NCBI GenBank assembly: GCA_050246315.1
Contig: JBFWWG010000012.1
Span: forward strand, 32,001-96,000
Source: Nitrospiraceae bacterium
GTDB taxonomy: Bacteria > Nitrospirota > Nitrospiria > Nitrospirales > Nitrospiraceae
DNA length: 64,000 bases
Direction: 5' to 3'
Shown here: piece by piece, positions 1-64,000 of the stretch
Layout of the letters: every line of letters begins with the position of its first letter
Position numbering within the stretch: the stretch's first letter is position 1
The notes under the pieces: generated by a model
Databases searched by the model: none
The model's input: the letters and a program-made list of their open reading frames with translations, nothing else
Told to the model about the DNA's origin: nothing
Position numbers and translations under genes: made by a program

Positions 1-113
1 AGCTCTACCGTCTCGTCGATTGCGCCCTGGAAAAAGAGCCGGCCCATCGATTCGCGAAGGCCGGCGACCTGAGTCGGTCATTGCGCGACTGCCTGCGGGC
101 GATGGCCGCCTGA
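1..113 (+). CDS. 3' end of a probable Ser/Thr protein kinase (partial, runs in from the window edge)
   Basis: Frame from nt 3 reads LYRLVDCALEKEPAHRFAKAGDLSRSLRDCLRAMAA*, resembling kinase subdomain XI (L.K.P..RF); followed by PP2C and FHA genes. Confidence 0.6.
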   Translation, partial: LYRLVDCALEKEPAHRFAKAGDLSRSLRDCLRAMAA

Positions 114-123
114 ACGTTGAGCT

Positions 124-987
124 GTGACCATGGCGTTATCGATCACTGCGGCAGCCCTGACAGACCGCGGCCTCCTGCGGGAACGGAACGAAGACAGCTA
201 TGCGATCGACCCGTCTCTGGGATGCTACCTGGTGTGCGACGGCATGGGCGGCCATGCGGCCGGCGACATCGCGAGCCGTCTCGCCGCCGACAGCATCTGT
301 TCCTACCTGCGCCACATGCCGGAAGGCCTCGACTGTCGGGCCGGCGCTCCCTGCGACGAATCCGTTTCCCCGGTCACAAGCCGGTTGAATAGTGCAATCC
401 GTTACGCCAACCGCGTCATCCATGGCGAGGGACTGCAACGGCCGGCCTGTGTGGGCATGGGCACGACCGTCGTTGCCGTGTTGATTCACGATCAGGTTGC
501 CTCCATCGCCCACGTCGGCGACAGCCGGCTCTACCTGGTGCGCGACCGGCGGCTTGACTCCCTGACCACGGACCATACGGTGGAGGGTGAACGAAGCCGC
601 TGGGACTGTGCCGGCGTCCGCCAGACCGACGGCCCCCGTTGGACCTCCGCGCTGACCCGGGCAGTGGGGATCGCCGACTCGGTCGAGGTGGAATTGTCGG
701 AAGCGCCGTTGATGCCCGGCGATGTCTTGCTCCTCTGCTCGGACGGCCTGACTCGTGAGGTCACGACGGACGCCATCTTGCACACCGTTCTCGACCGCCA
801 AATGCCGCAGCCGATCGCCGAACACCTGTTATCGCTGGCCAAGTCCGCCGGAGGGCGCGACAACATTACGGTCCTGGTCTTGGCGGTTCAAACCGAAACG
901 ACCCCAACCGTCTGGGATCGCATCCGACGCCGTTTCTGTCACCACACGATGTCCGTCACGATGAACAAGGAGAATCCCCATGCCTGA
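124..987 (+). CDS. PP2C/PrpC-type Ser/Thr phosphatase
   Basis: Motifs TDRG..RERNED, VCDGMGGHAAG, AHVGDSR, LCSDGL, GGRDNIT; start may be ATG at 130. Confidence 0.92.
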   Translation: MTMALSITAAALTDRGLLRERNEDSYAIDPSLGCYLVCDGMGGHAAGDIASRLAADSICSYLRHMPEGLDCRAGAPCDESVSPVTSRLNSAIRYANRVIHGEGLQRPACVGMGTTVVAVLIHDQVASIAHVGDSRLYLVRDRRLDSLTTDHTVEGERSRWDCAGVRQTDGPRWTSALTRAVGIADSVEVELSEAPLMPGDVLLLCSDGLTREVTTDAILHTVLDRQMPQPIAEHLLSLAKSAGGRDNITVLVLAVQTETTPTVWDRIRRRFCHHTMSVTMNKENPHA

Positions 988-1702
988 AGTCATTGCCGCC
1001 CATGCCAAACTGCTCCTGAAATCGAAGGAGGTCGCGATACAAGAAATCGACATCACGAAACCGACCTTTACGATCGGGCGAAACCCCGACAACGATGTCG
1101 TGGTAGACGATCCCACGGTCTCCGGGCACCATGCGCGCATCCTCAAAATCCAGGCGGCCTACTTCCTTGAGGATCTCAAGAGCACCAATGGCACCCTGCT
1201 GAACTCGAAGGCCGTGGACCGTCGCCAGTTACAGGATGCAGATGTCATCACGATCGGTCATGCTCGATTGGTCTTCCGCGATCAGAGTCCTGTCTCCTTG
1301 CAGCCTCCATTCACAGGTGCGATCGGCGCAACGGATCTGGACAGGACAATGGTCCTGACCGGGAAGACACCTCGGAGCTCAGTGCCGGCTTGTCCTCCCG
1401 CAAAGGTGGAGGTCCTCTCGGGCCGCACCGACCGGTCGGAATATCAGTTGACGAAACTCGTGACGGTGATCGGCTCGCAGGAGGACGCCACGATCCGGTT
1501 GACAGGATGGTTTGCCCCCAAAGTCGCGGCCATGATCGCCAGACGGAAGGAGGCCTGGACTCTCATCCCGTCCAACCACGGAAAGAAGGTGCTCCTGAAC
1601 CAGACTCGGGTGACCACGCAGGTGGAATTGAAGGACGGCGATCAAATCGACGTCGCGGGCACGACGTTGCGGGTTTCGTTGATCCTCCCCAAGGCGGCCT
1701 AA
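980..1702 (+). CDS. FHA-domain protein (two FHA-like domains)
   Basis: IGRNPDND..VSGHHA..DLKSTNGT FHA signature; second degenerate FHA at the C-terminus; overlaps the phosphatase stop. Confidence 0.88.
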   Translation: MPEVIAAHAKLLLKSKEVAIQEIDITKPTFTIGRNPDNDVVVDDPTVSGHHARILKIQAAYFLEDLKSTNGTLLNSKAVDRRQLQDADVITIGHARLVFRDQSPVSLQPPFTGAIGATDLDRTMVLTGKTPRSSVPACPPAKVEVLSGRTDRSEYQLTKLVTVIGSQEDATIRLTGWFAPKVAAMIARRKEAWTLIPSNHGKKVLLNQTRVTTQVELKDGDQIDVAGTTLRVSLILPKAA

Positions 1703-1749
1703 CTGTGTCGAGCCCTTGGCTGGAAGATCCGACGGCTGATCAGGTCGGA

Positions 1750-2364
1750 TCAGTCCAGCACGCGTTCTTGGATCAGCACCTCGGTGCAGGCGGAGGACAG
1801 ATCTTCCGCATGGGTACGCAAACAGCGCAAGATGGGACCACCGCGCATGGGCGTCTGCGGACAGAACCTCCGCACATCGGCACGGCACGACGCGAGGACG
1901 GCTCGGGCTCCATCACGAGGACGCGCCATCATCTCAACAGGGCGGCCCTGACAAGAGGGCGGCAGCAAACTGCCGTAGGTTCGCAGGCAATCTCGGAACC
2001 GCCCGCTACCCGGCTCTACTTCGCCGCACAACTTCCTGACTTCCTCGACGCAGTTTAACTCCAGGCTCGGCTCGAGCGAGAGCGCCGGTTGGTCGCGCGG
2101 AAGAGCCGGCGCTCCGGTGATATCCTGCGCCGGCACAGTCGGCCCCTCACCACGCGGATGCCTGTTCTCGGAACCCTGCCGGTCATCCGGCGCAATGACG
2201 AGGGATGGGCGAGACTCGACTCCGGACTCCAACCCGATGCCGGTCCAGGCGCTAAAAAGCGTGGTCGGCAGATTGACCCAGATCAGCGACCAAGCAATCC
2301 CCAACACGAAGAACGTGAGCACCCTGGCCGGCAACGACGATCGCCCGGGGAGAGGATCAGTCAT
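1750..2364 (-). CDS. Membrane-anchored protein with cysteine-rich (GLG1-like) repeats
   Basis: N-terminal hydrophobic helix; two C..E/DV.(K/R).C....G.G....CL......L...C repeats. Confidence 0.65.
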   Translation of the reverse strand: MTDPLPGRSSLPARVLTFFVLGIAWSLIWVNLPTTLFSAWTGIGLESGVESRPSLVIAPDDRQGSENRHPRGEGPTVPAQDITGAPALPRDQPALSLEPSLELNCVEEVRKLCGEVEPGSGRFRDCLRTYGSLLPPSCQGRPVEMMARPRDGARAVLASCRADVRRFCPQTPMRGGPILRCLRTHAEDLSSACTEVLIQERVLD

Positions 2365-2425
2365 GGGACACGCTCCCTCTCATGGCCGGTCGCGAGAACA
2401 CCGGCGCTCACCCACGAACTCCAGA

Positions 2426-3442
2426 TCAATTCTCCGGCGTTTCGACGATGTGATTCTCGAACTTGGTGCAGCCTTCGGCGAGCAGACGGTTGGTCAACAT
2501 TTCTCCCGGCCACTCGATGGGAAGATCCGCCGTAAAGACCCACACATCGGGGGAGGTCCAGACCGGGCCATGGTCTTCCGGCAATTCGGGATCGAACAGG
2601 TCGGTCCAGATCGGCATGTAGACTCCGTTACCGCACTGTGTATGGAGATGGACAATAGTCCGGGCGCGCACGGCCGGGTCCAATTCACGCCACACCGCTG
2701 CGGTTTCGTCGGCCAGCCGGTGCAGACGAACCGCATTCTGCGCGTCGTACAACGCATAGGCGGCATAGACAGGCGCCTCGATCATATGGGGCGCCTGCGC
2801 CAATTCCGCGCACTGTTCCGTCAACCCGGCCAAGAGTGCGCGCCGATCCTGCTCCTCCATGCCCTCGGGCAATGCCGGCTCCGTCGCCCCGATCAGCTCG
2901 AACAGCAGGAACGCGGTGTTTTCGACCGGAGGATGGAGTCGCGCCGCGACCGGTTGCGGCCGCTGGGATTCCGCCAACAACGACAGATGGTCATGGATCG
3001 ATTGCAGGCTGAGCAGGTCCAGAGTCGAGTCGGTGAGCAAGCGCGGCTCCACCGTGATGACCGTGCCGGGTGGCACGCGCAAGTACTGGTGCAGCAGGTT
3101 CGCGGTGGCGACCGGGTCGACTTTCAGGCCGAGCGGCAGGGTGAGGTTCGCCTGCAACGGCAGCGCCAAGGCGCCCATGACCGCATAGGTCGGCTTCTCG
3201 TCCGGATCGTGGACATCCATCATCGCCGAACAGGCCGCTTCGGCCAGCAGGTCGAACAGCCATTCGGCCATTTCTTCATCCAAGGCGGCCATGACCATGA
3301 GGAGTTCCTGCTCCCGACCCTGATCCAAAAAGGCCTGCAGCGTATCGACAGCCGCATCGTTGTCCCCATGATCGTGCCGGCGGGCGTTGATGAGGTGAAT
3401 CAGGTCCCGCGTGAGGGGATCGGGACGGGTCCAACTGAACAT
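2426..3442 (-). CDS. Hypothetical protein
   Basis: Long ORF with natural composition; AAGGAG RBS before MFSWTRP at 3442. Confidence 0.7.
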   Translation of the reverse strand: MFSWTRPDPLTRDLIHLINARRHDHGDNDAAVDTLQAFLDQGREQELLMVMAALDEEMAEWLFDLLAEAACSAMMDVHDPDEKPTYAVMGALALPLQANLTLPLGLKVDPVATANLLHQYLRVPPGTVITVEPRLLTDSTLDLLSLQSIHDHLSLLAESQRPQPVAARLHPPVENTAFLLFELIGATEPALPEGMEEQDRRALLAGLTEQCAELAQAPHMIEAPVYAAYALYDAQNAVRLHRLADETAAVWRELDPAVRARTIVHLHTQCGNGVYMPIWTDLFDPELPEDHGPVWTSPDVWVFTADLPIEWPGEMLTNRLLAEGCTKFENHIVETPEN

Positions 3443-3594
3443 GTGGCGCTCCTTCGAATCACGCGTCGGCTTGCACAGGATGGCGAGCCGACCCAAAATA
3501 TGTTGCCAAAGATTGAATGGAGAGGCAAGTTTCTCACAGTTTCATCATCGAGACATCCACATCGACACGTCCGCGAGTCGCGCCTCGCTCGTCG

Positions 3595-4008
3595 TTACTC
3601 GCCGATGATCTTGATCAGCACGCGCTTCTTTCGCCGCCCGTCGAACTCGCCGTAGAAGATCTGCTCCCATGGACCGAAATCCAACCGCCCGTTCGTCAGC
3701 GCCACGACCACTTCCCGCCCCATGAGTTGGCGTTTGATATGGGCATCGCCGTTGTCCTCTCCCGTCAGGTTATGACGATAGGCACCGGCCTGGGGCGCCT
3801 GCCGTTCAAGAAAATCGTCGTAATCCTGCAGCAGGCCCGGTTCGTCGTCGTTGATGTAGACGCTCGCCGTGATGTGCATGGCGTTGACCAGCACCAGCCC
3901 TTCCCGGATGCCGCTCTTCCGCACCGCGCCCTCCACCTGCGGCGTGATGTTCAGATAGGCGCGGCGGGTCGGCGTCTCGAAGGAAAGTTCTTCTCGATAC
4001 TGTTTCAT
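3595..4008 (-). CDS. yjbQ: YjbQ/UPF0047 family protein
   Basis: [33 protein letters not shown] motifs. Confidence 0.9.
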
Positions 4009-4247
4009 GACGAGCCACGGACGGTCCGTCGCACGATGATGCCTCACGCTCCGCCGGAGTTGCAAGTCCGCCGTCGCCGATGCAGACGTCGAACGGGAAC
4101 CGGATGATCGAACCCTGACCGGATGAGGGCCAACTCACAATCAGACGACTCATGACCTCGAACGAATGCGCATGGTGCCTTGCTGGCACTGAGGCCTTGC
4201 ATCGCTTATAATCACGAGACGACGGAAATTTTTCCTCAGGAACATCT

Positions 4248-5993
4248 GTGCCCACTCGCCGCCCGACAGTTCCCCACCTCTCGTCCAACGCGCGGACCGT
4301 ATTGCAACGGCGCTATCTCATGAAGAACGAGCGGGGACGTCTCATTGAAACACCGGCGCAGATGTTCTCCCGCGTAGCTACCAATATCGCCGGGGCGGAA
4401 CGGGGCTACCGCGTGCAAATGCCCCCTGCGCGTGTGGCCCGTTCGTTCTACGAGATGATGGCGAAACTGGAGTTTCTGCCGAACTCGCCGACACTCATGA
4501 ACGCCGGGGGTCGGTTGCAGCAACTGTCCGCCTGTTTTGTGCTCCCCGTCGCGGACTCGCTCGAATCCATCTACGAGACGCTCAAGCACCAGGCGCTGAT
4601 CCATCAATCCGGAGGCGGCACCGGCTTCTCCTTCAGCCGGCTTCGGCCAAAGGACGACGTGGTCGCGACCACGCACGGCATCGCCTCAGGCCCGGTGTCC
4701 TTCATGAGAATCTTCAACACCTCGACCGACGTCATCAAGCAGGGAGGCACCCGCCGCGGCGCCAACATGGGGATTCTCCGCGTGGACCATCCCGATATCT
4801 TGGAATTCATTCAGGCCAAGCAGCGTCCTGAGGCATTGACCAATTTCAACATCTCGGTCGGTGTCACGGATGCTTTTATGGAAGCCGTGGCCCGCCGGCG
4901 CGACTACCCCTTGATCAATCCGCGGACCAACAGGCTCGTGCGTCGGATCTCCGCGCAGATGGTTTTCGACACGCTCATCGACGCGGCCTGGACCAGCGGT
5001 GAACCGGGGATCATCTTCCTCGACACCATCAACCGGACCCAACCGACGCCGACCGTGGGGGAGATCGAAGCCACCAATCCGTGCGGCGAGCAACCCTTGT
5101 TGCCCTACGAGTCTTGCGTCTTGGGCTCGATCAACCTCGCCAAGTTCGTCGACGGGCCGTTACAGACCCGCCACATCGACTATGAACGGCTCGCCGAAAG
5201 GGTCCGTCTGGCCGTGAGGTTTCTGGACAATGTCATCGACATGACCCGATTCCCCTTGGAGGCGATTGCCAGGCTCACGACCGGTAATCGCAAGATCGGG
5301 CTTGGCGTCATGGGATTTGCCGACCTGCTGATCTCGCTGAACGTCCCCTACGACAGCGAAGAAGCGCTGAAGCTCGGCGAATCCCTGATGCGGTTCGTCC
5401 GCGAACATGCGCACGAGGCCTCTGGCGACCTGGCGCGGACGAGGGGGGTGTTCCCCAACTACGGGACGAGTCGTTTGAAGGAGACCGGGGAGCGCCGCCG
5501 CAACGCCACCGTGACGACCATCGCCCCGACCGGCACCATCAGCATCATTGCCGACTGCTCGGCGGGCATCGAGCCGCTCTACGGCGTGAGCTTCGTGCGG
5601 ACCGTCATGGATGATGTGCGCCTCACGAGCGTCCATCCCGAGTTCCTGAGGCTGGCGCGCCGTCACGGCATCGCGAGCGACGCGCTGCTCCGGAAGGTGT
5701 CCCAACAGGAATCGATTCAGCACCTGACTGAGATCCCGCCGGACCTGCGCCGGCTGTTCGTGACCGCGCACGACGTGAGCCCGGAACACCACGTGAGAAT
5801 CCAGGCCGCCTTCCAAAAATATAGCGACAGCGGCGTCTCCAAGACCATCAACCTCCCGACCGGCGCTTCACGGGCCGACGTGGCCGGGGCATTTCGCCTG
5901 GCCTACCAGTTGGGTTGCAAGGGGCTGACCGTGTTTCGCAACGGGAGCCGCGAAAGGCAAGTGCTCTCGTGCGCCAACATTCAATACTGCTGA
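4248..5993 (+). CDS. nrdJ: Class II (adenosylcobalamin-dependent) ribonucleotide reductase, short form
   Basis: FLPNSPTLMNAG, LSACFV, GGGTG, RRGANMG, TNPCGEQPL, TIAPTGT, SKTIN motifs; no nrdB nearby. Confidence 0.88.
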   Translation: MPTRRPTVPHLSSNARTVLQRRYLMKNERGRLIETPAQMFSRVATNIAGAERGYRVQMPPARVARSFYEMMAKLEFLPNSPTLMNAGGRLQQLSACFVLPVADSLESIYETLKHQALIHQSGGGTGFSFSRLRPKDDVVATTHGIASGPVSFMRIFNTSTDVIKQGGTRRGANMGILRVDHPDILEFIQAKQRPEALTNFNISVGVTDAFMEAVARRRDYPLINPRTNRLVRRISAQMVFDTLIDAAWTSGEPGIIFLDTINRTQPTPTVGEIEATNPCGEQPLLPYESCVLGSINLAKFVDGPLQTRHIDYERLAERVRLAVRFLDNVIDMTRFPLEAIARLTTGNRKIGLGVMGFADLLISLNVPYDSEEALKLGESLMRFVREHAHEASGDLARTRGVFPNYGTSRLKETGERRRNATVTTIAPTGTISIIADCSAGIEPLYGVSFVRTVMDDVRLTSVHPEFLRLARRHGIASDALLRKVSQQESIQHLTEIPPDLRRLFVTAHDVSPEHHVRIQAAFQKYSDSGVSKTINLPTGASRADVAGAFRLAYQLGCKGLTVFRNGSRERQVLSCANIQYC

Positions 5994-6074
5994 CTTCATA
6001 CCGGACCCCCGAGTGCCAAGCAGCCGTAAGCCGCGAAAGCCGGCCCTCTAACCCCGCACGATTTCAGCGGAAGT

Positions 6075-6103
6075 TTGACATGGCCGGATGAGGATGCTAT
6101 CAC
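6075..6103 (+). promoter_or_regulatory. Sigma70-type promoter
   Basis: TTGACA-17 nt-TATCAC with TG extension, upstream of the 6160 ORF. Confidence 0.6.
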
Positions 6104-6159
6104 AGCACACAAGAACGACTTTCGAGATCGAGTGTCACACATCCTACGAGAGGTGATCC

Positions 6160-6861
6160 ATGTTCGCTCATAGCGGGTGGTCAACAGGCGCCGCACAACT
6201 TCCGCATTGGAATCTGCTCTTTGCCCGAGCGCCGGAACCGGACCTTGAATTCGAAGAGGATGTGTTGGAAGAGGCGGGGTCGGGATCGGGTCAGCCCTCC
6301 TCCGCGAATAAGCCGCCGAAACGCAAGGGCAGCAGCCCGATGATGTGGATCCTGCTGCTCCTGTTCCTCGGGGGCGGCGCCTATGTCGCAATGGACCCGG
6401 ATATCGTCATGGACCTCCTCAATCCGCTGCTGGGCGAGCCGGTCTCGACACCGCCGCTCGCTCAAAGTCCGCCATCATCGAAGCCAACAACTCCTCGACC
6501 CGAACCGGTGACTCCTTCACCGGCGGCACAACCGACTCCGATGGACTCGGCGTCGGCGCCTGGGCCGCGTGCCATCCCTTCGCCTCCCCCGACGGTCGCT
6601 CCGGCGCCAACCGTCTCGGCCAGACCGTTTAGTGACCCACAATTCGGCGAAGGCCAGCGTGTCACCATCGCCGGCACAGCCGGACCGTTAATCCTGTCAC
6701 AGGATGCGGCAGGACGGCAGCCTGGGCCGTCGGTCAAGCCAGGAAGCACATTGATTGTCCTGGACGGCGATCTCCAAGCGACCGGCTGGGTCTATTCAGT
6801 GCGGACCGAGCAGGGCGCCAAGGGATGGGTTCCTGAAAGGATGCTGCGGCTGATCCCATAG
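6160..6861 (+). CDS. Membrane-anchored protein with Pro-rich linker and C-terminal SH3-like domain
   Basis: TM helix (WILLLLFLGGGAYVA), Pro/Ser-rich linker, W.Y.VRT..G.KGWVPE C-terminus. Confidence 0.7.
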   Translation: MFAHSGWSTGAAQLPHWNLLFARAPEPDLEFEEDVLEEAGSGSGQPSSANKPPKRKGSSPMMWILLLLFLGGGAYVAMDPDIVMDLLNPLLGEPVSTPPLAQSPPSSKPTTPRPEPVTPSPAAQPTPMDSASAPGPRAIPSPPPTVAPAPTVSARPFSDPQFGEGQRVTIAGTAGPLILSQDAAGRQPGPSVKPGSTLIVLDGDLQATGWVYSVRTEQGAKGWVPERMLRLIP

Positions 6862-6894
6862 CGAATCGCCAGCCTCCGCTCGACTGAAATGGCA

Positions 6895-7066
6895 CGAGTA
6901 GGCTCGACTTCGTGTGAACCAGCGGCTCATCGGGAGAAGCCCATCCGATGCTGACGCCGCTGGGGAAGCTCCCTCAGGCTGAGCCTCTTCGCGGTAGACC
7001 CATTGCATCAAGATAGGACCGCAATGGGTGCTCCACTCCGGCGGCGGACTTTTTCAGCATCTTGTT
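6895..7066 (-). repeat. Partial copy of a structured MITE-like interspersed repeat, homologous to 31251-31604
   Basis: Reverse complement begins CAAGATGCTGAAAAAGTCCGCC and shares hairpins and GAGCCGCTGGT.CACACGAAGT with 31255-31412. Confidence 0.7.
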
Positions 7067-7071
7067 TGAGG

Positions 7072-7102
7072 CGCCGGGGTTGCCCCAAGGACAACCCCGG
7101 CG
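7072..7102. terminator. Strong GC hairpin (terminator-like)
   Basis: GCGCCGGGGTTG-loop-CAACCCCGGCGC inverted repeat. Confidence 0.45.
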
Positions 7103-7228
7103 CTGTTCTGTGATTCCACCACGCACCCTCGAAGCTCCGACCGCCACATCCATCGACCCCTTCGTTTCGGCCTTCTCTCCTGCGCCGAGTCCTGTGCTAT
7201 ACTGCCCTCTCATTTCGAACTCCCAGCC

Positions 7229-7927
7229 ATGCTGCGCGCGATCATTTTCGATTTCGACGGTGTCATCGCCGATACCGAGCCCCTTCACTTCCGGGCCTTC
7301 CAGCAGGTCTTAGAAGGGATCGGCCTCTCGATGAGCGAGGCCGAGTATTACGCCGACTATTTGGGATTTGACGATCGAGGTTGTTTCATCACGGCCCTGG
7401 CCGCCAACGGACACCCGACACCAGCCGATACCATTCACTCCTTAATGGAGCGGAAAGCCGCCGCCTATTTGGACGCCGTGCGCCGGCACCTGGTCGTGCT
7501 GCCCGGCGTGCCGGCCTTCGTGCAGCAAGCCAGCCGGCAGTATCCGTTGGCTATCGCCTCCGGCGCGCTCCGACCCGAGATCGAACTGATCCTGCGCACG
7601 ATCGGCCTACGAGACTGTTTTCAGGAAATCACCAGCGCCGAGGACGTAGTGAGGGGCAAGCCGGACCCGGAACCGTTCCTGCTGGCGTTGGAACGTGTGA
7701 ATAAGTCCAGCAGGACGGCGGCGACGGCTCCGATCAAGCCAGGCGAATGTTTGGTCATCGAGGATTCCATTCCGGGCATCCGAAGCGGCAAGGCCGCGGG
7801 CATGAAAGTGTTGGCCGTGGCCAACACCCACGCGATCGGAGATTTGGCCGAGGCTCACGCCATCACACCCGGCCTGGACCAGGTCGATCTCCAAGAGCTG
7901 ATCGGGCGACTGTGGGGACCAGGCTGA
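7229..7927 (+). CDS. HAD-superfamily hydrolase (beta-PGM/CbbY-like)
   Basis: IFDFDGVIADTE motif I, KPDPE, VIEDS..G motifs; TG.TATACT -10 at about 7195-7203. Confidence 0.9.
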   Translation: MLRAIIFDFDGVIADTEPLHFRAFQQVLEGIGLSMSEAEYYADYLGFDDRGCFITALAANGHPTPADTIHSLMERKAAAYLDAVRRHLVVLPGVPAFVQQASRQYPLAIASGALRPEIELILRTIGLRDCFQEITSAEDVVRGKPDPEPFLLALERVNKSSRTAATAPIKPGECLVIEDSIPGIRSGKAAGMKVLAVANTHAIGDLAEAHAITPGLDQVDLQELIGRLWGPG

Positions 7928-8050
7928 CGCGTCATACGTCGCTGGTCGCTGGTCATCCGTCACGAATCGCCCTTACCAAGTGAATAGACGAATCGCCTCT
8001 GCCTTACCTACGATTGACGCAAGACGGGCGACGATTAACGAATATCGGCA

Positions 8051-8989
8051 ATGCGAATCTGCTCCTTACAGCCAGGCGCTACCGAGATCATCGCGGCCTT
8101 GGGATTGACGGATCACCTTGTCGCCCTGAGTCACGAGTGCGACTATCCCCCAACGATCACCGGCCTGCCGGTCGTCACCAGGTCGTTCAGCGCGCCTGCT
8201 CCTTCGTCCTGCCGCGAAATCGACCGATCCGTCGCGGAGCGGATGGCAGCGGACCAGCCGCTGTTCGAGATCGATGCCACTTCGCTCGCAGCCGCGAATC
8301 CGGATCTCATAATCCTGCAAGACCTCTGCCACATTTGCGGGATCACTCCCGACCACCTCGATCAAACGCTCAGTGGCCTGCCGACCAGACCGACGCTTAT
8401 CACGGTGGGAGGCTCCACATTGGAGGCCGTCTTCCACGACATCGTGCGGATCGGCCAGGCGGTAGGACGAACCGAGACGGCTGAGTTGCTGGTTGATGCC
8501 CTGCGCCGCCGGCTCGAAGCGGTGCGGCAGCGGCAGGCGGGCCGCGCGCGGCCACCCAAGGTCGTCTGTCTGGAATGGCTCGATCCATTCTATGTGGCAG
8601 GACACTGGACGCCCGAACTCGTGGCATTGGCCGGAGGACGGGATGTGCTGGGGACAGCCGGGGCGCCCTCTCGGAAAGTCGAGTGGCACGACCTGGTCGC
8701 CGCGGCGCCGGATCTGTTGCTGATCATGCCCTGTGGATTCACCCTCGAACGTACGGTCGACGAGTTTGACTCCCATTGCCCGGCCTTCCCCTGGGACCAA
8801 TTGCCGGCCGTCCATCGCCGACGTGTGTTTGCGCTCGACGGAAACGCCTATTTCTCCAGGCCCGGTCCCAGACTCATCGACGGGCTGGAGCTGCTGGAGG
8901 CCCTGCTGACGAAGGAGGACCTCGTCGTTCCTTTGCCGCCGGGGGCACGGCGGATCACCAACGTGCCGGCTCAGGGCCTCAGGGTGTAA
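8051..8989 (+). CDS. BtuF-like cobalamin/Fe-siderophore-binding protein
   Basis: RICSL.PGATEI..ALG, SHECDYP, CLEWLDP, FSRPGPR motifs. Confidence 0.82.
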   Translation: MRICSLQPGATEIIAALGLTDHLVALSHECDYPPTITGLPVVTRSFSAPAPSSCREIDRSVAERMAADQPLFEIDATSLAAANPDLIILQDLCHICGITPDHLDQTLSGLPTRPTLITVGGSTLEAVFHDIVRIGQAVGRTETAELLVDALRRRLEAVRQRQAGRARPPKVVCLEWLDPFYVAGHWTPELVALAGGRDVLGTAGAPSRKVEWHDLVAAAPDLLLIMPCGFTLERTVDEFDSHCPAFPWDQLPAVHRRRVFALDGNAYFSRPGPRLIDGLELLEALLTKEDLVVPLPPGARRITNVPAQGLRV

Positions 8990-8992
8990 GCG

Positions 8993-9880
8993 ATGACGCC
9001 GACCGAGGCTCAAGCCTACTGCACGACGCTCACCAAGCGGAGCGGCAGCAATTTCTACTACTCGTTCTTCTTTCTGCCGCGAGAGCGCCGTGAGGCGATG
9101 TACACCGTCTATGCCTTCTGCAAAGAGGTCGACAGCGCCGTGGACGAGCCGCCGGCGGGAAGCAACCCCCGGGAAGAACTGCGCCGATGGCGCCAGGAAC
9201 TGACCGCGGTCTACCACGGCCGCCCCACTCATCCCGTGATGATCAGCTTGGCAACCCATGCCAAACTGTTCGACATTCCGCAGGAGTTGTGCGAAGAACT
9301 CATCAATGGGGTTGAGATGGATCTCAGCCTGACCCGCTATCAGACATTCACCGATCTGTACCAATACTGCTATCGGGTCGCCTCGGTCGTGGGCCTGATC
9401 TGTCTCCGCATCTTCGGCGTCCAATCCCCCAAGGCCACGGCCTACGCCATCGATCTCGGTCTTGCCTTTCAAATGACGAATATCCTCCGCGACCTGGGGG
9501 TCGACGCGCGCAACGGCCGCATGTATCTCCCGCTGGAGGACTTGGACCGGTTCGGCTACCAGGAATCCGATCTGCTCGCGGAGCGGATGACGCCGGCCTA
9601 CTATGCGCTGATGCGATTCGAGTGCGAGCGAGCCCGTACATTTTATGACAAGGCTCGGCAGTCCCTGGAGGAGTTGCCGGCATCCGATCGACAGCTCCTG
9701 ACCGTCGCGGAAATCATGCGCGGAGTGTACAGCCGCATTCTGACGCGCATCGAATCCTCCAACTACCAGGTCTTCGGTCCGCGCATCCGCCTGTCGTCCC
9801 CTCACCGGCTGGGAGTCGCGGCGGCCATCTGGCTCCGGTCTCGGTTGCGATCTCATCTCCTCTCCCAGGCCTCGGCATGA
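8993..9880 (+). CDS. hpnD: Presqualene diphosphate synthase (squalene/phytoene synthase family)
   Basis: SGSNFYYSF, YAFC.EVDSAVD, YCYRVAS.VG, FQMTNILRD; adjacent to an HpnE-like gene. Confidence 0.88.
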   Translation: MTPTEAQAYCTTLTKRSGSNFYYSFFFLPRERREAMYTVYAFCKEVDSAVDEPPAGSNPREELRRWRQELTAVYHGRPTHPVMISLATHAKLFDIPQELCEELINGVEMDLSLTRYQTFTDLYQYCYRVASVVGLICLRIFGVQSPKATAYAIDLGLAFQMTNILRDLGVDARNGRMYLPLEDLDRFGYQESDLLAERMTPAYYALMRFECERARTFYDKARQSLEELPASDRQLLTVAEIMRGVYSRILTRIESSNYQVFGPRIRLSSPHRLGVAAAIWLRSRLRSHLLSQASA

Positions 9881-11244
9881 CACGTCCCTCGTCCGTTCTC
9901 GTGCTTGGCGCCGGCCCGGCCGGATTGGCCGCCGCGTTTCGCCTGAGCCAGCAGGGTCACTCCGTGACCCTGCTCGAAGAGCGTGATCGACTGGGCGGCG
10001 GCCTCGTGGCTTCGGCTGAGGACCAGGGCCTGGTCGACGCGATCCCCCCCGTCATCTTCGGCCACCAGACTGCGACCCTGCAGCTCCTTCAGGATCTCGG
10101 CACGCTCAAACATACCCAACTCCGAACCCCCGGCCAGATCGAGTTTCGAACAAGGGATCGCACGACCAGGCGGATGCGCAATCTCTGGCTGCCGGCGCCG
10201 TTTCACAGCATCCTTGGTCTCGCAGCGTCGCGCGGCCTCACGCTCCGGGATCTCTGGCGAGCGCTCGTCTTTCTGGAACGGACCTGGGAAGAAGACCCCG
10301 GCCTTCCATTGGATCTGGACAGCCGCCGAGCCGATCAATGGTTGACGGAAATCCGGCAGTCGGAGGAAGCCCAGGTCAATGTGTGGGCCCCGCTCTCCCG
10401 TTTCCTGCTGAGCAGCGAATTGTCCTCGGCCTCCGCCGGTCTGCTTGTCGAAATGCTCCGTCGCAGCTTCCTGACCACCCGAGCCAACTCACGTGTCGGC
10501 ATCCCCGACCACGACTGGTCCGGCCTGTTCATGAAGCCGGCCGCGGAGCACTTTAAGAAGCGACAGGTGATCCTGCAAACCGGTGCGCGTTTCGACCAAA
10601 TTCACGTGAAGGGCAGCCGCGTTGCCGGCGTGCGCCTGAAAGACCGCCGGCTGCTGACCGCCGATTGGTACGTCGCCGCCATCCCGCCGCGACGGCTCTC
10701 CGACCTGTTGCCCGAGGGCGTCGTCACGCATTACGCGACTTTTCACCAACTCGGCAAACTCGCCGATGCCGTCGGCCTCACCGTCCATCTCTGGTTGGAG
10801 GCACCGAGCGGGACGCCTCGCCTGGCCCTGTTGGTCGGCCACACCTTCCACTGGCTCGTCATCCGGCGGACATCGGGCTCGAACACCGAGGCGCTGGTCT
10901 CGCTGGTCGCAACCGGACGGGCCGACTTGATGCACCATTCCGACCAGGCGCTGGCGGATTTCGCGTGGACAGACGTGAGGACGGCTCTCCCGGAAGCGAG
11001 CCAGGCGCGCCTGATCAAAGCACAGGTCATCAAGCGTGAGCGAGCCTGCCTGATGGCCAGACCCGGTTCTACCGCCTACCGACCTGTGACGGAATCGCCG
11101 TTTGCGAACTTGCTGCTGGCCGGCGGATGGACCGATACGGGCCTGCCGGATTCGGTGGAAGGGGCGATTCTCAGCGCCGACCGTTGCGCCCAGACCTTGA
11201 GCGCGAAGTGCAGCGCCGGTGAACGGAACCAACGCACGGCCTGA
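9877..11244 (+). CDS. hpnE: Hydroxysqualene dehydroxylase-like FAD oxidoreductase
   Basis: GAGPAG FAD loop, C-terminal LAG.WTDTGLP.SVEGA..S; ATGA-coupled to hpnD. Confidence 0.8.
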   Translation: MTRPSSVLVLGAGPAGLAAAFRLSQQGHSVTLLEERDRLGGGLVASAEDQGLVDAIPPVIFGHQTATLQLLQDLGTLKHTQLRTPGQIEFRTRDRTTRRMRNLWLPAPFHSILGLAASRGLTLRDLWRALVFLERTWEEDPGLPLDLDSRRADQWLTEIRQSEEAQVNVWAPLSRFLLSSELSSASAGLLVEMLRRSFLTTRANSRVGIPDHDWSGLFMKPAAEHFKKRQVILQTGARFDQIHVKGSRVAGVRLKDRRLLTADWYVAAIPPRRLSDLLPEGVVTHYATFHQLGKLADAVGLTVHLWLEAPSGTPRLALLVGHTFHWLVIRRTSGSNTEALVSLVATGRADLMHHSDQALADFAWTDVRTALPEASQARLIKAQVIKRERACLMARPGSTAYRPVTESPFANLLLAGGWTDTGLPDSVEGAILSADRCAQTLSAKCSAGERNQRTA

Positions 11245-11260
11245 ATCGAAGGGACGGATC

Positions 11261-12418
11261 ATGGCACGAGCATGGAGTCAGCGCATTGCGGGCTTGGGAC
11301 AATCGGACATCCGGACCATGACGCAGGCCTGCGCGCAGATCAAGGGCATCAACATGGCGCAGGGCGTCTGCGACACAGGCGTGCCTCCGGCGGTATCTCA
11401 GGCCGTCCAACATGCGGTCGATCTCGGCTATAACATCTATACCAGGTTCGATGGGTTGCCTCAGTTGCGTCAGGCTCTGGCCCGCAAGACGGCTCAGTAC
11501 AACGGCTTCACTCCGGACCCCGAGACGGAGATCACGGTCTCGGCGGGCGCAACCGGTGCGTTCCATTGCGCCTGCATGGCCCTGTTCGATCCCGGTGACG
11601 AAGTCATCGTGTTCGAACCCTACTATGCCTATCACCTACATGCCCTGGCATCGGTCGATGCGGTCCCGCGCATCGTCCCCACGGTTCCGCCAGACTGGGC
11701 CTTCGACCTCCGATCGCTGGAGCAGACGGTCACCGCTCGCACCAAGGCCATCGTGGTCAATACGCCGTCAAATCCCTCGGGCAAGGTCTTCAGCCGGGCC
11801 GAGCTGGAACAGATCGCTCGGATTGCCGTGGAACGAGACCTCTTCGTCATCACCGACGAGATCTATGAGTACTTCCTGTACGACGGCCGGTCCCATGTGA
11901 GCCTGGCCTCCCTACCGGGCATGGCCGAACGGACGGTCACCATCTCAGGCTATTCGAAAACCTTTGCAATCACGGGCTGGCGAATCGGCCATACCATCGC
12001 CGCGCCGAGTTGGGCCCAAGCCATCGGGGCGATGAACGATCTGCTCTACGTCTGCGCGCCGGCGCCGCTGCAACATGCAGTAGCCACGGGCATCAACGAG
12101 CTGCCGGCGGAGTTCTATGCTGCGCTCGCGACCGACTATCAGGCCAAACGCGATCGGTTCTGCGACGCCTTGAAACGGGCCGGTCTGACCCCGTCGGTCC
12201 CGCAGGGAGCCTATTACGTGTTGGCGGATGTCTCGCGACTACCGGGCAAGACGGGAAAGGAGCGGGCCATGTATGTCTTGGAGCGATGCGGCGTGGCCGG
12301 CGTGCCGGGTGAAGCCTTCTTTCAAGGCAAGACCGGCCACCGGTTTATCCGGTTCTGCTACGCCAAGACCGAGAACGACCTCGCCGAGGCCTGCGATCGG
12401 TTGGCCCGCCTTGGCTGA
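11261..12418 (+). CDS. PLP-dependent aminotransferase class I/II
   Basis: NTPSNPSG, TDEIY, SKTFAITGWRIG motifs. Confidence 0.92.
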   Translation: MARAWSQRIAGLGQSDIRTMTQACAQIKGINMAQGVCDTGVPPAVSQAVQHAVDLGYNIYTRFDGLPQLRQALARKTAQYNGFTPDPETEITVSAGATGAFHCACMALFDPGDEVIVFEPYYAYHLHALASVDAVPRIVPTVPPDWAFDLRSLEQTVTARTKAIVVNTPSNPSGKVFSRAELEQIARIAVERDLFVITDEIYEYFLYDGRSHVSLASLPGMAERTVTISGYSKTFAITGWRIGHTIAAPSWAQAIGAMNDLLYVCAPAPLQHAVATGINELPAEFYAALATDYQAKRDRFCDALKRAGLTPSVPQGAYYVLADVSRLPGKTGKERAMYVLERCGVAGVPGEAFFQGKTGHRFIRFCYAKTENDLAEACDRLARLG

Positions 12419-12680
12419 GCGACCCGGCCGGCATTTGGACGATTCTGCACGAATGCCGTGTGATTCTCTCAACAGACTGTTTCGTTTGCGGGACGCCGGT
12501 CCGATCACCCTGCAACATCGTCTCCCCGCGCTCACGCCTCTCGCCGTCCCATCATGCTCTCGTTTTATTTCGCGAATCTGATGACTCGGTCCCAGCCTCC
12601 ATCGAACGACCCTCTTGGAGAGACCGAGCGGCACAGGCCTTGCTGGATCATGAACCGCCCTTCAAGAAGGGAGGCCGCCC

Positions 12681-12845
12681 ATGATGTGGACGTGGTGGTA
12701 TGTGCTGCTGCTCCTCTTCCCCTCTGCGATTCTCGTGATTCTGATGATGGACGCGATGAAGTCCCTACAGGGCGCTGCGCGTTCGAAGACCGGGACGGTA
12801 TCAGGCAAGAATCGGATCGACGCGGACGGCTCCCGCCGCGGCTAG
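12681..12845 (+). CDS. Small (54 aa) single-pass membrane protein, absent from the ORF track
   Basis: AAGGGAGG RBS; MMWTWWYVLLLLFPSAILVILMMDAMKSLQG...RRG*. Confidence 0.55.
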   Translation: MMWTWWYVLLLLFPSAILVILMMDAMKSLQGAARSKTGTVSGKNRIDADGSRRG

Positions 12846-13486
12846 CGGTTTGAGGACTGCCTCCTTCGCAGATAGCATAGGTCTCGAAACGCATCACCGG
12901 CTTGATAAGTTGCGATCACCACATCATCATAGGGCGGCGAAGTGAGGCCTACGTACGTCCGCCCATCCACCTCGAACGGCTCGATCGTAAACAGCGTGTG
13001 CAAGGCCGCAGAGGCGCCGCCGCCTGCTCCCTCCGACAACGGATAGACGCCGCCCGTCCGCTCGAACTTGTCCGGGGTGGCGTGAAGAGGCGTCAGGTCC
13101 TGCCAGGTCGCCTCTTGCAACACCGGACTGTCTTCAGGAAACACGTACAGACTGTCGCTCGGTTTCCCCTTCATGCAGAAACGAGCGCGGATGACCAGGT
13201 CCCGACGCCCGTCGTTGTTCAGATCGACCAGCGCCTGCTGCAATTCGGAACAGACGGTGGTCTTGGGCGCCTCCCCTCCCAATTGAACCGGCTCCCAGAT
13301 CACGGGATGAATCCGATCGTCCTCCGGCCTGAAGACCCTCGATGGAGAGGCCCCCACCTCAAGCGCCTCCGCCGCCTGCCGGCACAATTGCTCGTCTCCT
13401 CCCATCAGCACATCGTACCCGGCGGCCCAAGCCACGCCGGCGGATAAGAGAATCAAGAGGCCGATCAGTCGGATTCGATCCATCAT
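12842..13486 (-). CDS. Secreted hypothetical protein
   Basis: Signal peptide (..AGVAWA), DLNNDG Ca-binding-like motif, paired Cys. Confidence 0.7.
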   Translation of the reverse strand: MMDRIRLIGLLILLSAGVAWAAGYDVLMGGDEQLCRQAAEALEVGASPSRVFRPEDDRIHPVIWEPVQLGGEAPKTTVCSELQQALVDLNNDGRRDLVIRARFCMKGKPSDSLYVFPEDSPVLQEATWQDLTPLHATPDKFERTGGVYPLSEGAGGGASAALHTLFTIEPFEVDGRTYVGLTSPPYDDVVIATYQAGDAFRDLCYLRRRQSSNR

Positions 13487-13501
13487 GCGCTCACGCCGGC
13501 G

Positions 13502-13972
13502 TCACTCTTGGTTCAGATAGAGCGGACGCGGTCTCCTCTCCTGCTCGGGTCGCGAAGGACCGGCCGGCTCACGAAGGGTCTCGATGACCTGTTCTTCCAT
13601 CTGTTCGTTATAGCGATCCACCTGTTTGTGAAGCGTGACGAGATCCACGAACCACCAGCCGATCAGCATCAGCCCGCCGCAGATCGCCGCGCCGCGGAAC
13701 ACCAGACTCCAACTCTCGTCCATCACCCAGGACCACAGAAATCCCACGAAGAACCCGACCGTTCCCACCGTGAAAGCCAGGAGATAGCCGACCGCCTTCC
13801 GGGGCCGTTCCAAGTAAAAGTGGTGCACCCCGCACCAACCGAGCACCAACCACAGGGCATAGGCCGTCAGGGCGGACTTGTGAAGCCGCACCATCTCACT
13901 GTTCAGCACCTCAAGTTGATGGGCCGATAGCGTGGTCTTCAGTTCCACCAGGTGGGATCGGTAGCGCATCAT
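13502..13972 (-). CDS. TM2-domain membrane protein
   Basis: KSAL.AY.LWL.LG..G.H.FYL motif. Confidence 0.8.
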   Translation of the reverse strand: MMRYRSHLVELKTTLSAHQLEVLNSEMVRLHKSALTAYALWLVLGWCGVHHFYLERPRKAVGYLLAFTVGTVGFFVGFLWSWVMDESWSLVFRGAAICGGLMLIGWWFVDLVTLHKQVDRYNEQMEEQVIETLREPAGPSRPEQERRPRPLYLNQE

Positions 13973-14106
13973 TGCACGATCTTGTCAGGCCGGCTTCTCG
14001 AACGACACAAGCCCAGCTCCTGATCAGTCTACACCGACTCGCCTCCGTTGGGCACGCGAACCACCTTCCAATGTTTGATATGATGAATTCGGCAGGCGGG
14101 AGTTCC

Positions 14107-14835
14107 ATGGGCGTATCTTCAGCCAGGGCGGCCGAGCCCCCTTGTCAGACGCCTCAGCGGCGCAGGGCGGCGCTGGAGTTGCTGGTCGTAGGTGCCCTGA
14201 CGAGCGGCTTCCTCGCGCTGTTTCCACGCCGACCCATTGTCGTCGATCTCGGCCTCGCCCTCCTCGCAGCAGGTCTTGTGCTCCTCAACGCCAGCTCCAT
14301 CAAGGCTCAGTTTTGGGGACCGCGCCCGGTGGCCATCGGTGGCGCAGCCCGGCAGCACGGCGTGGTGATCACCCTGGCCCTGACAATCCTTGTGATTCTC
14401 GGATTGGTATTCGTCGGAGCCGTGATCGGCTATCGAGGCGCCGATTGGCCCGGCGTGAGGGCCCGGCTCCTCCATCCCTACATCCCCACCGCCATCCTGT
14501 TGTACCTGCCCTGGGCCTGGCTCCAGCAGACGCTCTTCCAGTTCTACCTCCTCGGCCGCGTGCGCATGCTCTGCCCATCGCTCCATCCGGTCGCGCTATC
14601 CGCGGTGAACGGGCTGCTCTTCGGTCTGGTTCACGCCACCGACATCGAAATCATGCTCTCGGCGGCGCTGGGAGGCACCCTTTGGAGCTGGTTGTACCTT
14701 CGCGACCGCCGGCTCTGGCCGCTGGCGCTCTCACATGCCCTCGTGGGCACCACGTTTTACTACTGGGTGTATGGCTACGATCTCGCGAGCCGCTGGAGCG
14801 CCTTCCTTCGCGGCTTGTGGAGCGCTCCCGTATGA
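14107..14835 (+). CDS. CPBP/Abi (CAAX protease-like) membrane protein; catalytic EE replaced by QQ
   Basis: Multiple TM helices, LQQ..FQFYL.GR, LFGLVH, LALSHA motifs. Confidence 0.7.
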   Translation: MGVSSARAAEPPCQTPQRRRAALELLVVGALTSGFLALFPRRPIVVDLGLALLAAGLVLLNASSIKAQFWGPRPVAIGGAARQHGVVITLALTILVILGLVFVGAVIGYRGADWPGVRARLLHPYIPTAILLYLPWAWLQQTLFQFYLLGRVRMLCPSLHPVALSAVNGLLFGLVHATDIEIMLSAALGGTLWSWLYLRDRRLWPLALSHALVGTTFYYWVYGYDLASRWSAFLRGLWSAPV

Positions 14836-14978
14836 TTCCAGACCACGGCTCCGACCATGGCCCGTTGCAACCGCAACGCAGCGGGGGAGATGCTACGACC
14901 CGCCACGAATCCTACGCACGAGCCGGCGAACCGGCGAGCATTCTTGTGTGGTGTGCCGCTGGGCTGAGCTCTCGGGAT

Positions 14979-15117
14979 CTAGCAGGATGCGGCCAACCCC
15001 TCCGTTCGTCCTTCGAGAGCCTCAGGACGAACGGAGCAGTTTTTGAAGAGACCGGCGTTTTTCGATCGTGCTGAGCCAGTCGAAGCACACACATCGCGTT
15101 TTTTCGCAGCCTGCTAG
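14979..15117. mobile_element. Short MITE-like element with CTAG ends and an internal REP-like hairpin
   Basis: Terminal inverted repeats CTAGCAGGATGCG...CGCAGCCTGCTAG; internal CCGTTCGTCCT...AGGACGAACGG hairpin. Confidence 0.7.
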
Positions 15118-15118
15118 T

Positions 15119-15919
15119 TCATGCGGACTGCGCAGACCGGCAATGTCGGGCGAGAGCATGCGAAGCTGCCTCGATGAGGGGCCGAGACAGAACGGAAGGC
15201 TCGTGTTGGAGAAAATGGGAGACGGCTTTCGGATTGAGGACCCAGACATCGTCCTTACTGTGATGCCCTGTCCGTTCGACATACCATTCAGGGAACACCA
15301 CAATCGGTCGGACATGAAACACCGCGCTCCGCCCGTCATTGAGAAAGTCGGACAGCCAGCTTGCCTGTGCGTGCGCCTGCCGTAACGGTTTCTCGAGGAC
15401 TTGATTCTGTCCGATCCGAATGGTCTGACCATCGTAGACGATTTTCGCGCAGCCCCCGATCGGCTTGGTTCTCGTTTTCGTCTCGATTGCGAAAATGCCG
15501 GCAGGCCCGACAATCACATGATCGATATTGAACCCCGGACCAGGAACGTCGTGGAACACTCGATAGCCTCCTTCCCGCAACTGTTCGAGGGTCTGCCCCA
15601 CTGAACGTTCCCCATCTCGACCTGTACGAAGATTCTTCATGGTCGTCCTCAAAGGCACGATCCTTCTCCAGGCATAGCCGATGGCGATGATCGCGATGAT
15701 CGTCAGCACGACAGGGTTGAGTGGTCGCCCCGTCCACTGTTGAATCCACCCGAAACATGCCGCGACAATGCAACACATTGCCATGATCAAATGCTCGACT
15801 ATTTTCTCCTGCAAGAATCCGATGCGCTCATCGATGGATTGGCCGGGGAGTCGAAGGGGCGTCTCCTTGAGTGGTGAACGCCGGGCTGATTGTTTGTGAT
15901 CCCAGTCGATATCAGACAT
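15119..15919 (-). CDS. Membrane-anchored NERD-domain nuclease-like protein
   Basis: Two TM helices, then G.DGE..V...L, FHD, NIDHVIVGP.GIFAIETK NERD motif. Confidence 0.85.
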   Translation of the reverse strand: MSDIDWDHKQSARRSPLKETPLRLPGQSIDERIGFLQEKIVEHLIMAMCCIVAACFGWIQQWTGRPLNPVVLTIIAIIAIGYAWRRIVPLRTTMKNLRTGRDGERSVGQTLEQLREGGYRVFHDVPGPGFNIDHVIVGPAGIFAIETKTRTKPIGGCAKIVYDGQTIRIGQNQVLEKPLRQAHAQASWLSDFLNDGRSAVFHVRPIVVFPEWYVERTGHHSKDDVWVLNPKAVSHFLQHEPSVLSRPLIEAASHALARHCRSAQSA

Positions 15920-16254
15920 AGCGGCTCCGTCCTAGTCGCTCCTAAAACCGGATCATCCTATATCCGAGTGAACGCTCGTCATAGGAATTGGTGAATTCCA
16001 GGCAGAGCGGGGTGAAAGACCGGATTAGGCAGCAAGCGCTTGACAGGGACGAGTCCTACCGGAAATCCTCCGTCGTGCGTGACAGCATCAGGCGCTTTCC
16101 TTTCCATACTTTCCTTGTCGGCGGGAGCGACGGAACCATTCCGTTGTCAAAGCACGGCATGGTGTTGTCTGCGCGGGCGTGCGGCTTGCCTCTTCACACC
16201 TAATCGGTTACAGTGTTATTTGATATCACGATTTGATAGCATGTGGAGGGATCG

Positions 16255-16491
16255 ATGAGCACCATTACCGTGACGTTGCCTGATGACCTGCTCGAACGCT
16301 CTACTCGTTATGCCCATTCGCTGCGAGTGTCGAGAGCGGCGTACATCCGGCAATCATTGGAGCGCATGAACCGGGAAACCGAACGGCGTTTGCGAGCCGA
16401 TCGCCTCATCCACGCCTCGCGCAAGGTTCGCGACGAAAGCATGCGCGTCAATGCGGAGTTCGATACCATCGAAACCGATCCACATGCGTAA
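16255..16491 (+). CDS. Ribbon-helix-helix antitoxin
   Basis: MSTITVTLPDDLL..SRAAYIRQSL; overlaps the MazF start; direct repeats TTTGATA upstream (about 16219-16240) may be the operator. Confidence 0.8.
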   Translation: MSTITVTLPDDLLERSTRYAHSLRVSRAAYIRQSLERMNRETERRLRADRLIHASRKVRDESMRVNAEFDTIETDPHA

Positions 16492-16828
16492 GCGCGGCGA
16501 GATTTGGCTCGCCGACCTGAATTCCCGGCGTGGGACGGAGCCCGGCAAGACCAGGCCCGTGCTCATCGTCCAAGCTCAAGCGTTGCTCGACGCCGGACAC
16601 CCCTCCACACTGATCATTCCTCTCACCACCCAGCTCGTCGACGACGCAGAGCCTCTTCGGCTTCGCGTTCAGGCACAAGGCAAACTGCGTAAAGACTCCG
16701 ATCTGCTCGTGGACCAACTCCGTGCGATCGACAACCACCGACTGATCGAAGGCCCCCTGACTCGTCTCACCACCGCACAACTCCGCCCCATCGCCCGCGC
16801 CATAGAGGATGTTTTGGAGCTGCGCTGA
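16484..16828 (+). CDS. mazF: MazF/PemK family endoribonuclease toxin
   Basis: RGEIWLADL, GTEPGKTRPVLIVQ, IIPLTT, DQLRAID motifs. Confidence 0.9.
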   Translation: MRKRGEIWLADLNSRRGTEPGKTRPVLIVQAQALLDAGHPSTLIIPLTTQLVDDAEPLRLRVQAQGKLRKDSDLLVDQLRAIDNHRLIEGPLTRLTTAQLRPIARAIEDVLELR

Positions 16829-17103
16829 GCAGAGTCTCACCTCGTCTCATTCCATCACGCCGTCGTCGACCGCATCGAGGACCTGCCCCGCCTCGTGATC
16901 AACGCTGGCACACTCAACCGGATTCCGCACGGCGCCGAGATTTCCGCTGAACAATTCATCGACCTGCGCTGAAAGACTTGCTCCCTATTTCCCGAGCACG
17001 TCCGCATGAACAAACCAGTGCTCTTCCCCGATCCCTCGCGCCCCCTGTCTCCCTGTTTCACCGTCCGGCGCCGCTGCACAGCGGGCTACGCAGTTGCGCG
17101 CGT

Positions 17104-18752
17104 CCTTCAATGTAGATGGGGCATTGCTGCCGTGGAATCGCCGGCCCGGTCTGCCACCAGTTCGAGGCGGAGGAGCCGCTTCAATGGGGCCACGGCATTG
17201 CTGCCGTGGAATCTCGAACGCCTTGCACAGGGCGTGTTACCGCTCTAGGCGCTTCAATGGGGCCACGGCATTGCTGCCGTGGAATCCCTTTTTTCGTTTT
17301 CCCCAGCCAAGGCATGCGAAGATCTTGGCTTCAATGGGGCCACGGCATTGCTGCCGTGGAATCCTCAACGGCGGGACCGCCGGTGACGGTAAAAAGCTGC
17401 TGGCTTCAATGGGGCCACGGCATTGCTGCCGTGGAATCCCAACTTGGCAACTGCTGGCGTCGCGAGTGTGCTCACGCGCTTCAATGGGGCCACGGCATTG
17501 CTGCCGTGGAATCGGCCCGCCGCGATGGGAAGTGACGAACGGTTATTGCTGCTTCAATGGGGCCACGGCATTGCTGCCGTGGAATCCACGGCCTGGTCGA
17601 TGATGGGCGCGAGCGGCCTACTGGCTTCAATGGGGCCACGGCATTGCTGCCGTGGAATCTTCGGACCGTGAGTCCCTGAAGTCGTTGATTGACCTGCTTC
17701 AATGGGGCCACGGCATTGCTGCCGTGGAATCCGTGCTGGATACCCCTGACCTCGCCCGACTCGTCACCGCTTCAATGGGGCCACGGCATTGCTGCCGTGG
17801 AATCTGGCGGCGACGACCGAAGCGCCACCTCCGCGCATTCGGTAGCTTCAATGGGGCCACGGCATTGCTGCCGTGGAATCAGTATCAATGTGGAACTACC
17901 CGAAACATAAGCTCTCCGCTTCAATGGGGCCACGGCATTGCTGCCGTGGAATCGCGCAACGAATTGGCCGAAGAGATCGAGGAGCTAGAGCTTCAATGGG
18001 GCCACGGCATTGCTGCCGTGGAATCCGCGCAACGTCACCGCATCGTTCTTGCGGATATACGCGCTTCAATGGGGCCACGGCATTGCTGCCGTGGAATCCG
18101 AAGATATGGGCCAGTCAATTAAAGCAATGCGTTGGCTTCAATGGGGCCACGGCATTGCTGCCGTGGAATCCCGCACATTGACGGCGCGTGCGGGATGTCG
18201 AGTGTCGCTTCAATGGGGCCACGGCATTGCTGCCGTGGAATCGTTTTTGTCCATGCCATACGACACTCCTTCTCAACAGCTTCAATGGGGCCACGGCATT
18301 GCTGCCGTGGAATCTGGTTTCATGTGAACCATTCATCGACGCCTACGTAATATGCTTCAATGGGGCCACGGCATTGCTGCCGTGGAATCTCCGGTCAAGG
18401 TGATCGGCGCCCCCGTACTCCCGGCGCTTCAATGGGGCCACGGCATTGCTGCCGTGGAATCCGGATTCCGCGGCGCTGCTGTGGGTCGTGGTCTCTTCGC
18501 TTCAATGGGGCCACGGCATTGCTGCCGTGGAATCCTTGGCCGATGCGATGGAGATCCGCGGCGCCGAATCGGCTTCAATGGGGCCACGGCATTGCTGCCG
18601 TGGAATCAAACCCTTTCTCAAAGTCTTTGCCTAAGACTTTGCCGCTTCAATGGGGCCACGGCATTGCTGCCGTGGAATCACCCGCTCTTCACCGATGCGA
18701 CGGATTGGTATCTGTTGCTTCAATGGGGCCACGGCATTGCTGCCGTGGAATC
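17104..18752 (-). CRISPR. Type I-G CRISPR array: 23 repeats of 36 nt (22 identical plus 1 degenerate) and 22 spacers of 36-41 nt
   Basis: + strand repeat GCTTCAATGGGGCCACGGCATTGCTGCCGTGGAATC; the - strand ends ATTGAAGC with a CCACGGCA/TGCCGTGG hairpin; degenerate trailer repeat at 17104-17139. Confidence 0.98.
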
Positions 18753-18971
18753 AGCTCACATACAAGTGAGCGGTCAGCCTGAGCTTCTGCCGCACATCGC
18801 GAGCGCTTGCCTCCTCTCGCCAACACCACCCTGTCATTGTGGTCCTTCACCTCCTTCCGTAGCCCGTTGTTGTTCGTTAAAGCCTGGTATGGCTCGTTGT
18901 TGTCCACGAGCGCTTCCCGGCCTCCGAGCCACCATTCGACCGCTCGCGTGGGATGCGGCTGCGATGCCCCC
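18753..18971 (-). promoter_or_regulatory. CRISPR leader
   Basis: Non-coding interval between the cas2 stop and the first repeat, at the opposite end from the degenerate repeat. Confidence 0.7.
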
Positions 18972-19262
18972 TCACACCACACGCGCCCGTCGTTCCTCCA
19001 CCTCCACCCGAAGGCCGAGTGCTTCGAACCGCTTAATCGGCCGGCTCTCCGTCGGACCCAGATCGATGATCAGGACTTGATCCTCGGTCTGGTGGATGAT
19101 CTCCGTCAGCGCGGCCTTCATGCGGACCACATCGATGTCGGGAAGATCGCATTGAAAGACCGAAAGCTGCAAATGGACGCCATAGCCCTTCATGGTCTTG
19201 AACACGCGCCGGAGTCGCTTCGGATCGGCAATATCATACGTGACCAGATAGCACCGGCGCAT
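18972..19262 (-). CDS. cas2: CRISPR-associated endoribonuclease Cas2
   Basis: [21 protein letters not shown]...[11 protein letters not shown]; true start at 19262 (the ORF track over-extends it). Confidence 0.95.
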
Positions 19263-19267
19263 GGCAG

Positions 19268-20992
19268 TCACCGCGTAATGATGGCCGGCAGCTCCGGGAT
19301 CTCGCCCAAGAGGTAGCGTCCCAGCAGCCGCGCCTGTACTTCCAACACCCGCCGATAGCTGATCTGATAGCCGAACACCGGATGGGTCAACTCCTGTCCC
19401 ATTCGCCGCTCGTAGGTCTCGATTAACCGGCGGCGTCCCTCCGGCGTCAAGGTCACGGCCCCCATCCGCTCGATCCAGTCCGTCGTCCGGATCTCCCCGT
19501 TGTTGATGGCGGTCAACACAGCCGAATCCGCAATCAACGGCCGGAACTCTTCCATCATGTCGAGCGCCAAGGCCGGACGGCCGTAGCGCGGCTGGTGGTA
19601 GAACCCCAGATAAGGATCGAGTCCCACGCTCAGCAGCGTGACGGTCCACTCGCGCGCCAGCATCGAGTAGAGCAACGACAACATGGCGTTGACGGGATCG
19701 CGCGGCGGCCGGCGATTGCGTCCCTCAAAATCGAACCGCGCCCCCGGTTCGGCCTCCTTCAACATGCCGGCAAACTCTGAAAAGTACCGCCGGGCCGCCG
19801 TACCTTCCGTACCGAGTAGCGACTCCACCGATTCCGCTGAGCCGGCCTGCCTGTGATCATATTTCAACTCCTGAATCACCGTCTCCGGCGCAGCCCGGTG
19901 ATTGCGCCGGAGCAGCGTGCGGCAATTGGCAATCTTGGCCTGGACGAAGCGTCGCGCCAGTTGAAGACACCGTTCACGGTCCGCCGCGACCGCGTACTGC
20001 CGACGCCGCAGTTCCACATGTTTGTGCAGGAGGCCCGTCGTCATGCCGTAGAACCAGCCACCGCTCGAACAGTAAACCAGCGGAATTTCGCGTTTGCAGA
20101 GTTCCTGAATCGCTTGTGTACTGACTTGCACGGCTCCGTACAGGACCACTTGAGAGGTTTCCACCAGCCGCGCCTCGCCGATCACCTCGTCGTGATCTTT
20201 GATTCTGAGGCAATCCCCGTCCTTGGCCAACTTGGCGCCGGGGGTCTGCACATGCAGCGGCAGGGCATCATCGTTCGTGGGAACCAGTTTTCTGAGCGCC
20301 GGGGTTTCCCCTTCATGCGGCCCGCGCAGCCAGTCGATTTCGTCCGGCAAACAGAGCCCCACCAGCGAACAACGGGGACACTTGGGACTATCCACCAAGG
20401 GCGGCGGGGCTACGGATAAGGTCGTCATCGCCCGCATCTCCGCCAAGAGGTCCAGCGTTCGGGCAACGAAGGCCTCGTCAAACGGCACCTCGACCCGCTC
20501 GCGCGAACCGACGAAATAAAGCACACCCCGGTCGCAGCTATAGCCCTGTTCCCGCAGCAACAACCCCTGCACACAGAGCTGCACCCGCTCCGGCTCCCAC
20601 GCGCCCTGCGCCGTATGCGGGCGCTTGCCCCGCTTGTAATCCACCGGCACGACTGCGCGGGCCCCTTCCTCTTGTCCCGAGGAGATCGCCTCACCTTCCA
20701 CCAGGTCGATCTTCGCCGTCACCCCGAGCCGCTCCGAGGATAGCCAGACCGACCGCTGATGGATGGCCGTCTCAGCCGCCTCGTCCTCCGCCTGCTTCGC
20801 TTTTCGCGCCGGCGCCTGGTCCACGCGCCGATGATGGAACCGGCCCTCAACCGTCTCGGCGTTGTCGGCGAACTCCCCGTCCACCCATTCGAAGTAGGCC
20901 AGACGCGGACAATAGGTGAATTCGTTCACCATCCGGGCGGGGAGCAACGGAATGTCGCTCCCCGAGGATGGCCCTAGGGATTCGTTCTCCAT
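19268..20992 (-). CDS. cas1: Cas4-Cas1 fusion
   Basis: N-terminal YCPRL..., DYKRG, QL, CPRCSL..LC Fe-S Cas4; C-terminal [28 protein letters not shown] Cas1. Confidence 0.95.
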
Positions 20993-21175
20993 ACTCCCTC
21001 TATCGGCGGGAGCGATGGAAATATTCAGATGTCAAAGAACAAAGGCGACCGAATGAGCCCCACCCGGTACCGGTCAGCCCCGGCCCCACAGGCTCGGGCA
21101 TGGCAACTCATGCCTCAACCTCATGCTCTACCTGCTCACGCGCCAGATGCCGAGGGTATCGCCCCCGACGATGTC

Positions 21176-21373
21176 TTACTTCACCCCAAGCTCACCCTTC
21201 GCACGGCTGAGGGGAACGGAGCGTTTCCGGCCTTCCGTCTTCTTCGCCTTGCGGAGTTGCAAAAGGTCTTCCATGTCCTCCAACCGTTCTTTTAAGGACA
21301 CGAACTCTTCATACGGCAGCACGGCAAACTGTTTTTTCCCGTCTTTGATCAGAATCTCAGGATGTAAGGTCAA
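21176..21373 (-). CDS. Phd/YefM-like antitoxin
   Basis: I..DGK..FAVLPYEEF..LKE.LEDMED; downstream of a RelE-like gene. Confidence 0.75.
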   Translation of the reverse strand: MTLHPEILIKDGKKQFAVLPYEEFVSLKERLEDMEDLLQLRKAKKTEGRKRSVPLSRAKGELGVK

Positions 21374-21393
21374 GATCGACTTCTTCTCAAGCC

Positions 21394-21641
21394 TTAACGA
21401 TAGGCCTTATCTCGTGACAACACGCGAAAGATTATCACCCGGTGCCTGCAACCTCAAAAAGCACACGGTAGTCCCCCACCCGCAATCGGTATTCCGGCGT
21501 GAAGTGAGTGAGGCGTTTCACATCGCCGGCAAGGTCGATCTCCAGCGCCTCCACCTTCGCGACGACCCTTTCGCACTCACGCAAGGTCAGGGTTTTCAGA
21601 TCCTTGATCGCCCTTGGCTTGAATTCAATGTTGTATTGCAT
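21394..21641 (-). pseudogene. RelE/ParE toxin with a 1-nt deletion near the 3' end
   Basis: YRLRVGDYRVLFEV.. stops early at 21435; the shifted frame gives VIIFRVLSRDKAYR*, a typical RelE C-terminus. Confidence 0.75.
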
Positions 21642-21737
21642 TCATGCTCCAACCGTCCCGGACGAATAGGGAAGCGGAAACCGTACGTGTCATAGCTTGC
21701 GCCTCACACGCACAGGTTACGATCTTCACCTGAGCCC

Positions 21738-21815
21738 TTACGCGCTCCGCTCGCCCCCACGACCATCCACCGGCATAAATTGCCCGAGGCCGAAGTGGCA
21801 GCCGTAGCCGAGGGA
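21738..21815 (-). pseudogene. Relic 3' end of an older csb2 gene
   Basis: Reads SLGYGCHFGLGQFMPVDGRGGERSA*, matching the Cas6-type Gly-rich C-terminal loop of Csb2. Confidence 0.7.
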
Positions 21816-21826
21816 GCAAGGTATAT

Positions 21827-22789
21827 TCACACTGGTATTCCCATTGTGAAGTTGCGAAACCTGCCTTGGGTAATTCGCTCGCAGCGATAGATTTCCTTGA
21901 TCCCCATCGCCTCGAGCTGGCGTCTATTAGGGCACTCTGCCCGTAGTTCATCTAATGCCAACAGAGAACGTACAACGTCTACACTGACCTCACCCTCCCA
22001 GATAGGCCAGGTCCAGAACACACCGATATCTTTGCGTCTGATAAAGCCGGTGGTTTCAAGTCGATTCCCAATCGGTGCTGTCGGCAATAGCGCTATACCT
22101 TCGATCGCGAGCCGGTTGGCACCCCAGACGCTACCTTGAACCTTACGCGCAGGGTCTCCACTAGGCTCACTCCAGCGCAGTGCACGACGTACATCGTCAC
22201 GAGGATCCCAACGCATAGTGTGTTTCTCCATAGGATCATCATAACGCCAGGGTTCCATCAGCGCTTTGCACAAATGTTCTGATTGGCTGTCCTGAGCCAA
22301 TTGCCGCATGGTTCCAAGAAAGTGCTGGTGCCCAGACCCACTCATAGTGCGCAATGCTGTATCCGCAACAATCTTGGGGTCGGTCATGTTCCTTATGGCT
22401 TCACTGCCAAATGCCGCCAGAAAATCAGCAAGGCGCCTTTCGCTGTTGGTGCCCGTCTTCTGCGCTTTTACGGCTTCCTTGCGAAAGTCCTCAATCTTTA
22501 TCGTGAGGTTGTCAGCCAGCTCAAAAGCTTCATGCTTCGGCTCTCGTCTCAGTTCTTGCATCAGTTGGGCAAAAAGATCGATCTTCTCATCAAAATCCAC
22601 GGTCAGCTCTGGCCGCCAACCACCCTCGTCTCGTTTCCAGGTCATGCGACAGCGATAGCATCGCCACGCCAGCGTTGCCGTTCTCAATGTTCCTATCGCG
22701 GCGAGAAAGGCGAGCGGATTGCTGCCATCCAGTCCTTTCAATAACCAACGGTTCTTCATACGCCACCTTGAGGGACGGTTTAATTTCAT
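21827..22789 (-). CDS. Type I-G short large-subunit-like protein (Cas8g/Csb3-type)
   Basis: ATGA-coupled to cas3; N-terminal GLDGSNPLAFLAAIG.LR, later RWDP, GANRLAIEG, F.WPIW, resembling Cas8g-family motifs. Confidence 0.7.
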   Translation of the reverse strand: MKLNRPSRWRMKNRWLLKGLDGSNPLAFLAAIGTLRTATLAWRCYRCRMTWKRDEGGWRPELTVDFDEKIDLFAQLMQELRREPKHEAFELADNLTIKIEDFRKEAVKAQKTGTNSERRLADFLAAFGSEAIRNMTDPKIVADTALRTMSGSGHQHFLGTMRQLAQDSQSEHLCKALMEPWRYDDPMEKHTMRWDPRDDVRRALRWSEPSGDPARKVQGSVWGANRLAIEGIALLPTAPIGNRLETTGFIRRKDIGVFWTWPIWEGEVSVDVVRSLLALDELRAECPNRRQLEAMGIKEIYRCERITQGRFRNFTMGIPV

Positions 22790-25700
22790 TGTTCAGCTTC
22801 ACTGCGGCGATGGTCTGCCAGCCGCATGATCGCTTCAAGCCATGCGAGTCCCCACCAGCCGTATCGTCGCGTGAGCGCCCAAAATCGCTCAGCCACTCCA
22901 GAATCCAGAAATTCAAGACCCGTCGCGCTGGAATGGATCAACTGGCGACCTTGAAACTTCACGGCCACATCCATTGGGATGTCATCAATCACGACGGGCG
23001 CAAAAGGCCTGCAATAACCATGATGACTGCCAACCAAATGCAGCACCAACATCGGAAGATACTCATCATCTCGTGGCAACAGGTCAGCGGCTTGTTCGAG
23101 AAAACGCACAGAAAGCAATTCGTGTCGGCCGCCGTTAGGGTAGCCGGCACGCCGCCTGGCCTTTTCGCTGGCATGTCTTCCTTGAGGCATATCCGAGGAC
23201 TTTGCGAGCAAATCACTCCCTACCCAAGGATTGCCGCCCCTGAGCCACGCCTGAAAACGCGGGTCGGCCTTGCCGAGATCGTGCGCCCGAGCCGCCAACT
23301 CCACTGCGTTTACCAACGGCTTTGATAAACCGCACCCTTCCGCAAAATGACGAGCAAACTCCGCTACTCCGTCGAGATGCGCCGCAAGCCCTACGCGACA
23401 AGTACCAGAAGCAGTGGCATCGTCCTCATCCGAAAAAGCATCGGTCTCGCCTGGGCGTGCGGAGAGCCTCTTGCTACCCCGTACCACCAACCCACCCATT
23501 GGGTGCAACATAAGACCATGTGCAAGCTTCTTATCACTAGCGAGGCTTAATGCGATCTCCCTGAGCCATTCTGGAGCAACCGCATCGCCTCCCATATTCG
23601 AAAATGCTGCTCTAAGATCATCAGCCAATAACTCCGGATCTGCCTCAAGACGATTCGCTGCCTCCGCAGCAAGGCGACGTAGTCGTTCCGTGGATGATGT
23701 TTCAGGGAAGATGGACATGACCTCCGGGTGTAACCGAAGCATTGCCTTTGCTCGCGCAATGCGATGCGCGCGATCGCCCCAATCCAACACGGGTTGTCCG
23801 TTCGGTCCCGCGGGTAGACCACCAAGAACATCCCAGCCACCCGCCTCTGCGGGAATGACCACGACATCACCGGGGCAAATTTCTTGTGGATCGGAGATGA
23901 CCCGTGAGTCCTTCCGTCCGCGCCAACGAACGACACAAGAAGTGCTTAACGCCGTGTCAGACTCCGCGACGAAATCTCTGCTCGCTCCTTCCACATCGGT
24001 ATCGTTGCTACCGGCAGCTCTGTCTCCCATGAGCCAGTTGCGTAAAGTGACGATCGTAACAGGCAGGCACTCCATCGCGGCGGGAGGGCAAAGAGCGAGT
24101 GTTTCGAGCCAGTCTTCCTCGCCACCAACACGAAGATCGGCCCGCCAGCACACCTGCACATCAGCCGAGGCTCGTTCCGGGCCGTGCAAGAAGACAGCGA
24201 CGTCCGGTGTAGGTGTTGGCTCCGGGGCCGTCTGCGCCCAGCAGTCAACATGGGAAGGAAGTATCACCGGGGCATGCGCAGCGGGAGCGACAAGTTTCGC
24301 CAATTTCGCTCCGCTCGGCAGCCTCCCGGCTAATGCCATGATGCCCATGCTAAGCACCTTAGCTTTCCCCCCTTGCTCGTTCAGCCATTTCCATGTCTCG
24401 GTAAGTGCCGGTCCATACACCGGATCATCTTCACTCTTCTCGGTTTGATCGGCCCGGATAAGAATCGCAGCCTTGGCGCCACGAGGATGACCGGCCTCGT
24501 CCCTTCCATCGATTGTTCGCCCCATTCGGTTGAGTCGCCCAAAGCGCTGTCGCAGCGCATCAAGACTGGCACACTCGGTCACCAATACGTCGAAATCCAA
24601 ATTGGCGCCAACTTCCAACGTCTGGGTGGTAACGACGAACAGAGGACCAGCAAGCTGTCGCTCTTTTGAATGTTCAGCGGAGAGAGCTTCCAGCCGTGCT
24701 GCTACCGTATCGTCCTTGTCAATCGCTCGCATCCGTCCAGTGAGCAACACCGCTGCCTGACCGTAATTCTTCGTGAGCAACCTGTGGATATGGCGTGCGG
24801 TGGCTACGCGGTTAGCGAATATCACCGCGGCAACCGCCCGTCCTGCAACCAGGTCCTCGGCTTTTATTGCTAACGCAGCAGCAAGCATTTCCTCAGCGTT
24901 CGCGCGGAGTTCGACAAGCTGCTTGCGCAGGCGTCTTTGTGCATTGCTGCCCTTGGCCTCTTTCAGTTGTTTGAGCGTATCTTTGACTCCCCAAGCAAGT
25001 TTCTTATCTTTTTCAGTTGGCTGTATAAGCTCAGTGGGCTTCTCCGCAAGTTGTCTGTCACCGAGCCGATGACCAGCGGTCTTCGGCTCCTCGGAGTTGT
25101 CCCTGAACACATCCGACAGCCCATCCGGCGGCGTGGCGCTCATGATGACGATATGAAATGGCGCCTTCGGTACGGCATCGCCCCAAAGGCGATACTTTTT
25201 TACTGCCTGCAAGGTCTCCAGAAAGGGTTGAGCACAATGGGCTTCGTCGAGCAACACCAACGCATCGTTACCGGCCATGCCTGCTTGTATGGGCCACGCA
25301 CGGTGGGAGCGACCGTAGGCCCGGAACAGCAGGCGCGAGCCCAGTTGATCCACTGTGCTGGCAATCACTGCCGGTTGGATAGGTGAATGTGCCCATGCAT
25401 CGGAACGATACATGCCGCCGCGTAACTGAAAACAAGCTAAGGGTTCTTCGCCACCCGAAAGTCGGCGCAGTTGGTTGGCTACGCTGTACAGAATGCCCTT
25501 GGTTGCTCCCCGCAACCTGTCGGCGATCTTGCGGGCGCGCTCATAGGCTTCATCAACGATCACACGGCGATCCACGACAAAAAAGATGCGCCGCGGAGCG
25601 GTCAACGATTGATCCGGTGCCAACATGTCCGCCTGTGCCGCCAAAGCGAAGACGGCGATGTCGATGCAGACCGTCTTGCCAGAGGCGGTTGGCAGTGCGA

Positions 25701-25836
25701 TTGCGTCAGGCCAAGGCCTCGATGTATTCGACAATACCCTTTCAGCCAGGTCTCTCTGCCACTGAAACGGAACATGTCCATGTCCCCAAAGCGCTGTGAA
25801 GAAGTCGCTGAAGTCTGCGGCATTCAATTCAGGCAT
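22786..25836 (-). CDS. cas3: Type I-G Cas3 (helicase with C-terminal HD nuclease)
   Basis: PTASGKT, VDRR.IVD, STVDQ.GSRLLFR, DEAH, TQT.EVG, QRFGRLNR; HL...HDLGKAD and HH near the C-terminus. Confidence 0.95.
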   Translation of the reverse strand: MPELNAADFSDFFTALWGHGHVPFQWQRDLAERVLSNTSRPWPDAIALPTASGKTVCIDIAVFALAAQADMLAPDQSLTAPRRIFFVVDRRVIVDEAYERARKIADRLRGATKGILYSVANQLRRLSGGEEPLACFQLRGGMYRSDAWAHSPIQPAVIASTVDQLGSRLLFRAYGRSHRAWPIQAGMAGNDALVLLDEAHCAQPFLETLQAVKKYRLWGDAVPKAPFHIVIMSATPPDGLSDVFRDNSEEPKTAGHRLGDRQLAEKPTELIQPTEKDKKLAWGVKDTLKQLKEAKGSNAQRRLRKQLVELRANAEEMLAAALAIKAEDLVAGRAVAAVIFANRVATARHIHRLLTKNYGQAAVLLTGRMRAIDKDDTVAARLEALSAEHSKERQLAGPLFVVTTQTLEVGANLDFDVLVTECASLDALRQRFGRLNRMGRTIDGRDEAGHPRGAKAAILIRADQTEKSEDDPVYGPALTETWKWLNEQGGKAKVLSMGIMALAGRLPSGAKLAKLVAPAAHAPVILPSHVDCWAQTAPEPTPTPDVAVFLHGPERASADVQVCWRADLRVGGEEDWLETLALCPPAAMECLPVTIVTLRNWLMGDRAAGSNDTDVEGASRDFVAESDTALSTSCVVRWRGRKDSRVISDPQEICPGDVVVIPAEAGGWDVLGGLPAGPNGQPVLDWGDRAHRIARAKAMLRLHPEVMSIFPETSSTERLRRLAAEAANRLEADPELLADDLRAAFSNMGGDAVAPEWLREIALSLASDKKLAHGLMLHPMGGLVVRGSKRLSARPGETDAFSDEDDATASGTCRVGLAAHLDGVAEFARHFAEGCGLSKPLVNAVELAARAHDLGKADPRFQAWLRGGNPWVGSDLLAKSSDMPQGRHASEKARRRAGYPNGGRHELLSVRFLEQAADLLPRDDEYLPMLVLHLVGSHHGYCRPFAPVVIDDIPMDVAVKFQGRQLIHSSATGLEFLDSGVAERFWALTRRYGWWGLAWLEAIMRLADHRRSEAEQ

Positions 25837-27427
25837 GATCTCTGTCTCCCTGCGAAAGGGGCCGGCAGAGACCATAGCCACGATACCGCCCGGCGCCCAC
25901 CAACACAGGACCCTCAACGTCTTCTCCGAAATCGATCACAGCATGAGCATGGGACATACGCCCACCATCCTTCTTGCGGATCAAATAAGGGAACTCGTTA
26001 CTTCTCGGAACACCCTCAAACATTGATACCGGATGCAATAAGACTTCCTGTGGACGAGGCAGACCAATACGTTTGCATGCGTCCTTGACGCTCTCCGCCG
26101 TATGCTCCCATTTATCTTTGCCATTGAAATGACGATCCAACACCACTGGCGTGACACTGGCCCATACGCGCGCCGGGCCTGTCCATGTCTCTTGCCTCAG
26201 GCTCCACGGTGGTGATTCTCGGGTATCCAGCTCCACACCACACTCGAACCATTGTCCATCGAAAAGACGGTGGCGCTTGGGGAGTTCGTATTCATCACGT
26301 AACCAATGTCCCAGAACACGTGCTGGTTCGTCCTGTGAAACCGCTCGCGGCAATGTCAGAGCTACACCCAGCAGCCGACCATCGGCGTGTTCCCTTCCGA
26401 CAAATGGTAGAGGCACCAAAGCCAAGTGGGGTTTCTCGCTGCGTCCACCACCAGATGCATGACCGCACAGCCATTCCGGCAGAGGCTGTGAAGCGCCGGC
26501 CATCAATGCTCCACGCAACGCTTCGGTAAGCCTGAGAGTAGCCGGAAGCGACAATCGCGGACCAGAAAGACTCAACACCACCAGGCGAGGATCGAAGATG
26601 CTGCCGCGAATCGTTTTCCCAGGCTCTATAAATGGTTTGTTGTACCCCGTGTAATGCCACGAATTCGGTCGCAACCGATCGATGATGCCATGGAGATAGT
26701 TCTCCCGCCTTTTCTTGAGGTCGTTTCTCCGCTTACCATGGGCCGCTTGCTCCAGCGCCCATAAATCGTCAACTACCGCGATGTGTGCCTCACGCCCACA
26801 CGTTCTGATTAAATAGTCGAGCCGCCCCGGCCCAAAGATGCGCAAGCGATGGCGGGTCACACCCTCGCGCTCGACAAGAGTGGGTGCTGGTGGGGAGTCG
26901 GTCAACCACATCTGCACCAGTGAAGCGGGATGACCGATGGAGACCACCTTCCCGCAAAGGCGGGCAAGCGGTTCGCGGTAAATTTCTGGAATGTCGTCGT
27001 TCCATATCAGATGAACGACTGGGTCATGAGGGATGGCGACTGGGAAAGAACGCTCCTGCCTGGGACGGAACTCTACAGCCACTGTCAGACCGGCCTCCTT
27101 CAAATCCTTGAGGGAAGGTTGCGGATCAGCAAGCACTGAAGCGAGTTTCTTCGATCCGGCCAGTTCCGAGTCGTTCGCTGGCACGTAACTAGTAACCACC
27201 TCTCGAAACTCAGCCTCCGAAGCTGCAATCCCCGGTGGGTTAAGTCGTTCCAACCAGCGAAGGATTTCTCCTTCGGCGGCGTCCTGGTCTGTTTCAAACC
27301 ACGCCGCCGTAAGCGCCATAAATACCCGATCCGGATGGGGTGGCCATTCGGCGCGCTCTTTCTTTGGTCCATCTGCCGCCGCCATCACCCACCCATTCAA
27401 AAAGTGGATGCCGAGACCAAACATCAT
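25829..27427 (-). CDS. csb2: Type I-G Cas5/Cas6 fusion Csb2
   Basis: EWPPHPDRVF.AL, W.SVTP, C-terminal GP..VGAGRYRGYGLCRP. Confidence 0.92.
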   Translation of the reverse strand: MMFGLGIHFLNGWVMAAADGPKKERAEWPPHPDRVFMALTAAWFETDQDAAEGEILRWLERLNPPGIAASEAEFREVVTSYVPANDSELAGSKKLASVLADPQPSLKDLKEAGLTVAVEFRPRQERSFPVAIPHDPVVHLIWNDDIPEIYREPLARLCGKVVSIGHPASLVQMWLTDSPPAPTLVEREGVTRHRLRIFGPGRLDYLIRTCGREAHIAVVDDLWALEQAAHGKRRNDLKKRRENYLHGIIDRLRPNSWHYTGYNKPFIEPGKTIRGSIFDPRLVVLSLSGPRLSLPATLRLTEALRGALMAGASQPLPEWLCGHASGGGRSEKPHLALVPLPFVGREHADGRLLGVALTLPRAVSQDEPARVLGHWLRDEYELPKRHRLFDGQWFECGVELDTRESPPWSLRQETWTGPARVWASVTPVVLDRHFNGKDKWEHTAESVKDACKRIGLPRPQEVLLHPVSMFEGVPRSNEFPYLIRKKDGGRMSHAHAVIDFGEDVEGPVLVGAGRYRGYGLCRPLSQGDRDHA

Positions 27428-28737
27428 TCGTCTCCTTCTTCACCCTCTGCAGCAATTTCGTGACTCCGGCGTACCAACTGGAGCAGGTCGTCGGAGGGAG
27501 CAAGTTGGATGACATTCCTTTCCCACGGCAATCCCAACTGTACTGCCTCGTCCACAGCCTCATTGAAGAGCACTACTGCATTATCGGCTGTAAGATCGAA
27601 CGGTGTCTCCCGGCCGGGTCCGCTCAGAAGATTCCACTCAAATGGTCCATCAGGAACAAGTTGGCAACGGGATCGTAGATCCGAACCTTCCTCGCGCGCC
27701 AGCGTGGCTGCACAGATGCCAAGAGCGGCCAGCACCGTGCGTGCCGCCTTGTCTACCATGGTCTGTTCTTCAGCATTCTTGCCTTGGAGAGGAAATCGCA
27801 GTCGTCGCAGTGCTGTCAGTGATAGCACAGTGGTCTGGCTAGCTTTGTCGATTGTGAAACCACCTCTGATGCGTGGTTCTCCATTTTTCTCCCGAATAAT
27901 GTTGTTTCTGTTGTCTTTAGCATAGGCAAAATCTGGCGTTACACCGCCAAGATTGGCTTCAGATGGCTTGCCCTCCTTGCCAATCTTCAGTCTCTTCCCA
28001 TCCCTTTCACGAGCATCGGACTCGTTCAGAGTCCAATGGGGAAGAGAGTCAGATTTTTTCTGGCGCTGAAGGAGCGGCCCCGCACTTCTCAGAATATTCA
28101 GGTGATCGACCTTGCCACCGGTCGTGATCCCCGGCTGAGCATTGATGCCTACAATCTCCGATACGAGTGCCCGTTGGAACTTCGCGCCTAGACCACCGCG
28201 CGGTCCTGCAGAGTCCCATAGCCCAAACAGTAACGCTGTTGGGCAGAGACCAAAGAGCCCGGTTGCATTTCGAAGATCAGCCACATCCAAAACTCTGCCT
28301 TTACTCGACCTGCGAAACAGCACCGCCTGGCCAGCTTCCTCATGGAGGCTGTCGCGAAACAGGGCGTCTGCAACACGGTGAGGAGCGTCAAGACTCGTTA
28401 CCTTGATAGTCTTCGGCACTCCCCTCACTTCGAACTCGAACTTCACCTGCACTATCGGAAGTGAATGGGGTCCGAAACGTTTCGCTTCCCATGCATCCAG
28501 CAGCGCCGACTCCATTCGGTTGGCCTGGGATTGCACCGAATCCAACAGTACGCAGTCCACAACCTTGCTGTCCTTCATCACTCGTTTCTCGGTCGCATAC
28601 TTTCCACCTTCGTAAGTCGGCGGGAATACCTTGTCCCCAGGCCCACCGGCGGGCTGATACTCGGTTACGCATCGCAACGCTGCGGCTGAACCACCCACTG
28701 CTTGTTTCACTTTCTCCAATGTCAGCGTCTCACTCAT
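27424..28737 (-). CDS. csb1: Type I-G Cas7 backbone Csb1
   Basis: QPAGG.GDKVFPPTY, DSVQSQANRME, PHR.ADA, PTALLFG.WDS, LRRLRF, LRSRC.L. Confidence 0.93.
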   Translation of the reverse strand: MSETLTLEKVKQAVGGSAAALRCVTEYQPAGGPGDKVFPPTYEGGKYATEKRVMKDSKVVDCVLLDSVQSQANRMESALLDAWEAKRFGPHSLPIVQVKFEFEVRGVPKTIKVTSLDAPHRVADALFRDSLHEEAGQAVLFRRSSKGRVLDVADLRNATGLFGLCPTALLFGLWDSAGPRGGLGAKFQRALVSEIVGINAQPGITTGGKVDHLNILRSAGPLLQRQKKSDSLPHWTLNESDARERDGKRLKIGKEGKPSEANLGGVTPDFAYAKDNRNNIIREKNGEPRIRGGFTIDKASQTTVLSLTALRRLRFPLQGKNAEEQTMVDKAARTVLAALGICAATLAREEGSDLRSRCQLVPDGPFEWNLLSGPGRETPFDLTADNAVVLFNEAVDEAVQLGLPWERNVIQLAPSDDLLQLVRRSHEIAAEGEEGDE

Positions 28738-28790
28738 GGACAGCTCCTCCTTTGTTTACACTCTTCTTCTCAATCCAGAATTTTCCTGAA

Positions 28791-28952
28791 CTACACCCAT
28801 CCCAGCACCGCCATCGCGGTTTTGCCAAGACCTGTCGGCACATCCACCAACGATGGTAAGATTCGCTCGCAGGCGAAGCGGACCTGGAATGGATACGGGA
28901 CATATCCCGTCGCCTGCTTGAACCATTCAGAGAATTGTCGCTCCTGACTCAT
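28791..28952 (-). pseudogene. Relic 5' stub of an older cas3 (53 aa)
   Basis: MSQERQFSEWFKQATGYVPYPFQVRFACERILPSLVDVPTGLGKTAMAVLGWV* contains the helicase Q-motif and Walker A typical of I-G Cas3 N-termini. Confidence 0.75.
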
Positions 28953-29103
28953 CTGGCTTTCCCCCTGTCACTCTTTACTCTCTCCTGTTCCGACTCCCAC
29001 TCCCCATCCAGCGGCGTATACGGTATCCGTTGTAAAGGACCTCTCACGAACTGAGCACGATCGGGACATTCCGTAGACTGAATTCCACATGGAGGATATT
29101 TCA

Positions 29104-29216
29104 ATGGGTGTCTCTCAAATTCTGCAAAGGACCAAATTCTGATTCCTCGACCACTCCGACGCATACTCGGGTTCAAAGCCGGGGGCAAGGTGCCGTTGAT
29201 CGAGGAGGCGAGTTAA
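29104..29216 (+). pseudogene. Decayed AbrB/MazE/SpoVT-type antitoxin
   Basis: GGAGG RBS; with frameshift repair it reads MGVSQI(S)AK(G)QILIPRPLRRILGFKAGGKVPLIEE. Confidence 0.55.
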
Positions 29217-29440
29217 CGTCCCGAGCAGGCATACGCCATTTTCCTGAATGATTCAATACGCAGAGGATGGACAAACGGTCCTATTGGACCCGCCTCCAAT
29301 CAGCACCGGTGGCTCGTTCGGCGAGTGGCCTGGTCTTCGCCTGCTCCTCCTGAGATGCCGACCTGCCGGCCGGCGGCGTTGACGGAAGGCCTGGATGAGA
29401 CCGGCTTTGTCTTTCCCTGCCGGTGCTGTACAATCCGCGC

Positions 29441-29650
29441 ATGGCTTTCGATCCGGACAATCCGCCCATCTGGCTGCGCAAGCTCCACGTGACCGCGGTG
29501 CAGATCAACCCGACGGACTATCCGACATCGCCCATCGATGGCCTCCTGGCCGTCTGTCGTCTTTCCGATGCCCAGTACCATTGGATAAGGGCGATGCGCC
29601 GCGCCACCACCGAAGCCGATGGCGCCGCATCGCCCTCTTCTCACAGCTAG
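29441..29650 (+). CDS. Small hypothetical protein, likely partner of the downstream nucleotidyltransferase
   Basis: ORF MAFDPDNPPIW... ends 8 nt before the NTase start. Confidence 0.45.
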   Translation: MAFDPDNPPIWLRKLHVTAVQINPTDYPTSPIDGLLAVCRLSDAQYHWIRAMRRATTEADGAASPSSHS

Positions 29651-29658
29651 TTCGAACC

Positions 29659-30241
29659 ATGGCCCAACCCGATGCCGTTCATGACGACTACCGCGTCGTG
29701 GTCGAGATGGCGCATCGTGCACTGTCCTCCACGCAATCTCCCTACTGCGTCATCGGGGCCTTGGGCCTCGGCATGTGGGGGACTCCGCGCGCAACCTGCG
29801 ACGTCGATCTCCTCATTCTCGCTCAACGCACCGATCCTGAGCCGTTCCTTGGACTGCTGCTCAGCGCGGGGTTTTCGATCAACGAATCGTGGCACCACGC
29901 GAATCCGATGGCTCAGGAGGTCGTCCCGCGGCTCTCGCATCCCAGGGTCCCGCATTTTCCCGTGGACCTGGTGTTTTCGCGAGGGCCATTGGAGCGTGCC
30001 GTGCTCGATCGGCGCCAGCCCGTCGATCTTCATGGCTTGACGATTTTGGATGAGTTCACCTGAGGACCTCATCCTGATGAAACTACGCGCCGGTCGGCCA
30101 CGAGATTTTGACGACGTGATCGGTATCGTCAAAAACCCTCGGCTCCAGCTCGACCTCGACTACCTCTGGAGCTGGGCGGACCGCTTGGGCTTGCAGGGCG
30201 AACTGCATTATGTCCTGCAAGCGGCCGGCGCCAAGGCCTAG
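29659..30241 (+). pseudogene. Nucleotidyltransferase (DUF6036/AbiEii-like) split by a +1 frameshift at about 30045
   Basis: IGA.G...G.PRAT.DVDL in the first part and SPEDLILMKL.AGRPRD.DD in the second; removing one T from ATTTTGG joins them (TIWMSSPED). Confidence 0.75.
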
Positions 30242-30319
30242 CGCACCGGTTCCGACACGTTCCTCCCCGAACAACGTTTGCAGCGCGATGGCGTCCGCAC
30301 AAGCCGCGTTCGTCCCTCG

Positions 30320-30688
30320 TCACTTATTCCTCCAACTGTTTCCATCCAACGGCGCAAACGGCACATTGGGGTTGAATTGATTCGCCGGATTCAGCGGGTT
30401 ATCCGGACGAAACTGGTTGACGGGATTGAACGGATTGTTGGGATTGTATTGATTGATCGGGTTTGCGGGATTCCCCGGATCGTAGCGATTGACGGGATTG
30501 AAGGGGTTGCTGGGCGCGTACGCGTTCGCGGGATTGAGCGGATTGTCAGGCCGATACTGATTGGCGGGATTGAAGATATTGTAGTCTCGCTCGTACTTCT
30601 CGTCGAAGCCTTGGTCGGCTGCCCCTCCCGTGGTCCAAGTCGGCACCATAAGCACCATGATAGTTGCCGCTAACGCAAGCGCACGCAT
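30320..30688 (-). CDS. Small secreted protein with six 12-aa NPxN repeats
   Basis: Signal peptide, GGAGG RBS, repeats NPANQYRPDNPL / NPANAYAPSNPF / NPVNRYDPGNPA etc. Confidence 0.8.
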   Translation of the reverse strand: MRALALAATIMVLMVPTWTTGGAADQGFDEKYERDYNIFNPANQYRPDNPLNPANAYAPSNPFNPVNRYDPGNPANPINQYNPNNPFNPVNQFRPDNPLNPANQFNPNVPFAPLDGNSWRNK

Positions 30689-30771
30689 GGACGCCTCCTT
30701 TCCCCCTCACCGTCGCCCCTCCCCTTGAGGAGAGGGCGGAACCCAGGATCGTGAGGAGGATACGAAATACG

Positions 30772-30898
30772 TGTGACATCCGAGGTCACAGGCCATGGAA
30801 AAAGACGGAAGCTCAGGCGACCTTGTGTTTCAGGACGTTGCGCGGCGACTGGCGCACGGAGGTGTTCACTGTCGTGACATCCGAGGTCACAAGGCCAT
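30772..30898. promoter_or_regulatory. Two direct copies of a 19-bp imperfect palindrome (candidate operators)
   Basis: TGTGACATCCGAGGTCACA at 30772-30790 and CGTGACATCCGAGGTCACA at 30873-30891, each followed by (A)GGCCAT. Confidence 0.5.
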
Positions 30899-30911
30899 CC
30901 GACGATACGAC

Positions 30912-31254
30912 GACGCGAGAGGAAAAAGCCATCCTCGATCTTCTGATCGATGCCGATGAGGCTGCGCTGGTCGGCCCGGTCCTCGTCGAATTCCTCCAGG
31001 GTTGCCGGACTGCTGCGGAACGAGAAACGCTCGCCGAGGCCCTTCTTGCCTTGCCCTATTTTGAGGTGACCCAATCCACCTGGCTTCGGATCGGCGACCT
31101 TTCCACAACCCTTCTTCGTCGAAGAGCGACGATCCCTCTATCAGACCTCACGATCGCATGCTTGGCGATCGAATGGGACTGTCGGGTCTATAGTCTCGAC
31201 GCTCACTTCAAGCGGATTCCCGGGGTACAGCTTTACACACCCGTATCGGCCTAG
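30912..31254 (+). pseudogene. 5'-truncated VapC/PIN toxin
   Basis: V.GPVLVEFLQG, IP.SDLTIA, YSLDAHF..IPG motifs; the N-terminal DTS catalytic motif and the antitoxin are missing. Confidence 0.7.
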
Positions 31255-31604
31255 CAGGATGTTGAAAAAGTCCGCCAGCTTTGTTGGGGCACCCAATGCT
31301 GAATTTTCATGCTGCAGTGGGTCTGACGCGAAGAGGCCAACCCTGTAGGATTTTCTCAAGCGGCGTCAATGGGGAAAGGCTACGCCTGGTGAGCCGCTGG
31401 TACACACGAAGTGTGGTATGTACCTCTTCGCCTCTTCACGTGCTGCGGCCGTGCCCGTGGAGAGGCGCGCTTCGGCGCGCCGGGGTTGGGCGGGTGAGAA
31501 AGCCGGCCTTTTTGACCATCCTGTACGTGGTTCTGAAATCATCCGTGATCCCTCGCTGTGCCGGCTCTCACGGGTACTCGAAGGGTTTTTCAACAGCCTG
31601 CTAG
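31251..31604. mobile_element. MITE-like element inserted at CTAG (overlapping the vapC stop)
   Basis: Inverted ends CTAGCAGGATGTTGAAAAA...TTTTTCAACAGCCTGCTAG; internal hairpins; no transposase. Confidence 0.8.
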
Positions 31605-31623
31605 AAGTCATTTCAACACCCTG

Positions 31624-31733
31624 CGTTCACCCGGTTCGATACACTCACCGCAGGCTTCGACCGGCTCAGAGCGAACGGATCTGTTCATGAACACAGGATA
31701 TTCCTCCGCTCGTGCTGAGCTTGTCGAAGCACG
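31624..31733. repeat. REP-like palindromic repeat cluster
   Basis: TTCGACCGGCTCAGAGCGAACGG and CTCGTGCTGAGCTTGTCGAAGC motifs, shared with 15002-15088, 48174-48250, 50051-50128, 51590-51668 and 54934-54971. Confidence 0.6.
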
Positions 31734-32004
31734 GTCATGAGGTCTTGAAATGATTTCTGGCTCTTCCGGAAATCGGATGGGTTGCTGGTAAAACCCACAC
31801 CCTCGGCGCGGGTGAGACTGGAAGGGCGGCGCGGCCTCAGAGGCGCGGCGACCACCAGGACGACATGAGAAGAGGACGGCGACACCATCGCATCAGGGCA
31901 AGGCCCGCGCATCGGGGCAAGGCCCGGAGACGCCCGGCCTTCGGCAGCCGAGGCGATAAGGGCTATCCTCGCTCCCCACATGAAAGCCGGAAGAACCATG
32001 ATTT

Positions 32005-33021
32005 CTAAACTCTTCTCATACTATTGTCCTGTGGCACATACCCATGAAGAATGGATCGACTCTCCTCCACCACGGCTGCGCGCAACGACTCCGGCTTGAC
32101 CACCCGAACGCCGCTGCCGAAGCTCAAGATCCATCCCAATAGTTCCCTGGTATCGGCCACGGTGAGCGCCATGCGGAGCCTGCCGTCCCGGATCGGGGTG
32201 AGCTGTTGGCTCGGATGCCAGATGCGATCCCGCACCCAGGCCGCGGTCGCCTTGTCGAACAACAACTCGACCTCGATGCGCTTTCCGCGCATGACGATGA
32301 GGGCATCCTCGATCGATGCCTCCACATCATCATCGATCGGCATCTGATAGGGATGGTCCGTGAGCGTGCAGGAGCGAATGCGCTCGACGGCGAACATCCG
32401 CAGGTCTTTCCGCCAGTGACAGTAGCCGAGGAGATACAGCCCGCCGTCGATATACCGCAGGCGGTAGGGATCGACCTCGCGCCTGGTCGTCGCCTGACGG
32501 GAGGCCGAGTAGTAGCGCATCTGGACGGTGCGTCCGCGCGTGATCGCCCTGGTCAGCAAGTCGATGGTGACGCGATGGTCCCGGTATCGTTTGTGCGGAC
32601 CCAGCCCGACGGAGAACGAGTGCTCCAGTTGGCGCACGAACTCCATGGCCGGCGGGGGGATGCTGGCCACAGCCTTCTGCATCGCGGAATCGAGCGCGGC
32701 CTTCAGCTCGGTGCCTTCCAACGGAGCCAGCAGGTGCCGGCTGAAGGCGACGGCCATGACCTCGGTCGGCGAGAGCCCCAGCGTCGGGATATTGCGAAAC
32801 CCCTCCATGAGTCGCCATCGCACCTGTCCATCCACCCGTTCGGTGACGAGGGGAAAGTTGACGGCCTCCAGCGCCGCCAGGTCGCGCCGGATCGTGCGGG
32901 CATGTTTGGGCAGGTCGTCCGGCAGCTCCGCCAGGAGCGCGTCCAAGGTCAGGCCTCGCTTCGCCGCTTCCAGACGCCGAAGGATATGCCATTGGCGGGT
33001 GACTTGGTCGTTTCTCGGCAT
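32005..33021 (-). CDS. HTH-WYL-WCX transcriptional regulator
   Basis: RTIRRDL..L wHTH, Y.S...R.VDPY.L......YL.GYC..R...R.F...RI WYL domain, WILSFG..V.V.KP.SLR WCX. Confidence 0.92.
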   Translation of the reverse strand: MPRNDQVTRQWHILRRLEAAKRGLTLDALLAELPDDLPKHARTIRRDLAALEAVNFPLVTERVDGQVRWRLMEGFRNIPTLGLSPTEVMAVAFSRHLLAPLEGTELKAALDSAMQKAVASIPPPAMEFVRQLEHSFSVGLGPHKRYRDHRVTIDLLTRAITRGRTVQMRYYSASRQATTRREVDPYRLRYIDGGLYLLGYCHWRKDLRMFAVERIRSCTLTDHPYQMPIDDDVEASIEDALIVMRGKRIEVELLFDKATAAWVRDRIWHPSQQLTPIRDGRLRMALTVADTRELLGWILSFGSGVRVVKPESLRAAVVEESRSILHGYVPQDNSMRRV

Positions 33022-33159
33022 GGCCCCTCCTGAACGACGGATACGCGCAGTACGACGGACCCACAGACATAGACGGACGGCGGGCCATACAGTAGTCGAA
33101 ACGGATCAGGTCGGCAAGGCGACGGTAGGAATGCTAGGCCACATTATTCATGACGGTTC

Positions 33160-33624
33160 GTGACGCATCGTCATGAATACTGCGCACTCGCGCTTCAGGC
33201 CTATGGCTGGCATGACCGGCCGACTCATGATGTGGATGGCGAAGTTGCAGGACCGTTCCAACCGCTGGTCACGTTCCTGACTGCGCACGGCGTGCCCGCC
33301 GATCTGAGCGAAGATATTTCGGGCTGGTCGCTCGTGGCGATGCCTCCCGGCTATCGAGACCGCGCGACCGACCTTGTCTCGCGCCCGAATCTTCGCATTC
33401 AATTGCTCGCACCCGTCGATTTCGTGATCGCGAAATGGCGGCGCGGTACCGATCTCGACCTGGAAGATGCCACCTTCGTCGTGAAACGCTTTGGTCTCTC
33501 AACTGAATCCATTCAAGCCTCGGCCTCGGCTGCCATCGGCGCGTCCCGCCAAGATACGGCGTTGTTTCTGTTCCGAAACACTGTTGACCTGTTCTGCCGA
33601 AGCCTGACTGACCATCAGACCTGA
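33160..33624 (+). pseudogene. DUF6036-like nucleotidyltransferase, probably 5'-truncated
   Basis: AL.AYG..DR.THDVD, PVDFVIAK.RRGTDLDLED motifs; N-terminal helix appears absent. Confidence 0.6.
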
Positions 33625-33685
33625 TCACAGACAGTGGAATTGTTTCCGCCCCACCCAGCCGAGTTGAACTTTCGGAGCAGCGGCG

Positions 33686-35041
33686 TCATCGCTCCCGTAA
33701 ACTCTCCGTCACGGATTTGAGGAGCGGGCTCAAGAGGTATTCCATCACCCGGCGCCGGCCGGTCTTCACTTCGACCGTCACGGCCATGCCGGGCGAAAGA
33801 TGCACCTGCTTGCCCTCCACCGGGATAGTGCTGCGATCCATGCTCACCCTGGTGGCATAGACCAGTCCACCCTTTTCCTTATCGAGCGGCACCGCATCGT
33901 CCGAGACGCTCAGCACCGTTCCGGGAATCGTCCCATAGATGGTGAAGGGGAACGTCTCGATCTTGATCTCGACCTCTTGGCCTTCTTTGACGAATCCCAC
34001 GTCCTTATTCTCGACCCGCGCCTCGACCTCCACCGGATGGGCCTGGGGCACGACCGTCAACAACGGTTGAGCGGGCGTGACGACCCCGCCGACCGTGTGG
34101 ACGGCGAGTTGCTGCACCACGCCGTCGATCGGCGAGACCAGTGTCTGGAGCTCGGCTTTCTGACCGGCCTTCACGACTTGCTGCGCCAGGGAGGCCGCCT
34201 TCGTTTCGGCCGCAGACAGTTCGGCCTGCTTGCTCTGCTGAAACTCCGAGACTAGAGCGCGGGCATTCTTCTCCGCCTCGGCCAGAGCCGCCAGGTCCTG
34301 AACCAGCTTCTGCCGGTTCTGCGCCAGTTCCTGTGCCTTATCGATCCGTTGCTGCTCGAATTGCAGGTAGTCCATCTTCGATACATACTGATGGTCGAGC
34401 AGCCGTTTGTAGGCCGCGGCCCGCTCGGCTTCAATGGGGACTGTCGCTTCCAGCCTTCGAATATTTTCTTTCGTTCCCTCCACCACGGCCCGCCGTTGTT
34501 CGACCAGCGATTGCGCCGCATCCAGGCGGGCTTGATATTCGGTAAGCTGATCGCGCAACAGTTGTTGCTGCAACTCGACCATGGCCGGCTCGGCATCTTC
34601 CGGCGCTTCCAGGATCGGGGTGCCGGCGATCAACGCTCGCAGTCGAGCCGCTTCCGTCCTCGCCGCGCGATATTCGTTGATCGCCTGCGCCCGGTCGGCT
34701 CGATTCTGAGTGGGGTCCAGTTCAATGAGCACGTCACCTCTCCGGACGATCTGTCCGTCCTGTACATGGATCGAGGAGACGACTCCGGTCTCGAAGGGCT
34801 GGATGACTTTCGAGTAGCCGCTTGGAATCACCTTTCCCGGCGCCACCGCGACGATGTCCAGCCAACCGAACCAGGCCCAGGCGACGGCTGCGATGAAAAT
34901 CCCGATAATGGTCCAGACGATCGCGCGCCCGATTGGAGACGGCGGTCTCTGTTCGATCTCCAGCACCGCCGGCAAGAATTCGACGGCACGACTGAGCGTG
35001 GGGGTTGATGCGCGATTTGACGGCACCGTGCCCTTCGCCAT
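33686..35041 (-). CDS. hlyD: T1SS membrane fusion protein (HlyD family)
   Basis: EFLPA.LEI...PPSP, TM helix, IQPFE.G.V, SPIDG.VQQLAVHTVGGVV, LSPGM.V.VEVKTG.R. Confidence 0.95.
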   Translation of the reverse strand: MAKGTVPSNRASTPTLSRAVEFLPAVLEIEQRPPSPIGRAIVWTIIGIFIAAVAWAWFGWLDIVAVAPGKVIPSGYSKVIQPFETGVVSSIHVQDGQIVRRGDVLIELDPTQNRADRAQAINEYRAARTEAARLRALIAGTPILEAPEDAEPAMVELQQQLLRDQLTEYQARLDAAQSLVEQRRAVVEGTKENIRRLEATVPIEAERAAAYKRLLDHQYVSKMDYLQFEQQRIDKAQELAQNRQKLVQDLAALAEAEKNARALVSEFQQSKQAELSAAETKAASLAQQVVKAGQKAELQTLVSPIDGVVQQLAVHTVGGVVTPAQPLLTVVPQAHPVEVEARVENKDVGFVKEGQEVEIKIETFPFTIYGTIPGTVLSVSDDAVPLDKEKGGLVYATRVSMDRSTIPVEGKQVHLSPGMAVTVEVKTGRRRVMEYLLSPLLKSVTESLRER

Positions 35042-35154
35042 TTCAGCCTCAACTCGCCAGGCCGAGACCCAGACTCCAAGATGACTCGCTATCGCATTCC
35101 ATGACATAAAGTTTAATAGAAGTATGATGTTATAACCTATTGATCTAATCGATC

Positions 35155-37326
35155 TCACGCAGCTTCCTGATCTCCCTGCTGATAGCGCGAGAGCCGTGCG
35201 TAGGCTCCGTTGCTCCTGAGGAGTTCCTCGTGCGTCCCTTGCTCGGCGATCTCGCCCTTCTCGATCACGAAAATGCGTTGGGCCGATCGCACCGTGCTCA
35301 GCCGGTGCGCGACGATGATGACGGTCCGACCTTGGCAAATCCGCGCCATGTTTCGCTGGATGACGGCCTCGGATTCGTAATCGAGCGCGCTGGTCGCTTC
35401 ATCGAAAATCAGGATGCGCGGATTGGCAATCAGCGCACGCGCAATGGCGATTCGTTGGCGCTGCCCGCCGGAGAGGGAGCAGCCCTGCTCGCCGACGATC
35501 GTGTCGTAGCCTTCCGGCAATTCCAGAATGAACTCATGAGCCCCGGCCAGCATCGCTGCCTGAATGACCCGCTCCATCGAGAGTCCGGGGTCCGCTTGGG
35601 CGATGTTGTCGCGTACCGACCGGTTGAACAGAAAGTTTTCTTGCAGCACCACCCCGACCTGCCGTCGCAGCCAGGCCGGATCGACCTGCGCCAGATCCAC
35701 CCCGTCCACGAGGACGCGGCCCCGTTCCGGCACATAGAGACGTTGAATCAGTTTCGCAATCGTACTCTTGCCCGAACCGGATCGTCCGACGATCCCGACC
35801 ACCTGACCCGGCTGCATCGCGAAGGACAGCTTGCGGAGGACTTCGCTGCCGTCGGATCGATACCGGAATGTGACCTCGTTGAAGACCACGTGGCCTTTTA
35901 CGGAAGGCAACGTCGTCCTGTTTGGATTGTACGAGGGCTCGGGCCTGCTGTTGAGCAGATCGCCCAAGCGCTGCATCGACACACCGACCTGTTGAAACTC
36001 CTGCCAGAGGTTCACGATCCGGAGTAACGGCCCCGTCACCTGCCCGGACAACATGTTGAACGCGATCAACTGACCGATGCTCAAGGTCCCGTCGATCACC
36101 AGGTAGGCGCCGGCCCAGAGAATCGCGATGACCGTCAGCTTTTGGATCAGACCCGCCACCTGGCCGGCCACCGTCATCAGGCTCGTGGTCCGGAAGCTCG
36201 CGTGCACATAGTCCGCCAGTTGCCCATCCCATCGACGCTGGAGGGGCGGCTCCAATGCCAGCGCCTTGACCGTTTGAATGCCGGTCACAGCCTCGACCAG
36301 AAAGGCCTGGTTCTCGGCGCCACGCGTAAACTTTTCGTTCAGCCGCGCTCGGATGACCGGCGTGATGACCAGCGAGAGCGCCGCGTACAACGGCAACGAC
36401 CCCAGCACGATCAGCGTGAGCCAGGGGCTGTAGAACCACATCACGCCTAGAAAGACCGCCGTGAAGAGGAGATCCAAGACGACCGTGACGGCGTGGCCGG
36501 TCAGGAACTGTCGGATCTGTTCCAGTTCGCGCACGCGCGCCACCGTATCGCCCACTCGCCGGGCTTCGAAGTACGCGAGCGGCAGCGAGAGGACATGTCG
36601 AAACAATTGCGCGCCGAGCGCCACGTCGATCCGATTGGTGGTATGAGAGAACAAGTAGGTGCGTAGCCCTCCCAGGAGGGCATCGAAGAGCGCCAGGCCC
36701 GCCATGCCGATCGCCAACACATGGAGCGTGGTGAAGCCCTTGTGAACGAGGACCTTGTCGATGACGACTTGGGTAAATAGGGGCGTCAGCAGCGCGAAGA
36801 GTTGCAGAAACAGCGACGCGAGCAGGACTTCTCCCAGGAGCCGACGATGCCTCACCAGTGCGGGAACGAACCAGGTGAAGTCGAACGTCAGATCTTGTGG
36901 CCGTCTGTGCGCTCGCTTCGTGAACAGCAGCAATGTGCCGGACCAGGCGGCTTCAAACGTTCGGCGGGTGAGGAGGAGAGGTCGCTCGCCCTGGGGATCT
37001 TGGATCAGGACCTTGTCGGCTTCGGCCTTGGCCAGCACGACGAACCGGCCGTCCTTCCGACGGGCCATGGCCGGCAGCGGCAGGGTCGGCAATTCGGACC
37101 AACCCACTGTCACCTGTCCGGCCTTCAACCCCAGATGCTTCGCCGCCCGGATCAGATCGCCTTCGTTGAGCGTTCTGCCGCTTTCCGCAAACTGGTGCCG
37201 AATCTGCCCGCCGTCCGCCGGCAAGTCAAAAAACCGCGCGAGGATCAGGAGACAGAGCAGGCCACTGTCTGGTTCGTGAACTGGTTCTGAACTGGATTGT
37301 TGGGATGAGTCGTCGGGCGGGCTCAT
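35155..37326 (-). CDS. hlyB: T1SS ABC transporter (HlyB family, C39-like domain without catalytic Cys)
   Basis: DSGLLCL CLD, FDFTWF, GRSGSGKST Walker A, LSGGQRQR, DEATSALD. Confidence 0.95.
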   Translation of the reverse strand: MSPPDDSSQQSSSEPVHEPDSGLLCLLILARFFDLPADGGQIRHQFAESGRTLNEGDLIRAAKHLGLKAGQVTVGWSELPTLPLPAMARRKDGRFVVLAKAEADKVLIQDPQGERPLLLTRRTFEAAWSGTLLLFTKRAHRRPQDLTFDFTWFVPALVRHRRLLGEVLLASLFLQLFALLTPLFTQVVIDKVLVHKGFTTLHVLAIGMAGLALFDALLGGLRTYLFSHTTNRIDVALGAQLFRHVLSLPLAYFEARRVGDTVARVRELEQIRQFLTGHAVTVVLDLLFTAVFLGVMWFYSPWLTLIVLGSLPLYAALSLVITPVIRARLNEKFTRGAENQAFLVEAVTGIQTVKALALEPPLQRRWDGQLADYVHASFRTTSLMTVAGQVAGLIQKLTVIAILWAGAYLVIDGTLSIGQLIAFNMLSGQVTGPLLRIVNLWQEFQQVGVSMQRLGDLLNSRPEPSYNPNRTTLPSVKGHVVFNEVTFRYRSDGSEVLRKLSFAMQPGQVVGIVGRSGSGKSTIAKLIQRLYVPERGRVLVDGVDLAQVDPAWLRRQVGVVLQENFLFNRSVRDNIAQADPGLSMERVIQAAMLAGAHEFILELPEGYDTIVGEQGCSLSGGQRQRIAIARALIANPRILIFDEATSALDYESEAVIQRNMARICQGRTVIIVAHRLSTVRSAQRIFVIEKGEIAEQGTHEELLRSNGAYARLSRYQQGDQEAA

Positions 37327-37583
37327 CGTCTTGGCATCGGCGGGACGGCCATCTCGTTGCCTCCTGCACACCTGGAGCAAACGGGCCTATCCTACTCACG
37401 CGCCGATGAATCGACGATTCTCCAGATGAATGGGATTCCCCCCTAATGGCACGGGGCCATACGGGACTCCACTCGGGAGGAATGAATGGACAAGGCCTGA
37501 TTGGGAAGACCGGGAGAGACCGCGAGCAGGAACTCCCTGGCGGATCAAGACCGCGACCTGATAGGACACAAGACTCGTGCGGG

Positions 37584-40500
37584 CTAGGACCAACTGGCAG
37601 CCAGGATGGCCTGCACGTCCTCCGGTCGCTGAGCAACGGCCGCTTCCCACGACAGGCCTGTTTGGCTCGTGAAGCCTGCCATCGCTTGGATGAGTTGATC
37701 GACCTGGTTGTTCAACAACTGCTGGCCGTTACCTGCAACGATGAGCTCCGTCTGATTGGACGTGCCGTCGTACCAATTGTGGATCGTGATCTGATCCGAC
37801 GTGCCGTAAAGCGCAATCCGCAGGTCATCGGCTTGCCGGCTCAGCACCAGATCCAACGGATCGATGGTCGCACCGAATCGTACCGTATCCTGGCCGGAGC
37901 CTCCGTCTTCGATCAACCGATCCTGACCATCCCCACGTGCGAAGAGATAGTCGTCGTGGCCTGAGCCTCCGATCAAGAGATCGTTCCCGGTTCCACCAGC
38001 AAGCTGATCCGCCCCGCTGCCGGCCAGGAGCAGGTCATCGTCCGCGCCTCCGCTGAGTTGGTCATCGCCCGATCCACCGTCGAGCATATCGGTGCCGTCG
38101 CCTCCATCCAGTAGATCGTGGCCGCTCCCGGCAGTGAGGGCGTCGTTCCCCAACCCGCCGAGAAGCTGATCGTGGCCGCTGCCGCCGAGCAGAAGATCGT
38201 GGCCCTCGCCGCCCTCCAACCGATCCTGGCCCGATCCCCCGTCAAGCCAGTTCATTCCGGCGTTGCCGATGATGAGATTGTTGAGCGAGTTCCCATGCCC
38301 ATTGATATTGCCGGTGCCGGTGAGCGTGAGGTTCTCGAGGTTGCTCCCCAGCGTCCAAGTGACGTTGGTCTGAATCGTATCGATGCCGCCTCCGGCGCTT
38401 TCAATCACCGTATCGCCCATCCCCACTACATAGGTGTCATTACCGGTTCCGCCGGTCAAGCGGTTCCGCCCGCTGTTGCCGACCAGGAGATTGTCCAGCT
38501 CGTTGCCCGTCCCAGTGAGATCCGCCGTGCCGGCGAGGGTGAGGTTCTCCACATTGGCGCCAAGGCTGTAACTCACGAGACTCTGCACCGTATCGAGACC
38601 TTCTCCGGCCATTTCGGTGACGACATCCCCGGGATCGTCTACGCTGTAGGTGTCGTGGCCCACCCCACCGGCCATCCGATCCGCTCCAACACCGCCGTCG
38701 AGGAGATCGTCGCCTCCACCCGATTGCATGTTGTCATTGCCGGCCAATCCCATCAGGCGATCCGTCGTGTCGGTGCCGGTGAGCGCATCGTCGTTGGCAG
38801 TCCCGACGAAGTCGAACCCGCGCGCGAGCAGGTCTTGATAGGTCAGGACCGTCCCATCGGCAAAGCGGAACGTCTCGATCGCACGCGGGCCGAACACGTC
38901 GGCGGGATCGAAGGAGGTGAGGTGAATAGCATCCCCACCTGCTCCGACCCGAATCACCAGTGACCCTAATCCGAGGCTCAGATCGGCCGGCGTGATGCCG
39001 GCTCCAAATTGGAGGCTGTTCCCCTCGCCGGGCAGCGCCTGATCGGTAATGGTATCGACGCCATCTCCCAGATTGAACAGATACGTGTCGTCGCCGGGTC
39101 CGCCGGTCAGCGTATCGTTCCCGGTTCCGCCGGCAATCCTGTCATTCCCCGCGCCGGCGTCCACGACGTCGTTCCCGTCCAACGCCTCGATCTCATCGTC
39201 GGCGAGGCCGCCCTCCAGCAGATCGTCGCTATCGGTCGCCCGCGGTCCCAGCAGGTCCGCCACCCGCACCGTCGTCCCGTCGGCAAATGCGAGGGTCTCG
39301 ACCACCAGCGAGCCGTTCAAATCGTTCGGATCGAAGTTTACCAGCCGCAGCGCATCGCCGTTGGTCCCAATCTGAATCGTCAGGAGACCGCTGGATTGAA
39401 CGAGGGTCAGATCAGCCCGTGAAATTCCGGCGCCGAATTGGATCACGTTGCCGTCGCCCGGAACGGCACGATCGTCGATCGTATCGATGCCATCGCCGGC
39501 GTTGAACAGATAGGTGTCGTGGCCTGCGCCGCCAAGCATCCGATCATTTCCCTGCTTTCCTGCCAACACGTTGGCGGCTTGATTGCCCACCAAGACATTG
39601 TTGAGTGCATTTCCGGTCCCTGTGCTAGGCCCCTCCCCGATGAGTGTGAGGTTTTCCAGATGATCACCCAGCACATAACTCACGGCACTGGCCACGGTAT
39701 CGATACCCTCACCCGCCGCTTCAACGATGGTATCGGGCAGGCCCGTATCGGAGGCCAGGCCCATCACGGCATAGGTGTCGTTGCCAGTTCCTCCGATGAG
39801 CAGATCATTTACCCCGTCATCCGACATGCTTTCGGCGAGCGCCTCGTTGATCGAAAGGGAGGGGCGCAGGCTCCCGCCCGCCAACGTATCGTCCCCCGCT
39901 CCACCGGACAACACGTCGGCATTCCGGCTGCCGATCAGGAGGTTATCGAGGGCATTGCCCGTACCAGTCATCGCCGGCCCATCGCCCGGCGGCAGGCCCC
40001 AGGTCGTCAGTTGAAGATTCTCGACATGATCGGGCAGCTCATAGGAAACGGAACTCCGGACCGTATCGATCCCGCCATCCGTCTGCTCCGCAATGATTTC
40101 GCCGGAATTGTAGATCACATAGGTGTCGTCCCCGGCGCCGCCAACCAAGACATCATCAGCCAGGATAGAGGACGGGTTGCTGACCGGGAGAATCGCTTCC
40201 TGCCCGGACATGAATCGGACGGTACCTCCGATCGGCGCCAAGATGTCGTCGCCTGCTCCACCGATCAGCATGTCGCTCTGCGACTCGTCGAACGCCACGG
40301 ACGACGCCCGGACATATCCTCCAACGAGGACATCGTTGCCGGCGCCGCCGTCGATCGTGCTGGCTCCGCCGTTCTCCACGAGAACATTGTCGAGTTCGTT
40401 CCCGATGAGCTGGAAGTTCGACGAGGCCGCCCGTAGCGCCTCCACATGAGTGGGCAAGGTGTAGACGGACGGCACATCCCCGGTCACCGTATCGAATCCC

Positions 40501-43500
40501 TCTCCGGGCTGCTCCACGACTGTGTCGTCGCCGACCGAATCGATCCGATAGACATCGTCGCCGGTACCGCCGATCAACGTGTCGGCGCCAACAGCACTGA
40601 CAAACCGATCCGGAACTGCCGTGCCGATTAGAGTCTCGTCCCCACTCGTACCGACAATAGACGCCGGCGCTTCACGGCGTTGCGTCAGATGTCTCCAATC
40701 GGTTGTGTCGAACGGTGAGAAGGCCGCTTTCCAGAGTCCAACCACCGTGGTCTTCTCCCATGTCGTGCCATCCTGAAATCGGACGATCGGGGGCGCTGCC
40801 TGATCGAAATATCCGACGACCCGCAACTTGTCCCCCGTCGAGCCGATCGCCAAAACCAGATTGTTGGGAATCGCCAAGATCTCATTGGAGTTGGACAGTA
40901 CCCGAATATCGCCGGGAGCGATGCCGTCGCCCAGTTGAATCGTTTCACTGCCGGTGAAATCGCTGATCTGATCCAGGCCCGATCCGATGCCGAAACGATA
41001 GGTGTCGTTTCCAGAGCCACCATCCAGGAGATCGTTCCCGCCGCCGCCGTCCATCAGATTCGCGCCGCTATTACCGATGAGGATGTTGTCGAGTCCATTC
41101 CCGAGACCCGCAATATCCGCGATTCCGGTCAGGACCAGACGCTCCAGATGATCGGATAATTGAAAAGAGGCGCTGCTCTCGACTGTATCGTAACCCTCGG
41201 CGATCCGTTCAATCACCACGTCGCCTGAATGATCCACGACGTACAGATCATCGCCGGCGCCGCCGATCAGGGTGTCCATGCCGGCCCCGCCGTCGAGACG
41301 ATTGACGCCACGATTGCCCACCAGCGTATTATCGAGGCCATTGCCGAAACCGTCCACCGTCGGAGACTCCACACCCTGGATCTCGAGCAGGCTGAGATCG
41401 GAATCTCTGAGCACCAGATTCTCCAGGTTGGCTCCCAAGCGATAGGTCCTCGCGCTTTCGACCGTATCGATTCCCTGCCCTGCCTCTTCGACAATCTGCT
41501 CGAACCCTTTTACGATGTACGTGTCGTTCCCCGCTCTTCCGGCCAGGATATTGACCGATCCGTTTCCGCTCAACACATTATCCAGCTCATTGCCGGTGCC
41601 GTTGATCGATCCCGTTCCACACAGCACGAGGTTTTCGATGTGGGCGCCTAATGTCGCCGTCGCCGTCGTTTGGACTGTGTCCGTGCCAGCGCCCGGTAAC
41701 TCAACAACCGTATCCCCCTCCCCAATTAGATAGGTGTCGTTGCCTTGACCGCCTGCCAGAACGTTGGCCGCAGCGTTTCCAATCAAGACGTTGTCGAGAT
41801 CATTGCCGGTCCCATCGACAGCGCCCGTCCCGGTCAAGGTCAACCGCTCAAGATTGGGGGCCAGCGCATGGCTCACGGCGCTGAACACCGAATCGATGCC
41901 CTCGCCGGGCAGTTCCACGATCGTGTCCCCCGGAGCGTCAACGAGATACTGGTCGTCGCCGGTCCCGCCGATGAGCCGATCGTCGCCGGTTCCACCATCC
42001 AGCACATCGTCGCCGTCGAGCCCGCGGAGTTCGTCATTGCCGCTGAGCCCGGTCAATATATCCACTCCGGTCCCTCCGACGACCACATCATCGGCAACAG
42101 TCCCGGCCAGTCTGGTTTGCGTCGCGGCTTCCAAATCGGCGGTATCCCAAACGGTGCCGTCGGCAAAGTGGACCTGTTCGATCTGGAAGGTCGAGGCGAG
42201 GAAAAACTCAGATAGCGTCAGGCGATCGGTTGTCCCATTGATGCTCAGGACAAGATCTCGCCCCTGGCGCCTCACGGCGACGTCACTGGGCAGCACATCC
42301 GTCCCGAAATGAATCGCATCCGCCATGCCGGCTCGATCGAGCACCCGATCCCACCCATCGCCCCGATTGAAGACATAGACATCGTCGCCGTCTTTACCTT
42401 GCAACACGTCATTCTCAGCTCCTCCCACCATCCGATCGGCGCCGTTCGTGCCGGCAAGCGTATCGGCGCCGGGGGTGCCCGCCACCTCAAACCCTCGCGC
42501 GATAAGCTGGTTGTATGAGAGCACCGTGCCGTCGCTGAATCGAAAAGTCTCAACCGCATGCAGGCCGAACACATCGTCAGGATTGAAGCCGGAGAGTCGA
42601 AGCTCATCGCCGCCCGTCCCGACGCGAATCGTCAAGATCGAGTCGTTTCGGAGAAACCCCAAGCGGAGCATGCCAGGTGTGATGCCGGGACCGAACACCA
42701 TTTCATTTCCTTCACCGGCGGTCGTAGAATCGGTGATCGTGTCGATACCGTCCCCAAGGTTGAAGACGTACTGATCGTGGCCGGCCATTCCAACCAGTTG
42801 ATCATCTCCCGCGCCACCCTGAAGCCGATCGGGCAAGGCCGTGCCGAATAGGTTGTCGCTGCCGGACGTGCCGACCAGCGTGAACCCACGCGCTACCAAC
42901 TCGGCGTAGGTCAGGGTCGTACCGTCGGCAAATTGGAACGTCTCGATATCGTGAGCGCCCGTGGGATTCGTGCGGCGCGCATTGGCCAACACGATGTCCT
43001 CCCCCGGCACGCCGGTTTGCACTGTCAAATTGCTCCCGTCCACGCCAAGCCTGACGGACTGCGACGAAATCCCCGGACCGAACCGCAAGACGTTGCCGGC
43101 GCCGGCCACCGCCGTATCGGCAATCACATCCCGCCCGTCTCCCTGCATGTGGAGATAGGTATCGTGGCCAGGCCCGCCATCGAGAAAATCCTCTCCCCGC
43201 CCGCCGATGAGCAGATCATCTCCGTCTTCACCACGCAGGCTGTCATTCCCCTCGCCACCCTCAAGCCGATCGTGGCCCAGGCCGCCGTAGAGGGTGTCAT
43301 TCCCGGATTCCGCTCGTAGGATGTCGTCGCCGGCCAGTCCGCTGAGCTGATCATGACCGTCGCCGGCCTGCATCTCATCCGCCAGATCGCTCCCAATCAT
43401 CTCCTCGTTCCCAGGCCCGCCGAGGGTCAGAACACCTTTGGTTTGCAGTTGGGCAAGTAGGGCGGTCCAGGCGATGGTCGTCCCATCGGCAAAGACCGCT

Positions 43501-46500
43501 TGGTCAAAGGCGTTCCCGTTATGCCGAATTCGATCATCCGGCGTCCCCACTATCAGAAAGGATCCCTGTCGATCTTGTCCCAACCGGAGCAAATCGATCG
43601 TGATGCCGCTGCCAAACTCAATGACATTGCCACCGGAGACATCAAAGACTTGATCCTCGCCATCGCCGAGGTTGAACCGATACCGATCGGCTCCATCCCC
43701 GCCAAGGACGGCATCATTGCCGGCCCCCCCTTCGAGCCGATCGGCGCCGGCCCCACCGTCTAACGTATCGGCCCCCTCGTCGCCGAACAATTGATCCTCG
43801 TCCTCGTCGCCATACAACGTGTCATTTCCCGTTCCACCGGTGAGCACGTCTCGATCGAGACCGCCGACCAACGTATCCTGTCCGTCCTCGCCAAAGAGTG
43901 TATCGTTCCCTTCTTGACCGAAGAGCCGGTCGTTGCCCGTATCGCCCACGAGCAGGTCGTCGCCGAGGTTGCCCTGCAGCTCGTCGTCCCCGGCATTTCC
44001 AAAGAGTCGGTCGTTGCCATCTTGGCCGAAGAGCAGATCATTGCCGGTCCCGCCGTCCAACTCATCCGTACCGATCCCTCCATCCAATTGATCGTCGCCG
44101 TCCTCGCCGAACAGCCAATCATCGCCCGCCTCGCCGAACAGCAGATCGGCCCCCTCCTCTCCCACTAAGGCATCGGCCCCGTCCCCGCCGGCCAGTTGAT
44201 CGTTGCCGGTCCCGCCGTAGAGGCTGTCATCGCCAGCGTCGCCGAACAACCGATCCTGCTCGCTGCCGCCGTCCAGCAGATCGTGACCGCCGCCCCCTTG
44301 CAATTCATCGCTCCCCGCGCCCCCATCGAGCGTGTCGTCAAAGCCCTGCGTAAGATTGTTGAGATAATCCCCCACCAAGAAATCATCGCCGTCACCTCCG
44401 AACAGCGCATCCTCGCCACCCCCGCCGATGAGTTCATCGTCCCCGAGCCCGCCGTCCAGCCAATCCTTGCCTTCTTGGATCACGCCGAGCTGAAGATCGT
44501 CTCCGGCCAGCACATCGACACCGGCTCCGCCAAGCAGCACATCGCCGCCCGCATCGCCTTGGAGATAGTCGTCTCCCTCACCGCCGTCGAGATAGTCCGC
44601 ACCACCCGTGACGCTATCAAAGGCCATACCACTTTGCGGCGTCACCACGCCCGGGTAGGCCAGTTCGAAGTTCGGCGCCGTAGCTGGCGCCTGATCGCCA
44701 TACAGCCGGTCATTCTCGGTGCCTCCCACCAACACATCCTCCCCGAGCATCCCCATCAACCAGTCCGCGCCGGCTCCGCCGTCCAGATAATCGTTGCCTG
44801 TCGTGGTCGCTCCCAGCGCCAGAGATTCCCCGGAGAGTAGATCGTTGCCGTCCTGCCCAAACAGCACATCGTCCCCGGAACCGCCATCGAGTCCGTCATC
44901 CCCGAGCCCGCCGGACAACGCATCCTGGCCGGTGCCTCCCTTGAGCAAATCAATGTCGTCCCCACCGTCCAGGACATCGTCGCCGCCGAACCCGCCCAGA
45001 ACGAGATCCCGTCCACTCCCCCCGAACACCCGATCATGGCCGTTGCCCCCGCGCAGCTCATCGTGGCCGTCGCCCCCGAAGATCTGATGATGGAAGAGCA
45101 TGCTCCCGCTTTCGAAGTTGAGAATGTCGTTGCCGCCATATCCGTAGGCTTCATGGTTTGCGGCAGCGGTGAAGATGGGCTGATTGTCCGTCGCGTCGCC
45201 GTCGTAGCGGATGGTCGCTTCACCGTTGTTGTAGTTGATAGTCGGGCCGGCGCTATCGACGAGGTTGCCTACATCGGCCAGCTTGATCCCCAACGCGCCA
45301 TTGGCGAAATCGAAGCTCTCGATGATAAGCGCATTATTGATCACGAGGTTCGCACCGGACTTCACGAAGGTAACCTGGCCGTCGGGACTCCGGTACGTAT
45401 CGATAGGATCACCCTGCCGTCGAATCCCCCCGACCAGCGTCTGCCCATCGAAGACAATCGTGCCGATTCTGTCGGCATCGACGATGCGATCCAGTCCTTG
45501 GCCCGAATGATAGAAATAGGTATCGAGGCCGGTGCCGCCGTCGAGCCGATCATCGCCGAGTCCGCCATTGAGCCGGTCGTTCTCGGCTTCGCCAAACAGT
45601 TGATCGTCGCCCTGCTGGCCCAAGAGAATATCGTTCTCGCTGCCACCGTAGAGTTCGTCACTCCCCGCGTTGCCTTCGAGATAATCTTGCCCACCTTGCC
45701 CGATCAGAAGATCGTCGCCGGCTCCACCATAGAGATGATCCCCGCCGGCATGGCCCGTGAGATCGCGGTTGTCCTGGGCATCGCCGAAGATCACCTCGTT
45801 CGCAGAGGCGACGCTACCCAGTTCCAATCCGGTCTGTTTGTCCACGTAATGCGTGTCGGTTGGAACCGTGTCGCCATCGTTGATATTCACCGCCAATCGC
45901 TTGGCCAGTAGCTCCGCTCGATCGCTCAAGGCATTCAAGGTCCAGGCGCCTTGCCCCGTCACCGTATCGTAGAGGTCCAGCGAGCCGTCTTGACTGTGCA
46001 TGGCCTGATAGTCCACGCCGCGCACAACGAACGGATTGAGTTCTTTGAGTGCATATCGATACGCCAGGCCATCGGCAGTTGAGGCTTTGGCTTGGCTATA
46101 CACCATACTATTGGAAACTCCGGCAAGACTGTCGAGACGATAGGAACTGACTGACGGCAGGTTGTCTCGGAAGGCGAAGAGATTGGTGTAGTAGGCGTCG
46201 CGATCACCCACTGGTGTTGTGGTTTGATTAGGTCCCAGGACCACCTTCCGGAGGGCGTCGAGGCCATTTTCTAGGCTATTGACCGCTGTTGCGGAGGCAG
46301 CATTGAGGATGGTTGTCACACTGGAGACAGACAGGCTCGGGTCGATGCGTGCGAACACATCGTACAAAGCCAACGCATCAACAAGAGACCGGGCGCTATG
46401 ATTGGTCAGCGGGTTCAGACTCGTCTCGATAAATGCATGTTCTACCTCTCCGAGTTGGCGGCCCTGACTGGAGACAAAAGAGGGGCCCTCCGCAATGAGG

Positions 46501-47063
46501 TTCGTAATCAAATGGTTGTCTATGGAAGCACCGGCCACGCCAAGAGAACCAAACGGATTGACCAGCACCCCACCGAACCCGGGAGCATTGTAGGTATAGG
46601 TATGGGATACGTTCAGTGGATGGTCGACGGTAAAGGCTTGAGCAAGATAACCACCCAGCGAATGTCCGGTGATAGTGAGATTGTCCGTGGGTAACAGCTT
46701 GCCCTCGGTGGTGAGTTGCAAATAGAAATTCTTCAACGAGACATATTGATCGGCTAGACCAAATAGGCCGATCTGGAGATCTGAAAGGAGGAGGTCTACG
46801 ACGTCGTTCGTCCCGCGGATTGCCAGAACCTTTTCGTTCGTGCCGATCCGCTGAAACAACGTCGCCGCAAATCCCGTCGTAACGTCGTTGAAGGTGCTGA
46901 CAATCGAGTATCGATTTGCAAACTCGGCTGCCTCAAGCGAGGCAAAGCCCCGCTCCTTCAACTCTTGGATATAGTCCGGCAAAGGCATTCCCACAAACAG
47001 CTCGGCATAGGCCGCATCCGCAAGTTGGGCCTGATCGTAATACGTACGGATTAAACCGCTCAT
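37584..47063 (-). CDS. 3159-aa RTX protein with N-terminal alpha/beta-hydrolase (lipase-like) domain
   Basis: GFAATLF, AIRGT, TGHSLGG, YNAPG in the first ~230 aa; many GGxGxDxL nonapeptides; HCBP-like F.DGT modules; C-terminal QLIQAMAGF secretion-signal-like end. Confidence 0.92.
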   Translation of the reverse strand: MSGLIRTYYDQAQLADAAYAELFVGMPLPDYIQELKERGFASLEAAEFANRYSIVSTFNDVTTGFAATLFQRIGTNEKVLAIRGTNDVVDLLLSDLQIGLFGLADQYVSLKNFYLQLTTEGKLLPTDNLTITGHSLGGYLAQAFTVDHPLNVSHTYTYNAPGFGGVLVNPFGSLGVAGASIDNHLITNLIAEGPSFVSSQGRQLGEVEHAFIETSLNPLTNHSARSLVDALALYDVFARIDPSLSVSSVTTILNAASATAVNSLENGLDALRKVVLGPNQTTTPVGDRDAYYTNLFAFRDNLPSVSSYRLDSLAGVSNSMVYSQAKASTADGLAYRYALKELNPFVVRGVDYQAMHSQDGSLDLYDTVTGQGAWTLNALSDRAELLAKRLAVNINDGDTVPTDTHYVDKQTGLELGSVASANEVIFGDAQDNRDLTGHAGGDHLYGGAGDDLLIGQGGQDYLEGNAGSDELYGGSENDILLGQQGDDQLFGEAENDRLNGGLGDDRLDGGTGLDTYFYHSGQGLDRIVDADRIGTIVFDGQTLVGGIRRQGDPIDTYRSPDGQVTFVKSGANLVINNALIIESFDFANGALGIKLADVGNLVDSAGPTINYNNGEATIRYDGDATDNQPIFTAAANHEAYGYGGNDILNFESGSMLFHHQIFGGDGHDELRGGNGHDRVFGGSGRDLVLGGFGGDDVLDGGDDIDLLKGGTGQDALSGGLGDDGLDGGSGDDVLFGQDGNDLLSGESLALGATTTGNDYLDGGAGADWLMGMLGEDVLVGGTENDRLYGDQAPATAPNFELAYPGVVTPQSGMAFDSVTGGADYLDGGEGDDYLQGDAGGDVLLGGAGVDVLAGDDLQLGVIQEGKDWLDGGLGDDELIGGGGEDALFGGDGDDFLVGDYLNNLTQGFDDTLDGGAGSDELQGGGGHDLLDGGSEQDRLFGDAGDDSLYGGTGNDQLAGGDGADALVGEEGADLLFGEAGDDWLFGEDGDDQLDGGIGTDELDGGTGNDLLFGQDGNDRLFGNAGDDELQGNLGDDLLVGDTGNDRLFGQEGNDTLFGEDGQDTLVGGLDRDVLTGGTGNDTLYGDEDEDQLFGDEGADTLDGGAGADRLEGGAGNDAVLGGDGADRYRFNLGDGEDQVFDVSGGNVIEFGSGITIDLLRLGQDRQGSFLIVGTPDDRIRHNGNAFDQAVFADGTTIAWTALLAQLQTKGVLTLGGPGNEEMIGSDLADEMQAGDGHDQLSGLAGDDILRAESGNDTLYGGLGHDRLEGGEGNDSLRGEDGDDLLIGGRGEDFLDGGPGHDTYLHMQGDGRDVIADTAVAGAGNVLRFGPGISSQSVRLGVDGSNLTVQTGVPGEDIVLANARRTNPTGAHDIETFQFADGTTLTYAELVARGFTLVGTSGSDNLFGTALPDRLQGGAGDDQLVGMAGHDQYVFNLGDGIDTITDSTTAGEGNEMVFGPGITPGMLRLGFLRNDSILTIRVGTGGDELRLSGFNPDDVFGLHAVETFRFSDGTVLSYNQLIARGFEVAGTPGADTLAGTNGADRMVGGAENDVLQGKDGDDVYVFNRGDGWDRVLDRAGMADAIHFGTDVLPSDVAVRRQGRDLVLSINGTTDRLTLSEFFLASTFQIEQVHFADGTVWDTADLEAATQTRLAGTVADDVVVGGTGVDILTGLSGNDELRGLDGDDVLDGGTGDDRLIGGTGDDQYLVDAPGDTIVELPGEGIDSVFSAVSHALAPNLERLTLTGTGAVDGTGNDLDNVLIGNAAANVLAGGQGNDTYLIGEGDTVVELPGAGTDTVQTTATATLGAHIENLVLCGTGSINGTGNELDNVLSGNGSVNILAGRAGNDTYIVKGFEQIVEEAGQGIDTVESARTYRLGANLENLVLRDSDLSLLEIQGVESPTVDGFGNGLDNTLVGNRGVNRLDGGAGMDTLIGGAGDDLYVVDHSGDVVIERIAEGYDTVESSASFQLSDHLERLVLTGIADIAGLGNGLDNILIGNSGANLMDGGGGNDLLDGGSGNDTYRFGIGSGLDQISDFTGSETIQLGDGIAPGDIRVLSNSNEILAIPNNLVLAIGSTGDKLRVVGYFDQAAPPIVRFQDGTTWEKTTVVGLWKAAFSPFDTTDWRHLTQRREAPASIVGTSGDETLIGTAVPDRFVSAVGADTLIGGTGDDVYRIDSVGDDTVVEQPGEGFDTVTGDVPSVYTLPTHVEALRAASSNFQLIGNELDNVLVENGGASTIDGGAGNDVLVGGYVRASSVAFDESQSDMLIGGAGDDILAPIGGTVRFMSGQEAILPVSNPSSILADDVLVGGAGDDTYVIYNSGEIIAEQTDGGIDTVRSSVSYELPDHVENLQLTTWGLPPGDGPAMTGTGNALDNLLIGSRNADVLSGGAGDDTLAGGSLRPSLSINEALAESMSDDGVNDLLIGGTGNDTYAVMGLASDTGLPDTIVEAAGEGIDTVASAVSYVLGDHLENLTLIGEGPSTGTGNALNNVLVGNQAANVLAGKQGNDRMLGGAGHDTYLFNAGDGIDTIDDRAVPGDGNVIQFGAGISRADLTLVQSSGLLTIQIGTNGDALRLVNFDPNDLNGSLVVETLAFADGTTVRVADLLGPRATDSDDLLEGGLADDEIEALDGNDVVDAGAGNDRIAGGTGNDTLTGGPGDDTYLFNLGDGVDTITDQALPGEGNSLQFGAGITPADLSLGLGSLVIRVGAGGDAIHLTSFDPADVFGPRAIETFRFADGTVLTYQDLLARGFDFVGTANDDALTGTDTTDRLMGLAGNDNMQSGGGDDLLDGGVGADRMAGGVGHDTYSVDDPGDVVTEMAGEGLDTVQSLVSYSLGANVENLTLAGTADLTGTGNELDNLLVGNSGRNRLTGGTGNDTYVVGMGDTVIESAGGGIDTIQTNVTWTLGSNLENLTLTGTGNINGHGNSLNNLIIGNAGMNWLDGGSGQDRLEGGEGHDLLLGGSGHDQLLGGLGNDALTAGSGHDLLDGGDGTDMLDGGSGDDQLSGGADDDLLLAGSGADQLAGGTGNDLLIGGSGHDDYLFARGDGQDRLIEDGGSGQDTVRFGATIDPLDLVLSRQADDLRIALYGTSDQITIHNWYDGTSNQTELIVAGNGQQLLNNQVDQLIQAMAGFTSQTGLSWEAAVAQRPEDVQAILAASWS

Positions 47064-47075
47064 TCTAACTTCCTC

Positions 47076-47606
47076 CTATTGCTCGCTTGCATTTTGGCGA
47101 ACGACCTGACGCCACAGGGTGCCGTAGAGATCACGACCAAATTGCGGACAAGGATCCGGGGCAGCTTCAATCAAGATCGTCGTATGCAACCAACCACCGA
47201 AGTAAGAGAATCCTGTTGCCATACCCAAATGTTCTCCGTTTTCTTTATCAATGAGGACGCCTTGATGTTTTGTCATATGAAACACTCTCGAAAAGGCGCG
47301 GTCCATTGTCGTTTGCCAGTCGAGCCGTTCGAGTAGCAATTTCTTCTCATCCAGTCGTCCGTCAGGCATGAAATATGTCTTGTCCACCTCAATAGTCTTG
47401 AAGACTTCTACCCCTCCCTCTTTCTGGCAAATGTATTGATGGTACAGCCGTCCAGGAATGATGTCCCACGTGGGGATCAATACAAAGATCGCGATGGTTG
47501 CGTATTTTGCAAGCTTGCTCTGCGTACGCACTTCCATTCGCTGGGCCATATACCGCGCAAGCCCGACATAAAGCCCGCAGAGGAGAAGAACCGCTAAGCC
47601 AAACAT
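47076..47606 (-). CDS. Membrane-anchored immunity/partner-like protein A
   Basis: Two N-terminal hydrophobic helices, PTWD..PGR.Y..Y.C.KEGG....KT, GGW...CP; ends 12 nt before the RTX start. Confidence 0.75.
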   Translation of the reverse strand: MFGLAVLLLCGLYVGLARYMAQRMEVRTQSKLAKYATIAIFVLIPTWDIIPGRLYHQYICQKEGGVEVFKTIEVDKTYFMPDGRLDEKKLLLERLDWQTTMDRAFSRVFHMTKHQGVLIDKENGEHLGMATGFSYFGGWLHTTILIEAAPDPCPQFGRDLYGTLWRQVVRQNASEQ

Positions 47607-47696
47607 CCACGCCGCCTTTCGCTTGTGGTGATTGCCAAGTCGCCGTTGCCTAAGGTCATCACCCTTACCGGCATACCTATGGGCGTTCAGAGAGGG

Positions 47697-48347
47697 CGTT
47701 CCGGACATCTTCCCAATGATTTCATCGCGAAGCGTCCGTGTCCCAAGTACCGCGGCCTGACCCCACCCGCAAGCCGCGGCATCCTAGGTGATTGCCCGAT
47801 TGAAATGCGATTCTTCAGAGGAGGAGTGGGCTCCCCTACTGGTAGGTGCCCTGCGCGTCGCGAAGGACGACTCGCATCGAACCGCCGGGCATTGCTGATT
47901 GAGACTGATTGTCTCGGGATCGGGAGGACTTGTCGAGGATTTCCGCCGAGATGGACGGCGCGCACCACGACCATCACGAAAATGGGACCATTGCTACTTT
48001 GAATCGTGATCAGCCTCCAATCACTTCGCCAACTCGAACGGCCTGTCCAGATACGGCCCCCACCCAGGGTTGTGCGACAGTCTTTTGCCTGCCAAGACCA
48101 ACTTGGACGAGCCGAAGAACGCGCCTGCAATTGAGAAGAAGCACCGGCGGTCCTCGCGGAGCATCCCAGAAGTCCGTTCGTGGTGAGCCTGTTGAACCGT
48201 GAAGGGAACTGCTTCAGCCCGGGCGCTCTTCGAGCGGCTCAGGACGAATGGATTATCACAGGAACTTAAAGGACACTACTACGGTGGCTGAGTCTGAAGG
48301 GCGGCCAGCCGGACGGGCTCGACAGCCGAGTATCAAGTCAAGCAACG
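47697..48347. repeat. Cassette leader repeat, copy 1 (651 bp)
   Basis: Near-identical to 51113-51763 (constant offset 3416) and similar to 49650-50222. Confidence 0.95.
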
Positions 48348-48628
48348 CCCCCTAAGCAGGTATCGAAGATCAGCGTCGCCGAGAACCCTGTCGCATCGTT
48401 GGCGTGATGATCGAGGATTTGGTAGCGCTGGATGAATTGCTGCGCTTGAAGAGCGGTGAAACGAGTCTTACCCATGAACTGGTCAAGGGGAACTACACGG
48501 CGGTCATTATTGCCGTCTATAAGGACTTGTTGAAGTGTACTACCCTGCACCACAAACTGATCAAGATAAGACTCCGCTGCCGTTTGTTGAAGAGCAAAAT
48601 CGAGCCAAGTCTTGATGCTAGTTGCCAT
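48338..48628 (-). pseudogene. Orphan 5' stub of a divergent RTX-lipase (cassette B)
   Basis: MATSIKTWLDFALQQTAAESYL...RYQILDHHANDATGFSATLIFD aligns with the RTX N-terminus and stops right after GFSATL. Confidence 0.8.
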
Positions 48629-49589
48629 CTTTCTGCTCCTTCACGTCGAATGGAAAAGGTTTCAGAACTTTTTGTATAAATTTGAAAGTATGGTTGGTTC
48701 CTCGATTTGGACAACTAGGCCCTGTCAACCACCAGACACCCGTCATGTTGTTGCGAACTAAGCCGGTTCGCATATACCCACGGCGGACGGCCAGTACCTC
48801 GTTCGTCTTGAGATCAAGAACGATGAGCTCACCGCCAGCAATTCCCAATGTCCTCTCATGTGGCCGATTGATTCCCCGCCACGTGTAACCATATCGGCTC
48901 TTGATCTCTGACACGGTCGCTTCTGCAACAACATAAGGAACAAACACTCCTTGCTCGTTTATTGCCGTCTGATATTTTCTTCCCGGGTGTGCGTTCTCGT
49001 CTCGGAAGTACCGTCGATATCGTTCAGCCTCACCAGATGATCCTGATAAGGGCACCTCCAAGAACTGATACTTGCCGGTAGCTGGTTGAACATATGTATC
49101 CTGCACAAGATAGGATTCATCTGTTGTGTGGCCATAGGGGTCTTCTAGAGCATACAGATGACTCAGTTCATCATCCGTGGCTTCCTTCCTCGGCCGCATC
49201 ATGTACAGCCCTTCCACATTCTCTACGGTCTTGTAGATAAACTCCCCGGCTTCGGCCTTGCAGAGATGTTCGAAATACTGCTCGGGTGTCATGCCCGGCT
49301 TGTACCCGCTGTCTGCCGGCACTGGATTGGGAATCTTGAGTGAGTGCGCGAACCGACCTTCTTCGGTCGCCAGCGGATCGGCGGGTTGAAGCTTCGTGAT
49401 GTCGCACCGGTGGTTGGCGGGTTTGATCTTATGCGTGGCACAGTATTCAGCTTCTCGTTTGATCGCTTTCCGAAATCGCTCGCCGGGTGTCTCGTCCTGC
49501 GACAGCAACCCGGCGATGGCATACGAGGCACTCAACAGCCCAATCACGAAGACCATCATGCTGCGGCCTCCCTTCATTTCGATGCTCAT
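48618..49589 (-). CDS. Secreted immunity/partner-like protein B
   Basis: AAGGAGG RBS, signal peptide, FEHLCKAEAGEFIYKTVENV, IAGGEL.V.DL.TNEVLAVRRGY, W.TGPSCP; overlaps the stub start. Confidence 0.75.
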   Translation of the reverse strand: MSIEMKGGRSMMVFVIGLLSASYAIAGLLSQDETPGERFRKAIKREAEYCATHKIKPANHRCDITKLQPADPLATEEGRFAHSLKIPNPVPADSGYKPGMTPEQYFEHLCKAEAGEFIYKTVENVEGLYMMRPRKEATDDELSHLYALEDPYGHTTDESYLVQDTYVQPATGKYQFLEVPLSGSSGEAERYRRYFRDENAHPGRKYQTAINEQGVFVPYVVAEATVSEIKSRYGYTWRGINRPHERTLGIAGGELIVLDLKTNEVLAVRRGYMRTGLVRNNMTGVWWLTGPSCPNRGTNHTFKFIQKVLKPFPFDVKEQKDGN

Positions 49590-49649
49590 CCCATCCTCCT
49601 TAGCTCCATGGCCTTCTCCACCCGGAGCCGCAGGCGGACTCACATCCGC

Positions 49650-50222
49650 AGCCGCGGCATCCTAGGTGCTTGCCCGATTGAAATGCGATTCTTCAGAGGA
49701 GGAGTGGGCTCCCCTACTGGTAGGTGCCCTGCGCGTCGCGAAGGACCGTTATCCTTCAGCCGCCGAACATTGTTGATTGAGGCTGATTGTCTCGGGATCA
49801 GAAGGACTTGTCGAGGAGTTCCGCCGAGATGGACGGCGCGCACCACGACCATCACGAAAATGGGACCATTGCTACTTTGAATCGTGATCAGGCTCCATTC
49901 ACTTCGCCAACTCGAACGGCCTGTCCAGATACGGCCCCCACCCAGGGTTGTGCGACAGTCTTTTGCCTGCCAAGACCAACTTGGACGAGCCGAAGAACGC
50001 GCCTGCAATTGAGAAGAAGCAACGGCGGTCCTCGCGGAGCATGCCAGAAGTCCGTTCGTGGTGAGCCTGTCGAACCATGAACGGAACTCCTTGAGCTCGG
50101 GCGCTCTTCGAGCGGCTCAGGACGAATGGATTATCACAGGAACTTAGAGGACAGTACTGCGGTGGCTGAGTCTGAACGGCCAGCCGGACGGGCTCGACAG
50201 CCGAGTATCCAGTCAAGCAACG
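49650..50222. repeat. Cassette leader repeat, copy 2 (more divergent)
   Basis: Colinear with copies 1 and 3, with scattered substitutions. Confidence 0.93.
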
Positions 50223-50226
50223 ACCC

Positions 50227-50481
50227 TCAAGCAACGTCATGACCCTCAAGCAACATCCTGCCGTTCCGTTGGAACAACGTCGCGGCAAATCCCGTCGTAA
50301 CGTCGTTGAAGGTGCTGACAATCGAGTATCGATTTGCAAACTCGGTTGCCTCAAGCGAGGTAAAGCCCCTGTCTGTTAAGGCTCGGACATAAATATCTTC
50401 AAGCATACCCACGGCCAAATTGGCATATGCCGCATCGGACAATTCGGCGTGCTCATAATACGTGCGGATTGCCTCGTTCAT
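50227..50481 (-). pseudogene. Orphan 5' stub of the RTX-lipase (cassette C)
   Basis: MNEAIRTYYEHAELSDAAYA...RYSIVSTFNDVTTGFAATLFQR, then unrelated residues; GGAGG RBS. Confidence 0.85.
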
Positions 50482-50482
50482 T

Positions 50483-51022
50483 TCAGGTACCTCCAGAATT
50501 CGTTTCTGTCTTGGGACGAAAGACCTCCTGCCAAATCTTCTCATAGGGATCAGGGCTGAACTGCGGACAAGGATCTGGCGCAGCCTCACTTAGGATTGTC
50601 GTATGGAGCCAGCCGCCGAAGTAGGAGAACTGTGTCGCTGTCCCCAATTTATCTCCGGTTTGCCTATCAAGAATGGAAAGTTGATGCTTCGTGATACGGA
50701 ATACTTTCGAAAATCCTCGAACTATGCTTGTTTGCCTATCGAAGCGCTTTTGAAGTTCTTTTTCATCCAGTCGTCCGTCAGGCATGAAATACGTCTTGTC
50801 CACCTCAATAGTCTTGAAGACTTCTACCCCTCCCTCTTTCTGGCAAATGTATTGATGGTACAGCCGTCCAGGAATGATGTCCCACGTGGGGATCAATACA
50901 AACATCGCGATGGTTGCGTATTTGCCAAGCTTGCTCTGCGTACGCACTTCCATTCGCTGGGCCATATACCGCGCAAGCCCGACATAAAGCCCGCAGAGGA
51001 GAAGAACCGCTAAGCCAAACAT
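50483..51022 (-). CDS. Membrane-anchored immunity/partner-like protein C (paralog of A)
   Basis: First 88 aa nearly identical to A, C-terminal half diverged. Confidence 0.8.
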   Translation of the reverse strand: MFGLAVLLLCGLYVGLARYMAQRMEVRTQSKLGKYATIAMFVLIPTWDIIPGRLYHQYICQKEGGVEVFKTIEVDKTYFMPDGRLDEKELQKRFDRQTSIVRGFSKVFRITKHQLSILDRQTGDKLGTATQFSYFGGWLHTTILSEAAPDPCPQFSPDPYEKIWQEVFRPKTETNSGGT

Positions 51023-51112
51023 CCACGCCGCCTTTCGCTTGTGGTGCTAGCCAAGTTGTAATTACCTAATCTCATTGCTCCTGGTTACATACCTATGGAC
51101 TCTTCGAGATGA

Positions 51113-51763
51113 CGTTCCGGACATCTTCCCAATGATTTCATCGCGAAGCGTCCGTGTCCCAAGTACCGCGGCCTGACCCCACCCGCAAGCCGCGGCATTC
51201 GAGGTGCTTGCCCGATTGAAATGCGATTCTTCAGAGGAGGAGTGGGCTCCCCTACTGGTAGGTGCCCTGCGCGTCGCGAAGGACGACTCGCATCGAACCG
51301 CCGGGCATTGCTGATTGAGACTGATTGTCTCGGGATCGGGAGGACTTGTCGAGGATTTCCGCCGAGATGGACGGCGCGCACCACGACCATCACGAAAATG
51401 GGACCATTGCTACTTTGAATCGTGATCAGCCTCCAATCACTTCGCCAACTCGAACGGCCTGTCCAGATACGGCCCCCACCCAGGGTTGTGCGACAGTCTT
51501 TTGCCTGCCAAGACCAACTTGGACGAGCCGAAGAACGCGCCTGCAATTGAGAAGAAGCACCGGCGGTCCTCGCGGAGCATCCCAGAAGTCCGTTCGTGGT
51601 GAGCCTGTTGAACCGTGAAGGGAACTGCTTCAGCCCGGGCGCTCTTCGAGCGGCTCAGGACGAATGGATTATCACAGGAACTTAAAGGACACTACTACGG
51701 TGGCTGAGTCTGAAGGGCGGCCAGCCGGACGGGCTCGACAGCCGAGCATCCAGTCAAGCAACG
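51113..51763. repeat. Cassette leader repeat, copy 3
   Basis: Near-identical to 47697-48347. Confidence 0.95.
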
Positions 51764-51938
51764 ACCACAAGGCCTCGACTCCACCGGCTTGGGCAGGGTA
51801 TCAGCCAACCGCGACATCCGGGGTCACTGGATTGGCCTGATCAGCCTGTGAATCAGAAAGGAAAGTGCGGGCTGGACGCAGATTGCCTACGCTGCAAGCT
51901 GGCGAGAGCCGACAGCGCCGCTCGCTCACGTGATCCCG

Positions 51939-52370
51939 TTATGGAGCGGCGGGCAGGATCGTTCTGGCGAGGGCGGTGGCGGTGAAGTCGCTTCCGATCG
52001 AGCTCTTGACGTTGTCAGGGGGCGCTTCGATCAACGCTTCGACCTGCATGACCATCCCGTGGCGTGCGGGTTGGGTCAGGCTTTCATCCTCCTGGCATCG
52101 CACCAGATAGACCACTCTGATCGTTCCCGTGCTGTCTTCCAGATCGAAGTCCTGTCCACAGAGCGATTGGACCGCGACATTCCTGCCCGACCTCGTCCCG
52201 ATCACATGGACTTTCCCTTGTATGCGGACCACCTTTCGGTGAAAGCCTGTCGGATTGGACAGGATCTTCTCAATCGGGATGATCTGGTCTGCTGCGAACG
52301 CGGGCACGCCTCCAACGCAAACCGTCAAGACACCGATGCCGAAGACGGTTTGGACAAACCCTGTTCTCAT
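51939..52370 (-). CDS. Secreted OB-fold-like protein
   Basis: Signal peptide (PAFA), I..IL.NP..F..K.V.I.G.V and F.LEDSTG.I.V motifs. Confidence 0.7.
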   Translation of the reverse strand: MRTGFVQTVFGIGVLTVCVGGVPAFAADQIIPIEKILSNPTGFHRKVVRIQGKVHVIGTRSGRNVAVQSLCGQDFDLEDSTGTIRVVYLVRCQEDESLTQPARHGMVMQVEALIEAPPDNVKSSIGSDFTATALARTILPAAP

Positions 52371-52455
52371 CGGTCTACTCCCTTCTGATTGTTGCCCCAT
52401 CCAGACTGTACGACAGGCCGCGTCAATGCCCAACTAATTCTGCGCTTTGGTCTCG

Positions 52456-52484
52456 TTGACAAGCCGGTTGCTCCCACCTAAGAT
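52456..52484 (+). promoter_or_regulatory. Sigma70-type promoter
   Basis: TTGACA-17 nt-TAAGAT upstream of the UDG gene. Confidence 0.65.
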
Positions 52485-52510
52485 TCGCCCCGTTCATCTA
52501 TCCGACTGTT

Positions 52511-53167
52511 ATGGCGATGACACTCCAAGAACTCAGCACCTCGCTCCACAACTGCCAGCGTTGTAAGCTCGCCAAGCTCGGCCGGTCTCAAGTGGTCTTC
52601 GGCGTCGGCAACCCTCACGCCTCGATCATGTTCGTCGGCGAGGCGCCCGGTTTTTACGAAGATCAGAAGGGAGAGCCGTTCGTCGGCGCAGCGGGCAAAC
52701 TCTTGAACGATCTTTTGCAGTCTGCGGGACTGTCACGTTCCGAAATCTACATTGCGAACGTCATCAAGTGCCGGCCGCCCAACAACCGCGACCCGGAGCC
52801 GGACGAGGTCGAAACCTGTAAGCCCTTCCTCATGGAACAGATCGGCCTGATCAAGCCGAAGCTTGTCTGCACGCTCGGCAACTGGGCGACCCAGACCTTG
52901 ATGGAGCGGAAGGTGGGGATTACGAAGGTGCGGGGACAGGCGTTTTATTTGAAGGACTTCGTGCTGTTTCCATTGTTCCATCCGGCCGCAGCACTGCACC
53001 AGGGCAATTTGATGGATTCGTTGCGGGAGGATTTCAAGAAACTGAAGACGTATCTCGATAAGATGCGCGCGGAGCCACCGCCCGCATCCACGCCGGCACA
53101 GCCCGATCAGTCTTCATCGGAGACAAAGGAGGGGGAGGCCGCGACTCAGATGAGCCTCTTCGGCTAG
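52511..53167 (+). CDS. Uracil-DNA glycosylase family 4 (Fe-S)
   Basis: C..C.L, VGEAPG..ED..G.PFVG.AG, N..KCRPP.NR.P, HPAA. Confidence 0.93.
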   Translation: MAMTLQELSTSLHNCQRCKLAKLGRSQVVFGVGNPHASIMFVGEAPGFYEDQKGEPFVGAAGKLLNDLLQSAGLSRSEIYIANVIKCRPPNNRDPEPDEVETCKPFLMEQIGLIKPKLVCTLGNWATQTLMERKVGITKVRGQAFYLKDFVLFPLFHPAAALHQGNLMDSLREDFKKLKTYLDKMRAEPPPASTPAQPDQSSSETKEGEAATQMSLFG

Positions 53168-53208
53168 TCTTTCCGGTCGAGGCGCGTGGGATCGCCGCCG
53201 CGAGCCGA

Positions 53209-53676
53209 TTACTTCGAAGCGGGCGACTTGGCATCGGAGGAACTCGCCGACGATTCCTTCTCAGGCTGCATCCCTTCCTCTCCAGGCTGTTCGCTCGGTT
53301 CCGGCTCATCGAACCAGGCCGCCAGCATGTCTTCCCACCAGGCCTCATTCACCTCGTCACCGGGATCAACACCGATGCCGGCCACATCGGTCGCCGTGAG
53401 GGAAGCCCCGGCCGCAGACGGAGTCGCCTTGAGGTGATCGATGACCTGTTTGGTGGCGAAACCGCCGACCATCCAGCTATCGGGGTCGGCACGGCGCGAT
53501 TTATAGGCCTTCAGGTTTTGTTTCAAATAGAGAAAGATGGCGCGTTGTGGGTCATCGCCCACGCCGGACTGAGGCAGGCTCAAGATCTTCTCGATCTTTT
53601 TTCGCCATTTCCAGTCGTTGTACCGTGAGGTGATCAACTGCAACATCTTTCCGCCCAGTTCAGCGTCCAGCGCCAT
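53209..53676 (-). CDS. Hypothetical protein
   Basis: Natural-looking ORF co-oriented with its neighbour. Confidence 0.7.
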   Translation of the reverse strand: MALDAELGGKMLQLITSRYNDWKWRKKIEKILSLPQSGVGDDPQRAIFLYLKQNLKAYKSRRADPDSWMVGGFATKQVIDHLKATPSAAGASLTATDVAGIGVDPGDEVNEAWWEDMLAAWFDEPEPSEQPGEEGMQPEKESSASSSDAKSPASK

Positions 53677-53683
53677 AGTCCAC

Positions 53684-53974
53684 CTAATTCCTCTCCTCTT
53701 CCCGCAATGCCACGGTGTCGTTCAGCCCGGCCGCCTCGAGAATCTCGCACACCGGCCGGTGGTAGACGCGCGGCACATAAAAAAACAGCCCCTTATAGAC
53801 ACTGCCGAAGATCGCCCCCAGCATCGACTCATTCCGATATTCTTCCAGGCTGAGCGCGTAGTCCACTCCTTGCGCCGTCAAGGCCTGCTCCGCCGCTTCC
53901 GCCTCGCGAGACGTGCCGGCGATATAGACCAAGCTCAGCGGGGCTGCAAACCACTCTGTCGTGCGCCGCGCCAC
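53684..53974 (-). CDS. Hypothetical protein
   Basis: Natural-looking ORF ending 7 nt before the next start. Confidence 0.65.
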   Translation of the reverse strand: MARRTTEWFAAPLSLVYIAGTSREAEAAEQALTAQGVDYALSLEEYRNESMLGAIFGSVYKGLFFYVPRVYHRPVCEILEAAGLNDTVALREEERN

Positions 53975-54187
53975 GTCTGAATTCCTGCGGTGACGTTAGC
54001 CCGCATTATTCATGACGGTTCGTTGCGTTCCACCCGTTGCAGTGAAAGCGCAACGGGTACCCGGCAGTCGCCAAGCGAGACGGGCAAGCGCAGCCGCGAA
54101 AGACTGAGCGGCGAGCGCGCCCGCCGTCAGGCTCTGTCGCAGCGGCGAATCCGCGATTGCAGCAGGAGTGTTCATAAATAATGCAGC

Positions 54188-54889
54188 TTAGGCCAGGTGC
54201 TGGCGAAAGAAGGCCACTGCCCGTCCCCACGCATCTTGCGCCTCGGCCGGCCGATACACTTCCTTCCTCGTATCGTTAAAGAAGGCGTGCGTCGCTCCCG
54301 GATAGGTCTTGATCTCACCTGCCTTACCATATTTCTTCAACGCTCCGGCCAACCGTTGCACATCGGCCCTGGTGATCCAGCCGTCGTCCTCTCCATAGAT
54401 ATAGAGGATCGGACAGGCCAGGTTCTGGATCGGATTGTCCGGATTCGGCACCTGCCCGTAGAAAGGCACCGCGGCTCTAATGTCCCGACTCACACAGGGC
54501 AACATCAGCGTATAGGACCCGCCCATACAAAACCCGATGACCCCGATGCGACCGGCATCGACCTCCGGTGCCAGCCTGAGATAGGTCACCGTCGCGACGA
54601 GATCGTTGAGGCCGTCCTCCTGTTTCAGCTTGTTCATCAGTTGACCGGCTTCGTTCGCATTGGTGGTGACGACATGGCCAAAGCGCGAATAGAGATCCGG
54701 TGCGATCGCCACATACCCCTCCCTGGCCACACGCCGCGCAATGTCCTTGATATGGTCGTTCAGCCCCCACCATTCCTGGACGACGATGATCGTGGGCCTC
54801 GGTTCTTTGGCCGCTTCCGAGACGAGGAGCGCGCGGATGGTGCCCCCCTCGCCGGGATACTGCACCATGGTTTCGTTCAGTTCCGGCAT
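54188..54889 (-). CDS. Dienelactone hydrolase family protein
   Basis: QEWWGLN.HI, APDLY, GFCMGG, HAFFND. Confidence 0.92.
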   Translation of the reverse strand: MPELNETMVQYPGEGGTIRALLVSEAAKEPRPTIIVVQEWWGLNDHIKDIARRVAREGYVAIAPDLYSRFGHVVTTNANEAGQLMNKLKQEDGLNDLVATVTYLRLAPEVDAGRIGVIGFCMGGSYTLMLPCVSRDIRAAVPFYGQVPNPDNPIQNLACPILYIYGEDDGWITRADVQRLAGALKKYGKAGEIKTYPGATHAFFNDTRKEVYRPAEAQDAWGRAVAFFRQHLA

Positions 54890-55000
54890 GATGCTCAGTT
54901 ACTACCGTTACTACCGTAGCGTCGTAGAAGTTCGTTCGTGGTGAGCCCTTCGACTGGCTCAGGGCGAACGGATCTTCACCTGAAGGAAAGGAAGACAATA

Positions 55001-56380
55001 CTAACTACCGGCGACGGTCATCTCATGCAACTTGATCGTCGGACTGGCGATCCGCCCGCGGAAACGCAAGTCGTTCCCGATCTCCTCGATGTTCAACCAC
55101 ATGTCTTTCAGATTGCCGGCGATGGTGATCTCTTCCACTGGAAAAGCCAGCTCCCCATCCTTGATCCAAAACCCCACCGCTCCGCGGGAGTAATCTCCTG
55201 TCACCATGTTCACGCCGAAGCCGATCAACTCCGTCACGTACAGCCCTTCCTTGATTCCGCCGATGATCTGCTCGGCGGATTGTGTGCCGGGGCTCAGGTA
55301 AAAGTTTGTCGGCCCCACACCGGGACTGTCCCCGACGCTTCTGGAGGCATTGCCCGTCGACGCCAATCCTAATTTGCGTCCGGAATAGGTATCGAGGAGG
55401 TAACTCTTCAGGAGACCCTGCTCGACGACAACGGTCCGCCTGGTCGGCAACCCGTCTCCGTCGAAGGGCTTGGAGCCCAATCCGCCGACCACGCGGCCGT
55501 CATCGTAGAGCGTGACGGTCTCCGGCGCGATCTTCTGACCCAGTTGGCCGACCAGGTAGGACGCTCCTTTATAGAGCGCGTAGCCGGAGAGGGCGCTACA
55601 AAGTTGGCTCAACAACCCGCCGGCCATCTCCTGATCGAATACGACCGGGACCCGCTTGGTCGCCACTCTTCTTGCACCGAGCCTTCGGATGGTCCGGCGC
55701 GCGGCTTCGAGACCGATCGATTCGGGACTGTCCAGCTTGGCGTACTTACGTTGCACGGCGTACCAGCTATCGCGCTGCATCGTACCGTTGTCCGGGTCGC
55801 GGGCGACCGGCGCGACGGAGAGGGAATAATTGGTGGCGCGATACTGTCCGGAAAATCCGCGGCTATTGGCGAGCACGATGGACCCGGTGGACCAGTCGAA
55901 TTCCGCTCCTTCGGAATTAATGATGCGCGGATCGGCCGACAGGGCCGTCCGCTCGGCGGCGCGGGCGTGATCAATCTGCTGTTCGGTCGTGAGACGGGTC
56001 TCGTCATACAGGTCCAGATCCGGGAGTTCTCCGGCACATTGATCCCCTTCGGGCAACCCGGACATCTCATCCTCGACCACGGCCCTCGCCAGCGCGCAGG
56101 TATCGGCGACCAACTGTGTCAACGACGCCTTCGAGAAATCCGACGTGGAGGTGGTCGCCGAGCGCTTGCCGATAAAGACCCTCAGTCCCAGCCGCTTTTC
56201 CCTGGCCTTTGTAAGCCGATCCACCGCCGACATACGGACCTGCACCGACAGCGTCTCGCCGTCAACCACCATGACTTCCGCGTCGGTCGCCCCGTCGCCC
56301 TTCGCCTGATCCAGCAGATCCAAGGCCAGCTCAACATACGAGCCGCCGGATGTCACGGCCGTCGTCATGCCCAACTCCAT
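55001..56380 (-). CDS. pmbA: PmbA/TldE metalloprotease subunit
   Basis: FDGDG, TGDYSRGA.GFWI..GE...PV.EITIAGNL. Confidence 0.92.
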   Translation of the reverse strand: MELGMTTAVTSGGSYVELALDLLDQAKGDGATDAEVMVVDGETLSVQVRMSAVDRLTKAREKRLGLRVFIGKRSATTSTSDFSKASLTQLVADTCALARAVVEDEMSGLPEGDQCAGELPDLDLYDETRLTTEQQIDHARAAERTALSADPRIINSEGAEFDWSTGSIVLANSRGFSGQYRATNYSLSVAPVARDPDNGTMQRDSWYAVQRKYAKLDSPESIGLEAARRTIRRLGARRVATKRVPVVFDQEMAGGLLSQLCSALSGYALYKGASYLVGQLGQKIAPETVTLYDDGRVVGGLGSKPFDGDGLPTRRTVVVEQGLLKSYLLDTYSGRKLGLASTGNASRSVGDSPGVGPTNFYLSPGTQSAEQIIGGIKEGLYVTELIGFGVNMVTGDYSRGAVGFWIKDGELAFPVEEITIAGNLKDMWLNIEEIGNDLRFRGRIASPTIKLHEMTVAGS

Positions 56381-56485
56381 TCGTCAACCGTCATGTCGCC
56401 AACCGTCATACATCAATCGTTGAATTGAGGACCCCTGCCCGTTCTGCTCGCTTGACGTTTGACGCGTGACGAGCGCCTCTATGCC

Positions 56486-57925
56486 TCACGAGGCCTGCGT
56501 TCCGCCGACCGTCAGCTCATCGATCTTGATCGTCGGCAGTCCCACTCCAACCGGCACCGACTGACCTTCCTTCCCACAGGTGCCGATCCCCTCGTCCAAT
56601 GCGAGGTCGTGGCCGACCATCGAGACCTTAGTCAGCACATCCGGTCCGTTCCCGATGAGGGTGGCGCCCTTCACGGGACGCGTCATCCGGCCGTCTTCGA
56701 TCAGATAGGCCTCGCTCGCCGAAAACACGAACTTGCCGCTCGTAATATCGACCTGTCCACCCCCGAAGGAGACGGCATAGAGCCCGCGCTTCACCGAACG
56801 GAGAATATCCTGCGGATCGTCCTGGCCTGCCAGCATGAAGGTATTGGTCATGCGCGGGAGCACCACACTTTGATAGCTCTCTCGCCGGCCGTTCCCCGTC
56901 AGAGGAATCCCCATCAACCTCGCATTGAGCCGGTCCGTGATATACCCGCGCAGCAAGCCCTTCTCGATGAGGACCGTTCGAGTGGTCGGCGTCCCCTCGT
57001 CGTCCATGTTCAACGACCCACGGCGAAACGGCAGGGTTCCGTCGTCCACGATGGTGCAAAGCTCCGAGGCCACCCTCGTCCCGACGCGGTCGGAGAAGGC
57101 CGATGTCTTTCGCCGGTTGAAATCTGCCTCCAATCCATGCCCGATGGCCTCATGGAGCAGAATCCCGGGCCAGCCCCCGCCTAGGACGACCGGCATCACG
57201 CCGGCCGGCGCTTCGACGGCGCTGAGATTCAAGATGGCCTGGCGAGCCGCTTCCTTGGCGTAGCGTGCGTAGCGGTCCTGCTCACGGAACCAGTGGAAGT
57301 CGATTCGGCCGCCCCCGCCGAAACTCCCGACCTGACGATTCCCGTTCTCCTCCGCAATGCAGGTCACTTGCAGCCGGGCCAACGGCTGTACGTCGCCGAC
57401 CGCCATCCCTTCATGGTTCACGACCATCACGAGCTTGTATTCCATATTGATGGAGGCGAACACGTTCTTGATGCGCGGGTCGCAGCGCCTCGCCTCCTGG
57501 TCGATCAGGTTCAACAACGCCACTCGATCCTGAGTCGCCACCTCCGCCACGGTCTGCTCAAGCGGGTAGAGATTATGTGCGGGTTGTCGGCGCTGGGTGA
57601 CGGGGACAGGGCTGCCGCCCTGAGGAGAGGCGGCGATATACCGGGCCGCGTCGGCTGCGATTTCGAGATCCTTCTTGGTCAGCTCGTCGGAGTAGGCGAA
57701 CCCGGTCTTCTCTCCTGCCGTGGCCCGGACACCGACACCCTGTGAAATGCTCTTGGTGGCGCGCTTGACGAGGCCCTCCTCCATCGAGACCGATTCCGAT
57801 CGGCTGACCTCGAAGTAGAGATCGGCGTAATCGACCGCGGGCGCCTTCACACGAGCGACCGCCCGGAGCGCTTCCTGCTCCGTCACGCCGAATTGGCTGA
57901 GTTCCGTCTGCGGTTGTGTCGGCAT
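56486..57925 (-). CDS. tldD: TldD metalloprotease
   Basis: LLHEAIGHGLEADFNR, PRMTNT, CGKEGQSVPVGVG.PT. Confidence 0.95.
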   Translation of the reverse strand: MPTQPQTELSQFGVTEQEALRAVARVKAPAVDYADLYFEVSRSESVSMEEGLVKRATKSISQGVGVRATAGEKTGFAYSDELTKKDLEIAADAARYIAASPQGGSPVPVTQRRQPAHNLYPLEQTVAEVATQDRVALLNLIDQEARRCDPRIKNVFASINMEYKLVMVVNHEGMAVGDVQPLARLQVTCIAEENGNRQVGSFGGGGRIDFHWFREQDRYARYAKEAARQAILNLSAVEAPAGVMPVVLGGGWPGILLHEAIGHGLEADFNRRKTSAFSDRVGTRVASELCTIVDDGTLPFRRGSLNMDDEGTPTTRTVLIEKGLLRGYITDRLNARLMGIPLTGNGRRESYQSVVLPRMTNTFMLAGQDDPQDILRSVKRGLYAVSFGGGQVDITSGKFVFSASEAYLIEDGRMTRPVKGATLIGNGPDVLTKVSMVGHDLALDEGIGTCGKEGQSVPVGVGLPTIKIDELTVGGTQAS

Positions 57926-58115
57926 ACGATTCCGTCCGGGTCGAGCAACACGTTCACCACGAACAAGGCGAACGGAGTATAACTGATGCGTTTTTGCCGG
58001 CGCAATGTGAGCCTTCGCTGGCATCGAGGCGAGCAGTCTCTCCTCTCGGATTGTGCCCGCGCGCGGATCCCGATGAGAGACCGCCACGGGACTCTCGCTG
58101 CAACCGATGGGTTGT

Positions 58116-58144
58116 TTGACTTTTGTTCGGCTCCCCTTTAGACT
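58116..58144 (+). promoter_or_regulatory. Sigma70-type promoter of the uppS operon
   Basis: TTGACT-17 nt-TAGACT. Confidence 0.6.
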
Positions 58145-58191
58145 TTGCCATCCCGCCACCGTTCGAGATAAAAGGGAACCCTACCACCTTC

Positions 58192-58992
58192 ATGATAGGC
58201 AACAGCGCCCCGGCCGGCACCGCCGTGCTTTCCGACAGCGAGTTGATCGCGAGGCTCACGCCAGACTCGCTGCCCCGACACGTCGCCATCATCATGGACG
58301 GCAACGGGCGGTGGGCGAGAGCCCGAGGTCTACCCCGCATCGCCGGCCATTCGGAGGGCATCAAATCACTCCAGGAAGTCATCGGGCTGTTCCTTGAATT
58401 GAGCATTCCCGCCCTCACGATTTACGCCTTCTCCCAAGAAAATTGGAACCGTCCGGCAGGCGAAATCAAGGCATTGATGGGGCTGTTGGAACATTACCTT
58501 TCGACAGAGCAGGGCCGATTGGTGGAGCGCGGCATCCGCCTGCGGACGATCGGCCGAGTTGAAATGCTGCCGACCGGCGCGCTAGCGCGACTGCGGGCAA
58601 GCGAGGAGGAATCGAGGCACTGCGACAAGCTGGTATTGACTGTCGGGCTGAGCTACGGCGGGCGATCGGAAATCGTGGACGCCGTTCGAAAGGTCGCCGC
58701 CGACTGTCAAGCCAGGCGTCTTCAGCCCGACGACATCGACGAAGGGCTCTTCGAACAGTACCTCTCGACGACCGGCCTTCCCGACCCAGATCTGTTGATC
58801 CGCACGAGCGGTGAGTCGCGCATCAGCAATTTTCTGCTCTGGCAGTTGGCCTACACCGAACTTTACTTCACTCCCACCCTCTGGCCCGATTTTCGGCGGC
58901 GAGAAGCGTTGCTCGCGTTGATCGAGTTCCAACAGCGCGATCGCCGGTTTGGACGCATCAAGCCGTCCATGACGCCCTCCACCACCCGGTGA
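58192..58992 (+). CDS. uppS: Undecaprenyl diphosphate synthase
   Basis: HVAIIMDGNGRWA, FSQENW.RP, IRTSGE.RISNFLLWQ. Confidence 0.96.
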   Translation: MIGNSAPAGTAVLSDSELIARLTPDSLPRHVAIIMDGNGRWARARGLPRIAGHSEGIKSLQEVIGLFLELSIPALTIYAFSQENWNRPAGEIKALMGLLEHYLSTEQGRLVERGIRLRTIGRVEMLPTGALARLRASEEESRHCDKLVLTVGLSYGGRSEIVDAVRKVAADCQARRLQPDDIDEGLFEQYLSTTGLPDPDLLIRTSGESRISNFLLWQLAYTELYFTPTLWPDFRRREALLALIEFQQRDRRFGRIKPSMTPSTTR

Positions 58993-59876
58993 ACGAGTCG
59001 TCGATTGAACGATCGCCCGACAGTCTCGGGGCCTCCGCGGCCCCTTCCGTTGCGCCTCGCCGGTTCGATCCGCGACGTGTCTACGTGGCTCTCATCTTCC
59101 TTCCCATCGTCTACGCGATTATTCGCTACGTTCCGCCGGCGGGATTGTTCCTCCTCGTCTTGTTGACCGCCCTGTTGGCGCTGGGCGAACTTTACCGCAT
59201 GCACCTCGGCGCAAGGCCGTTTCCCCCGGTCATGCGCTGCGGGTTTCTCGGTTGCACCCTCCTGTTGGCGGCGGTGCAATGGCCGGAACTCCTGGACGGA
59301 CCGGCAGCCTTCGCCTTCTCCATCCTCCTGATGTTATGCGCCACGCTCTGGCCGGGAGATGCTCGCCCAAGCGTTCTCGCCGACACGGCCCTGGCTGGAT
59401 TCGGGCTCCTCTACGTCGGCTGGACGCTCTCGTACGTCCTCAAAATCCGGTCGTTGTCCGAGGGATTGTGGTTGATCTTTTTTCTCGTCCTGGTCACTTG
59501 GGCCGGCGACACGGGAGCCTACTACACTGGGATTTCGCTCGGACGTCGGCCGTTGGCGCCCAAGCTCAGTCCGAAGAAAACGGTGGAGGGATTGATCGGC
59601 GGCTGGATCTTTGCGATGGCGGCGGCCCTTGCCTCGTCATACTGGTTCCTCCCGAGCTTCGGCCCGCTCGATGCGATCGCCGCAAGCTTTGTATTGACAG
59701 GAGCGGGTCTGATAGGCGACTTATCTGAGTCGGCGCTGAAGCGCAGCGCGGGAGTCAAGGATTCCGGCTGGTTACTTCCGGGGCATGGCGGCGTGTTGGA
59801 TCGGATCGACAGCTTATTGTTCACCTCGCCGGTTTTCTACTATTATGTGGTCCTGACTCAGGGAACCCCTGTATGA
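58989..59876 (+). CDS. cdsA: Phosphatidate cytidylyltransferase
   Basis: SPKKTVEG, GDL.ES..KR..GVKDSG..LPGHGG.LDRIDS. Confidence 0.95.
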   Translation: MNESSIERSPDSLGASAAPSVAPRRFDPRRVYVALIFLPIVYAIIRYVPPAGLFLLVLLTALLALGELYRMHLGARPFPPVMRCGFLGCTLLLAAVQWPELLDGPAAFAFSILLMLCATLWPGDARPSVLADTALAGFGLLYVGWTLSYVLKIRSLSEGLWLIFFLVLVTWAGDTGAYYTGISLGRRPLAPKLSPKKTVEGLIGGWIFAMAAALASSYWFLPSFGPLDAIAASFVLTGAGLIGDLSESALKRSAGVKDSGWLLPGHGGVLDRIDSLLFTSPVFYYYVVLTQGTPV

Positions 59877-60003
59877 CGACATTCCGCGGAGCGCGAAGGA
59901 TCCCCTGGATGCGCCTCGCCGTCACGGCCACGCCGGGCATCCGCGCCGTTGCCGCATCTCCCCATCCCGATCGTTTGATTCCACGACTGCAAAGGACAGC
60001 CCT

Positions 60004-61164
60004 ATGAAAGAGATTGTGCTGCTCGGATCAACCGGATCGATCGGGACGAATACGCTCGATATTGTGGACCGATTTCCCGACGAGTTTCGTGTCGTCGGCC
60101 TCACGGCCGGCAGCAACGACGAAAAACTGGAAGAACAGATCCGTCGTTTCCGTCCAACCGTCGTCGCCATGGCCGACCCCTCTGCCGCCGTCCGGCTTTG
60201 CGATCGCTGCCGGGACCTGCCGGTGGAGATCCTCACCGGTCCGGAAGGCGTCGCCGAGGTGGCGCGAGTCCCTGGACCGACGTTGGCCATTTCCGCCATC
60301 GTCGGCGCCGCCGGTCTGCTCCCCACGCTTTCGGCGATTCGAACCGGAAAGCACGTCGCGCTGGCGAACAAGGAACCCATGGTGATGGCCGGGCAACTGA
60401 TGCGGGAAGAGGCGGAGATGCATGGGATCCGCATCCTGCCGGTGGACAGCGAACACAGTGCGATCTTTCAATCGCTGGAAGGACATCGCCGCGAAGATGT
60501 GCGAAAGGTCGTGCTCACCGCCTCAGGAGGCCCGCTGTGGGACATGTCTCGGGCGGACATGCAGGACGTGAAGCCGGAACGGGCGCTGCAGCACCCCAAC
60601 TGGAAAATGGGCGCGAAGATCACGATCGACTCGGCCACGCTCATGAACAAGGGCCTCGAAGTGATCGAGGCCCGCTGGCTCTTCGACATTCCGGCCTCGC
60701 AGATCGAGGTACTGGTCCACCGGGAGAGCATCATTCATTCTCTGGTAGAATATACTGACCGGTCGATCATCGCGCAGCTCGGACTCCCGGATATGCGGAC
60801 TCCGATCTCCTACGCGATGAAGTATCCGGAACGGCTTGTCCTGGACCTGCCCTCGCTGGATCTGGCCGACATCGGCAAACTCACGTTTCACCGTCCCGAC
60901 CACGATCGCTTCCCCTGTCTTCGACTCGGGTACGATTCGTTGACGGAGGGAGGGACCATGCCGGCGACCCTGAACGCCGCCAACGAGGTGGCGGTGGAGG
61001 CCTATCTGAACGGCGGTATTCGGTTCGGCGAAATTGCTGAGGTGATCCGCGGCACCATGGAATCTCACACCCGTCGTGGGTTAGAGTGTCTGGAGAACGC
61101 GTTGGATGCGGACCGCTGGGCCAGAGAGAAGGCTCTGTCGCTGGTCACGGCGCTGGCACGATAA
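60004..61164 (+). CDS. dxr: 1-deoxy-D-xylulose-5-phosphate reductoisomerase
   Basis: LGSTGSIG, LANKE, PVDSEH, NKGLEVIEA. Confidence 0.97.
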   Translation: MKEIVLLGSTGSIGTNTLDIVDRFPDEFRVVGLTAGSNDEKLEEQIRRFRPTVVAMADPSAAVRLCDRCRDLPVEILTGPEGVAEVARVPGPTLAISAIVGAAGLLPTLSAIRTGKHVALANKEPMVMAGQLMREEAEMHGIRILPVDSEHSAIFQSLEGHRREDVRKVVLTASGGPLWDMSRADMQDVKPERALQHPNWKMGAKITIDSATLMNKGLEVIEARWLFDIPASQIEVLVHRESIIHSLVEYTDRSIIAQLGLPDMRTPISYAMKYPERLVLDLPSLDLADIGKLTFHRPDHDRFPCLRLGYDSLTEGGTMPATLNAANEVAVEAYLNGGIRFGEIAEVIRGTMESHTRRGLECLENALDADRWAREKALSLVTALAR

Positions 61165-61210
61165 GGATCGCGATGAAAATCGAAGAGCAATACGGACGAG
61201 AGAAATCCTG

Positions 61211-62605
61211 ATGATGCTGCCGGCATTCACATGGTCGCCGGATGCGATGTGGGTCCTCCTGCAGAAGGCTTGGTGGTTTCTCGTTGTCCTGGGCGTGTTG
61301 GTGGCCTTCCACGAATTGGGGCATTTCCTGGCTGCACGATGGGTCGGGGTCAAGGTCCTTAAGTTTTCGCTTGGATTCGGTCCGAAACTGTTCAGCCGCC
61401 AGGCCGGCGAAACCGAGTATCTGTTGTCGGCCATCCCCTTGGGCGGGTACGTGAAACTCTTCGGCGAGGAGGAAAGCGAGGCTCTGACCCAGGACGATCG
61501 CCAACGCTCGTTTGCTCACCAGGACCTCTGGAAACGGATGTTGATCGTGGCGGCCGGCCCCGGATTCAACTTTATCCTCGCCTATTTGATTTTCGCCGGA
61601 TGGCTGTCCACTGGATCGCCCCTCTTCGTACCGACGTTCCAGGATCTGAGCCCCGACGTGGAGGCCGTGTTGCCGGACTCGCCTGCGGGCCAGGCCGGCA
61701 TTCAAGTCGGCGACCGGATCATCCGTGTCAACGACCACGACATCTCAACCCGCAACGAGCTGTTCGACGCGATTGCCAAGAGCAGCGGCAACTCAATGAC
61801 CCTGGATGTCCGGCGCAAGGGACAGGTCAAGACCCTGGTGCTGACACCTGAGCCGGTCCCCGGCCATGAAGCAGGCAGCGAGGAACCGGCGTTCCGGATC
61901 GGCGTCGAGGATCCGGCTCCCGTGGTGACCGGTGTCATGGCCGGCTCCCCTGCGACCGCGGCGGGATTCCAACCGGGCGATCGGATCGTTCGCATTGAAG
62001 AGCAGCCGATATATTCGTGGGTTCAGATGACCGGGATCGTCAAAGACAGTCCCGACAAACCGCTTCAGGTGGGGATCGACCGAGACGGCACGTTGATGAC
62101 GTTGACCGTGACGCCGGCGCCGGAAAAGACCACCATCGGCGGCAAAGAGGTGGTGATCGGCAAGATCGGGGTGTCCGGGCCTGGTCGAGCGCTCATGCGC
62201 GCTTCGAATCCTTTGCAGGCGGTCTTCTATGGCGTCCAAGCCACCTGGGGTTGGACGGAGCTGACGACCGTGGGCATCTATAAGATGATCGTCGGTGAGA
62301 TTTCGAGCAAGAACATCGGCGGCCCGCTGACGATCGCCAACATTTCGGGGGAAGCCGCGACACAGGGGGCGTCCAGCGTCGTCTTCCTGATCGCGATCCT
62401 GAGCATCAATCTTGGCGTATTGAACCTGTTGCCGATCCCGATTTTGGACGGCGGTCATCTCTTTTTTTTCATGCTCGAAGGCATCCTCCGCAAGCCGCTC
62501 GGCGAGCGCCAGCGCGAGATCGCCCAGCAGGTGGGATTGGTCCTCCTGGTCGGCATCATGGTCTTTGCCTTCTGGAACGATCTCGAACGGTTGTTCCTCC
62601 GCTAG
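61211..62605 (+). CDS. rseP: RIP metalloprotease RseP
   Basis: HELGH, two PDZ domains, NLLPIP.LDGG. Confidence 0.95.
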   Translation: MMLPAFTWSPDAMWVLLQKAWWFLVVLGVLVAFHELGHFLAARWVGVKVLKFSLGFGPKLFSRQAGETEYLLSAIPLGGYVKLFGEEESEALTQDDRQRSFAHQDLWKRMLIVAAGPGFNFILAYLIFAGWLSTGSPLFVPTFQDLSPDVEAVLPDSPAGQAGIQVGDRIIRVNDHDISTRNELFDAIAKSSGNSMTLDVRRKGQVKTLVLTPEPVPGHEAGSEEPAFRIGVEDPAPVVTGVMAGSPATAAGFQPGDRIVRIEEQPIYSWVQMTGIVKDSPDKPLQVGIDRDGTLMTLTVTPAPEKTTIGGKEVVIGKIGVSGPGRALMRASNPLQAVFYGVQATWGWTELTTVGIYKMIVGEISSKNIGGPLTIANISGEAATQGASSVVFLIAILSINLGVLNLLPIPILDGGHLFFFMLEGILRKPLGERQREIAQQVGLVLLVGIMVFAFWNDLERLFLR

Positions 62606-62611
62606 ACTCGC

Positions 62612-64000
62612 ATGCGCGTCTCCCGTGCCCTGATCCCCACACTTCGTGAAGATCCCGGAGAAGCCGAAACGGTCAGTCATCGGCTGATGCTGCGGGCCGG
62701 ACTAATTCGCAAGGTCGCCGCCGGCATCTACACCTATTTGCCGCTCGGGCTCCGCATCATCCGGAACATCGAAGCGATCGTCCGCGAGGAGATGAATCGC
62801 GCCGGTGCCCAGGAGATTCTGATGCCGATCGCTTCTCCGGCGGAATTATGGAAGGAGACCGGCCGATGGGATTTCTACGGCAAGGAACTGCTCCGGTTCA
62901 AAGACCGCCACGAACGCGATTTCTGCCTCGGCCCGACGCATGAAGAAGTGGTGACGGATCTCTTCCGTCGCGAGGTCCGCTCGTACCGGCAACTGCCGAT
63001 GAATTTCTACCAAATCCAGACCAAGTTCCGGGATGAGATCCGCCCGCGATTCGGCCTCATGCGGGGGCGCGAGTTTATCATGAAGGACGCCTATTCCTTC
63101 GACCGCGATGAGGCCGGCGCCAAGCTCAGCTACCAGAAGATGTATGACGCCTACGCACGGATCTTCACCCGATGTGGCCTGACCTTCCGCGCGGTCGAGG
63201 CGGACACCGGGCTGATCGGCGGTACGTCCTCCCATGAGTTCATGGTCCTCGCGGACACCGGCGAAGAAACGATCGTCTATACCGAAGGCGGCACTTATGC
63301 GGCCAATGTCGAGCGGGCCGAGCTACAAGCCGAGGCGACCGTGCCTTCTGATCCACTGCAGCCGCTTCAGTCGGTCCCAACGCCGCAAGCCTCTACGGTG
63401 GAACAGGTCACAACGCTGCTCAAGATTTCGCCCAAGCAATTGGTGAAGACGCTGCTGTATTCGGCCGGTCCGGAAACGGTGGCCGTCCTGGTCCGCGGCG
63501 ATCACGAGGTCAATCCGATCAAGCTCGCACGCCTTCTGGGGGTCGTGGAAGTCACGATGGCGCCACCGGAGACCGTCACAGCCGTCACCGGCGCGCCGGT
63601 CGGCTTTGCCGGCCCGATCGAACTCCGCGATGTTCGTCTCTTCGCCGACCATGCGGTCAAGCAGGTCCGGAACATGGTGGTCGGCGCCAACAAGGCCGAG
63701 ACCCATTACCTCAATGCGAATTGGGATCGTGATTTCACGGTCACCCAGTTCGCCGATTTGCGCAATGCCCAAGCCGGCGACCCCTCCCCGCGCGGCGACG
63801 GTCCGCTACGGGTCGTCAAGGGCATCGAGGTGGGGCATGTCTTTATGCTGGGCACCAAGTATAGCCAGGCCATGAATGCGAAATACCTCGACGCACAGGG
63901 GCAGGAGCAACTCGCCGTCATGGGCTGTTACGGTATTGGGATCGGACGGACGGCCGCTTCCGCCGTCGAACAGAACCATGACGCCAAGGGCATTATCTGG
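62612..64000 (+). CDS. proS: Prolyl-tRNA synthetase (partial, runs off the window)
   Basis: [61 protein letters not shown]; not in the ORF track because it has no stop in the window. Confidence 0.96.

What the first reader, a model, noticed from the sequence alone, without database searches (positions are those of the whole stretch)
21738..28952. In-place replacement of the type I-G effector module, with fossils of the previous operon on both sides
Seen: just upstream of csb1 is a 53-aa cas3 5' stub (28791-28952; ATGY.PYPFQ...VPTGLGKT). Just downstream of the Cas8g-like gene is a csb2 3' stub (21738-21815; LGYGCHFGLGQF). The intervening csb1-csb2-cas3-cas8g block is visibly more AT-rich than cas4-cas1/cas2. 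Established: another I-G variant has the order cas3-csx17-csb1-csb2, starting with cas3 and ending with csb2. Inference: that module was replaced by a different I-G variant while the upstream region, adaptation genes and array were kept, possibly to escape anti-CRISPRs.
Basis: partly seen in the sequence, partly recalled or inferred. Interest (0 to 1): 0.78.

Follow-up and report, generated by a model that had tools for sequence, protein, structure and literature searches.

The report
Swapped CRISPR effector genes with scars
In this Nitrospira genome the interference genes of a type I-G CRISPR system were replaced on the spot by a different I-G variant, and short leftovers of the old first and last genes mark both edges of the swap.

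Summary
Observation confirmed. 28791-28952 (-) is the first ~55 codons of a Cas8g1/Csx17-type cas3. 21738-21821 (-) is the last ~27 codons of that type's csb2. Between them lies an intact csb1-csb2-cas3g-'Cas3-extension' module with GC3 0.54-0.57, against 0.78 for cas4/cas1.

Interpretation supported. Relatives keep the full cas3-csx17-csb1-csb2 operon at this place. The same-genus genome G001 has 82-87% identical flanks and both stubs, but a third module type (cas3-cas8g2-csb1-csb2).

The Cas4/Cas1 proteins of 22 Nitrospirales loci form one clade. Their Csb1 proteins fall in at least 12 places among other phyla, and an AU test rejects one clade for the W-type Csb1.

The event is not unique. 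All 10 replaced Nitrospirales loci whose upstream DNA is available carry cas3 5' stubs. One carries five fragments. Four loci in other phyla also have such stubs.

Public metagenome contigs show a near-identical strain whose sequence departs from the window at the two stubs. This suggests that modules are exchanged like cassettes at these conserved blocks.

In situ effector shuffling is already a named trend, so this is a well-marked new example. Unexplained: every stub is short, and related cassettes share breakpoints. The anti-CRISPR motive is untested.

The parts
17104..18752 (-). CRISPR array: 23 repeats of 36 nt (22 identical, the distal one degenerate) and 22 spacers. Repeat in operon direction: GATTCCACGGCAGCAATGCCGTGGCCCCATTGAAGC.
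18972..19262 (-). cas2 (kept adaptation module)
   Evidence: TIGR01573 and PF09827; the 96-aa form aligns full length in relatives
19268..20992 (-). cas4g/cas1g fusion (kept adaptation module), GC3 0.78
   Evidence: NF049935, 804.6 bits; 88-90% identical to G001; tree
21176..21373 (-). antitoxin-like ORF (65 aa), downstream partner of the ParE-like toxin
   Evidence: conserved in G001
21435..21641 (-). ParE/RelE-like toxin gene, frameshifted near codon 65
21738..21821 (-). csb2 3' stub: the last ~27 codons of a Cas8g1-type csb2 (..LGYGCHFGLGQFMPV..stop). It begins 5 nt after the stop of the Cas3-extension gene.
   Evidence: In runs X3 and X16 the assembly branches at 21769-21798, inside this stub.
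21827..22789 (-). Cas3-extension family gene, the small large-subunit-like gene of this I-G variant (incoming module)
   Evidence: NF049934, 242.7 bits
22786..25917 (-). cas3g with helicase and HD domains (incoming module). The ORF call starts at a TTG inside csb2; the likely start is the ATG at 25836.
   Evidence: TIGR02621, 713 bits, match from residue 35; translation
25829..27427 (-). csb2, the Cas5-Cas6 fusion (incoming module)
   Evidence: TIGR02165, 293 bits
27424..28737 (-). csb1/cas7g (incoming module)
   Evidence: TIGR02570 and PF09617; nearest relatives
28791..28952 (-). cas3 5' stub: codons 1-53 of a Cas8g1-type cas3, Walker A motif included. Homology may run to about codon 58, with TGG changed to TAG at the stop.
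28953..29016 (-). retained upstream leader of the old cas3, alignable at the nucleotide level with the region before a full-length cas3 in L032
   Evidence: 28793-29016 against L032, 77.9%

Best explanation
The locus is a working-looking type I-G CRISPR-Cas system whose interference operon was exchanged in place. The ancestral operon was of the Cas8g1/Csx17 type: cas3-(small NTase-like gene)-csx17-csb1-csb2. It stood between the same upstream region and the same cas4/cas1-cas2-array.

DNA carrying a complete csb1-csb2-cas3g-Cas3-extension module, with only about 50 nt before csb1 and about 5 nt after the last stop, now occupies that place. What remains of the old operon is its leader, roughly the first 55 codons of cas3 and the last ~27 codons of csb2.

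The new module can use the old array because I-G repeats are nearly the same in all three I-G variants.

Shown here: the identity of the stubs, the ancestral order in relatives, the syntenic flanks, the composition break, the tree conflict, the recurrence, and strain-level variation bounded by the stubs.

Inferred: the exchange happens by recombination, and the old promoter now drives the new module.
For: Gene identities.

Stub identity.

Ancestral order in relatives: in G014 the genes are cas3 840 aa, a 169-aa gene, Csx17 (TIGR04113, 358 bits), csb1 and csb2, followed directly by cas4/cas1. The same order is seen in G004, L031, L032, L035 and L043.

Synteny: blastn of the window against same-genus G001 gives 82-87% identity over cas4/cas1, the toxin-antitoxin pair and more than 7 kb upstream. 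Both stubs align (84% and 75%). The module shows no nucleotide similarity. G001 instead has cas3-Cas8g2 (TIGR04106)-csb1-csb2.

Trees:
- Cas4/Cas1: the 22 rows I labelled Nitrospirales form one clade among 86 rows, support 99.
- Csb1: 19 Nitrospirales rows among 68 need 13 changes, at least 12 of them forced by starred branches. The window and G225 nest among database proteins named Pseudomonadota or Deltaproteobacteria, at 57-64% identity.
- The AU test rejects one clade for the 7 Nitrospirales W-type Csb1, p 6.4e-5.
- On the Cas4/Cas1 tree the module class changes at least 7 times and the cassette lineage at least 10 times among 19 labelled loci.

Composition.

Repeat compatibility: 45 of the 46 loci for which my script printed a repeat, covering all three variants, end in ..TTGAAGC after a hairpin.

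Recurrence: 10 of the 10 W- or G1-type Nitrospirales loci with upstream DNA available have A-type cas3 5' stubs.

Population data:
- In DNA run X3 the flanks have depth 44-56 and the module 17-22, with graph branches at 21769-21798 and 29223-29252.
- In run X16, from another study, a 14.6-kb contig follows the window over 20900-21798 with 17 differences and then departs.
- In the same run a 9.3-kb contig follows 29400-28793 with 22 differences and one gap, and departs exactly at the end of the cas3 stub.
Against: - No full-length cas3 closer than 79% to the stub was found among the 67 proteins with E <= 0.001. The donor of the stub is therefore unsampled or the loss is old.
- The csb2 stub alone is weak against the family model, E 0.049. 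Its identification rests on tblastn to relatives.
- With my 32-aa query the csb2 stub was seen in only 5 replaced loci (window, G001, G016, G032, G225). It was not seen in G137, G083, L033, L034 or L036.
- The stubs of the window and of G225 differ far more (67% nt, pS 0.72) than the cassettes beside them (80% nt, dS 0.5-1.0). A single simple 'replacement in this lineage' does not fit all the data.
- No promoter-like site stood out upstream of the stub: 3 sites found against 3.5 expected.
- The Nitrospirales group in the trees was labelled by me. It includes L026, whose title says Verrucomicrobiota. The AU group was named after I had seen the tree.
- dS values near or above 1 are close to saturation.
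Confidence: 0.9

Rival explanations
1. Cassette import. The illegitimate event that made the stub-module junctions did not happen in this genome's direct ancestors. A ready-made unit (end of the cas3 stub, W module, csb2 stub core) entered by homologous recombination from another Nitrospira. The conserved stub cores or the wider flanks served as crossover sites. This refines the best explanation rather than opposing it.
For: - Between the window and G225 the cassette has dS 0.50-1.04, but cas4/cas1 and cas2 have dS 1.5-1.8.
- One HSP of 7,178 nt at 80.2% runs from stub to stub.
- The two cas3 stubs are of different lineages: the window's is nearest G004/L032, G225's is nearest G014.
- The junctions lie within a few codons of each other, about codons 55-59.
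- The variant in X3 and X16 departs at the stub blocks.
- G001 and the Methanothrix MAG locus L085 carry related G1 modules, both joined to an A-type cas3 right after CLPM, near codon 80.
Against: - Chimerism of the stub could not be shown. The last 54 nt are 78-93% alike in all 21 pairs compared, and window-G225 (81%) does not stand out.
- dS is close to saturation and the two gene sets differ in GC3.
- In X3 the upstream branch lies at 29223-29252, not in the stub.
Confidence: 0.4
2. The stubs are kept because they do something, and are not mere debris. The cas3 5' piece could carry the promoter, the leader and a translated upstream ORF that helps express the new first gene. The csb2 3' piece could carry the start signals for the genes downstream.
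For: - A stub is present in 10 of 10 replaced Nitrospirales loci with upstream DNA.
- All 15 stubs in 11 loci are short: 33-112 aa from the start of the match to the next stop, and none of 115-300 aa.
- The stub ORFs end 20-55 nt before the new first gene.
- The csb2 stub always starts within about 3 codons of ALGY/GH..HFGLGQF.
Against: - No promoter signal above chance.
- The low pN/pS of the stubs can be inherited from their time as real cas3 genes.
- G032's stub carries a 111-nt insertion, and G016 keeps four or five stacked fragments that cannot all be leaders.
- No transcript ends were available, because the runs were held as contigs only.
Confidence: 0.3
3. Internal rearrangement of one operon: a tandem duplication followed by two deletions gives a circular permutation, with no foreign DNA involved.
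For: The order stub(cas3)-csb1-csb2-cas3-x-stub(csb2) is what such a permutation would give (reasoning only).
Against: - The stub is 36% identical to the resident Cas3g N-terminus but 70-79% identical to csx17-type Cas3.
- The stub's C-terminal motif HFGLGQF differs from the resident Csb2 end, GAGRYRGYGLCRP.
- GC3 differs by about 0.2 between the module and the adaptation genes.
- No csx17 remnant is present.
Confidence: 0.02
4. Assembly or binning chimera that joins two strains' loci.
For: The genome is in 30 contigs, and run X3 contains two variants of this region.
Against: - A single 12.8-kb contig in X1 spans both junctions with 0 differences.
- All sampled words of the stretch are held by DNA runs of four studies, some of which may be the source.
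- The one-contig genomes G225 and G001 have the same stub architecture.
Confidence: 0.01

Closest known systems
[quoted passage not shown] 2025, PMC12669027). I saw a Discussion passage and the legend of Extended Data Fig. 9, not the Supplementary Discussion.
   Same: Closely related cas1 genes stand next to distantly related effector genes at one locus. That paper names this as a general trend and gives cas9 of subtype II-C in Flavobacteriales as its example.
   Different: Here a four-gene class 1 module of a different gene order is exchanged. Both edges carry remnants of the previous operon. Remnants are stacked in relatives, and a population variant is bounded by them. The main text of that paper holds no 'I-G' and no 'pseudogene'. 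Its supplement may bear on this claim and was not seen.
Type I-G system of Thioalkalivibrio sulfidiphilus, the Cas8g1 type (Shangguan et al. 2022, PMC9638904; passages seen)
   Same: It is the variant that the fossils come from: cas3, Cas8g1/Csx17, Cas7 (Csb1) and Csb2. That paper places the crRNA-cutting residue (H503) at the C-terminus of Csb2 and says that three I-G variants differ in the size of the large subunit.
   Different: The window's working module is the variant with the small 'Cas3-extension' gene and the order csb1-csb2-cas3-x. I have not shown that the His in the stub's HFGLGQF is H503.
Geobacter-type I-G, cas3-Cas8g2-csb1-csb2 (NCBIfam models named GSU0051-GSU0054)
   Same: This is the module type that sits between the same two stubs in the same-genus genome G001 (TIGR04106, 194 bits).
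   Different: It is not the type in the window. The link to Geobacter rests on the model names only.
Sequential displacement of T6SS effector genes in Vibrio cholerae (PMC5361080; search listing and start of the abstract only)
   Same: An analogous process: modules at a fixed locus are displaced one after another.
   Different: A different system, with no CRISPR involved. I did not read the paper beyond the listing.

Membership tests
Type I-G CRISPR-Cas (whole locus) | Csb2 (Cas5-Cas6 fusion) present | tested here: met
   TIGR02165, 293.2 bits against a cut-off of 45, full length
Type I-G CRISPR-Cas (whole locus) | Csb1/Cas7g and Cas3g of the I-G families | tested here: met
   TIGR02570 56.4 bits (cut-off 38); PF09617 173.7 bits; TIGR02621 713.2 bits (cut-off 400)
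Type I-G CRISPR-Cas (whole locus) | Cas4/Cas1 fusion, Cas2 and an adjacent array | tested here: met
   NF049935 804.6 bits (cut-off 560); TIGR01573 34 bits; 23 repeats
I-G variant with a Cas3-extension gene (order csb1-csb2-cas3-x) | NF049934 protein encoded directly after cas3g | tested here: met
   242.7 bits against a cut-off of 65. The same order is found in 13 non-Nitrospirales loci, 12 of them without an upstream cas3 fragment.
I-G variant with a Cas3-extension gene | crRNA processing and interference by this module on this repeat | not testable with these tools
   Only indirect: the repeat is generic for I-G, and small RNA-library contigs without differences lie on csb1, csb2 and cas3 (a weak hint).
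Cas8g1/Csx17-type I-G operon (the fossils) | cas3 N-terminus of that type | tested here: met
   70-79% identity to full-length Cas3 of csx17-type operons, 36% to the resident Cas3g
Cas8g1/Csx17-type I-G operon (the fossils) | csb2 C-terminus of that type | tested here: met
   tblastn to the Csb2 ends of G004, L032, L039 and L043, E 1e-8 to 1e-10. The family model alone gives E 0.049.
Cas8g1/Csx17-type I-G operon (the fossils) | csx17 itself, or its csb1, present | tested here: not met
   No match of G014's Csx17, 169-aa protein or Csb1 in window 15001-36000 at E <= 0.01. The old operon survives only as the two stubs.
In situ effector-module shuffling | Close adaptation genes and flanks paired with distant effector genes | tested here: met
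   Window against G001: Cas4/Cas1 88-90%, flanks 82-87% nt, module of another architecture at 25-30% aa. Trees.

The most novel reading that the evidence does not exclude
The two stubs are more than scars. Their conserved cores are the Walker-A-coding ~54 nt of cas3 and the HFGLGQF-coding ~45 nt of csb2. These cores would act as portable homology arms that turn the whole I-G interference operon into an exchangeable cassette.

Once a foreign module has been joined to these cores by a rare illegitimate event, it could spread by ordinary homologous recombination into any I-G locus of the csx17 type or any locus already carrying stubs. Spacers and adaptation genes would stay in place.

This would explain four things:
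- Related cassettes share inner breakpoints next to unrelated stubs (window and G225; G001 and a Methanothrix MAG).
- Strains differ exactly between the stubs.
- All stubs are short.
- Stubs pile up.
Probability: 0.35. Interest if true: 0.75.

Novelty: new member of a known kind. Interest (0 to 1): 0.55.

Why it matters
Effector and adaptation modules of CRISPR-Cas are known to recombine, and in situ shuffling has recently been named a general trend. How it happens is inferred almost only from conflicting trees.

Here the edges of the exchanged DNA can be read to within a few codons. They can be read in many loci, in several layers, and in a population that still holds two variants. That makes the mechanism directly testable: where the crossovers fall, whether the resident promoter is captured, and how much flanking homology is needed.

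It also shows that an I-G array can be served by three differently built interference modules. This is useful for engineering I-G systems and bears on the idea that hosts change effectors to escape phage inhibitors.

Tried and rejected
- Promoter and terminator consensus scan of 20900-29500: 3 promoter-like sites against 3.5 expected, none before the stub. Uninformative.
- Scan of metagenome contigs with Csb1: 1 locus at 48% identity. No help for finding the donor.
- Search for the 30-nt loose ends of the alternative variant in the own genome and in all fetched loci: no match. Its content stays unknown.
- Test for a chimeric stub (5' part against 3' part): inconclusive, because the core is 78-93% alike in all pairs.
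- Search for a near-identical full-length cas3 (longer proteins): best 79%.
- Same-genus genomes G002 and G003: no I-G Cas4/Cas1 found with this query, at 97% and 90% completeness.
- Earlier notes of this scan: nothing returned.
- RNA-library contigs: parts of the stretch without cover say nothing. Small contigs on csb1, csb2 and cas3 are only a weak hint of expression, and DNA carry-over is possible.
- Rows dropped in the stub survey: hits whose best query was the over-extended L070 ORF, lying on the opposite strand beside cas4; hits directly abutting a locus's own cas3 start (L049, L088, and one in L118); and two tiny hits in L073.
- L029 and L038 were left out of counts and trees as duplicates of L023 and L025.
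Full report
WHAT IS THERE. On the minus strand the window holds a complete type I-G CRISPR-Cas locus. In operon order it reads:
- a cas3 5' stub (28952-28791)
- csb1 (28737-27424)
- csb2 (27427-25829)
- cas3g (25917 or 25836 to 22786)
- a 'Cas3-extension family' gene (22789-21827)
- a csb2 3' stub (21821-21738)
- a ParE-like toxin gene with a frameshift, and an antitoxin-like ORF (21641-21176)
- cas4g/cas1g (20992-19268)
- cas2 (19262-18972)
- an array of 23 repeats (18752-17104)

All four module genes are open and score far above their family cut-offs. Record titles of the nearest loci name Nitrospira.

The 53-aa ORF matches the first 51 positions of the Cas3g model, E 3.7e-14. It includes the Walker A motif. 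It is only 36% identical to the resident Cas3g.

The 3' piece is weak against the Csb2 model, E 0.049 for positions 472-492 of 492. It does hit the real C-termini of Csb2 in relatives, E 9e-10 and 1.3e-9.

The module's GC (0.561) lies in the lowest 3.4% of 8,387 genome windows of equal size. Its GC3 (0.54-0.57) contrasts with 0.78 for cas4/cas1.

THE ANCESTRAL OPERON EXISTS IN RELATIVES. In the same family, G014 and G004 (one-contig genomes) and L031, L032, L035 and L043 carry a full-length cas3 whose N-terminus is 68-77% identical to the stub. It is followed by Csx17/Cas8g1 (TIGR04113), csb1, and a csb2 whose end matches the 3' stub. cas4/cas1 comes next.

L032 is the best match for both stubs (77% each). 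It also shares the nucleotide sequence just upstream of the cas3 start.

IN-PLACE REPLACEMENT. The same-genus genome G001 aligns with the window at 82-87% nucleotide identity over cas4/cas1, the toxin-antitoxin pair and more than 7 kb upstream. Both stubs align, but the module does not. G001 has cas3-Cas8g2-csb1-csb2 there.

So two close relatives hold two different foreign modules between the same remnants of a third type.

The Cas4/Cas1 proteins of the 22 loci I labelled Nitrospirales form one clade among 86 rows (support 99). One of the 22, L026, is a 3.5-kb contig titled Verrucomicrobiota. Their Csb1 proteins (19 rows of 68) need 13 changes. An AU test rejects one clade for the seven W-type Csb1, p 6.4e-5, although the group was named after the tree had been seen.

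The window's Csb1 is 81% identical to that of G225 and 57-64% identical to proteins named Pseudomonadota or Deltaproteobacteria. It is only 42-52% identical to other Nitrospirales W-type Csb1.

On the Cas4/Cas1 tree, module class changes at least 7 times among 19 labelled loci.

IT IS RECURRENT. A-type cas3 5' stubs are present in:
- all 7 W-type Nitrospirales loci (window, G225, G016, G032, G137, G302, G083)
- all 3 G1-type loci with upstream DNA (G001, L033, L034)

Several loci hold layers of remnants:
- L033 has [cas3 1-48][169-aa gene][csx17 1-54][cas3 1-27] before its module.
- G016 has five cas3 5' fragments.
- G225 has a csx17 stub, a cas3 stub and two csb2 3' stubs.

Four of the 36 non-Nitrospirales loci with a full cas3 also have such a stub: L085, L101, L063 and L103. 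L063 shows the reverse case, a Cas8g2-type stub before a csx17-type operon.

WHY THE SWAP IS TOLERATED. The repeat is conserved across the three module types in Nitrospirales. It has compensatory changes in the hairpin and an invariant 3' end. In 45 of the 46 loci for which a repeat was printed, from many phyla, it ends in ..TTGAAGC. From this I infer that any I-G module can read any I-G array.

POPULATION EVIDENCE. All sampled words of the stretch are held by DNA runs of four studies, some of which may be the source.

In run X3 the flanks have about twice the depth of the module. The assembly branches at 21769-21798, inside the csb2 stub, and at 29223-29252.

In run X16, from another study, long contigs follow the window's flanks at 96-98% identity. 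They leave it at 21798 and, on the other side, exactly at 28793, the last codon of the cas3 stub. A closely related strain therefore differs between the stubs. What it carries there is unknown.

WHAT DOES NOT FIT A SIMPLE STORY. The window and G225 share the whole stub-to-stub stretch at 80.2% identity. Module dS is 0.5-1.0, against 1.5-1.8 for cas4/cas1 and cas2. Yet their cas3 stubs are only 67% identical, with pS 0.72 and pN 0.21, and they belong to different cas3 lineages.

G001 and a Methanothrix MAG locus (L085) carry related G1 modules. Both are joined to an A-type cas3 right after CLPM, and their stubs are 42 of 72 identical.

All 15 stubs in 11 Nitrospirales loci are short, 33-112 aa to the next stop.

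These facts suggest that the conserved stub cores serve as crossover sites, so that the cassette travels with its inner junction. I could not show this, because the core is 78-93% alike in all pairs.

KNOWN OR NEW. [quoted passage not shown] I saw passages only, not its supplement. The I-G structure paper notes three I-G variants.

No held paper contains Nitrospira, CRISPR and 'type I-G' together. Two further searches gave nothing on such remnants.

This is therefore a clear, unusually well-marked case of a known process. The scars, their stacking and their possible role as anchors are the new part.

UNTESTED. The motive (anti-CRISPR escape), the promoter, and activity of the new module on this array.

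Noticed in passing
window 21435-21641 (-) and 21176-21373 (-): A ParE/RelE-like toxin gene sits between the csb2 stub and cas4/cas1. It is frameshifted near codon 65, and its C-terminal part reads in another frame. The 82-aa form is intact in G001 (PF05016, E 1.7e-11). The downstream antitoxin-like ORF is intact. The same toxin gene lies before cas4/cas1 in several relatives.
   Followed up: partly
own genome contig C29 (G000:C29:2218-2835; L008): A second I-G relic: the C-terminal half of a long Cas8g2-type-like Csb2 (best match L104, 37%). It is cut off next to an IS630-like transposase ORF on a 3.9-kb contig.
   Followed up: partly
L024 (G016) 12221-16324: Five cas3 5' fragments, two pieces of the 169-aa gene and codons 1-70 of csx17 are stacked upstream of the W-type module, about 1 kb apart.
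   Followed up: partly
L023 (G014) 10281-10790; also L033, L035, L038: A 169-aa gene between cas3 and csx17 has weak nucleotidyltransferase hits (AbiEii, DUF6036; E about 1e-3). It stays 85-93% identical even where only stubs flank it.
   Followed up: partly
L025 (G032) 11424-11693: The cas3 stub of G032 carries a 111-nt G-rich insertion in the middle of the reading frame.
   Followed up: no
L085 1022-1276 and L021 (G001) 10386-10628: A Methanothrix MAG and the Nitrospira genome G001 both have a csx17-type cas3 stub that ends right after CLPM, before related Cas8g2-type modules.
   Followed up: partly
46 loci: I-G repeats of all three variants and many phyla share a hairpin followed by GCC(C/T)CATTGAAGC or a close form. 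One locus (L099) gave a non-CRISPR repeat.
   Followed up: partly
window 22786-25917 (-): The longest cas3g ORF starts at a TTG 89 nt inside csb2. The family match begins at residue 35, so the ATG at 25836 is the likelier start.
   Followed up: no
L033 and L034: Two loci have almost identical Cas4/Cas1 (end branches 0.023-0.025) but carry Cas8g2-type modules of different Csb1 lineages and different stub stacks. This points to a very recent swap.
   Followed up: partly

Follow-up and report, generated by a model that had tools for sequence, protein, structure and literature searches.

An RTX lipase gene with an upstream partner gene and upstream truncated partner-lipase units: a candidate reversed polymorphic toxin system in a Nitrospiraceae bacterium

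Why should the gene of a large RTX lipase stand behind a row of units in which an intact partner gene is followed by only the beginning of a lipase gene? The question is raised by a window of 64,000 nucleotides from a Nitrospiraceae bacterium (GCA_050246315.1, contig JBFWWG010000012.1, positions 32,001 to 96,000), whose minus strand carries, in order, leader 3-partner C-stub C, leader 2-partner B-stub B, leader 1-partner A, a 3159-aa RTX lipase, HlyB and HlyD. The original prediction saw here a polymorphic toxin system in mirror image, with a variable N-terminus and spare modules stored upstream. Its layout is borne out, every element lying on the minus strand in or near its predicted place, and the interpretation as a whole is partly supported. 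We found no published description of such a lipase cassette array.

The last two genes encode a type I secretion system (T1SS) exporter. A 550-aa ORF (33686..35338) specifies a membrane-fusion protein of the HlyD family (Pfam HlyD_3, 2.4e-20; NCBIfam TIGR01843, 416.2 bits for a cut-off of 208.65), and 35155..37380 a HlyB-type ABC exporter with an N-terminal C39-like domain (TIGR01846, 1031 bits for a cut-off of 725.55; Pfam ABC_membrane 6.4e-61, ABC_tran 3.8e-34, Peptidase_C39 1e-18). The HlyB ORF is listed from a TTG at 37380, with an in-frame Met (MSPPDD...) 18 codons further in, and its C39-like domain has DSG at what we take to be the site of the catalytic Cys of C39 peptidases. The RTX protein (37584..47063) was identified from its ORF and translation, its RTX repeats and a GHSLGG motif; Pfam HemolysinCabind (2e-22) falls inside its first 688 aa, and its matches to RTX-family NCBIfam models are below their cut-offs. 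In the AlphaFold model of residues 1-420 (45804-47063; pLDDT 87.5, pTM 0.88), this N-terminal part is a class-3-type serine lipase fold. Foldseek returned 45 PDB matches at E<=0.001; all the matches listed are class-3-type lipases and esterases apart from one of the best, 9cys_A, a T6SS antibacterial lipase effector of E. cloacae (E 9e-7). Residues G133, H134, S135, G137, G138, H222 and D229 are invariant in 28 of 28 sequences. Beyond residue 420 extends a body rich in RTX repeats and beta-rolls, which in 4 of the 14 relatives examined contains adhesin-type domains (He_PIG, cadherin-like, Big_9).

Directly ahead of the lipase, 47076..47606 encodes partner A, of 176 aa when counted from a conserved MFGLAV start; its ORF is open to 47708, but the starts of homologues align at this Met, and partner C carries stop codons upstream of the corresponding Met. 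Two hydrophobic N-terminal helices are followed by an alpha+beta domain (model pLDDT 90.8). The K/R-rich loop between the helices and two conserved cysteines of the C-terminal domain (C60 invariant, C153 in at least 90% of 29 sequences) would fit a periplasmic domain. Judged by its sequence, partner A would be a small, envelope-anchored and periplasm-facing protein, probably cotranscribed with the lipase. It matches no Pfam or NCBIfam family, a Foldseek search with its model yields nothing at E<=0.001, Tli included, and its homologues (59 clusters) are all unnamed or "hypothetical". Partner B (48618..49589; 323 aa from MSIEMK by homologue alignment, ORF open to 49643) has a signal-like N-terminal segment, with a lipobox in most relatives. 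It matches no Pfam family, its 1570 homologues at E<=0.001 are named only "hypothetical", and the mean column identity of the family is 65% over 26 sequences. The two partners are distant relatives, aligned by hhalign across 72 C-terminal columns (probability 94.9%, E 4.5e-8), and partner C (50483..51022, 179 aa in translation) is an intact paralogue of partner A.

The pairing of partner and lipase extends well beyond this locus. We found 114 lipase modules, of which 8 were too close to a contig start and were left out; all of the 106 assessable modules have a same-strand ORF directly ahead of them, typically at a gap of -4 to +20 nt. A single unannotated blastp cluster accounts for 95 of these 106 ORFs, with N-terminal hydrophobic segments in 89 of the 95, a lipobox in 27 and a two-helix inner-membrane architecture in at least 39. 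The predicted upstream partner gene corresponds to a superfamily found directly upstream of lipase modules, with the envelope-targeting signals expected of immunity against a periplasm-acting lipase.

Each upstream unit holds a partner gene and only the beginning of a lipase gene. Cassettes C and A are 88% identical over 1517 nt (46838-48350 vs 50256-51766). From alignments, stub B (48338..48628) comprises the ~90 initial codons of a B-type lipase, broken off at the 5' edge of leader 1; the beginning of the complete B-type lipase-RTX gene matches it at 56% identity in the relative G002 and at 55% in the relative G001. For stub C (50227..50481), translation and alignment with the expressed gene show the opening 74-75 codons of an A-type lipase, after which a handful of codons foreign to this context lead to a stop at the edge of leader 2. 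Neither reaches the catalytic Ser135, so that these stubs are too short to be the spare toxins first envisaged. The three ~600-nt leaders, defined as non-coding repeat families (leader 1, 47607..48358; leader 2, 49590..50255; leader 3, 51023..51774, adjoining the native upstream gene), are 93-99% identical to one another and match no Rfam family. Each contains a REP-like element (~48161-48279, ~50039-50157 and ~51577-51695), of which 15 further copies of ~113-132 nt lie elsewhere in the genome. The unique part has no further copies in the 4.39-Mb genome, which puts the repetition of the leader far beyond chance. All 3 same-genus genomes conserve its promoter-proximal portion, which turned up in none of the 37 other genomes searched. 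The leaders recur with each unit as proposed; their REP-like portion is a dispersed element, and the remainder is the operon's native promoter-proximal intergenic region. A promoter-like motif of putative function, TCGACA-17-GACAAT, lies in leader 1 (47908..47936) and recurs in leaders 2 (49786-49814) and 3 (51324-51352), within a stretch conserved across all six aligned leaders; such sites are not above chance in number (4 found vs 2.8 +/- 1.9 in shuffles).

A triplication of this kind could have been a misassembly. The interval 48305-49693 is covered without any difference by contigs from DNA runs X5 and X10, of two other studies, which span both the stub B/leader 1 and the leader 2/partner B joints. 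Contigs from the same two runs bridge the joint of leader 3 with the flanking gene (51717-52100), and one contig from RNA-library run X16 bridges that of stub C with a leader 5' end; RNA-library contigs over partners A and B are no proof of transcription. A depth spike with loose ends at 50044-50094 in all four runs lies in the REP-like part of leader 2, as expected of a multi-copy element. In G002 two tandem REP copies occupy the place of the single element in these leaders. The unusual junctions are thus upheld by independent metagenome contigs, but they are too short to phase the succession of the three units independently.

What varies between the units is a compact block. It consists of the partner's C-terminal ~90 aa and the lipase's first ~37-45 aa, and is an old allelic block between near-identical arms. 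In the expressed cassette, sliding identity between A and C places it at 46952..47340 (partner A codons ~89-176, a 12-nt spacer and lipase codons 1-37), with 55-77% identity inside, compared with 93-100% over the 5' half of the partner gene (47640-47341) and 97-98% over lipase codons 38-73. Synonymous divergence is 1.94 and 1.07 within the block vs 0.07 and 0.16 in the arms, and dN/dS within the block is 0.15-0.36. Partner C is nearly identical to partner A over residues 1-88 (dN 0.010), and from residue 89 to the end has dN 0.30 and dS 1.94, a dN/dS of about 0.15. Near-identical arms around a block saturated at synonymous sites argue for recombination between alleles and not for decay. The same mosaic is seen in array L061 and, more broadly, in within-array comparisons of 31 pairs from 16 loci, which are not independent (10 pairs come from L061). 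Median identity there is 85% for the partner N-part vs 46% for its C-terminal 100 aa, and 47% for lipase residues 1-45 vs 77% for residues 51-140; the partner N-part is the more conserved in 26 of the 31 pairs and lipase 51-140 in 28. The paralogous units of 9 of the 16 loci diverged uniformly, without a sharp block. The N-terminal end of the lipase does vary, then, but the variable part is not the ~400-aa domain that had been proposed; it is residues 1 to ~37-45 together with the C-terminal half of the partner.

Related genomes carry a different cassette on the expressed gene: in the same-genus relatives G001 and G002, the B-type cassette is joined to the full RTX body, as a system of exchangeable cassettes had led the original prediction to anticipate. 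Partner type matches lipase N-terminal type (A-A, B-B) in G001, G002, G003, G016 and G018, and the two agree in 25 of the 28 assessable Nitrospiraceae partner-B loci. Upstream storage of partners with truncated lipase 5' modules is likewise recurrent. At least two lipase 5' modules are present in 25 of 77 loci, from several phyla (Nitrospira, Nitrosomonas, Rhodocyclaceae, Gallionella, Thiodiazotropha and others), and in 24 of these 25 arrays the shortened modules lie upstream of the long gene, behind partner ORFs that are mostly full length. Arrays of unrelated lineages have different junctions and no common leader. L061 has six truncated modules and no full-length gene in the DNA seen, and decayed loci exist among relatives (6 stops in G010, a split partner in G018).

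We consider it somewhat more probable than the contrary that the locus encodes a T1SS-exported lipase toxin together with a cognate immunity protein that faces the periplasm, and that the upstream units are displaced orphans. Partner and lipase are most likely a cognate binding pair of toxin and immunity protein; we infer binding, toxicity and immunity. The lipase would leave the cell C-terminus first through HlyB/HlyD and attack the membranes of neighbouring cells, and the periplasmic partner would neutralise any lipase that gets to the envelope of the producer itself or of a sibling. Specificity would be seated in one contiguous stretch of DNA, encoding the partner's C-terminal ~90 residues and the first ~37-45 of the lipase, kept in the population as old diverged alleles between conserved arms (upstream, the leader with the 5' half of the partner gene; downstream, lipase codons ~38-75), within which recombination would bring in new blocks. 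Integration of a leader-partner-lipase 5' unit, by a single crossover or unequal exchange, would displace the previous unit upstream and truncate its lipase, giving the mirror image of CDI/Rhs orphan arrays. Orphan partners, intact and each with its own leader and promoter-like site, could then confer immunity to lipase types that are no longer made. This scheme presumes what the lipase acts on, that each leader drives expression and how units integrate. T1SS export bypasses the producer's periplasm, so that immunity located there requires the lipase to come back in from outside, and no route is known by which a 3159-aa T1SS substrate enters the periplasm of another cell. Many immunity families are also less conserved than the partner B family, whose 65% identity counts against an immunity function. 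The same holds for the uniform divergence in 9 of the 16 loci, for the lack of a full-length gene in the DNA seen of L061 and for stubs that stop short of the catalytic serine.

The main rival reading makes the partner a tether at the surface or in the envelope, or else a receptor for kin recognition. Like the outer-membrane lipoprotein FrpD, it would catch the N-terminus of the RTX protein, the last part to emerge, and keep it on the producer or its kin, the block alleles deciding who sticks to whom. The gene order is that of frpD-frpC, with a lipoprotein gene immediately upstream of the RTX gene, and FrpD binds the FrpC N-terminal domain with a reported Kd of ~0.2 nM (PMC5233953). The lipobox in 27 of 95 partners, the adhesin-type domains in 4 of 14 RTX bodies and the position of the co-varying lipase segment, at the extreme N-terminus and not in the catalytic core, are all consistent with such a role. 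Yet it would leave unexplained why intact partner genes lie beside truncated, non-exportable lipase stubs, and the invariant catalytic Ser and His argue that enzyme activity matters. The two-helix inner-membrane partners (at least 39 of 95) could not reach the cell surface, and profile searches of PDB chains with the partners gave no FrpD sequence match, a weak negative. On balance we regard this reading as rather unlikely.

We assign still lower probability to two further possibilities. Lif proteins are foldases of secreted lipases, and the partner might similarly be a foldase, activator or secretion helper, with the arrays as by-products. Tight pairing, often with a 4-nt overlap suggestive of coupled translation, a single superfamily accompanying all lipase subtypes and block co-variation, which fits any specific binding pair, would all suit such an accessory, as would the cytosolic pool of E. 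cloacae Tli on which Tle activity depends (10.1101/2023.03.28.534661). The proposal is improbable given that T1SS substrates skip the periplasm, the predicted site of the partners, and that orphan partners would be useless, whereas the diverged half of partner C is under purifying selection (dN/dS ~0.15), a divergence that may predate its orphan state. An accessory role is in any case compatible with immunity, since Tli does both. No better placed is the idea that the upstream units are neutral, decaying debris of REP-mediated or unequal duplication of the operon's 5' end, devoid of cassette function. The REP-like element in each leader, with its 15 further genomic copies and the tandem pair in G002, the short stubs closing with out-of-context codons and the visible decay in G010 and G018 speak for it. 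However, unit B is no duplicate of A but a deeply diverged type, the expressed one in sister species; partner ORFs B and C are intact while their lipases are cut; polarity is the same in 24 of 25 arrays of unrelated lineages; and near-identical arms around a synonymously saturated block are a signature of allelic recombination.

How does the favoured toxin-immunity system compare with those already known? With family I.3 T1SS lipases (Pseudomonas/Serratia LipA, TliA, PML) it shares an N-terminal serine lipase, C-terminal RTX repeats and ABC/MFP/OMP export, but those enzymes, of ~600 aa, lack both arrays and a partner gene, the body here is ~2700 aa, and the structural match is weak (2zj7, E 1e-3, TM 0.23 on query, rank 46). 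N. meningitidis frpD-frpC likewise has an envelope lipoprotein gene directly ahead of a T1SS RTX gene, but FrpC has a self-processing module, its N-terminal domain is not a lipase, and no sequence relation between our partners and FrpD was detected. FrpD attaches to FrpC at its N-terminal domain (PMC5233953), as the partner here would to its lipase. Bayer-Santos et al. hypothesised that FrpC and FrpD are a T1SS antibacterial effector and its immunity protein (PMC6759196), so that the idea of an RTX protein and an upstream lipoprotein gene as an effector-immunity pair is already in print; the available text of that article describes no orphan arrays or co-varying block for them. T6SS Tle/Tli offers a GxSxG serine lipase of similar fold (9cys_A, E 9e-7, TM 0.49 on target) encoded beside a lipoprotein or membrane-anchored periplasmic partner, and the periplasmic lipoprotein Tli neutralises Tle (10.1101/2023.03.28.534661). 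Sequence identity is at most 16%, the neighbouring genes examined included none of a T6SS, and the lipase here forms the N-terminal end of a 3159-aa RTX protein that is a T1SS substrate.

The polymorphic toxin systems with orphan modules defined by Zhang et al. in 2012 (CdiA-CT/CdiI of CDI, Rhs, MafB; PMC3482391) share the overall logic: a large exported protein has a conserved body and one terminal segment present as diverged alleles, a small cognate gene adjoins the variable end and varies with it, and next to the expressed gene there is a stack of displaced units of toxin fragment and partner, with conserved arms around the variable block. In the available text of that article, "T1SS" and "type I secretion" have 0 occurrences, T1SS is not listed as a polymorphic-toxin route, and the Type I system is mentioned solely for the export of large RTX toxins. 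The system described here differs in its T1SS export, in a variable segment of ~37-45 residues of an otherwise conserved enzyme domain in place of a whole swapped toxin domain, in a variable block that also takes in half of the partner, and in its reversed polarity, with a variable N-terminus and with the partner and orphans upstream.

The locus lies on the minus strand, and the ORF listing, translation and self-BLAST bore out the layout in the original prediction: three leader-partner units followed by an RTX lipase gene, hlyB and hlyD. Leader 3 (~51774-51023, delimited by ORF listing, translation and repeats) precedes partner C (51022-50483, 179 aa) and stub C (50481-50227, from translation); leader 2 (50255-49590, from the repeat) precedes partner B (49589-48618, 323 aa from MSIEMK) and stub B (48628-48338, from translation); and leader 1 (48358-47607, from the repeat) precedes partner A (47606-47076, 176 aa from MFGLAV). 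Stubs B and C are truncated lipase starts, whereas cassette A is joined to the long RTX ORF (47063-37584), whose 3159-aa product has a GHSLGG-bearing domain at its start. Self-BLAST aligned 46838-48350 with 50256-51766 (88% over 1517 nt), 47750-48358 with 49628-50233 (93% over 610 nt) and 49628-50225 with 51166-51766 (93% over 602 nt).

The long ORF matches HemolysinCabind in Pfam (2e-22, first 688 aa), and its DNA contains 27-nt periodic repeats. It is followed by a HlyB-type exporter with a C39-like Pfam domain (37380-35155, 741 aa; TIGR01846, 1031 bits against a cut-off of 725.55) and a HlyD-type adaptor (35338-33686, 550 aa; TIGR01843, 416 bits against 208.65). With exporter and adaptor beside a substrate that bears calcium-binding nonapeptide repeats, this is a T1SS/RTX operon. 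An HlyC-type acyltransferase was considered for the upstream partner gene and rejected, as the gene has membrane segments and no Pfam match. Just downstream of the operon, the minus strand at 21827-28737 and 32005-33021 of the window holds CRISPR-Cas genes (a Cas3-like helicase/HD protein and the GSU0054 and GSU0053 families) and, between these and the operon, a gene for a WYL/WCX-domain regulator. Upstream, the locus adjoins a 164-aa ORF (51939-52433, minus strand) with a weak OB-fold match; counterparts at 70-96% identity immediately adjoin it on the upstream side in each of the genus's three other genomes.

Repeated units of this kind could arise by misassembly, a possibility that the original prediction had raised. 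Between 0.90 and 0.91 of the sampled words of the window were present in 14 DNA runs from 6 studies, and contigs of four runs were aligned to the window. Two DNA runs of different studies yielded identical 1389-nt contigs over 48305-49693, spanning the stub B/leader 1 and partner B/leader 2 joints, and contigs of both runs cross from leader 3 into the flanking gene (51717-52100). In one RNA-library contig, stub C (50314-50256) runs on into the 5′ end of a leader. The unusual joints are therefore seen independently of the assembly; the order of the units lies beyond the reach of such short contigs. We disregarded a joint in one DNA-run contig (run X5) that skips 46806-48221, because only 21 letters support it on one side. 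Contigs from the two RNA-library runs (X15 and X16) cover parts of the locus and are used here as sequence only: they indicate neither transcription nor its level, and uncovered bins are uninformative.

The difference between cassettes is concentrated in a short block. Between A and C, identity is 100% in the leader and 93-100% over partner codons 1-~88, falls to 55-77% from partner codon ~89 to lipase codon ~37, and returns to 97-98% over lipase codons 38-73. Nei-Gojobori estimates follow the same profile, with dS 0.07 and dN 0.01 for partner codons 1-88, dS 1.94 and dN 0.30 from codon 89 to the end of the partner, dS 1.07 and dN 0.39 for lipase codons 1-37, and dS 0.16 and dN 0.04 for lipase codons 38-74. 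Since dS is 0.07-0.16 in the arms and 1.07-1.94 in the block, the block is an old, selectively maintained allele between young arms, a combination that, on these substitution rates, is the mark of recombination rather than local decay. The mirrored arrangement foreseen in the original prediction, with an N-terminal variable end and the partner and orphans upstream, is what we found; the variable lipase segment is short (codons 1-~37) and does not extend over ~400 aa as had been proposed. A block that straddles two gene ends, co-varies across them and is under purifying selection looks like a specific protein-protein interface, and this co-variation suggests that partner and RTX N-terminal domain bind each other.

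Different genomes have different cassettes fused to the RTX body, a comparison that the original prediction had called for. In two relatives of the same genus (G002 and G001), a single B-type unit, with a partner B 71% and 57% identical to that of the window, precedes a full B-type lipase-RTX gene, and a third (G003) has an A-type unit. In a genome of another genus (G016), partner B and a 709-aa B-lipase ORF are followed by partner A with a ~530-aa A-lipase ORF, and then by partner A with a 2089-aa lipase-RTX gene. Partner B was present in 32 of 121 Nitrospiraceae genomes, a tally that includes the window's genome and one flagged as unpublished (G009), and a B-type lipase start directly follows it in 25 of the 28 assessable loci. 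Some loci look decayed: a partner B match with 6 stops (L132, in G010) and a partner A split in two frames (L029, in G018).

Similar arrays occur well outside Nitrospira. Scanning one genome per species for the pattern yielded 461 candidates, of which 329 were lipase-domain relatives; 77 loci were kept, in Nitrospira, Nitrosomonas, Rhodocyclaceae, Gallionellaceae, Thiobacillus, Burkholderiales, Thiodiazotropha, Sulfurovum, Desulfobulbales and others. By our scripts these loci contain 114 lipase 5′ modules, and 25 of the 77 have at least two on one strand. In 24 of these 25 arrays the last module either is the long gene or reaches the contig edge. The exception, in a Rhodocyclaceae genome (L061, 332-6388), consists of six consecutive units of lipoprotein partner and truncated lipase followed by unrelated genes, with no full-length RTX gene on the DNA covered; it is either an orphan-only array or one whose expressed gene is situated past the edge of the contig. 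All 106 modules far enough from the contig start have a same-strand ORF of at least 80 aa ending within 400 nt upstream, usually at a gap of -4 to +20 nt, and 95 of these 106 ORFs fall into one blastp single-linkage cluster. Of the 77 loci, 32 have an HlyB homologue in their 10-kb flanks, often in the order hlyB-hlyD-partner-RTX. The T1SS genes are upstream on the same strand in many loci (L036, L037, L039, L040, L050, L090 and others) and downstream in the window and in G001.

The identity profile of the six-unit array matches that of cassettes A and C. Across 31 within-array pairs from 16 loci, which are non-independent, median identity was 85% in the partner N-part, 46% in the C-terminal 100 aa of the partner, 47% over lipase residues 1-45 and 77% over residues 51-140. 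The block pattern is sharp in six loci (L061, L078, L092, L098, L099 and L101) and is not seen where units belong to different deep types.

A search with the lipase domain among 1.84 billion representatives returned 2746 relatives at E≤0.001 (355 at E≤1e-30), and the match begins at the first residues of the protein in most of the 150 listed of these 2746. RTX repeats occur in 11 of the 14 relatives examined, these 11 proteins reaching 3790 aa in length, and the other three are proteins of 426-472 aa. In an alignment of 28 sequences, G133, H134, S135, G137, G138, H222 and D229 are invariant and E213 nearly so, S135 lying within GHSLGG; D229 and E213 are both candidates for the acid residue. 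The AlphaFold model (pLDDT 87.5, pTM 0.88) gave 45 Foldseek matches at E≤0.001, headed by feruloyl esterase A and fungal lipases, with an E. cloacae T6SS lipase effector at rank 6 (9cys_A, E 9e-7); family I.3 T1SS lipases came only at rank 46. The predicted structure is that of a class-3 (fungal-type) lipase fold, with an alpha/beta-hydrolase core, a GxSxG elbow and a conserved His. Searches of PDB sequences with the single sequence and the profile gave only weak class-3 lipase matches, and no curated Pfam lipase or hydrolase model was reached (the sole match was Mbeg1-like, 17.5 bits against a cut-off of 21.1); the family is outside Pfam coverage.

Partner A has 59 homologous clusters, every one unnamed, and partner B has 1570 relatives, most with a lipoprotein-type signal at the start; neither family has a name in Pfam, NCBIfam or the ESM Atlas, where only unnamed clusters were found. 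Partner A has two N-terminal helices separated by a K/R-rich loop, with an invariant PTWD motif in the second; of its two conserved Cys, C60 never varies among 29 aligned sequences and C153 is shared by at least 90% of them. An hhalign comparison (probability 94.9%, E 4.5e-8) relates the two partner families distantly, over 72 columns at their C-termini. A crude script that predicts location found N-terminal hydrophobic segments in 89 of the 95 clustered partners and a lipobox in 27, and three of the six scored as having neither visibly carry a lipobox below its threshold. A complex prediction for lipase residues 1-420 with partner A residues 50-176 scored 0.00 and, run without controls, is uninformative either way. 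We also observed a third partner type in three Nitrospira loci, ~600-aa signal-peptide proteins of their own family ahead of the lipase module (L045, 7744-9531; L047, 4179-5960 and 7586-9472; L049, 8150-9982).

Each leader contains ~120 nt of a dispersed REP/MITE-like element (~48161-48279, 50039-50157 and 51577-51695), of which the genome holds 15 further copies (~113-132 nt, 73-83% identity; contigs C1, C2, C4, C5, C6, C8-C11, C13, C18, C19 and C25). Two tandem copies lie at the same locus in G002, and the element may have seeded rearrangements. The other ~450 nt of the leader are confined to this locus within the genome; each of the three further genomes in the genus has them, and none of 37 more relatives searched does. 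In the genus relatives they form the intergenic region that separates the partner gene from the conserved gene for the 164-aa OB-fold protein, so each unit carries the operon's own upstream region. The proximal ~270 nt (47607-47900 and the equivalents in leaders 2 and 3; L025, L026 and L027) are kept across the genus, ahead of A-type and B-type partners alike. A GC-rich hairpin (CCGCGGC...GCCGCGG) lies where the A-type and B-type sequences diverge, its pairing preserved in both types with different letters; this region may be a cis-regulatory RNA or attenuator. All three leaders contain a promoter-like TCGACA-17-GACAAT site, a putative promoter whose scan count is not above that of shuffles. 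A search of 46500-52600 against Rfam returned no family, and we took two sub-threshold snoRNA matches as chance. Coding potential was rejected for the leaders, whose ORFs are Arg-rich, lie on both strands and have no homologues, and we treat them as non-coding.

The best fit to these observations is a lipase toxin with a periplasmic immunity partner and displaced upstream orphans, a reading that we judge modestly probable. It draws on the invariant catalytic residues of the lipase, the predicted envelope location of the partners, the intact partner genes beside truncated lipases and the constant polarity of the arrays. Exactly this polarity would result if a unit of leader, partner and lipase 5′ piece, circular or tandem, integrated into the resident gene by a single crossover, the route that we propose. 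Binding between partner and RTX protein would also suit an FrpD-like tether or a kin-recognition pair, which we think rather unlikely; FrpC and FrpD may themselves be a T1SS effector-immunity pair (PMC6759196). No PDB chain was matched by partner A or B as single sequences or as profiles (E≤0.3 for profiles), a weak negative as regards likeness to FrpD, and Foldseek returned nothing at E≤0.001 for the partner A model, the best matches being hot-dog thioesterases (E 0.02, TM <0.25). That the partner is a folding or activation helper would agree with its position immediately ahead of the lipase module, and seems improbable to us with intact partners also standing beside truncated lipases. The upstream units have an equally slim chance of being neutral debris.

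A toxin-immunity system may extend further than this locus. We can picture a widespread, hitherto unrecognised class of interbacterial lipase toxins delivered by T1SS among biofilm-dwelling chemolithotrophs (nitrifiers and oxidisers of iron and sulfur), in which specificity would reside in one short swappable block bridging the 3′ end of the immunity gene and the 5′ end of the toxin gene, and the upstream units would double as immunity archive and silent donor cassettes, as proposed here by likeness to pilS; from the sequences compared, this wider picture is possible but doubtful. Stub C, with the variable codons 1-37 and the conserved arm 38-74, could convert the expressed gene by recombination, which would switch the toxin type of the cell.

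If the toxin-immunity reading is true, type I secretion takes its place beside T5, T6, T7 and the further routes that carry polymorphic antibacterial toxins, and the rule that the variable end and orphans are 3′ becomes a consequence of the position of the export signal rather than a property of the system. It would also assign a role to the lipase-like N-terminal domain (2746 representative clusters) and to two unannotated partner families (59 and 1570 clusters), and would suggest that nitrifiers and oxidisers of sulfur or iron fight by contact or near-contact in wastewater and sediment biofilms. To our knowledge, little is known of the mechanisms of competition in these organisms. Being so narrow, the co-varying block is a compact system in which to study the evolution of binding specificity.

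The literature searched, which covered few subscription journals, yielded no account of upstream partner arrays at a lipase-RTX gene. The nearest statements in print concern FrpC/FrpD (above), the C-terminal variation of polymorphic toxins (PMC3482391) and Min-Wnt domains fused N-terminal to RTX repeats, for which PMC12419801 suggests T1SS export. Unlike the Tle/Tli pairs of T6SS, the locus in the window has no VgrG, Hcp or PAAR among the Pfam matches of flanking ORFs and is linked to T1SS instead; Tli immunity proteins are periplasmic, and here the hydrophobic N-termini and lipoboxes predict a similar location. The closest likeness is to polymorphic toxin systems, which share a variable terminal segment (here N-terminal and short), a conserved delivery body, flanking recombination arms, an adjacent cognate gene matched in type and orphan units. 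In those systems the toxin is C-terminal, in line with the variation described in PMC3482391, and immunity genes and orphans lie downstream, whereas the present arrays vary at the N-terminus and have their partner and orphans upstream. Given this reversed polarity, we set the arrays apart as a variant, rather than a member, of the polymorphic toxin systems.

Follow-up and report, generated by a model that had tools for sequence, protein, structure and literature searches.

Organization of the locus

The region described here comes from a Nitrospira genome, where it forms the variable 5' part of an operon for type I secretion; all coordinates are positions in the analysed window, a stretch of 64,000 nt (Table 1). 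All genes of the array lie on the minus strand, in the order E3, partner C and a toxin stub; E2, partner B and a toxin stub; E1, partner A and the 3159-aa RTX protein; then an HlyB-type ABC transporter and HlyD. The transporter scores 1031 bits against TIGR01846 (cut-off 725.55) and carries the Pfam domains ABC_membrane, ABC_tran and Peptidase_C39. The flanks of the locus are syntenic with those of genomes G002, G001 and G003.

Table 1. Positions of the genes and sequence features of the locus in the window.
Feature	Position	Strand	Basis or remark
HlyD-family membrane fusion protein, type I secretion system	33686..35338	-	Pfam HlyD_3 (E 2.4e-20), HlyD_D23
Type I secretion ABC transporter, HlyB type, N-terminal C39-like domain	35155..37380	-	TIGR01846, Pfam
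Toxin A, giant RTX protein, 3159 aa	37584..47063	-	ORF, Pfam RTX repeats
Toxin A N-terminal module, aa 1-331, class-3 lipase-like alpha/beta hydrolase fold	46071..47063	-	AF2, Foldseek, profile search
Left homology arm, toxin A codons 38-75	46840..46951	-	Counterpart in stub C, 50258-50369
Hypervariable island, cassette A	46952..47339	-	Alignment to cassette C
Island part, toxin codons 1-38	46950-47063	-	
Island part, 12-nt spacer with ribosome-binding site		-	
Island part, partner A C-terminal half	47076-47339	-	
Partner A, 176 aa from ATG of MFGLAV	47076..47606	-	Alignment, AF2
Right homology arm, partner A N-terminal half and 24 nt of leader	47340..47630	-	Counterpart 50756-51046
Second small diverged patch, leader between E1 and partner A start	47631..47697	-	25/67 positions differ, substitutions only, no gaps
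E1, 643-bp upstream element copy (native promoter and leader region)	47698..48340	-	
Toxin stub B, 96-aa ORF	48338..48628	-	B-type N-terminus to ...GFSATLIFDT, then E1 read-through, stop
Partner B, orphan, 324 aa, intact	48618..49592	-	ORF; start ATG after Shine-Dalgarno site
E2, second copy, E positions 1-591	about 49650..50259	-	93-94% identical to E1
Toxin stub C, A-like toxin codons 1-75, 9 codons from E2 and stop	50227..50481	-	
Partner C, orphan, 179 aa, intact	50483..51022	-	ORF, alignment to partner A
E3, third copy, contiguous with native flank toward OB-fold gene	51114..51756	-	99.2% identical to E1
OB-fold gene	51939-52433		Native flank beyond E3

Toxin A, which alone among the toxins of the array is full length, contains RTX repeats (Pfam PF00353, E 1.8e-32) and also matches HCBP_related. 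Its N-terminal module closes at the motif GLAYRYALKELNPF (GLAYRYAL), where homology to the toxin of the same-genus genome G002 starts. When the AF2 model of this module (pLDDT 80.2) was submitted to Foldseek, lipases came out on top (3o0d_D, E 6.7e-7) and a T6SS lipase effector (9cys_A) ranked fifth; a profile of the module matched 6a0w in the PDB at E 1.9e-6. The GHSLGG nucleophile elbow at S135 is an invariant feature of the homologue alignment, and so is H222. With respect to lipase families, the Pfam search of toxin A did not reach Lipase_3 and gave only Mbeg1-like, at 18.4 bits and below the cut-off of 21.1. From the model and these matches we infer that residues 1-331 form a lipase-like module that would be toxic.

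Partner proteins are predicted envelope proteins

Partner A was modelled (AF2 pLDDT 89.7) as a two-helix membrane hairpin (H2-28 and H31-43, with a basic loop) and a beta-rich domain behind it, in which two cysteines are conserved, C60 being invariant and C153 present in at least 90% of sequences. Its start was set at the MFGLAV ATG; the version given by the ORF caller reaches 47708, and in cassette C the stretch upstream of the equivalent position contains in-frame stops. All 59 homologues (141-203 aa) are unnamed or 'hypothetical'. Searches of Pfam, NCBIfam and the PDB returned no family or structure match for partner A, and a structure search with its soluble domain found no match among known immunity folds. 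Partner C is 98% identical to partner A in its N-half and 55% in its C-half. Partner B, for which the ORF caller begins at GTG 49643 instead, is unrelated to partner A, has a signal-peptide-like N-terminus and gave no match in family databases or the PDB; its homologue in G031 has a lipobox-like LLAAC. The partners are predicted to be envelope proteins, the A and C types with a membrane hairpin and a two-cysteine domain, the B type with a signal peptide or lipoprotein signal.

At every locus with both genes the partner is directly upstream of the toxin, the gap from partner stop to toxin start being about 1-80 nt and mostly below 40 nt. Pairing follows type: toxins of the A type have A-type partners and those of the B type have B-type partners, the latter in G016, G031, G167, G001, G002 and G084.

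Element E and integrity of the array

One copy of element E lies before each cassette, and these three copies, all at the locus, are the only ones in the genome. E1 and E3 differ at 5 of 643 positions (longest perfect run 539 nt), and the differences between E1 and E2 are clustered at positions 437-472 and 570-587. The left edge of E2 holds a 19-nt tandem repeat and matches native G002 sequence. In G003, of the same genus, the sequence upstream of the partner gene shares 82% identity with E positions 385-590; positions 57-193 of E are a decayed MITE-like repeat. Substitutions in E fall on the three phases as 16/11/15, with no 3-base periodicity. Every copy has a promoter-like TCGACA-17-GACAAT, a weak consensus match (4 found where 2.5 were expected).

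Repeats of 600 bp are difficult to assemble and the genome assembly consists of 30 contigs, so that strain variants of one locus could have been joined in tandem. The array was compared with unitigs and contigs from three independent DNA studies (wastewater, landfill and aquatic). Zero differences were observed in the unitigs of all three over the A-, B- and C-specific parts, which have about equal depth (A/B/C 49.8/47.5/53.2, 18.3/16.8/16.8 and 12.3/12.8/9.9). The stub B/E1 and partner B/E2 junctions are bridged by unitigs covering 48305-49693 (runs X1, X5 and X8), the stub C/E2 junction by an X1 unitig (50180-50314) and the junction of E3 with the native flank by unitigs covering 51717-51900. 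Identical unitigs, equal depth and bridged junctions therefore argue that the array is not an assembly artefact, and comparable arrays in other genomes make such an origin hardly credible. The array is stable in the three populations. RNA-library contigs, which may include DNA, also map to the A-, B- and C-specific parts.

A diverged island straddles the partner/toxin junction

Three blocks are shared by cassettes A and C at 94-99% identity: toxin codons 38-75, the 5' half of the partner gene and the 643-bp element E. Over the partner 3' half and toxin codons 1-38 identity is about 64%, with dS above 1 against about 0.1 in the flanks. An earlier note on this DNA had described two near-identical blocks around some 395 diverged base pairs and had suggested a sliding-window identity plot of A against C, which was made. 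The mosaic is real, lies where the note placed it and is far beyond chance. For the toxin blocks 46855-46951 and 50273-50369, about three differences had been counted by eye; there are exactly 3 in 97 positions, at codons 41, 46 and 66. The whole left arm differs at 7 of 112 positions (dS 0.126, longest identical run 61 nt), covers helix 3 and strands beta1-beta2 of the AF2 model and ends at GFAATLFQR. The right arm, likewise near-identical as claimed, differs at 7 of 291 positions (dS 0.07, longest identical run 121 nt). Between them, 139 of 389 alignment columns differ, corresponding to 64% identity with 4 gap columns (Fisher tests against the two arms, p = 5e-11 and 2e-30). Values of dS and dN were 1.94 and 0.30 for the partner C-half, 1.15 and 0.38 for toxin codons 1-38. 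Homology does not end at 47630, the edge of the block in the earlier note; it resumes as E after the small diverged patch.

Judged by these substitution levels, the island in cassettes A and C is anciently diverged and its flanks are recent. For dN/dS, a measure that the earlier note had suggested, the islands give an omega of 0.15-0.33. This points to old alleles under purifying selection, and positive selection was not detectable. In three partner homologues (P0003, P0004 and P0005) the C-half is 83-89% identical to that of partner A and the N-half 69-70%; in P0013 the corresponding values against partner C are 78% and 69%. Homologues elsewhere combine an A-type or C-type C-half with a different N-half, that is, the halves are shuffled.

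Similar islands were found outside the A/C comparison. When cassette B was aligned with its G002 orthologue, dS was 0.099 over codons 1-166 of the partner B ORF and 0.124 over toxin B codons 63-88; the C-part of partner B was saturated, and so were codons 1-62 of toxin B. In G117 and G250, two intact full-length pairs, flanks with dS 0.036 over 118 and 542 codons enclose a saturated island of about 380 nt, made of 68 partner codons and 58 toxin codons. As delimited by alignment, a junction-straddling island is seen in three independent comparisons (A/C, B against G002, G117 against G250). In 22 of 26 close pairs, which are not independent of each other, conservation is lowest in the partner C-half or in toxin 1-38.

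The earlier note had proposed that recombination between the arms swaps both segments together and that these form a co-evolving specificity interface. The first part is borne out: the island acts as a single exchangeable unit between the arms, given the dS contrast, its recurrence in B/G002 and G117/G250 and the shuffled halves. The second fared less well: the correlation between partner C-half and toxin 1-38 is inseparable from physical linkage, omega is low, and G072 gives a counter-hint, a weak mismatch in which an A-like partner C-half stands beside a toxin start slightly more C-like.

Replacement of whole N-terminal modules

In G002 the locus is syntenic, and its flank proteins are 94-98% identical. 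Besides E and partner B it has a B-type lipase, about 477 aa long, carried on an RTX body. Residues 501-1200 of toxin A are 98.6% identical to the G002 toxin, and nucleotide homology between the two begins at toxin A codon 332. A nearly identical RTX body thus stands under a B-type partner and lipase module in G002, and whole N-terminal modules therefore get replaced.

Toxin stubs and orphan partners

In stub C the left arm sits at the very end; toxin sequence ceases after codon 75 and E2 comes next. From their reading frames, both stubs would clearly be non-functional as toxins. Across genomes, stub junctions lie at about aa 75, 93, 130 and 528-732; these positions vary among genomes, so truncation has no specific site. 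Relatives have MITE-like repeats and RAYT/IS200-like genes in or beside such arrays. The 75-codon stub, the 643-bp E repeats and the module replacement relative to G002 had all been overlooked in the earlier reading. Arrays occur in 5 of the 22 inspected genomes and a single pair in 17. The orphan partner ORFs are uninterrupted in 7 of 7 cases (G000, G016, G031, G091 and G167), none of them associated with a full-length toxin. G084 has a solitary A-type partner 195 kb from the genome's only lipase toxin, which is B-type, and L042 has two tandem partner genes without a toxin.

The dead stubs could be neutral relics of illegitimate duplication or insertion, sporadic conversion between paralogues having homogenised some stretches by chance; the island would then have no function and would be the part that conversion has yet to reach. 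The clear loss of toxin function in the stubs fits such a history, as do the mosaicism within E (the two E1/E2 clusters), the small extra patch at 47631-47697 and the MITE-like repeats and RAYT/IS200-like genes of related arrays. However, the island has the same position in three independent comparisons. Two unrelated partner families are among them, and so are G117 and G250, with intact single-copy loci in different genomes, where conversion within one genome cannot be responsible. Saturated island dS beside flanks at 0.04-0.13 fits long-maintained alleles, and the orphan partner ORFs remain intact. We regard the relic explanation as improbable.

Alternatively, the upstream cassettes could be silent donors for programmed variation on the pilE/pilS model, toxin/partner specificity being switched within the population as RecA-dependent gene conversion frequently overwrites the expressed copy. 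Cassette C is indeed a partial donor flanked by arms that match the expression copy (identical runs of 61 and 121 nt), and the idea of the earlier note fits this architecture. But C is the sole donor homologous to the expressed type, since B belongs to another type whose gene bodies share no nucleotide homology with those of A, and arm dS of about 0.07-0.13 argues against very recent conversion. The A/C chimeras or loss of the 3.4-kb interval that the earlier note envisaged were absent from the contigs of the three DNA studies, in which rare variants are invisible. The parts of A, B and C are identical and of equal depth there, with no supported chimera or deletion joint, and ongoing switching is therefore unsupported. 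The prevalence of single pairs (17 of 22 genomes) also speaks against programmed switching, which we consider very unlikely.

Proposed model

The explanation that we favour, as probable though well short of certain, is a type I-secreted polymorphic lipase-like toxin with an immunity-like, periplasmic envelope partner encoded upstream, a recombining junction island and orphan cassettes upstream. The RTX body and C-terminal signal would carry the toxin out through the type I system, so that the polymorphic 'warhead' would have to be N-terminal and the cognate partner gene immediately upstream. The locus would vary at two nested levels, both by homologous recombination at conserved sequence. At the first, the whole module (partner and lipase domain up to GLAYRYAL) would be replaced, type A being present here and type B in G002. 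At the second, within a type, an island of 380-700 nt comprising the partner C-terminal half and the first 38-62 toxin codons would be swapped as a unit between near-identical flanks. Cassettes C and B may be earlier or imported modules retained upstream as orphans, each with its own E copy, a partner gene that is intact and a toxin stub that breaks off after strand beta2. Because the toxin homology arm is retained in stub C, the expressed toxin could acquire the C-half of partner C and residues 1-38 of toxin C, either by a conversion tract or by crossing over within the 61-nt identical run; switching of this kind might still occur today. Most likely the partner is an immunity protein that would bind and neutralise the lipase, and the junction island most likely serves as a toxin/immunity specificity module.

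The partner might instead be an accessory that docks on the toxin N-terminus as a tether or receptor like FrpD, a steric chaperone like lipase foldase, or an activator; the island would be a cognate docking interface and the orphan cassettes leftovers before decay. There is a precedent, FrpD, which is encoded directly upstream of frpC and is reported to bind the N-terminal domain of this RTX protein, the Kd being about 0.2 nM (PMC5233953). Strict pairing, tight gene spacing, an island that spans both genes in three comparisons and the lipoprotein look of the G031 homologue of partner B are compatible with this role. A helper of a lost toxin should decay, however, and the seven orphan partners are all intact with no full-length toxin; moreover, solitary (G084) or tandem (L042) partners stand without a cognate toxin. 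No sequence match was found to the FrpD, Smlt3025, HlyC or Lif families, and no T1SS substrate is known to need a periplasmic foldase. An accessory role therefore seems to us rather unlikely.

For the immunity model, which we prefer, there are parallels in known systems. In Bayer-Santos et al. (PMC6759196), FrpC's N-terminal domain was proposed as a possible T1SS antibacterial effector, with the upstream lipoprotein as its immunity protein. The orphan partners and toxin stubs kept upstream at the present locus mirror the arrangement of CDI and Rhs loci.

Organization of the locus and its secretion genes

Cassettes C, B and A follow one another on the minus strand, each composed of a copy of an upstream element (E3, E2 and E1, respectively), a partner gene and a toxin gene that is full-length in A and reduced to a stub in C and B. 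Toxin A carries calcium-binding, Gly/Asp-rich nonapeptide repeats, recognized by Pfam HemolysinCabind in 8 stretches of its last 499 residues (E 1.8e-32) and also in its first 500 residues (E 3.8e-13). Together with the adjoining HlyB-type exporter and HlyD protein, these repeats mark toxin A as an RTX protein and predicted substrate of a type I secretion system (T1SS). Its C-terminal tail (...AQRPEDVQAILAA.W.) is conserved among homologues and is a candidate secretion signal. The partner and toxin genes come first and the transporter genes after them in the window's genome (G000) and in G002, a genome of the same genus; in most relatives (loci L028, L047, L055–L067) the order is ABC, HlyD, partner, toxin. 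A WYL/WCX-domain regulator is encoded directly downstream of the T1SS genes (window 32005–33021), and an ORF close to it (30664–31254) gave a weak PIN match (E 1.6e-4, under the cut-off).

Features of the three-cassette locus and comparison of cassette A with cassette C. Positions are those of the window; differences, dS and dN refer to A versus C.
Feature	Position	Strand	Differences	dS	dN	Remark
OB-fold gene	51939-52433					native flank; first in transcription direction
E3	51756-51114	minus
Partner C	51022-50483	minus
Toxin stub C	50481-50227	minus
E2	about 50259-49650	minus
Partner B	49592-48618	minus
Toxin stub B	48628-48338	minus
E1	48340-47698	minus	5/643			followed by the 67-nt leader patch
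Leader patch	47631-47697		25/67
Partner A	47606-47076	minus
Toxin A	47063-37584	minus				3159 aa
HlyB-type ABC exporter	37380-35155	minus				TIGR01846, 1031 bits (cut-off 725.55)
HlyD protein (membrane fusion)	35338-33686	minus				Pfam HlyD_3, HlyD_D23
Partner arm	47340-47630		7/291
Island	46952-47339		139/389 columns
Toxin arm	46840-46951		7/112
Partner codons 1-88				0.07	0.01
Partner codons 89-end				1.94	0.30
Toxin codons 1-38				1.15	0.38
Toxin codons 39-73				0.126	0.039

Cassettes A and C are mosaics of near-identical arms and a diverged island

An earlier note had described two nearly identical blocks bracketing a diverged stretch in cassettes A and C, and a sliding-window comparison bore this out: identity alternates along the alignment as described and is not uniform. 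The toxin block that it delimited (46855–46951) differs from cassette C at exactly 3 bases, the partner 5' block is as conserved as it had claimed, and the stretch between them is as diverged (partner arm, toxin arm and island in the table). The island differs from each of the two arms in Fisher tests (p = 5e-11 and 2e-30), and the longest runs identical between A and C are 61, 121 and 539 nt. The identity of the arms extends to silent sites, so that it cannot be a product of purifying selection on the protein. The dN/dS analysis that had been proposed in the same place confirmed the divergence of both the partner C-terminal half and the toxin start; positive selection is undetectable at such divergence. 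Judged from these ratios, the A and C islands are old alleles under purifying selection (omega about 0.15–0.33).

Just upstream of the partner start, the 67-nt leader patch of cassette A faces 51047–51113 of cassette C through substitutions only, between near-identical stretches. A diversity-generating retroelement was ruled out by eye for this patch, since the substitutions are not adenine-specific.

Module replacement and recurring islands in relatives

The proteins flanking the locus of G002 are 94–98% identical to those of the window, and the order there is OB gene, E, partner B, giant toxin. Two unrelated partner families, A-type and B-type, each go with their own type of lipase module. 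In G002 the first roughly 477 toxin residues are B-type, whereas the RTX body shares 98.6% identity with residues 501–1200 of toxin A. Nucleotide homology between the two toxin genes begins at codon 332 of toxin A, where the motif GLAYRYALKELNPF lies. Because different modules thus sit on a near-identical RTX body, partner and lipase module have been exchanged on a constant delivery body. Cassette B of the window looks like the remnant of a G002-like state. Two further genomes of the genus hold single pairs, B-type in G001 and A-like in G003.

The comparison of cassette B with G002 yielded a second island. The copies of E and codons 1–166 of the ORF of partner B are close (dS 0.099), identity falls sharply at about window 49143, and dS is saturated over both the C-terminal part of partner B (dN 0.52) and toxin B codons 1–62 (dN 0.47), before identity is regained over toxin B codons 63–88 (dS 0.124). 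The clearest case was found in another genus, between the intact single-copy pairs of G117 and G250. The identity of their flanks is 96–100% and extends for at least 850 nt on the upstream side and 1600 nt on the downstream side (dS 0.036 over 118 + 542 codons). These flanks enclose an island of about 380 nt with 38–66% identity, composed of roughly 68 codons from the partner 3' end and roughly 58 from the toxin start. The least conserved segment was the partner C-terminal half or toxin residues 1–38 in 22/26 close pairs, which share ancestry and are not independent; shuffled halves were also seen among partner homologues. Chance conversion tracts are an unlikely source of three independent islands that share one position across two unrelated partner families. 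Old polymorphism that peaks between young flanks is the usual mark of alleles maintained over long times, and the selected site would then lie under the peak.

The earlier note had further suggested that the two exchanged segments form a co-evolving interface. Over 23 pairs, distances in the partner C-terminal half and in toxin residues 1–38 were correlated (Mantel r 0.72), also when the toxin body was taken into account (partial Mantel r 0.52, against 0.29 for the partner N-terminal half); as all segments correlate, these tests cannot separate co-evolution from linkage. A weak mismatch between partner and toxin start is suggested in one relative (G072), the partner C-terminal half being A-like (68% versus 49%) and the toxin start slightly more C-like (74% versus 66%, 28 versus 25 of 38 residues).

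Partners pair with toxins by type and persist without them

Wherever a retrieved locus contains both genes, the toxin is immediately preceded by the partner, usually with a gap below 40 nt, and types are matched, A-type partners preceding A-type toxins and B-type partners B-type toxins. An A-type partner was found in 24 of the 301 sampled genomes of the family, and 22 of these 24 loci were examined by tblastn using the partners and toxin starts of the window as queries, a search that other partner families escape. An upstream orphan partner with a truncated toxin was detected in 5/22 (G000, G016, G031, G091 and G167). All seven orphan partner ORFs are uninterrupted and none of the seven associated toxins is full-length; the latter end at about residue 75, 93, 130 or 528–732, or are frameshifted. 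Site-specific truncation was ruled out because the positions of the stub junctions differ among genomes. Moreover, G084 holds a lone A-type partner 195 kb from its sole lipase toxin, which is B-type, and one metagenome contig carries two tandem partner genes and no toxin. Intact partners without toxins are what would be expected of immunity genes; an accessory factor would be expected to decay.

The two stub/E junctions of the window are close together, not identical. The stubs could have arisen through one homologous and one illegitimate join per event; alternatively, unequal crossing-over and allelic replacement may have acted after a single founding duplication.

Several other arrangements were encountered in relatives. 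In G167 (locus L060) a RAYT/IS200-like insertion coincides with the cut of the orphan toxin, between the toxin B stub and partner A, and RAYT/IS200-like transposase genes with short inverted ends lie inside partner-toxin arrays of Nitrospira other than that of the window (L034 2316–2990; L060). The longer orphan toxins of G016 (L022) and G091 (L030) end at DGQ(F/V)T(F/Y)V (toxin A residue 561) or inside an RTX repeat, then read ...RKAA/RKVA-stop directly before the next partner start; the copied unit has no E-like spacer. G018 (L025/L032) holds a decaying single locus, with the partner split by a frameshift (86 + 76 aa) and toxin ORFs of 426 and 2696 aa. A same-family partner-toxin pair occurs outside Nitrospirota on a contig labelled Cyclobacteriaceae (L031/L050), and an unlabelled metagenome contig (L049) has an uninterrupted series of three partner-like genes and two lipase toxins.

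Element E is copied with each cassette

Element E is present in three copies in the genome, all within the locus. Eighteen further matches elsewhere in the genome all fall inside E positions 57–193, a part that derives from a MITE-like element of roughly 125 nt with inverted ends and has decayed; as this internal part alone is dispersed, E as a mobile element was rejected. E positions 385–590 share 82% identity with the region preceding the G003 partner gene, and G002 holds a single E, upstream of its partner B. On these alignments, E is the native upstream region, copied along with each cassette. A coding role was dismissed, as the substitutions that separate E1 from E2 number 16/11/15 by codon position and have no periodicity. 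The MITE-like part as a structured RNA was likewise rejected, since it folds no better than its shuffles (z-score −0.35), and Rfam gave nothing in the cassette region (36000–56000 searched, E ≤ 1). The same weak promoter-like site occurs in each E copy (4 found versus 2.5 expected). The E of G002 is 95% identical to E1 and E3 and 92% to E2; the partner B 5' half is 97–100% identical to G002, although the E of that genome is least like E2.

The leader corresponding to E 385–590 (47751–47956 in E1, likewise in E2 and E3) is non-coding and strongly conserved (identity of 82% with G003 and of about 95% with G002). A promoter-like TCGACA-17-GACAAT and a GGGGAGC...CTCCTCC stretch lie within this leader, which may be a regulatory 5' region.

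The MITE-like repeat, whose inverted ends read CTAGTGTTGTGTCCC ... GGGACGCAACACTAG, lies with decayed ends at 48161–48279, 50050–50175 and 51577–51695 (inside E1–E3), with a partial copy at 54906–54953, and is also present in L004–L012. A 19-nt tandem unit, GTTGCTTGAGGGTCATGAC, is present in about 2.5 copies at the left edge of E2 (50222–50259) and in G002 (L069 8270–8310), and in fewer copies at E1 and E3. The ORFs of stubs B and C both end at the TGA of the motif GTTGCTTGA.

The array in sequencing runs

Runs from nine studies contain this strain's locus almost verbatim, and 14 DNA runs contain about 90% of the words sampled from the stretch. Contigs from three DNA studies cover the A-, B- and C-specific parts without any difference, the depths of A, B and C are equal in each (49.8/47.5/53.2, 18.3/16.8/16.8 and 12.3/12.8/9.9), and the stub/E junctions are bridged by unitigs. 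The three-cassette array is real and stable. The A/C chimeras or deletion that the earlier note had proposed to look for gave no supported joint in the contigs of 3 DNA runs, which drop rare variants; present-day switching is unsupported. A joint 46806>48221 in run X5 was dismissed as a chimera or deletion, having just 21 nt on one side.

In one metatranscriptome, contigs were obtained on all three cassette-specific parts, indicating presence only, as DNA is possible in the library. In the RNA run X15, coverage is absent over 50702–51900, and a contig of depth 43 with 18 differences maps to window 47792–48162 and 49167–49669. It appears to come from a related co-occurring strain and to comprise its E and the 5' part of its partner B. 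A step back of 1878 in this run was rejected as a rearrangement, since it equals the E1–E2 spacing and reflects repeat mapping of that strain's E-partner B contig.

The toxin module has a predicted lipase fold and the partners belong to unnamed families

Residues 1–340 of toxin A were modelled with an alpha/beta hydrolase fold (AF2, pLDDT 80). A Foldseek search with this module gave 42 matches at E ≤ 1e-3, the best being Yarrowia Lip2 (3o0d_D, E 6.7e-7) and the fifth an Enterobacter T6SS lipase effector; among the matches listed are lipases, phospholipases A1, feruloyl esterase A and the T6SS lipase effector. A profile of 19 homologues matched lipase sequences in the PDB (6a0w, E 1.9e-6), and GHSLGG (S135) and H222 are invariant in 19/19 sequences. 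The module had no match to Pfam Lipase_3, and both Mbeg1-like PF11187 (18.4 bits, cut-off 21.1) and Abhydrolase_6 were under cut-off. From the model, the N-terminal module of toxin A is predicted to have the class-3 lipase fold.

The start of partner A is best read as the ATG of MFGLAV, since cassette C has stops upstream of that ATG. Partner A has 59 homologues of 141–203 aa, none with a name or Pfam domain, of which 46 were aligned once fragments and low-coverage rows had been left out. Its model (AF2, pLDDT 89.7) consists of an N-terminal helical hairpin with hydrophobic helices and a beta-rich domain; the C-terminal domain would be periplasmic, judging from the basic loop that joins the helices and from a pair of conserved cysteines. 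Partner B is unrelated to partner A and has a signal-peptide-like start, and its homologue in G031 a lipobox-like motif.

Neither partner matched a family or a solved structure in Pfam, NCBIfam or the PDB. At E ≤ 10, a PDB sequence search with the partner A profile or partner B returned no match, FrpD (5EDF) and Smlt3025 (6PDK) included, and Foldseek returned nothing at E ≤ 1e-3 for the partner A model. A VIA-wide search matched only the membrane hairpin of this model (residues 1–47), so that the soluble domain was barely probed. Both partners fall in unnamed 'hypothetical' clusters of the Protein Atlas. Partner A as an HlyC acyltransferase was rejected, as it has no such Pfam/NCBIfam match and an N-terminal hydrophobic hairpin, in contrast to the cytoplasmic HlyC. 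Complex prediction for toxin residues 1–335 with partner residues 53–176 scored 0.00 in two runs, which speaks neither for nor against contact.

Proposed mechanism

The adjacent small protein, which is paired with the toxin by position and by type, is a putative specific neutraliser; it would probably counteract the lipase at the envelope. As type I secretion needs the C-terminus, the variable toxin module would be N-terminal and the cognate gene upstream. Diversity would come from recombination at conserved sequence that exchanges either the whole module or, on a smaller scale, the junction island. Modules that are old or imported would remain upstream as orphans with a promoter copy each, and would plausibly keep protection against toxins of other strains. 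A crossover in the 61-nt identical run of stub C would delete 3.4 kb and leave partner C with an A-body toxin having C-type residues 1–38; a conversion tract with one end in each arm would swap only the island. As stub C retains the right-hand arm, its archived island could be re-installed into the expressed toxin.

These elements can be joined in a tentative reading, which we consider rather doubtful: the locus would encode a hitherto undescribed kind of polymorphic toxin adapted to the T1SS, with specificity in a straddling island, balanced alleles, an immunity archive and re-installable islands. Self/non-self specificity would be set by the immunity C-terminal domain and the first 40–60 toxin residues. 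Island alleles would be ancient, kept by frequency-dependent selection and moved as one piece via the flanking conserved blocks, and the upstream orphans with their own promoter copies would be an expressed immunity archive.

If the locus works as proposed, giant RTX proteins of the T1SS could be polymorphic antibacterial toxins that follow the CDI/Rhs logic in reverse orientation, the published FrpC/FrpD effector-immunity hypothesis would gain a concrete and testable case, and two large 'hypothetical' envelope protein families would gain a function. The straddling island offers a compact natural experiment, with about 130 partner and about 40–60 toxin residues as the possible determinants of cognate recognition. 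In soils and wastewater treatment, nitrite oxidation depends to a large part on Nitrospira, and to our knowledge little is known of competition among their strains.

Comparison with known systems

In colicin and pyocin nucleases, divergence is concentrated in the immunity gene and in the adjacent immunity-binding part of the toxin, which is taken as co-diversification of the interface. Here too, divergence lies at the adjoining ends of the toxin and partner genes between conserved flanks; however, gene order and toxin end are opposite and interface binding is putative. The T6SS Tle lipases employ a class-3-like fold as an antibacterial toxin, and their Tli immunity proteins are periplasmic or lipoproteins. 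Tle effectors (9cys, 7ubz) are among the structural matches at the level of the fold only (E 2.2e-6, TM 0.39–0.47, 18% identity); delivery is by T6SS there and by T1SS/RTX here, and the partners are unrelated. For conversion from silent cassettes of the pilE/pilS type, variant junctions were looked for and no supported joint was seen in the contigs of 3 DNA runs, from which rare variants are dropped.

In FrpD–FrpC of Neisseria meningitidis, according to the available text, an RTX protein is paired with an envelope partner that is encoded upstream and is specific for the N-terminal domain of the former (PMC5233953), and Bayer-Santos et al. proposed such upstream-partner pairs as T1SS antibacterial effector and immunity (PMC6759196, available sections). 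As in that pair and in Smlt3025–Smlt3024 of Stenotrophomonas, as far as the available accounts describe them, a small envelope protein gene lies directly upstream of the RTX gene; in contrast, no sequence similarity to FrpD or Smlt3025 was found for partners A and B, and the toxin domain has a predicted lipase fold. The available portions of that literature do not mention orphan arrays or junction islands. In the literature searched, we found no description of T1SS substrates with 5' orphan arrays or a junction-straddling island, and the search for a T1SS N-terminal polymorphic toxin with orphans yielded only the 2019 FrpC/FrpD hypothesis.

In the T7SS esaG/tipC tandem paralogues, shared blocks are substrates of homologous recombination, by which immunity genes are reshuffled, expanded and deleted (PMC9484751, in its available parts). 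According to the same parts, those blocks lie only inside immunity genes, whereas here one arm lies in the toxin gene and the exchanged unit crosses into the first 38–62 toxin codons. The 2012 survey of polymorphic toxins, in the sections available, defines them by C-terminal toxin domains and names the T1SS solely for classical RTX toxins (PMC3482391).

The closest parallels lie with CDI (CdiA-CT/CdiI) and Rhs systems. In common with them (PMC3150448, PMC3482391), the locus has a toxin module that varies and is joined, at a conserved motif (here GLAYRYAL...), to a delivery body that is itself conserved; a small cognate gene is adjacent, displaced modules lie beside the main gene, and modules are exchanged between close relatives. 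A variable module swapped between relatives on a conserved body is found between G000 and G002, and recombinable sequence is kept by an orphan in codons 38–75 of stub C, with its identical run. By contrast, the toxin module is N-terminal here, with partner and orphans upstream, instead of C-terminal with these genes downstream; export is that of a T1SS RTX protein, each orphan has a promoter/leader copy, and the orphan toxins of this genome are just stubs of 75–93 codons. By analogy, the logic of the locus would match that of CDI/Rhs systems with orphans, but turned end for end on a T1SS RTX protein.
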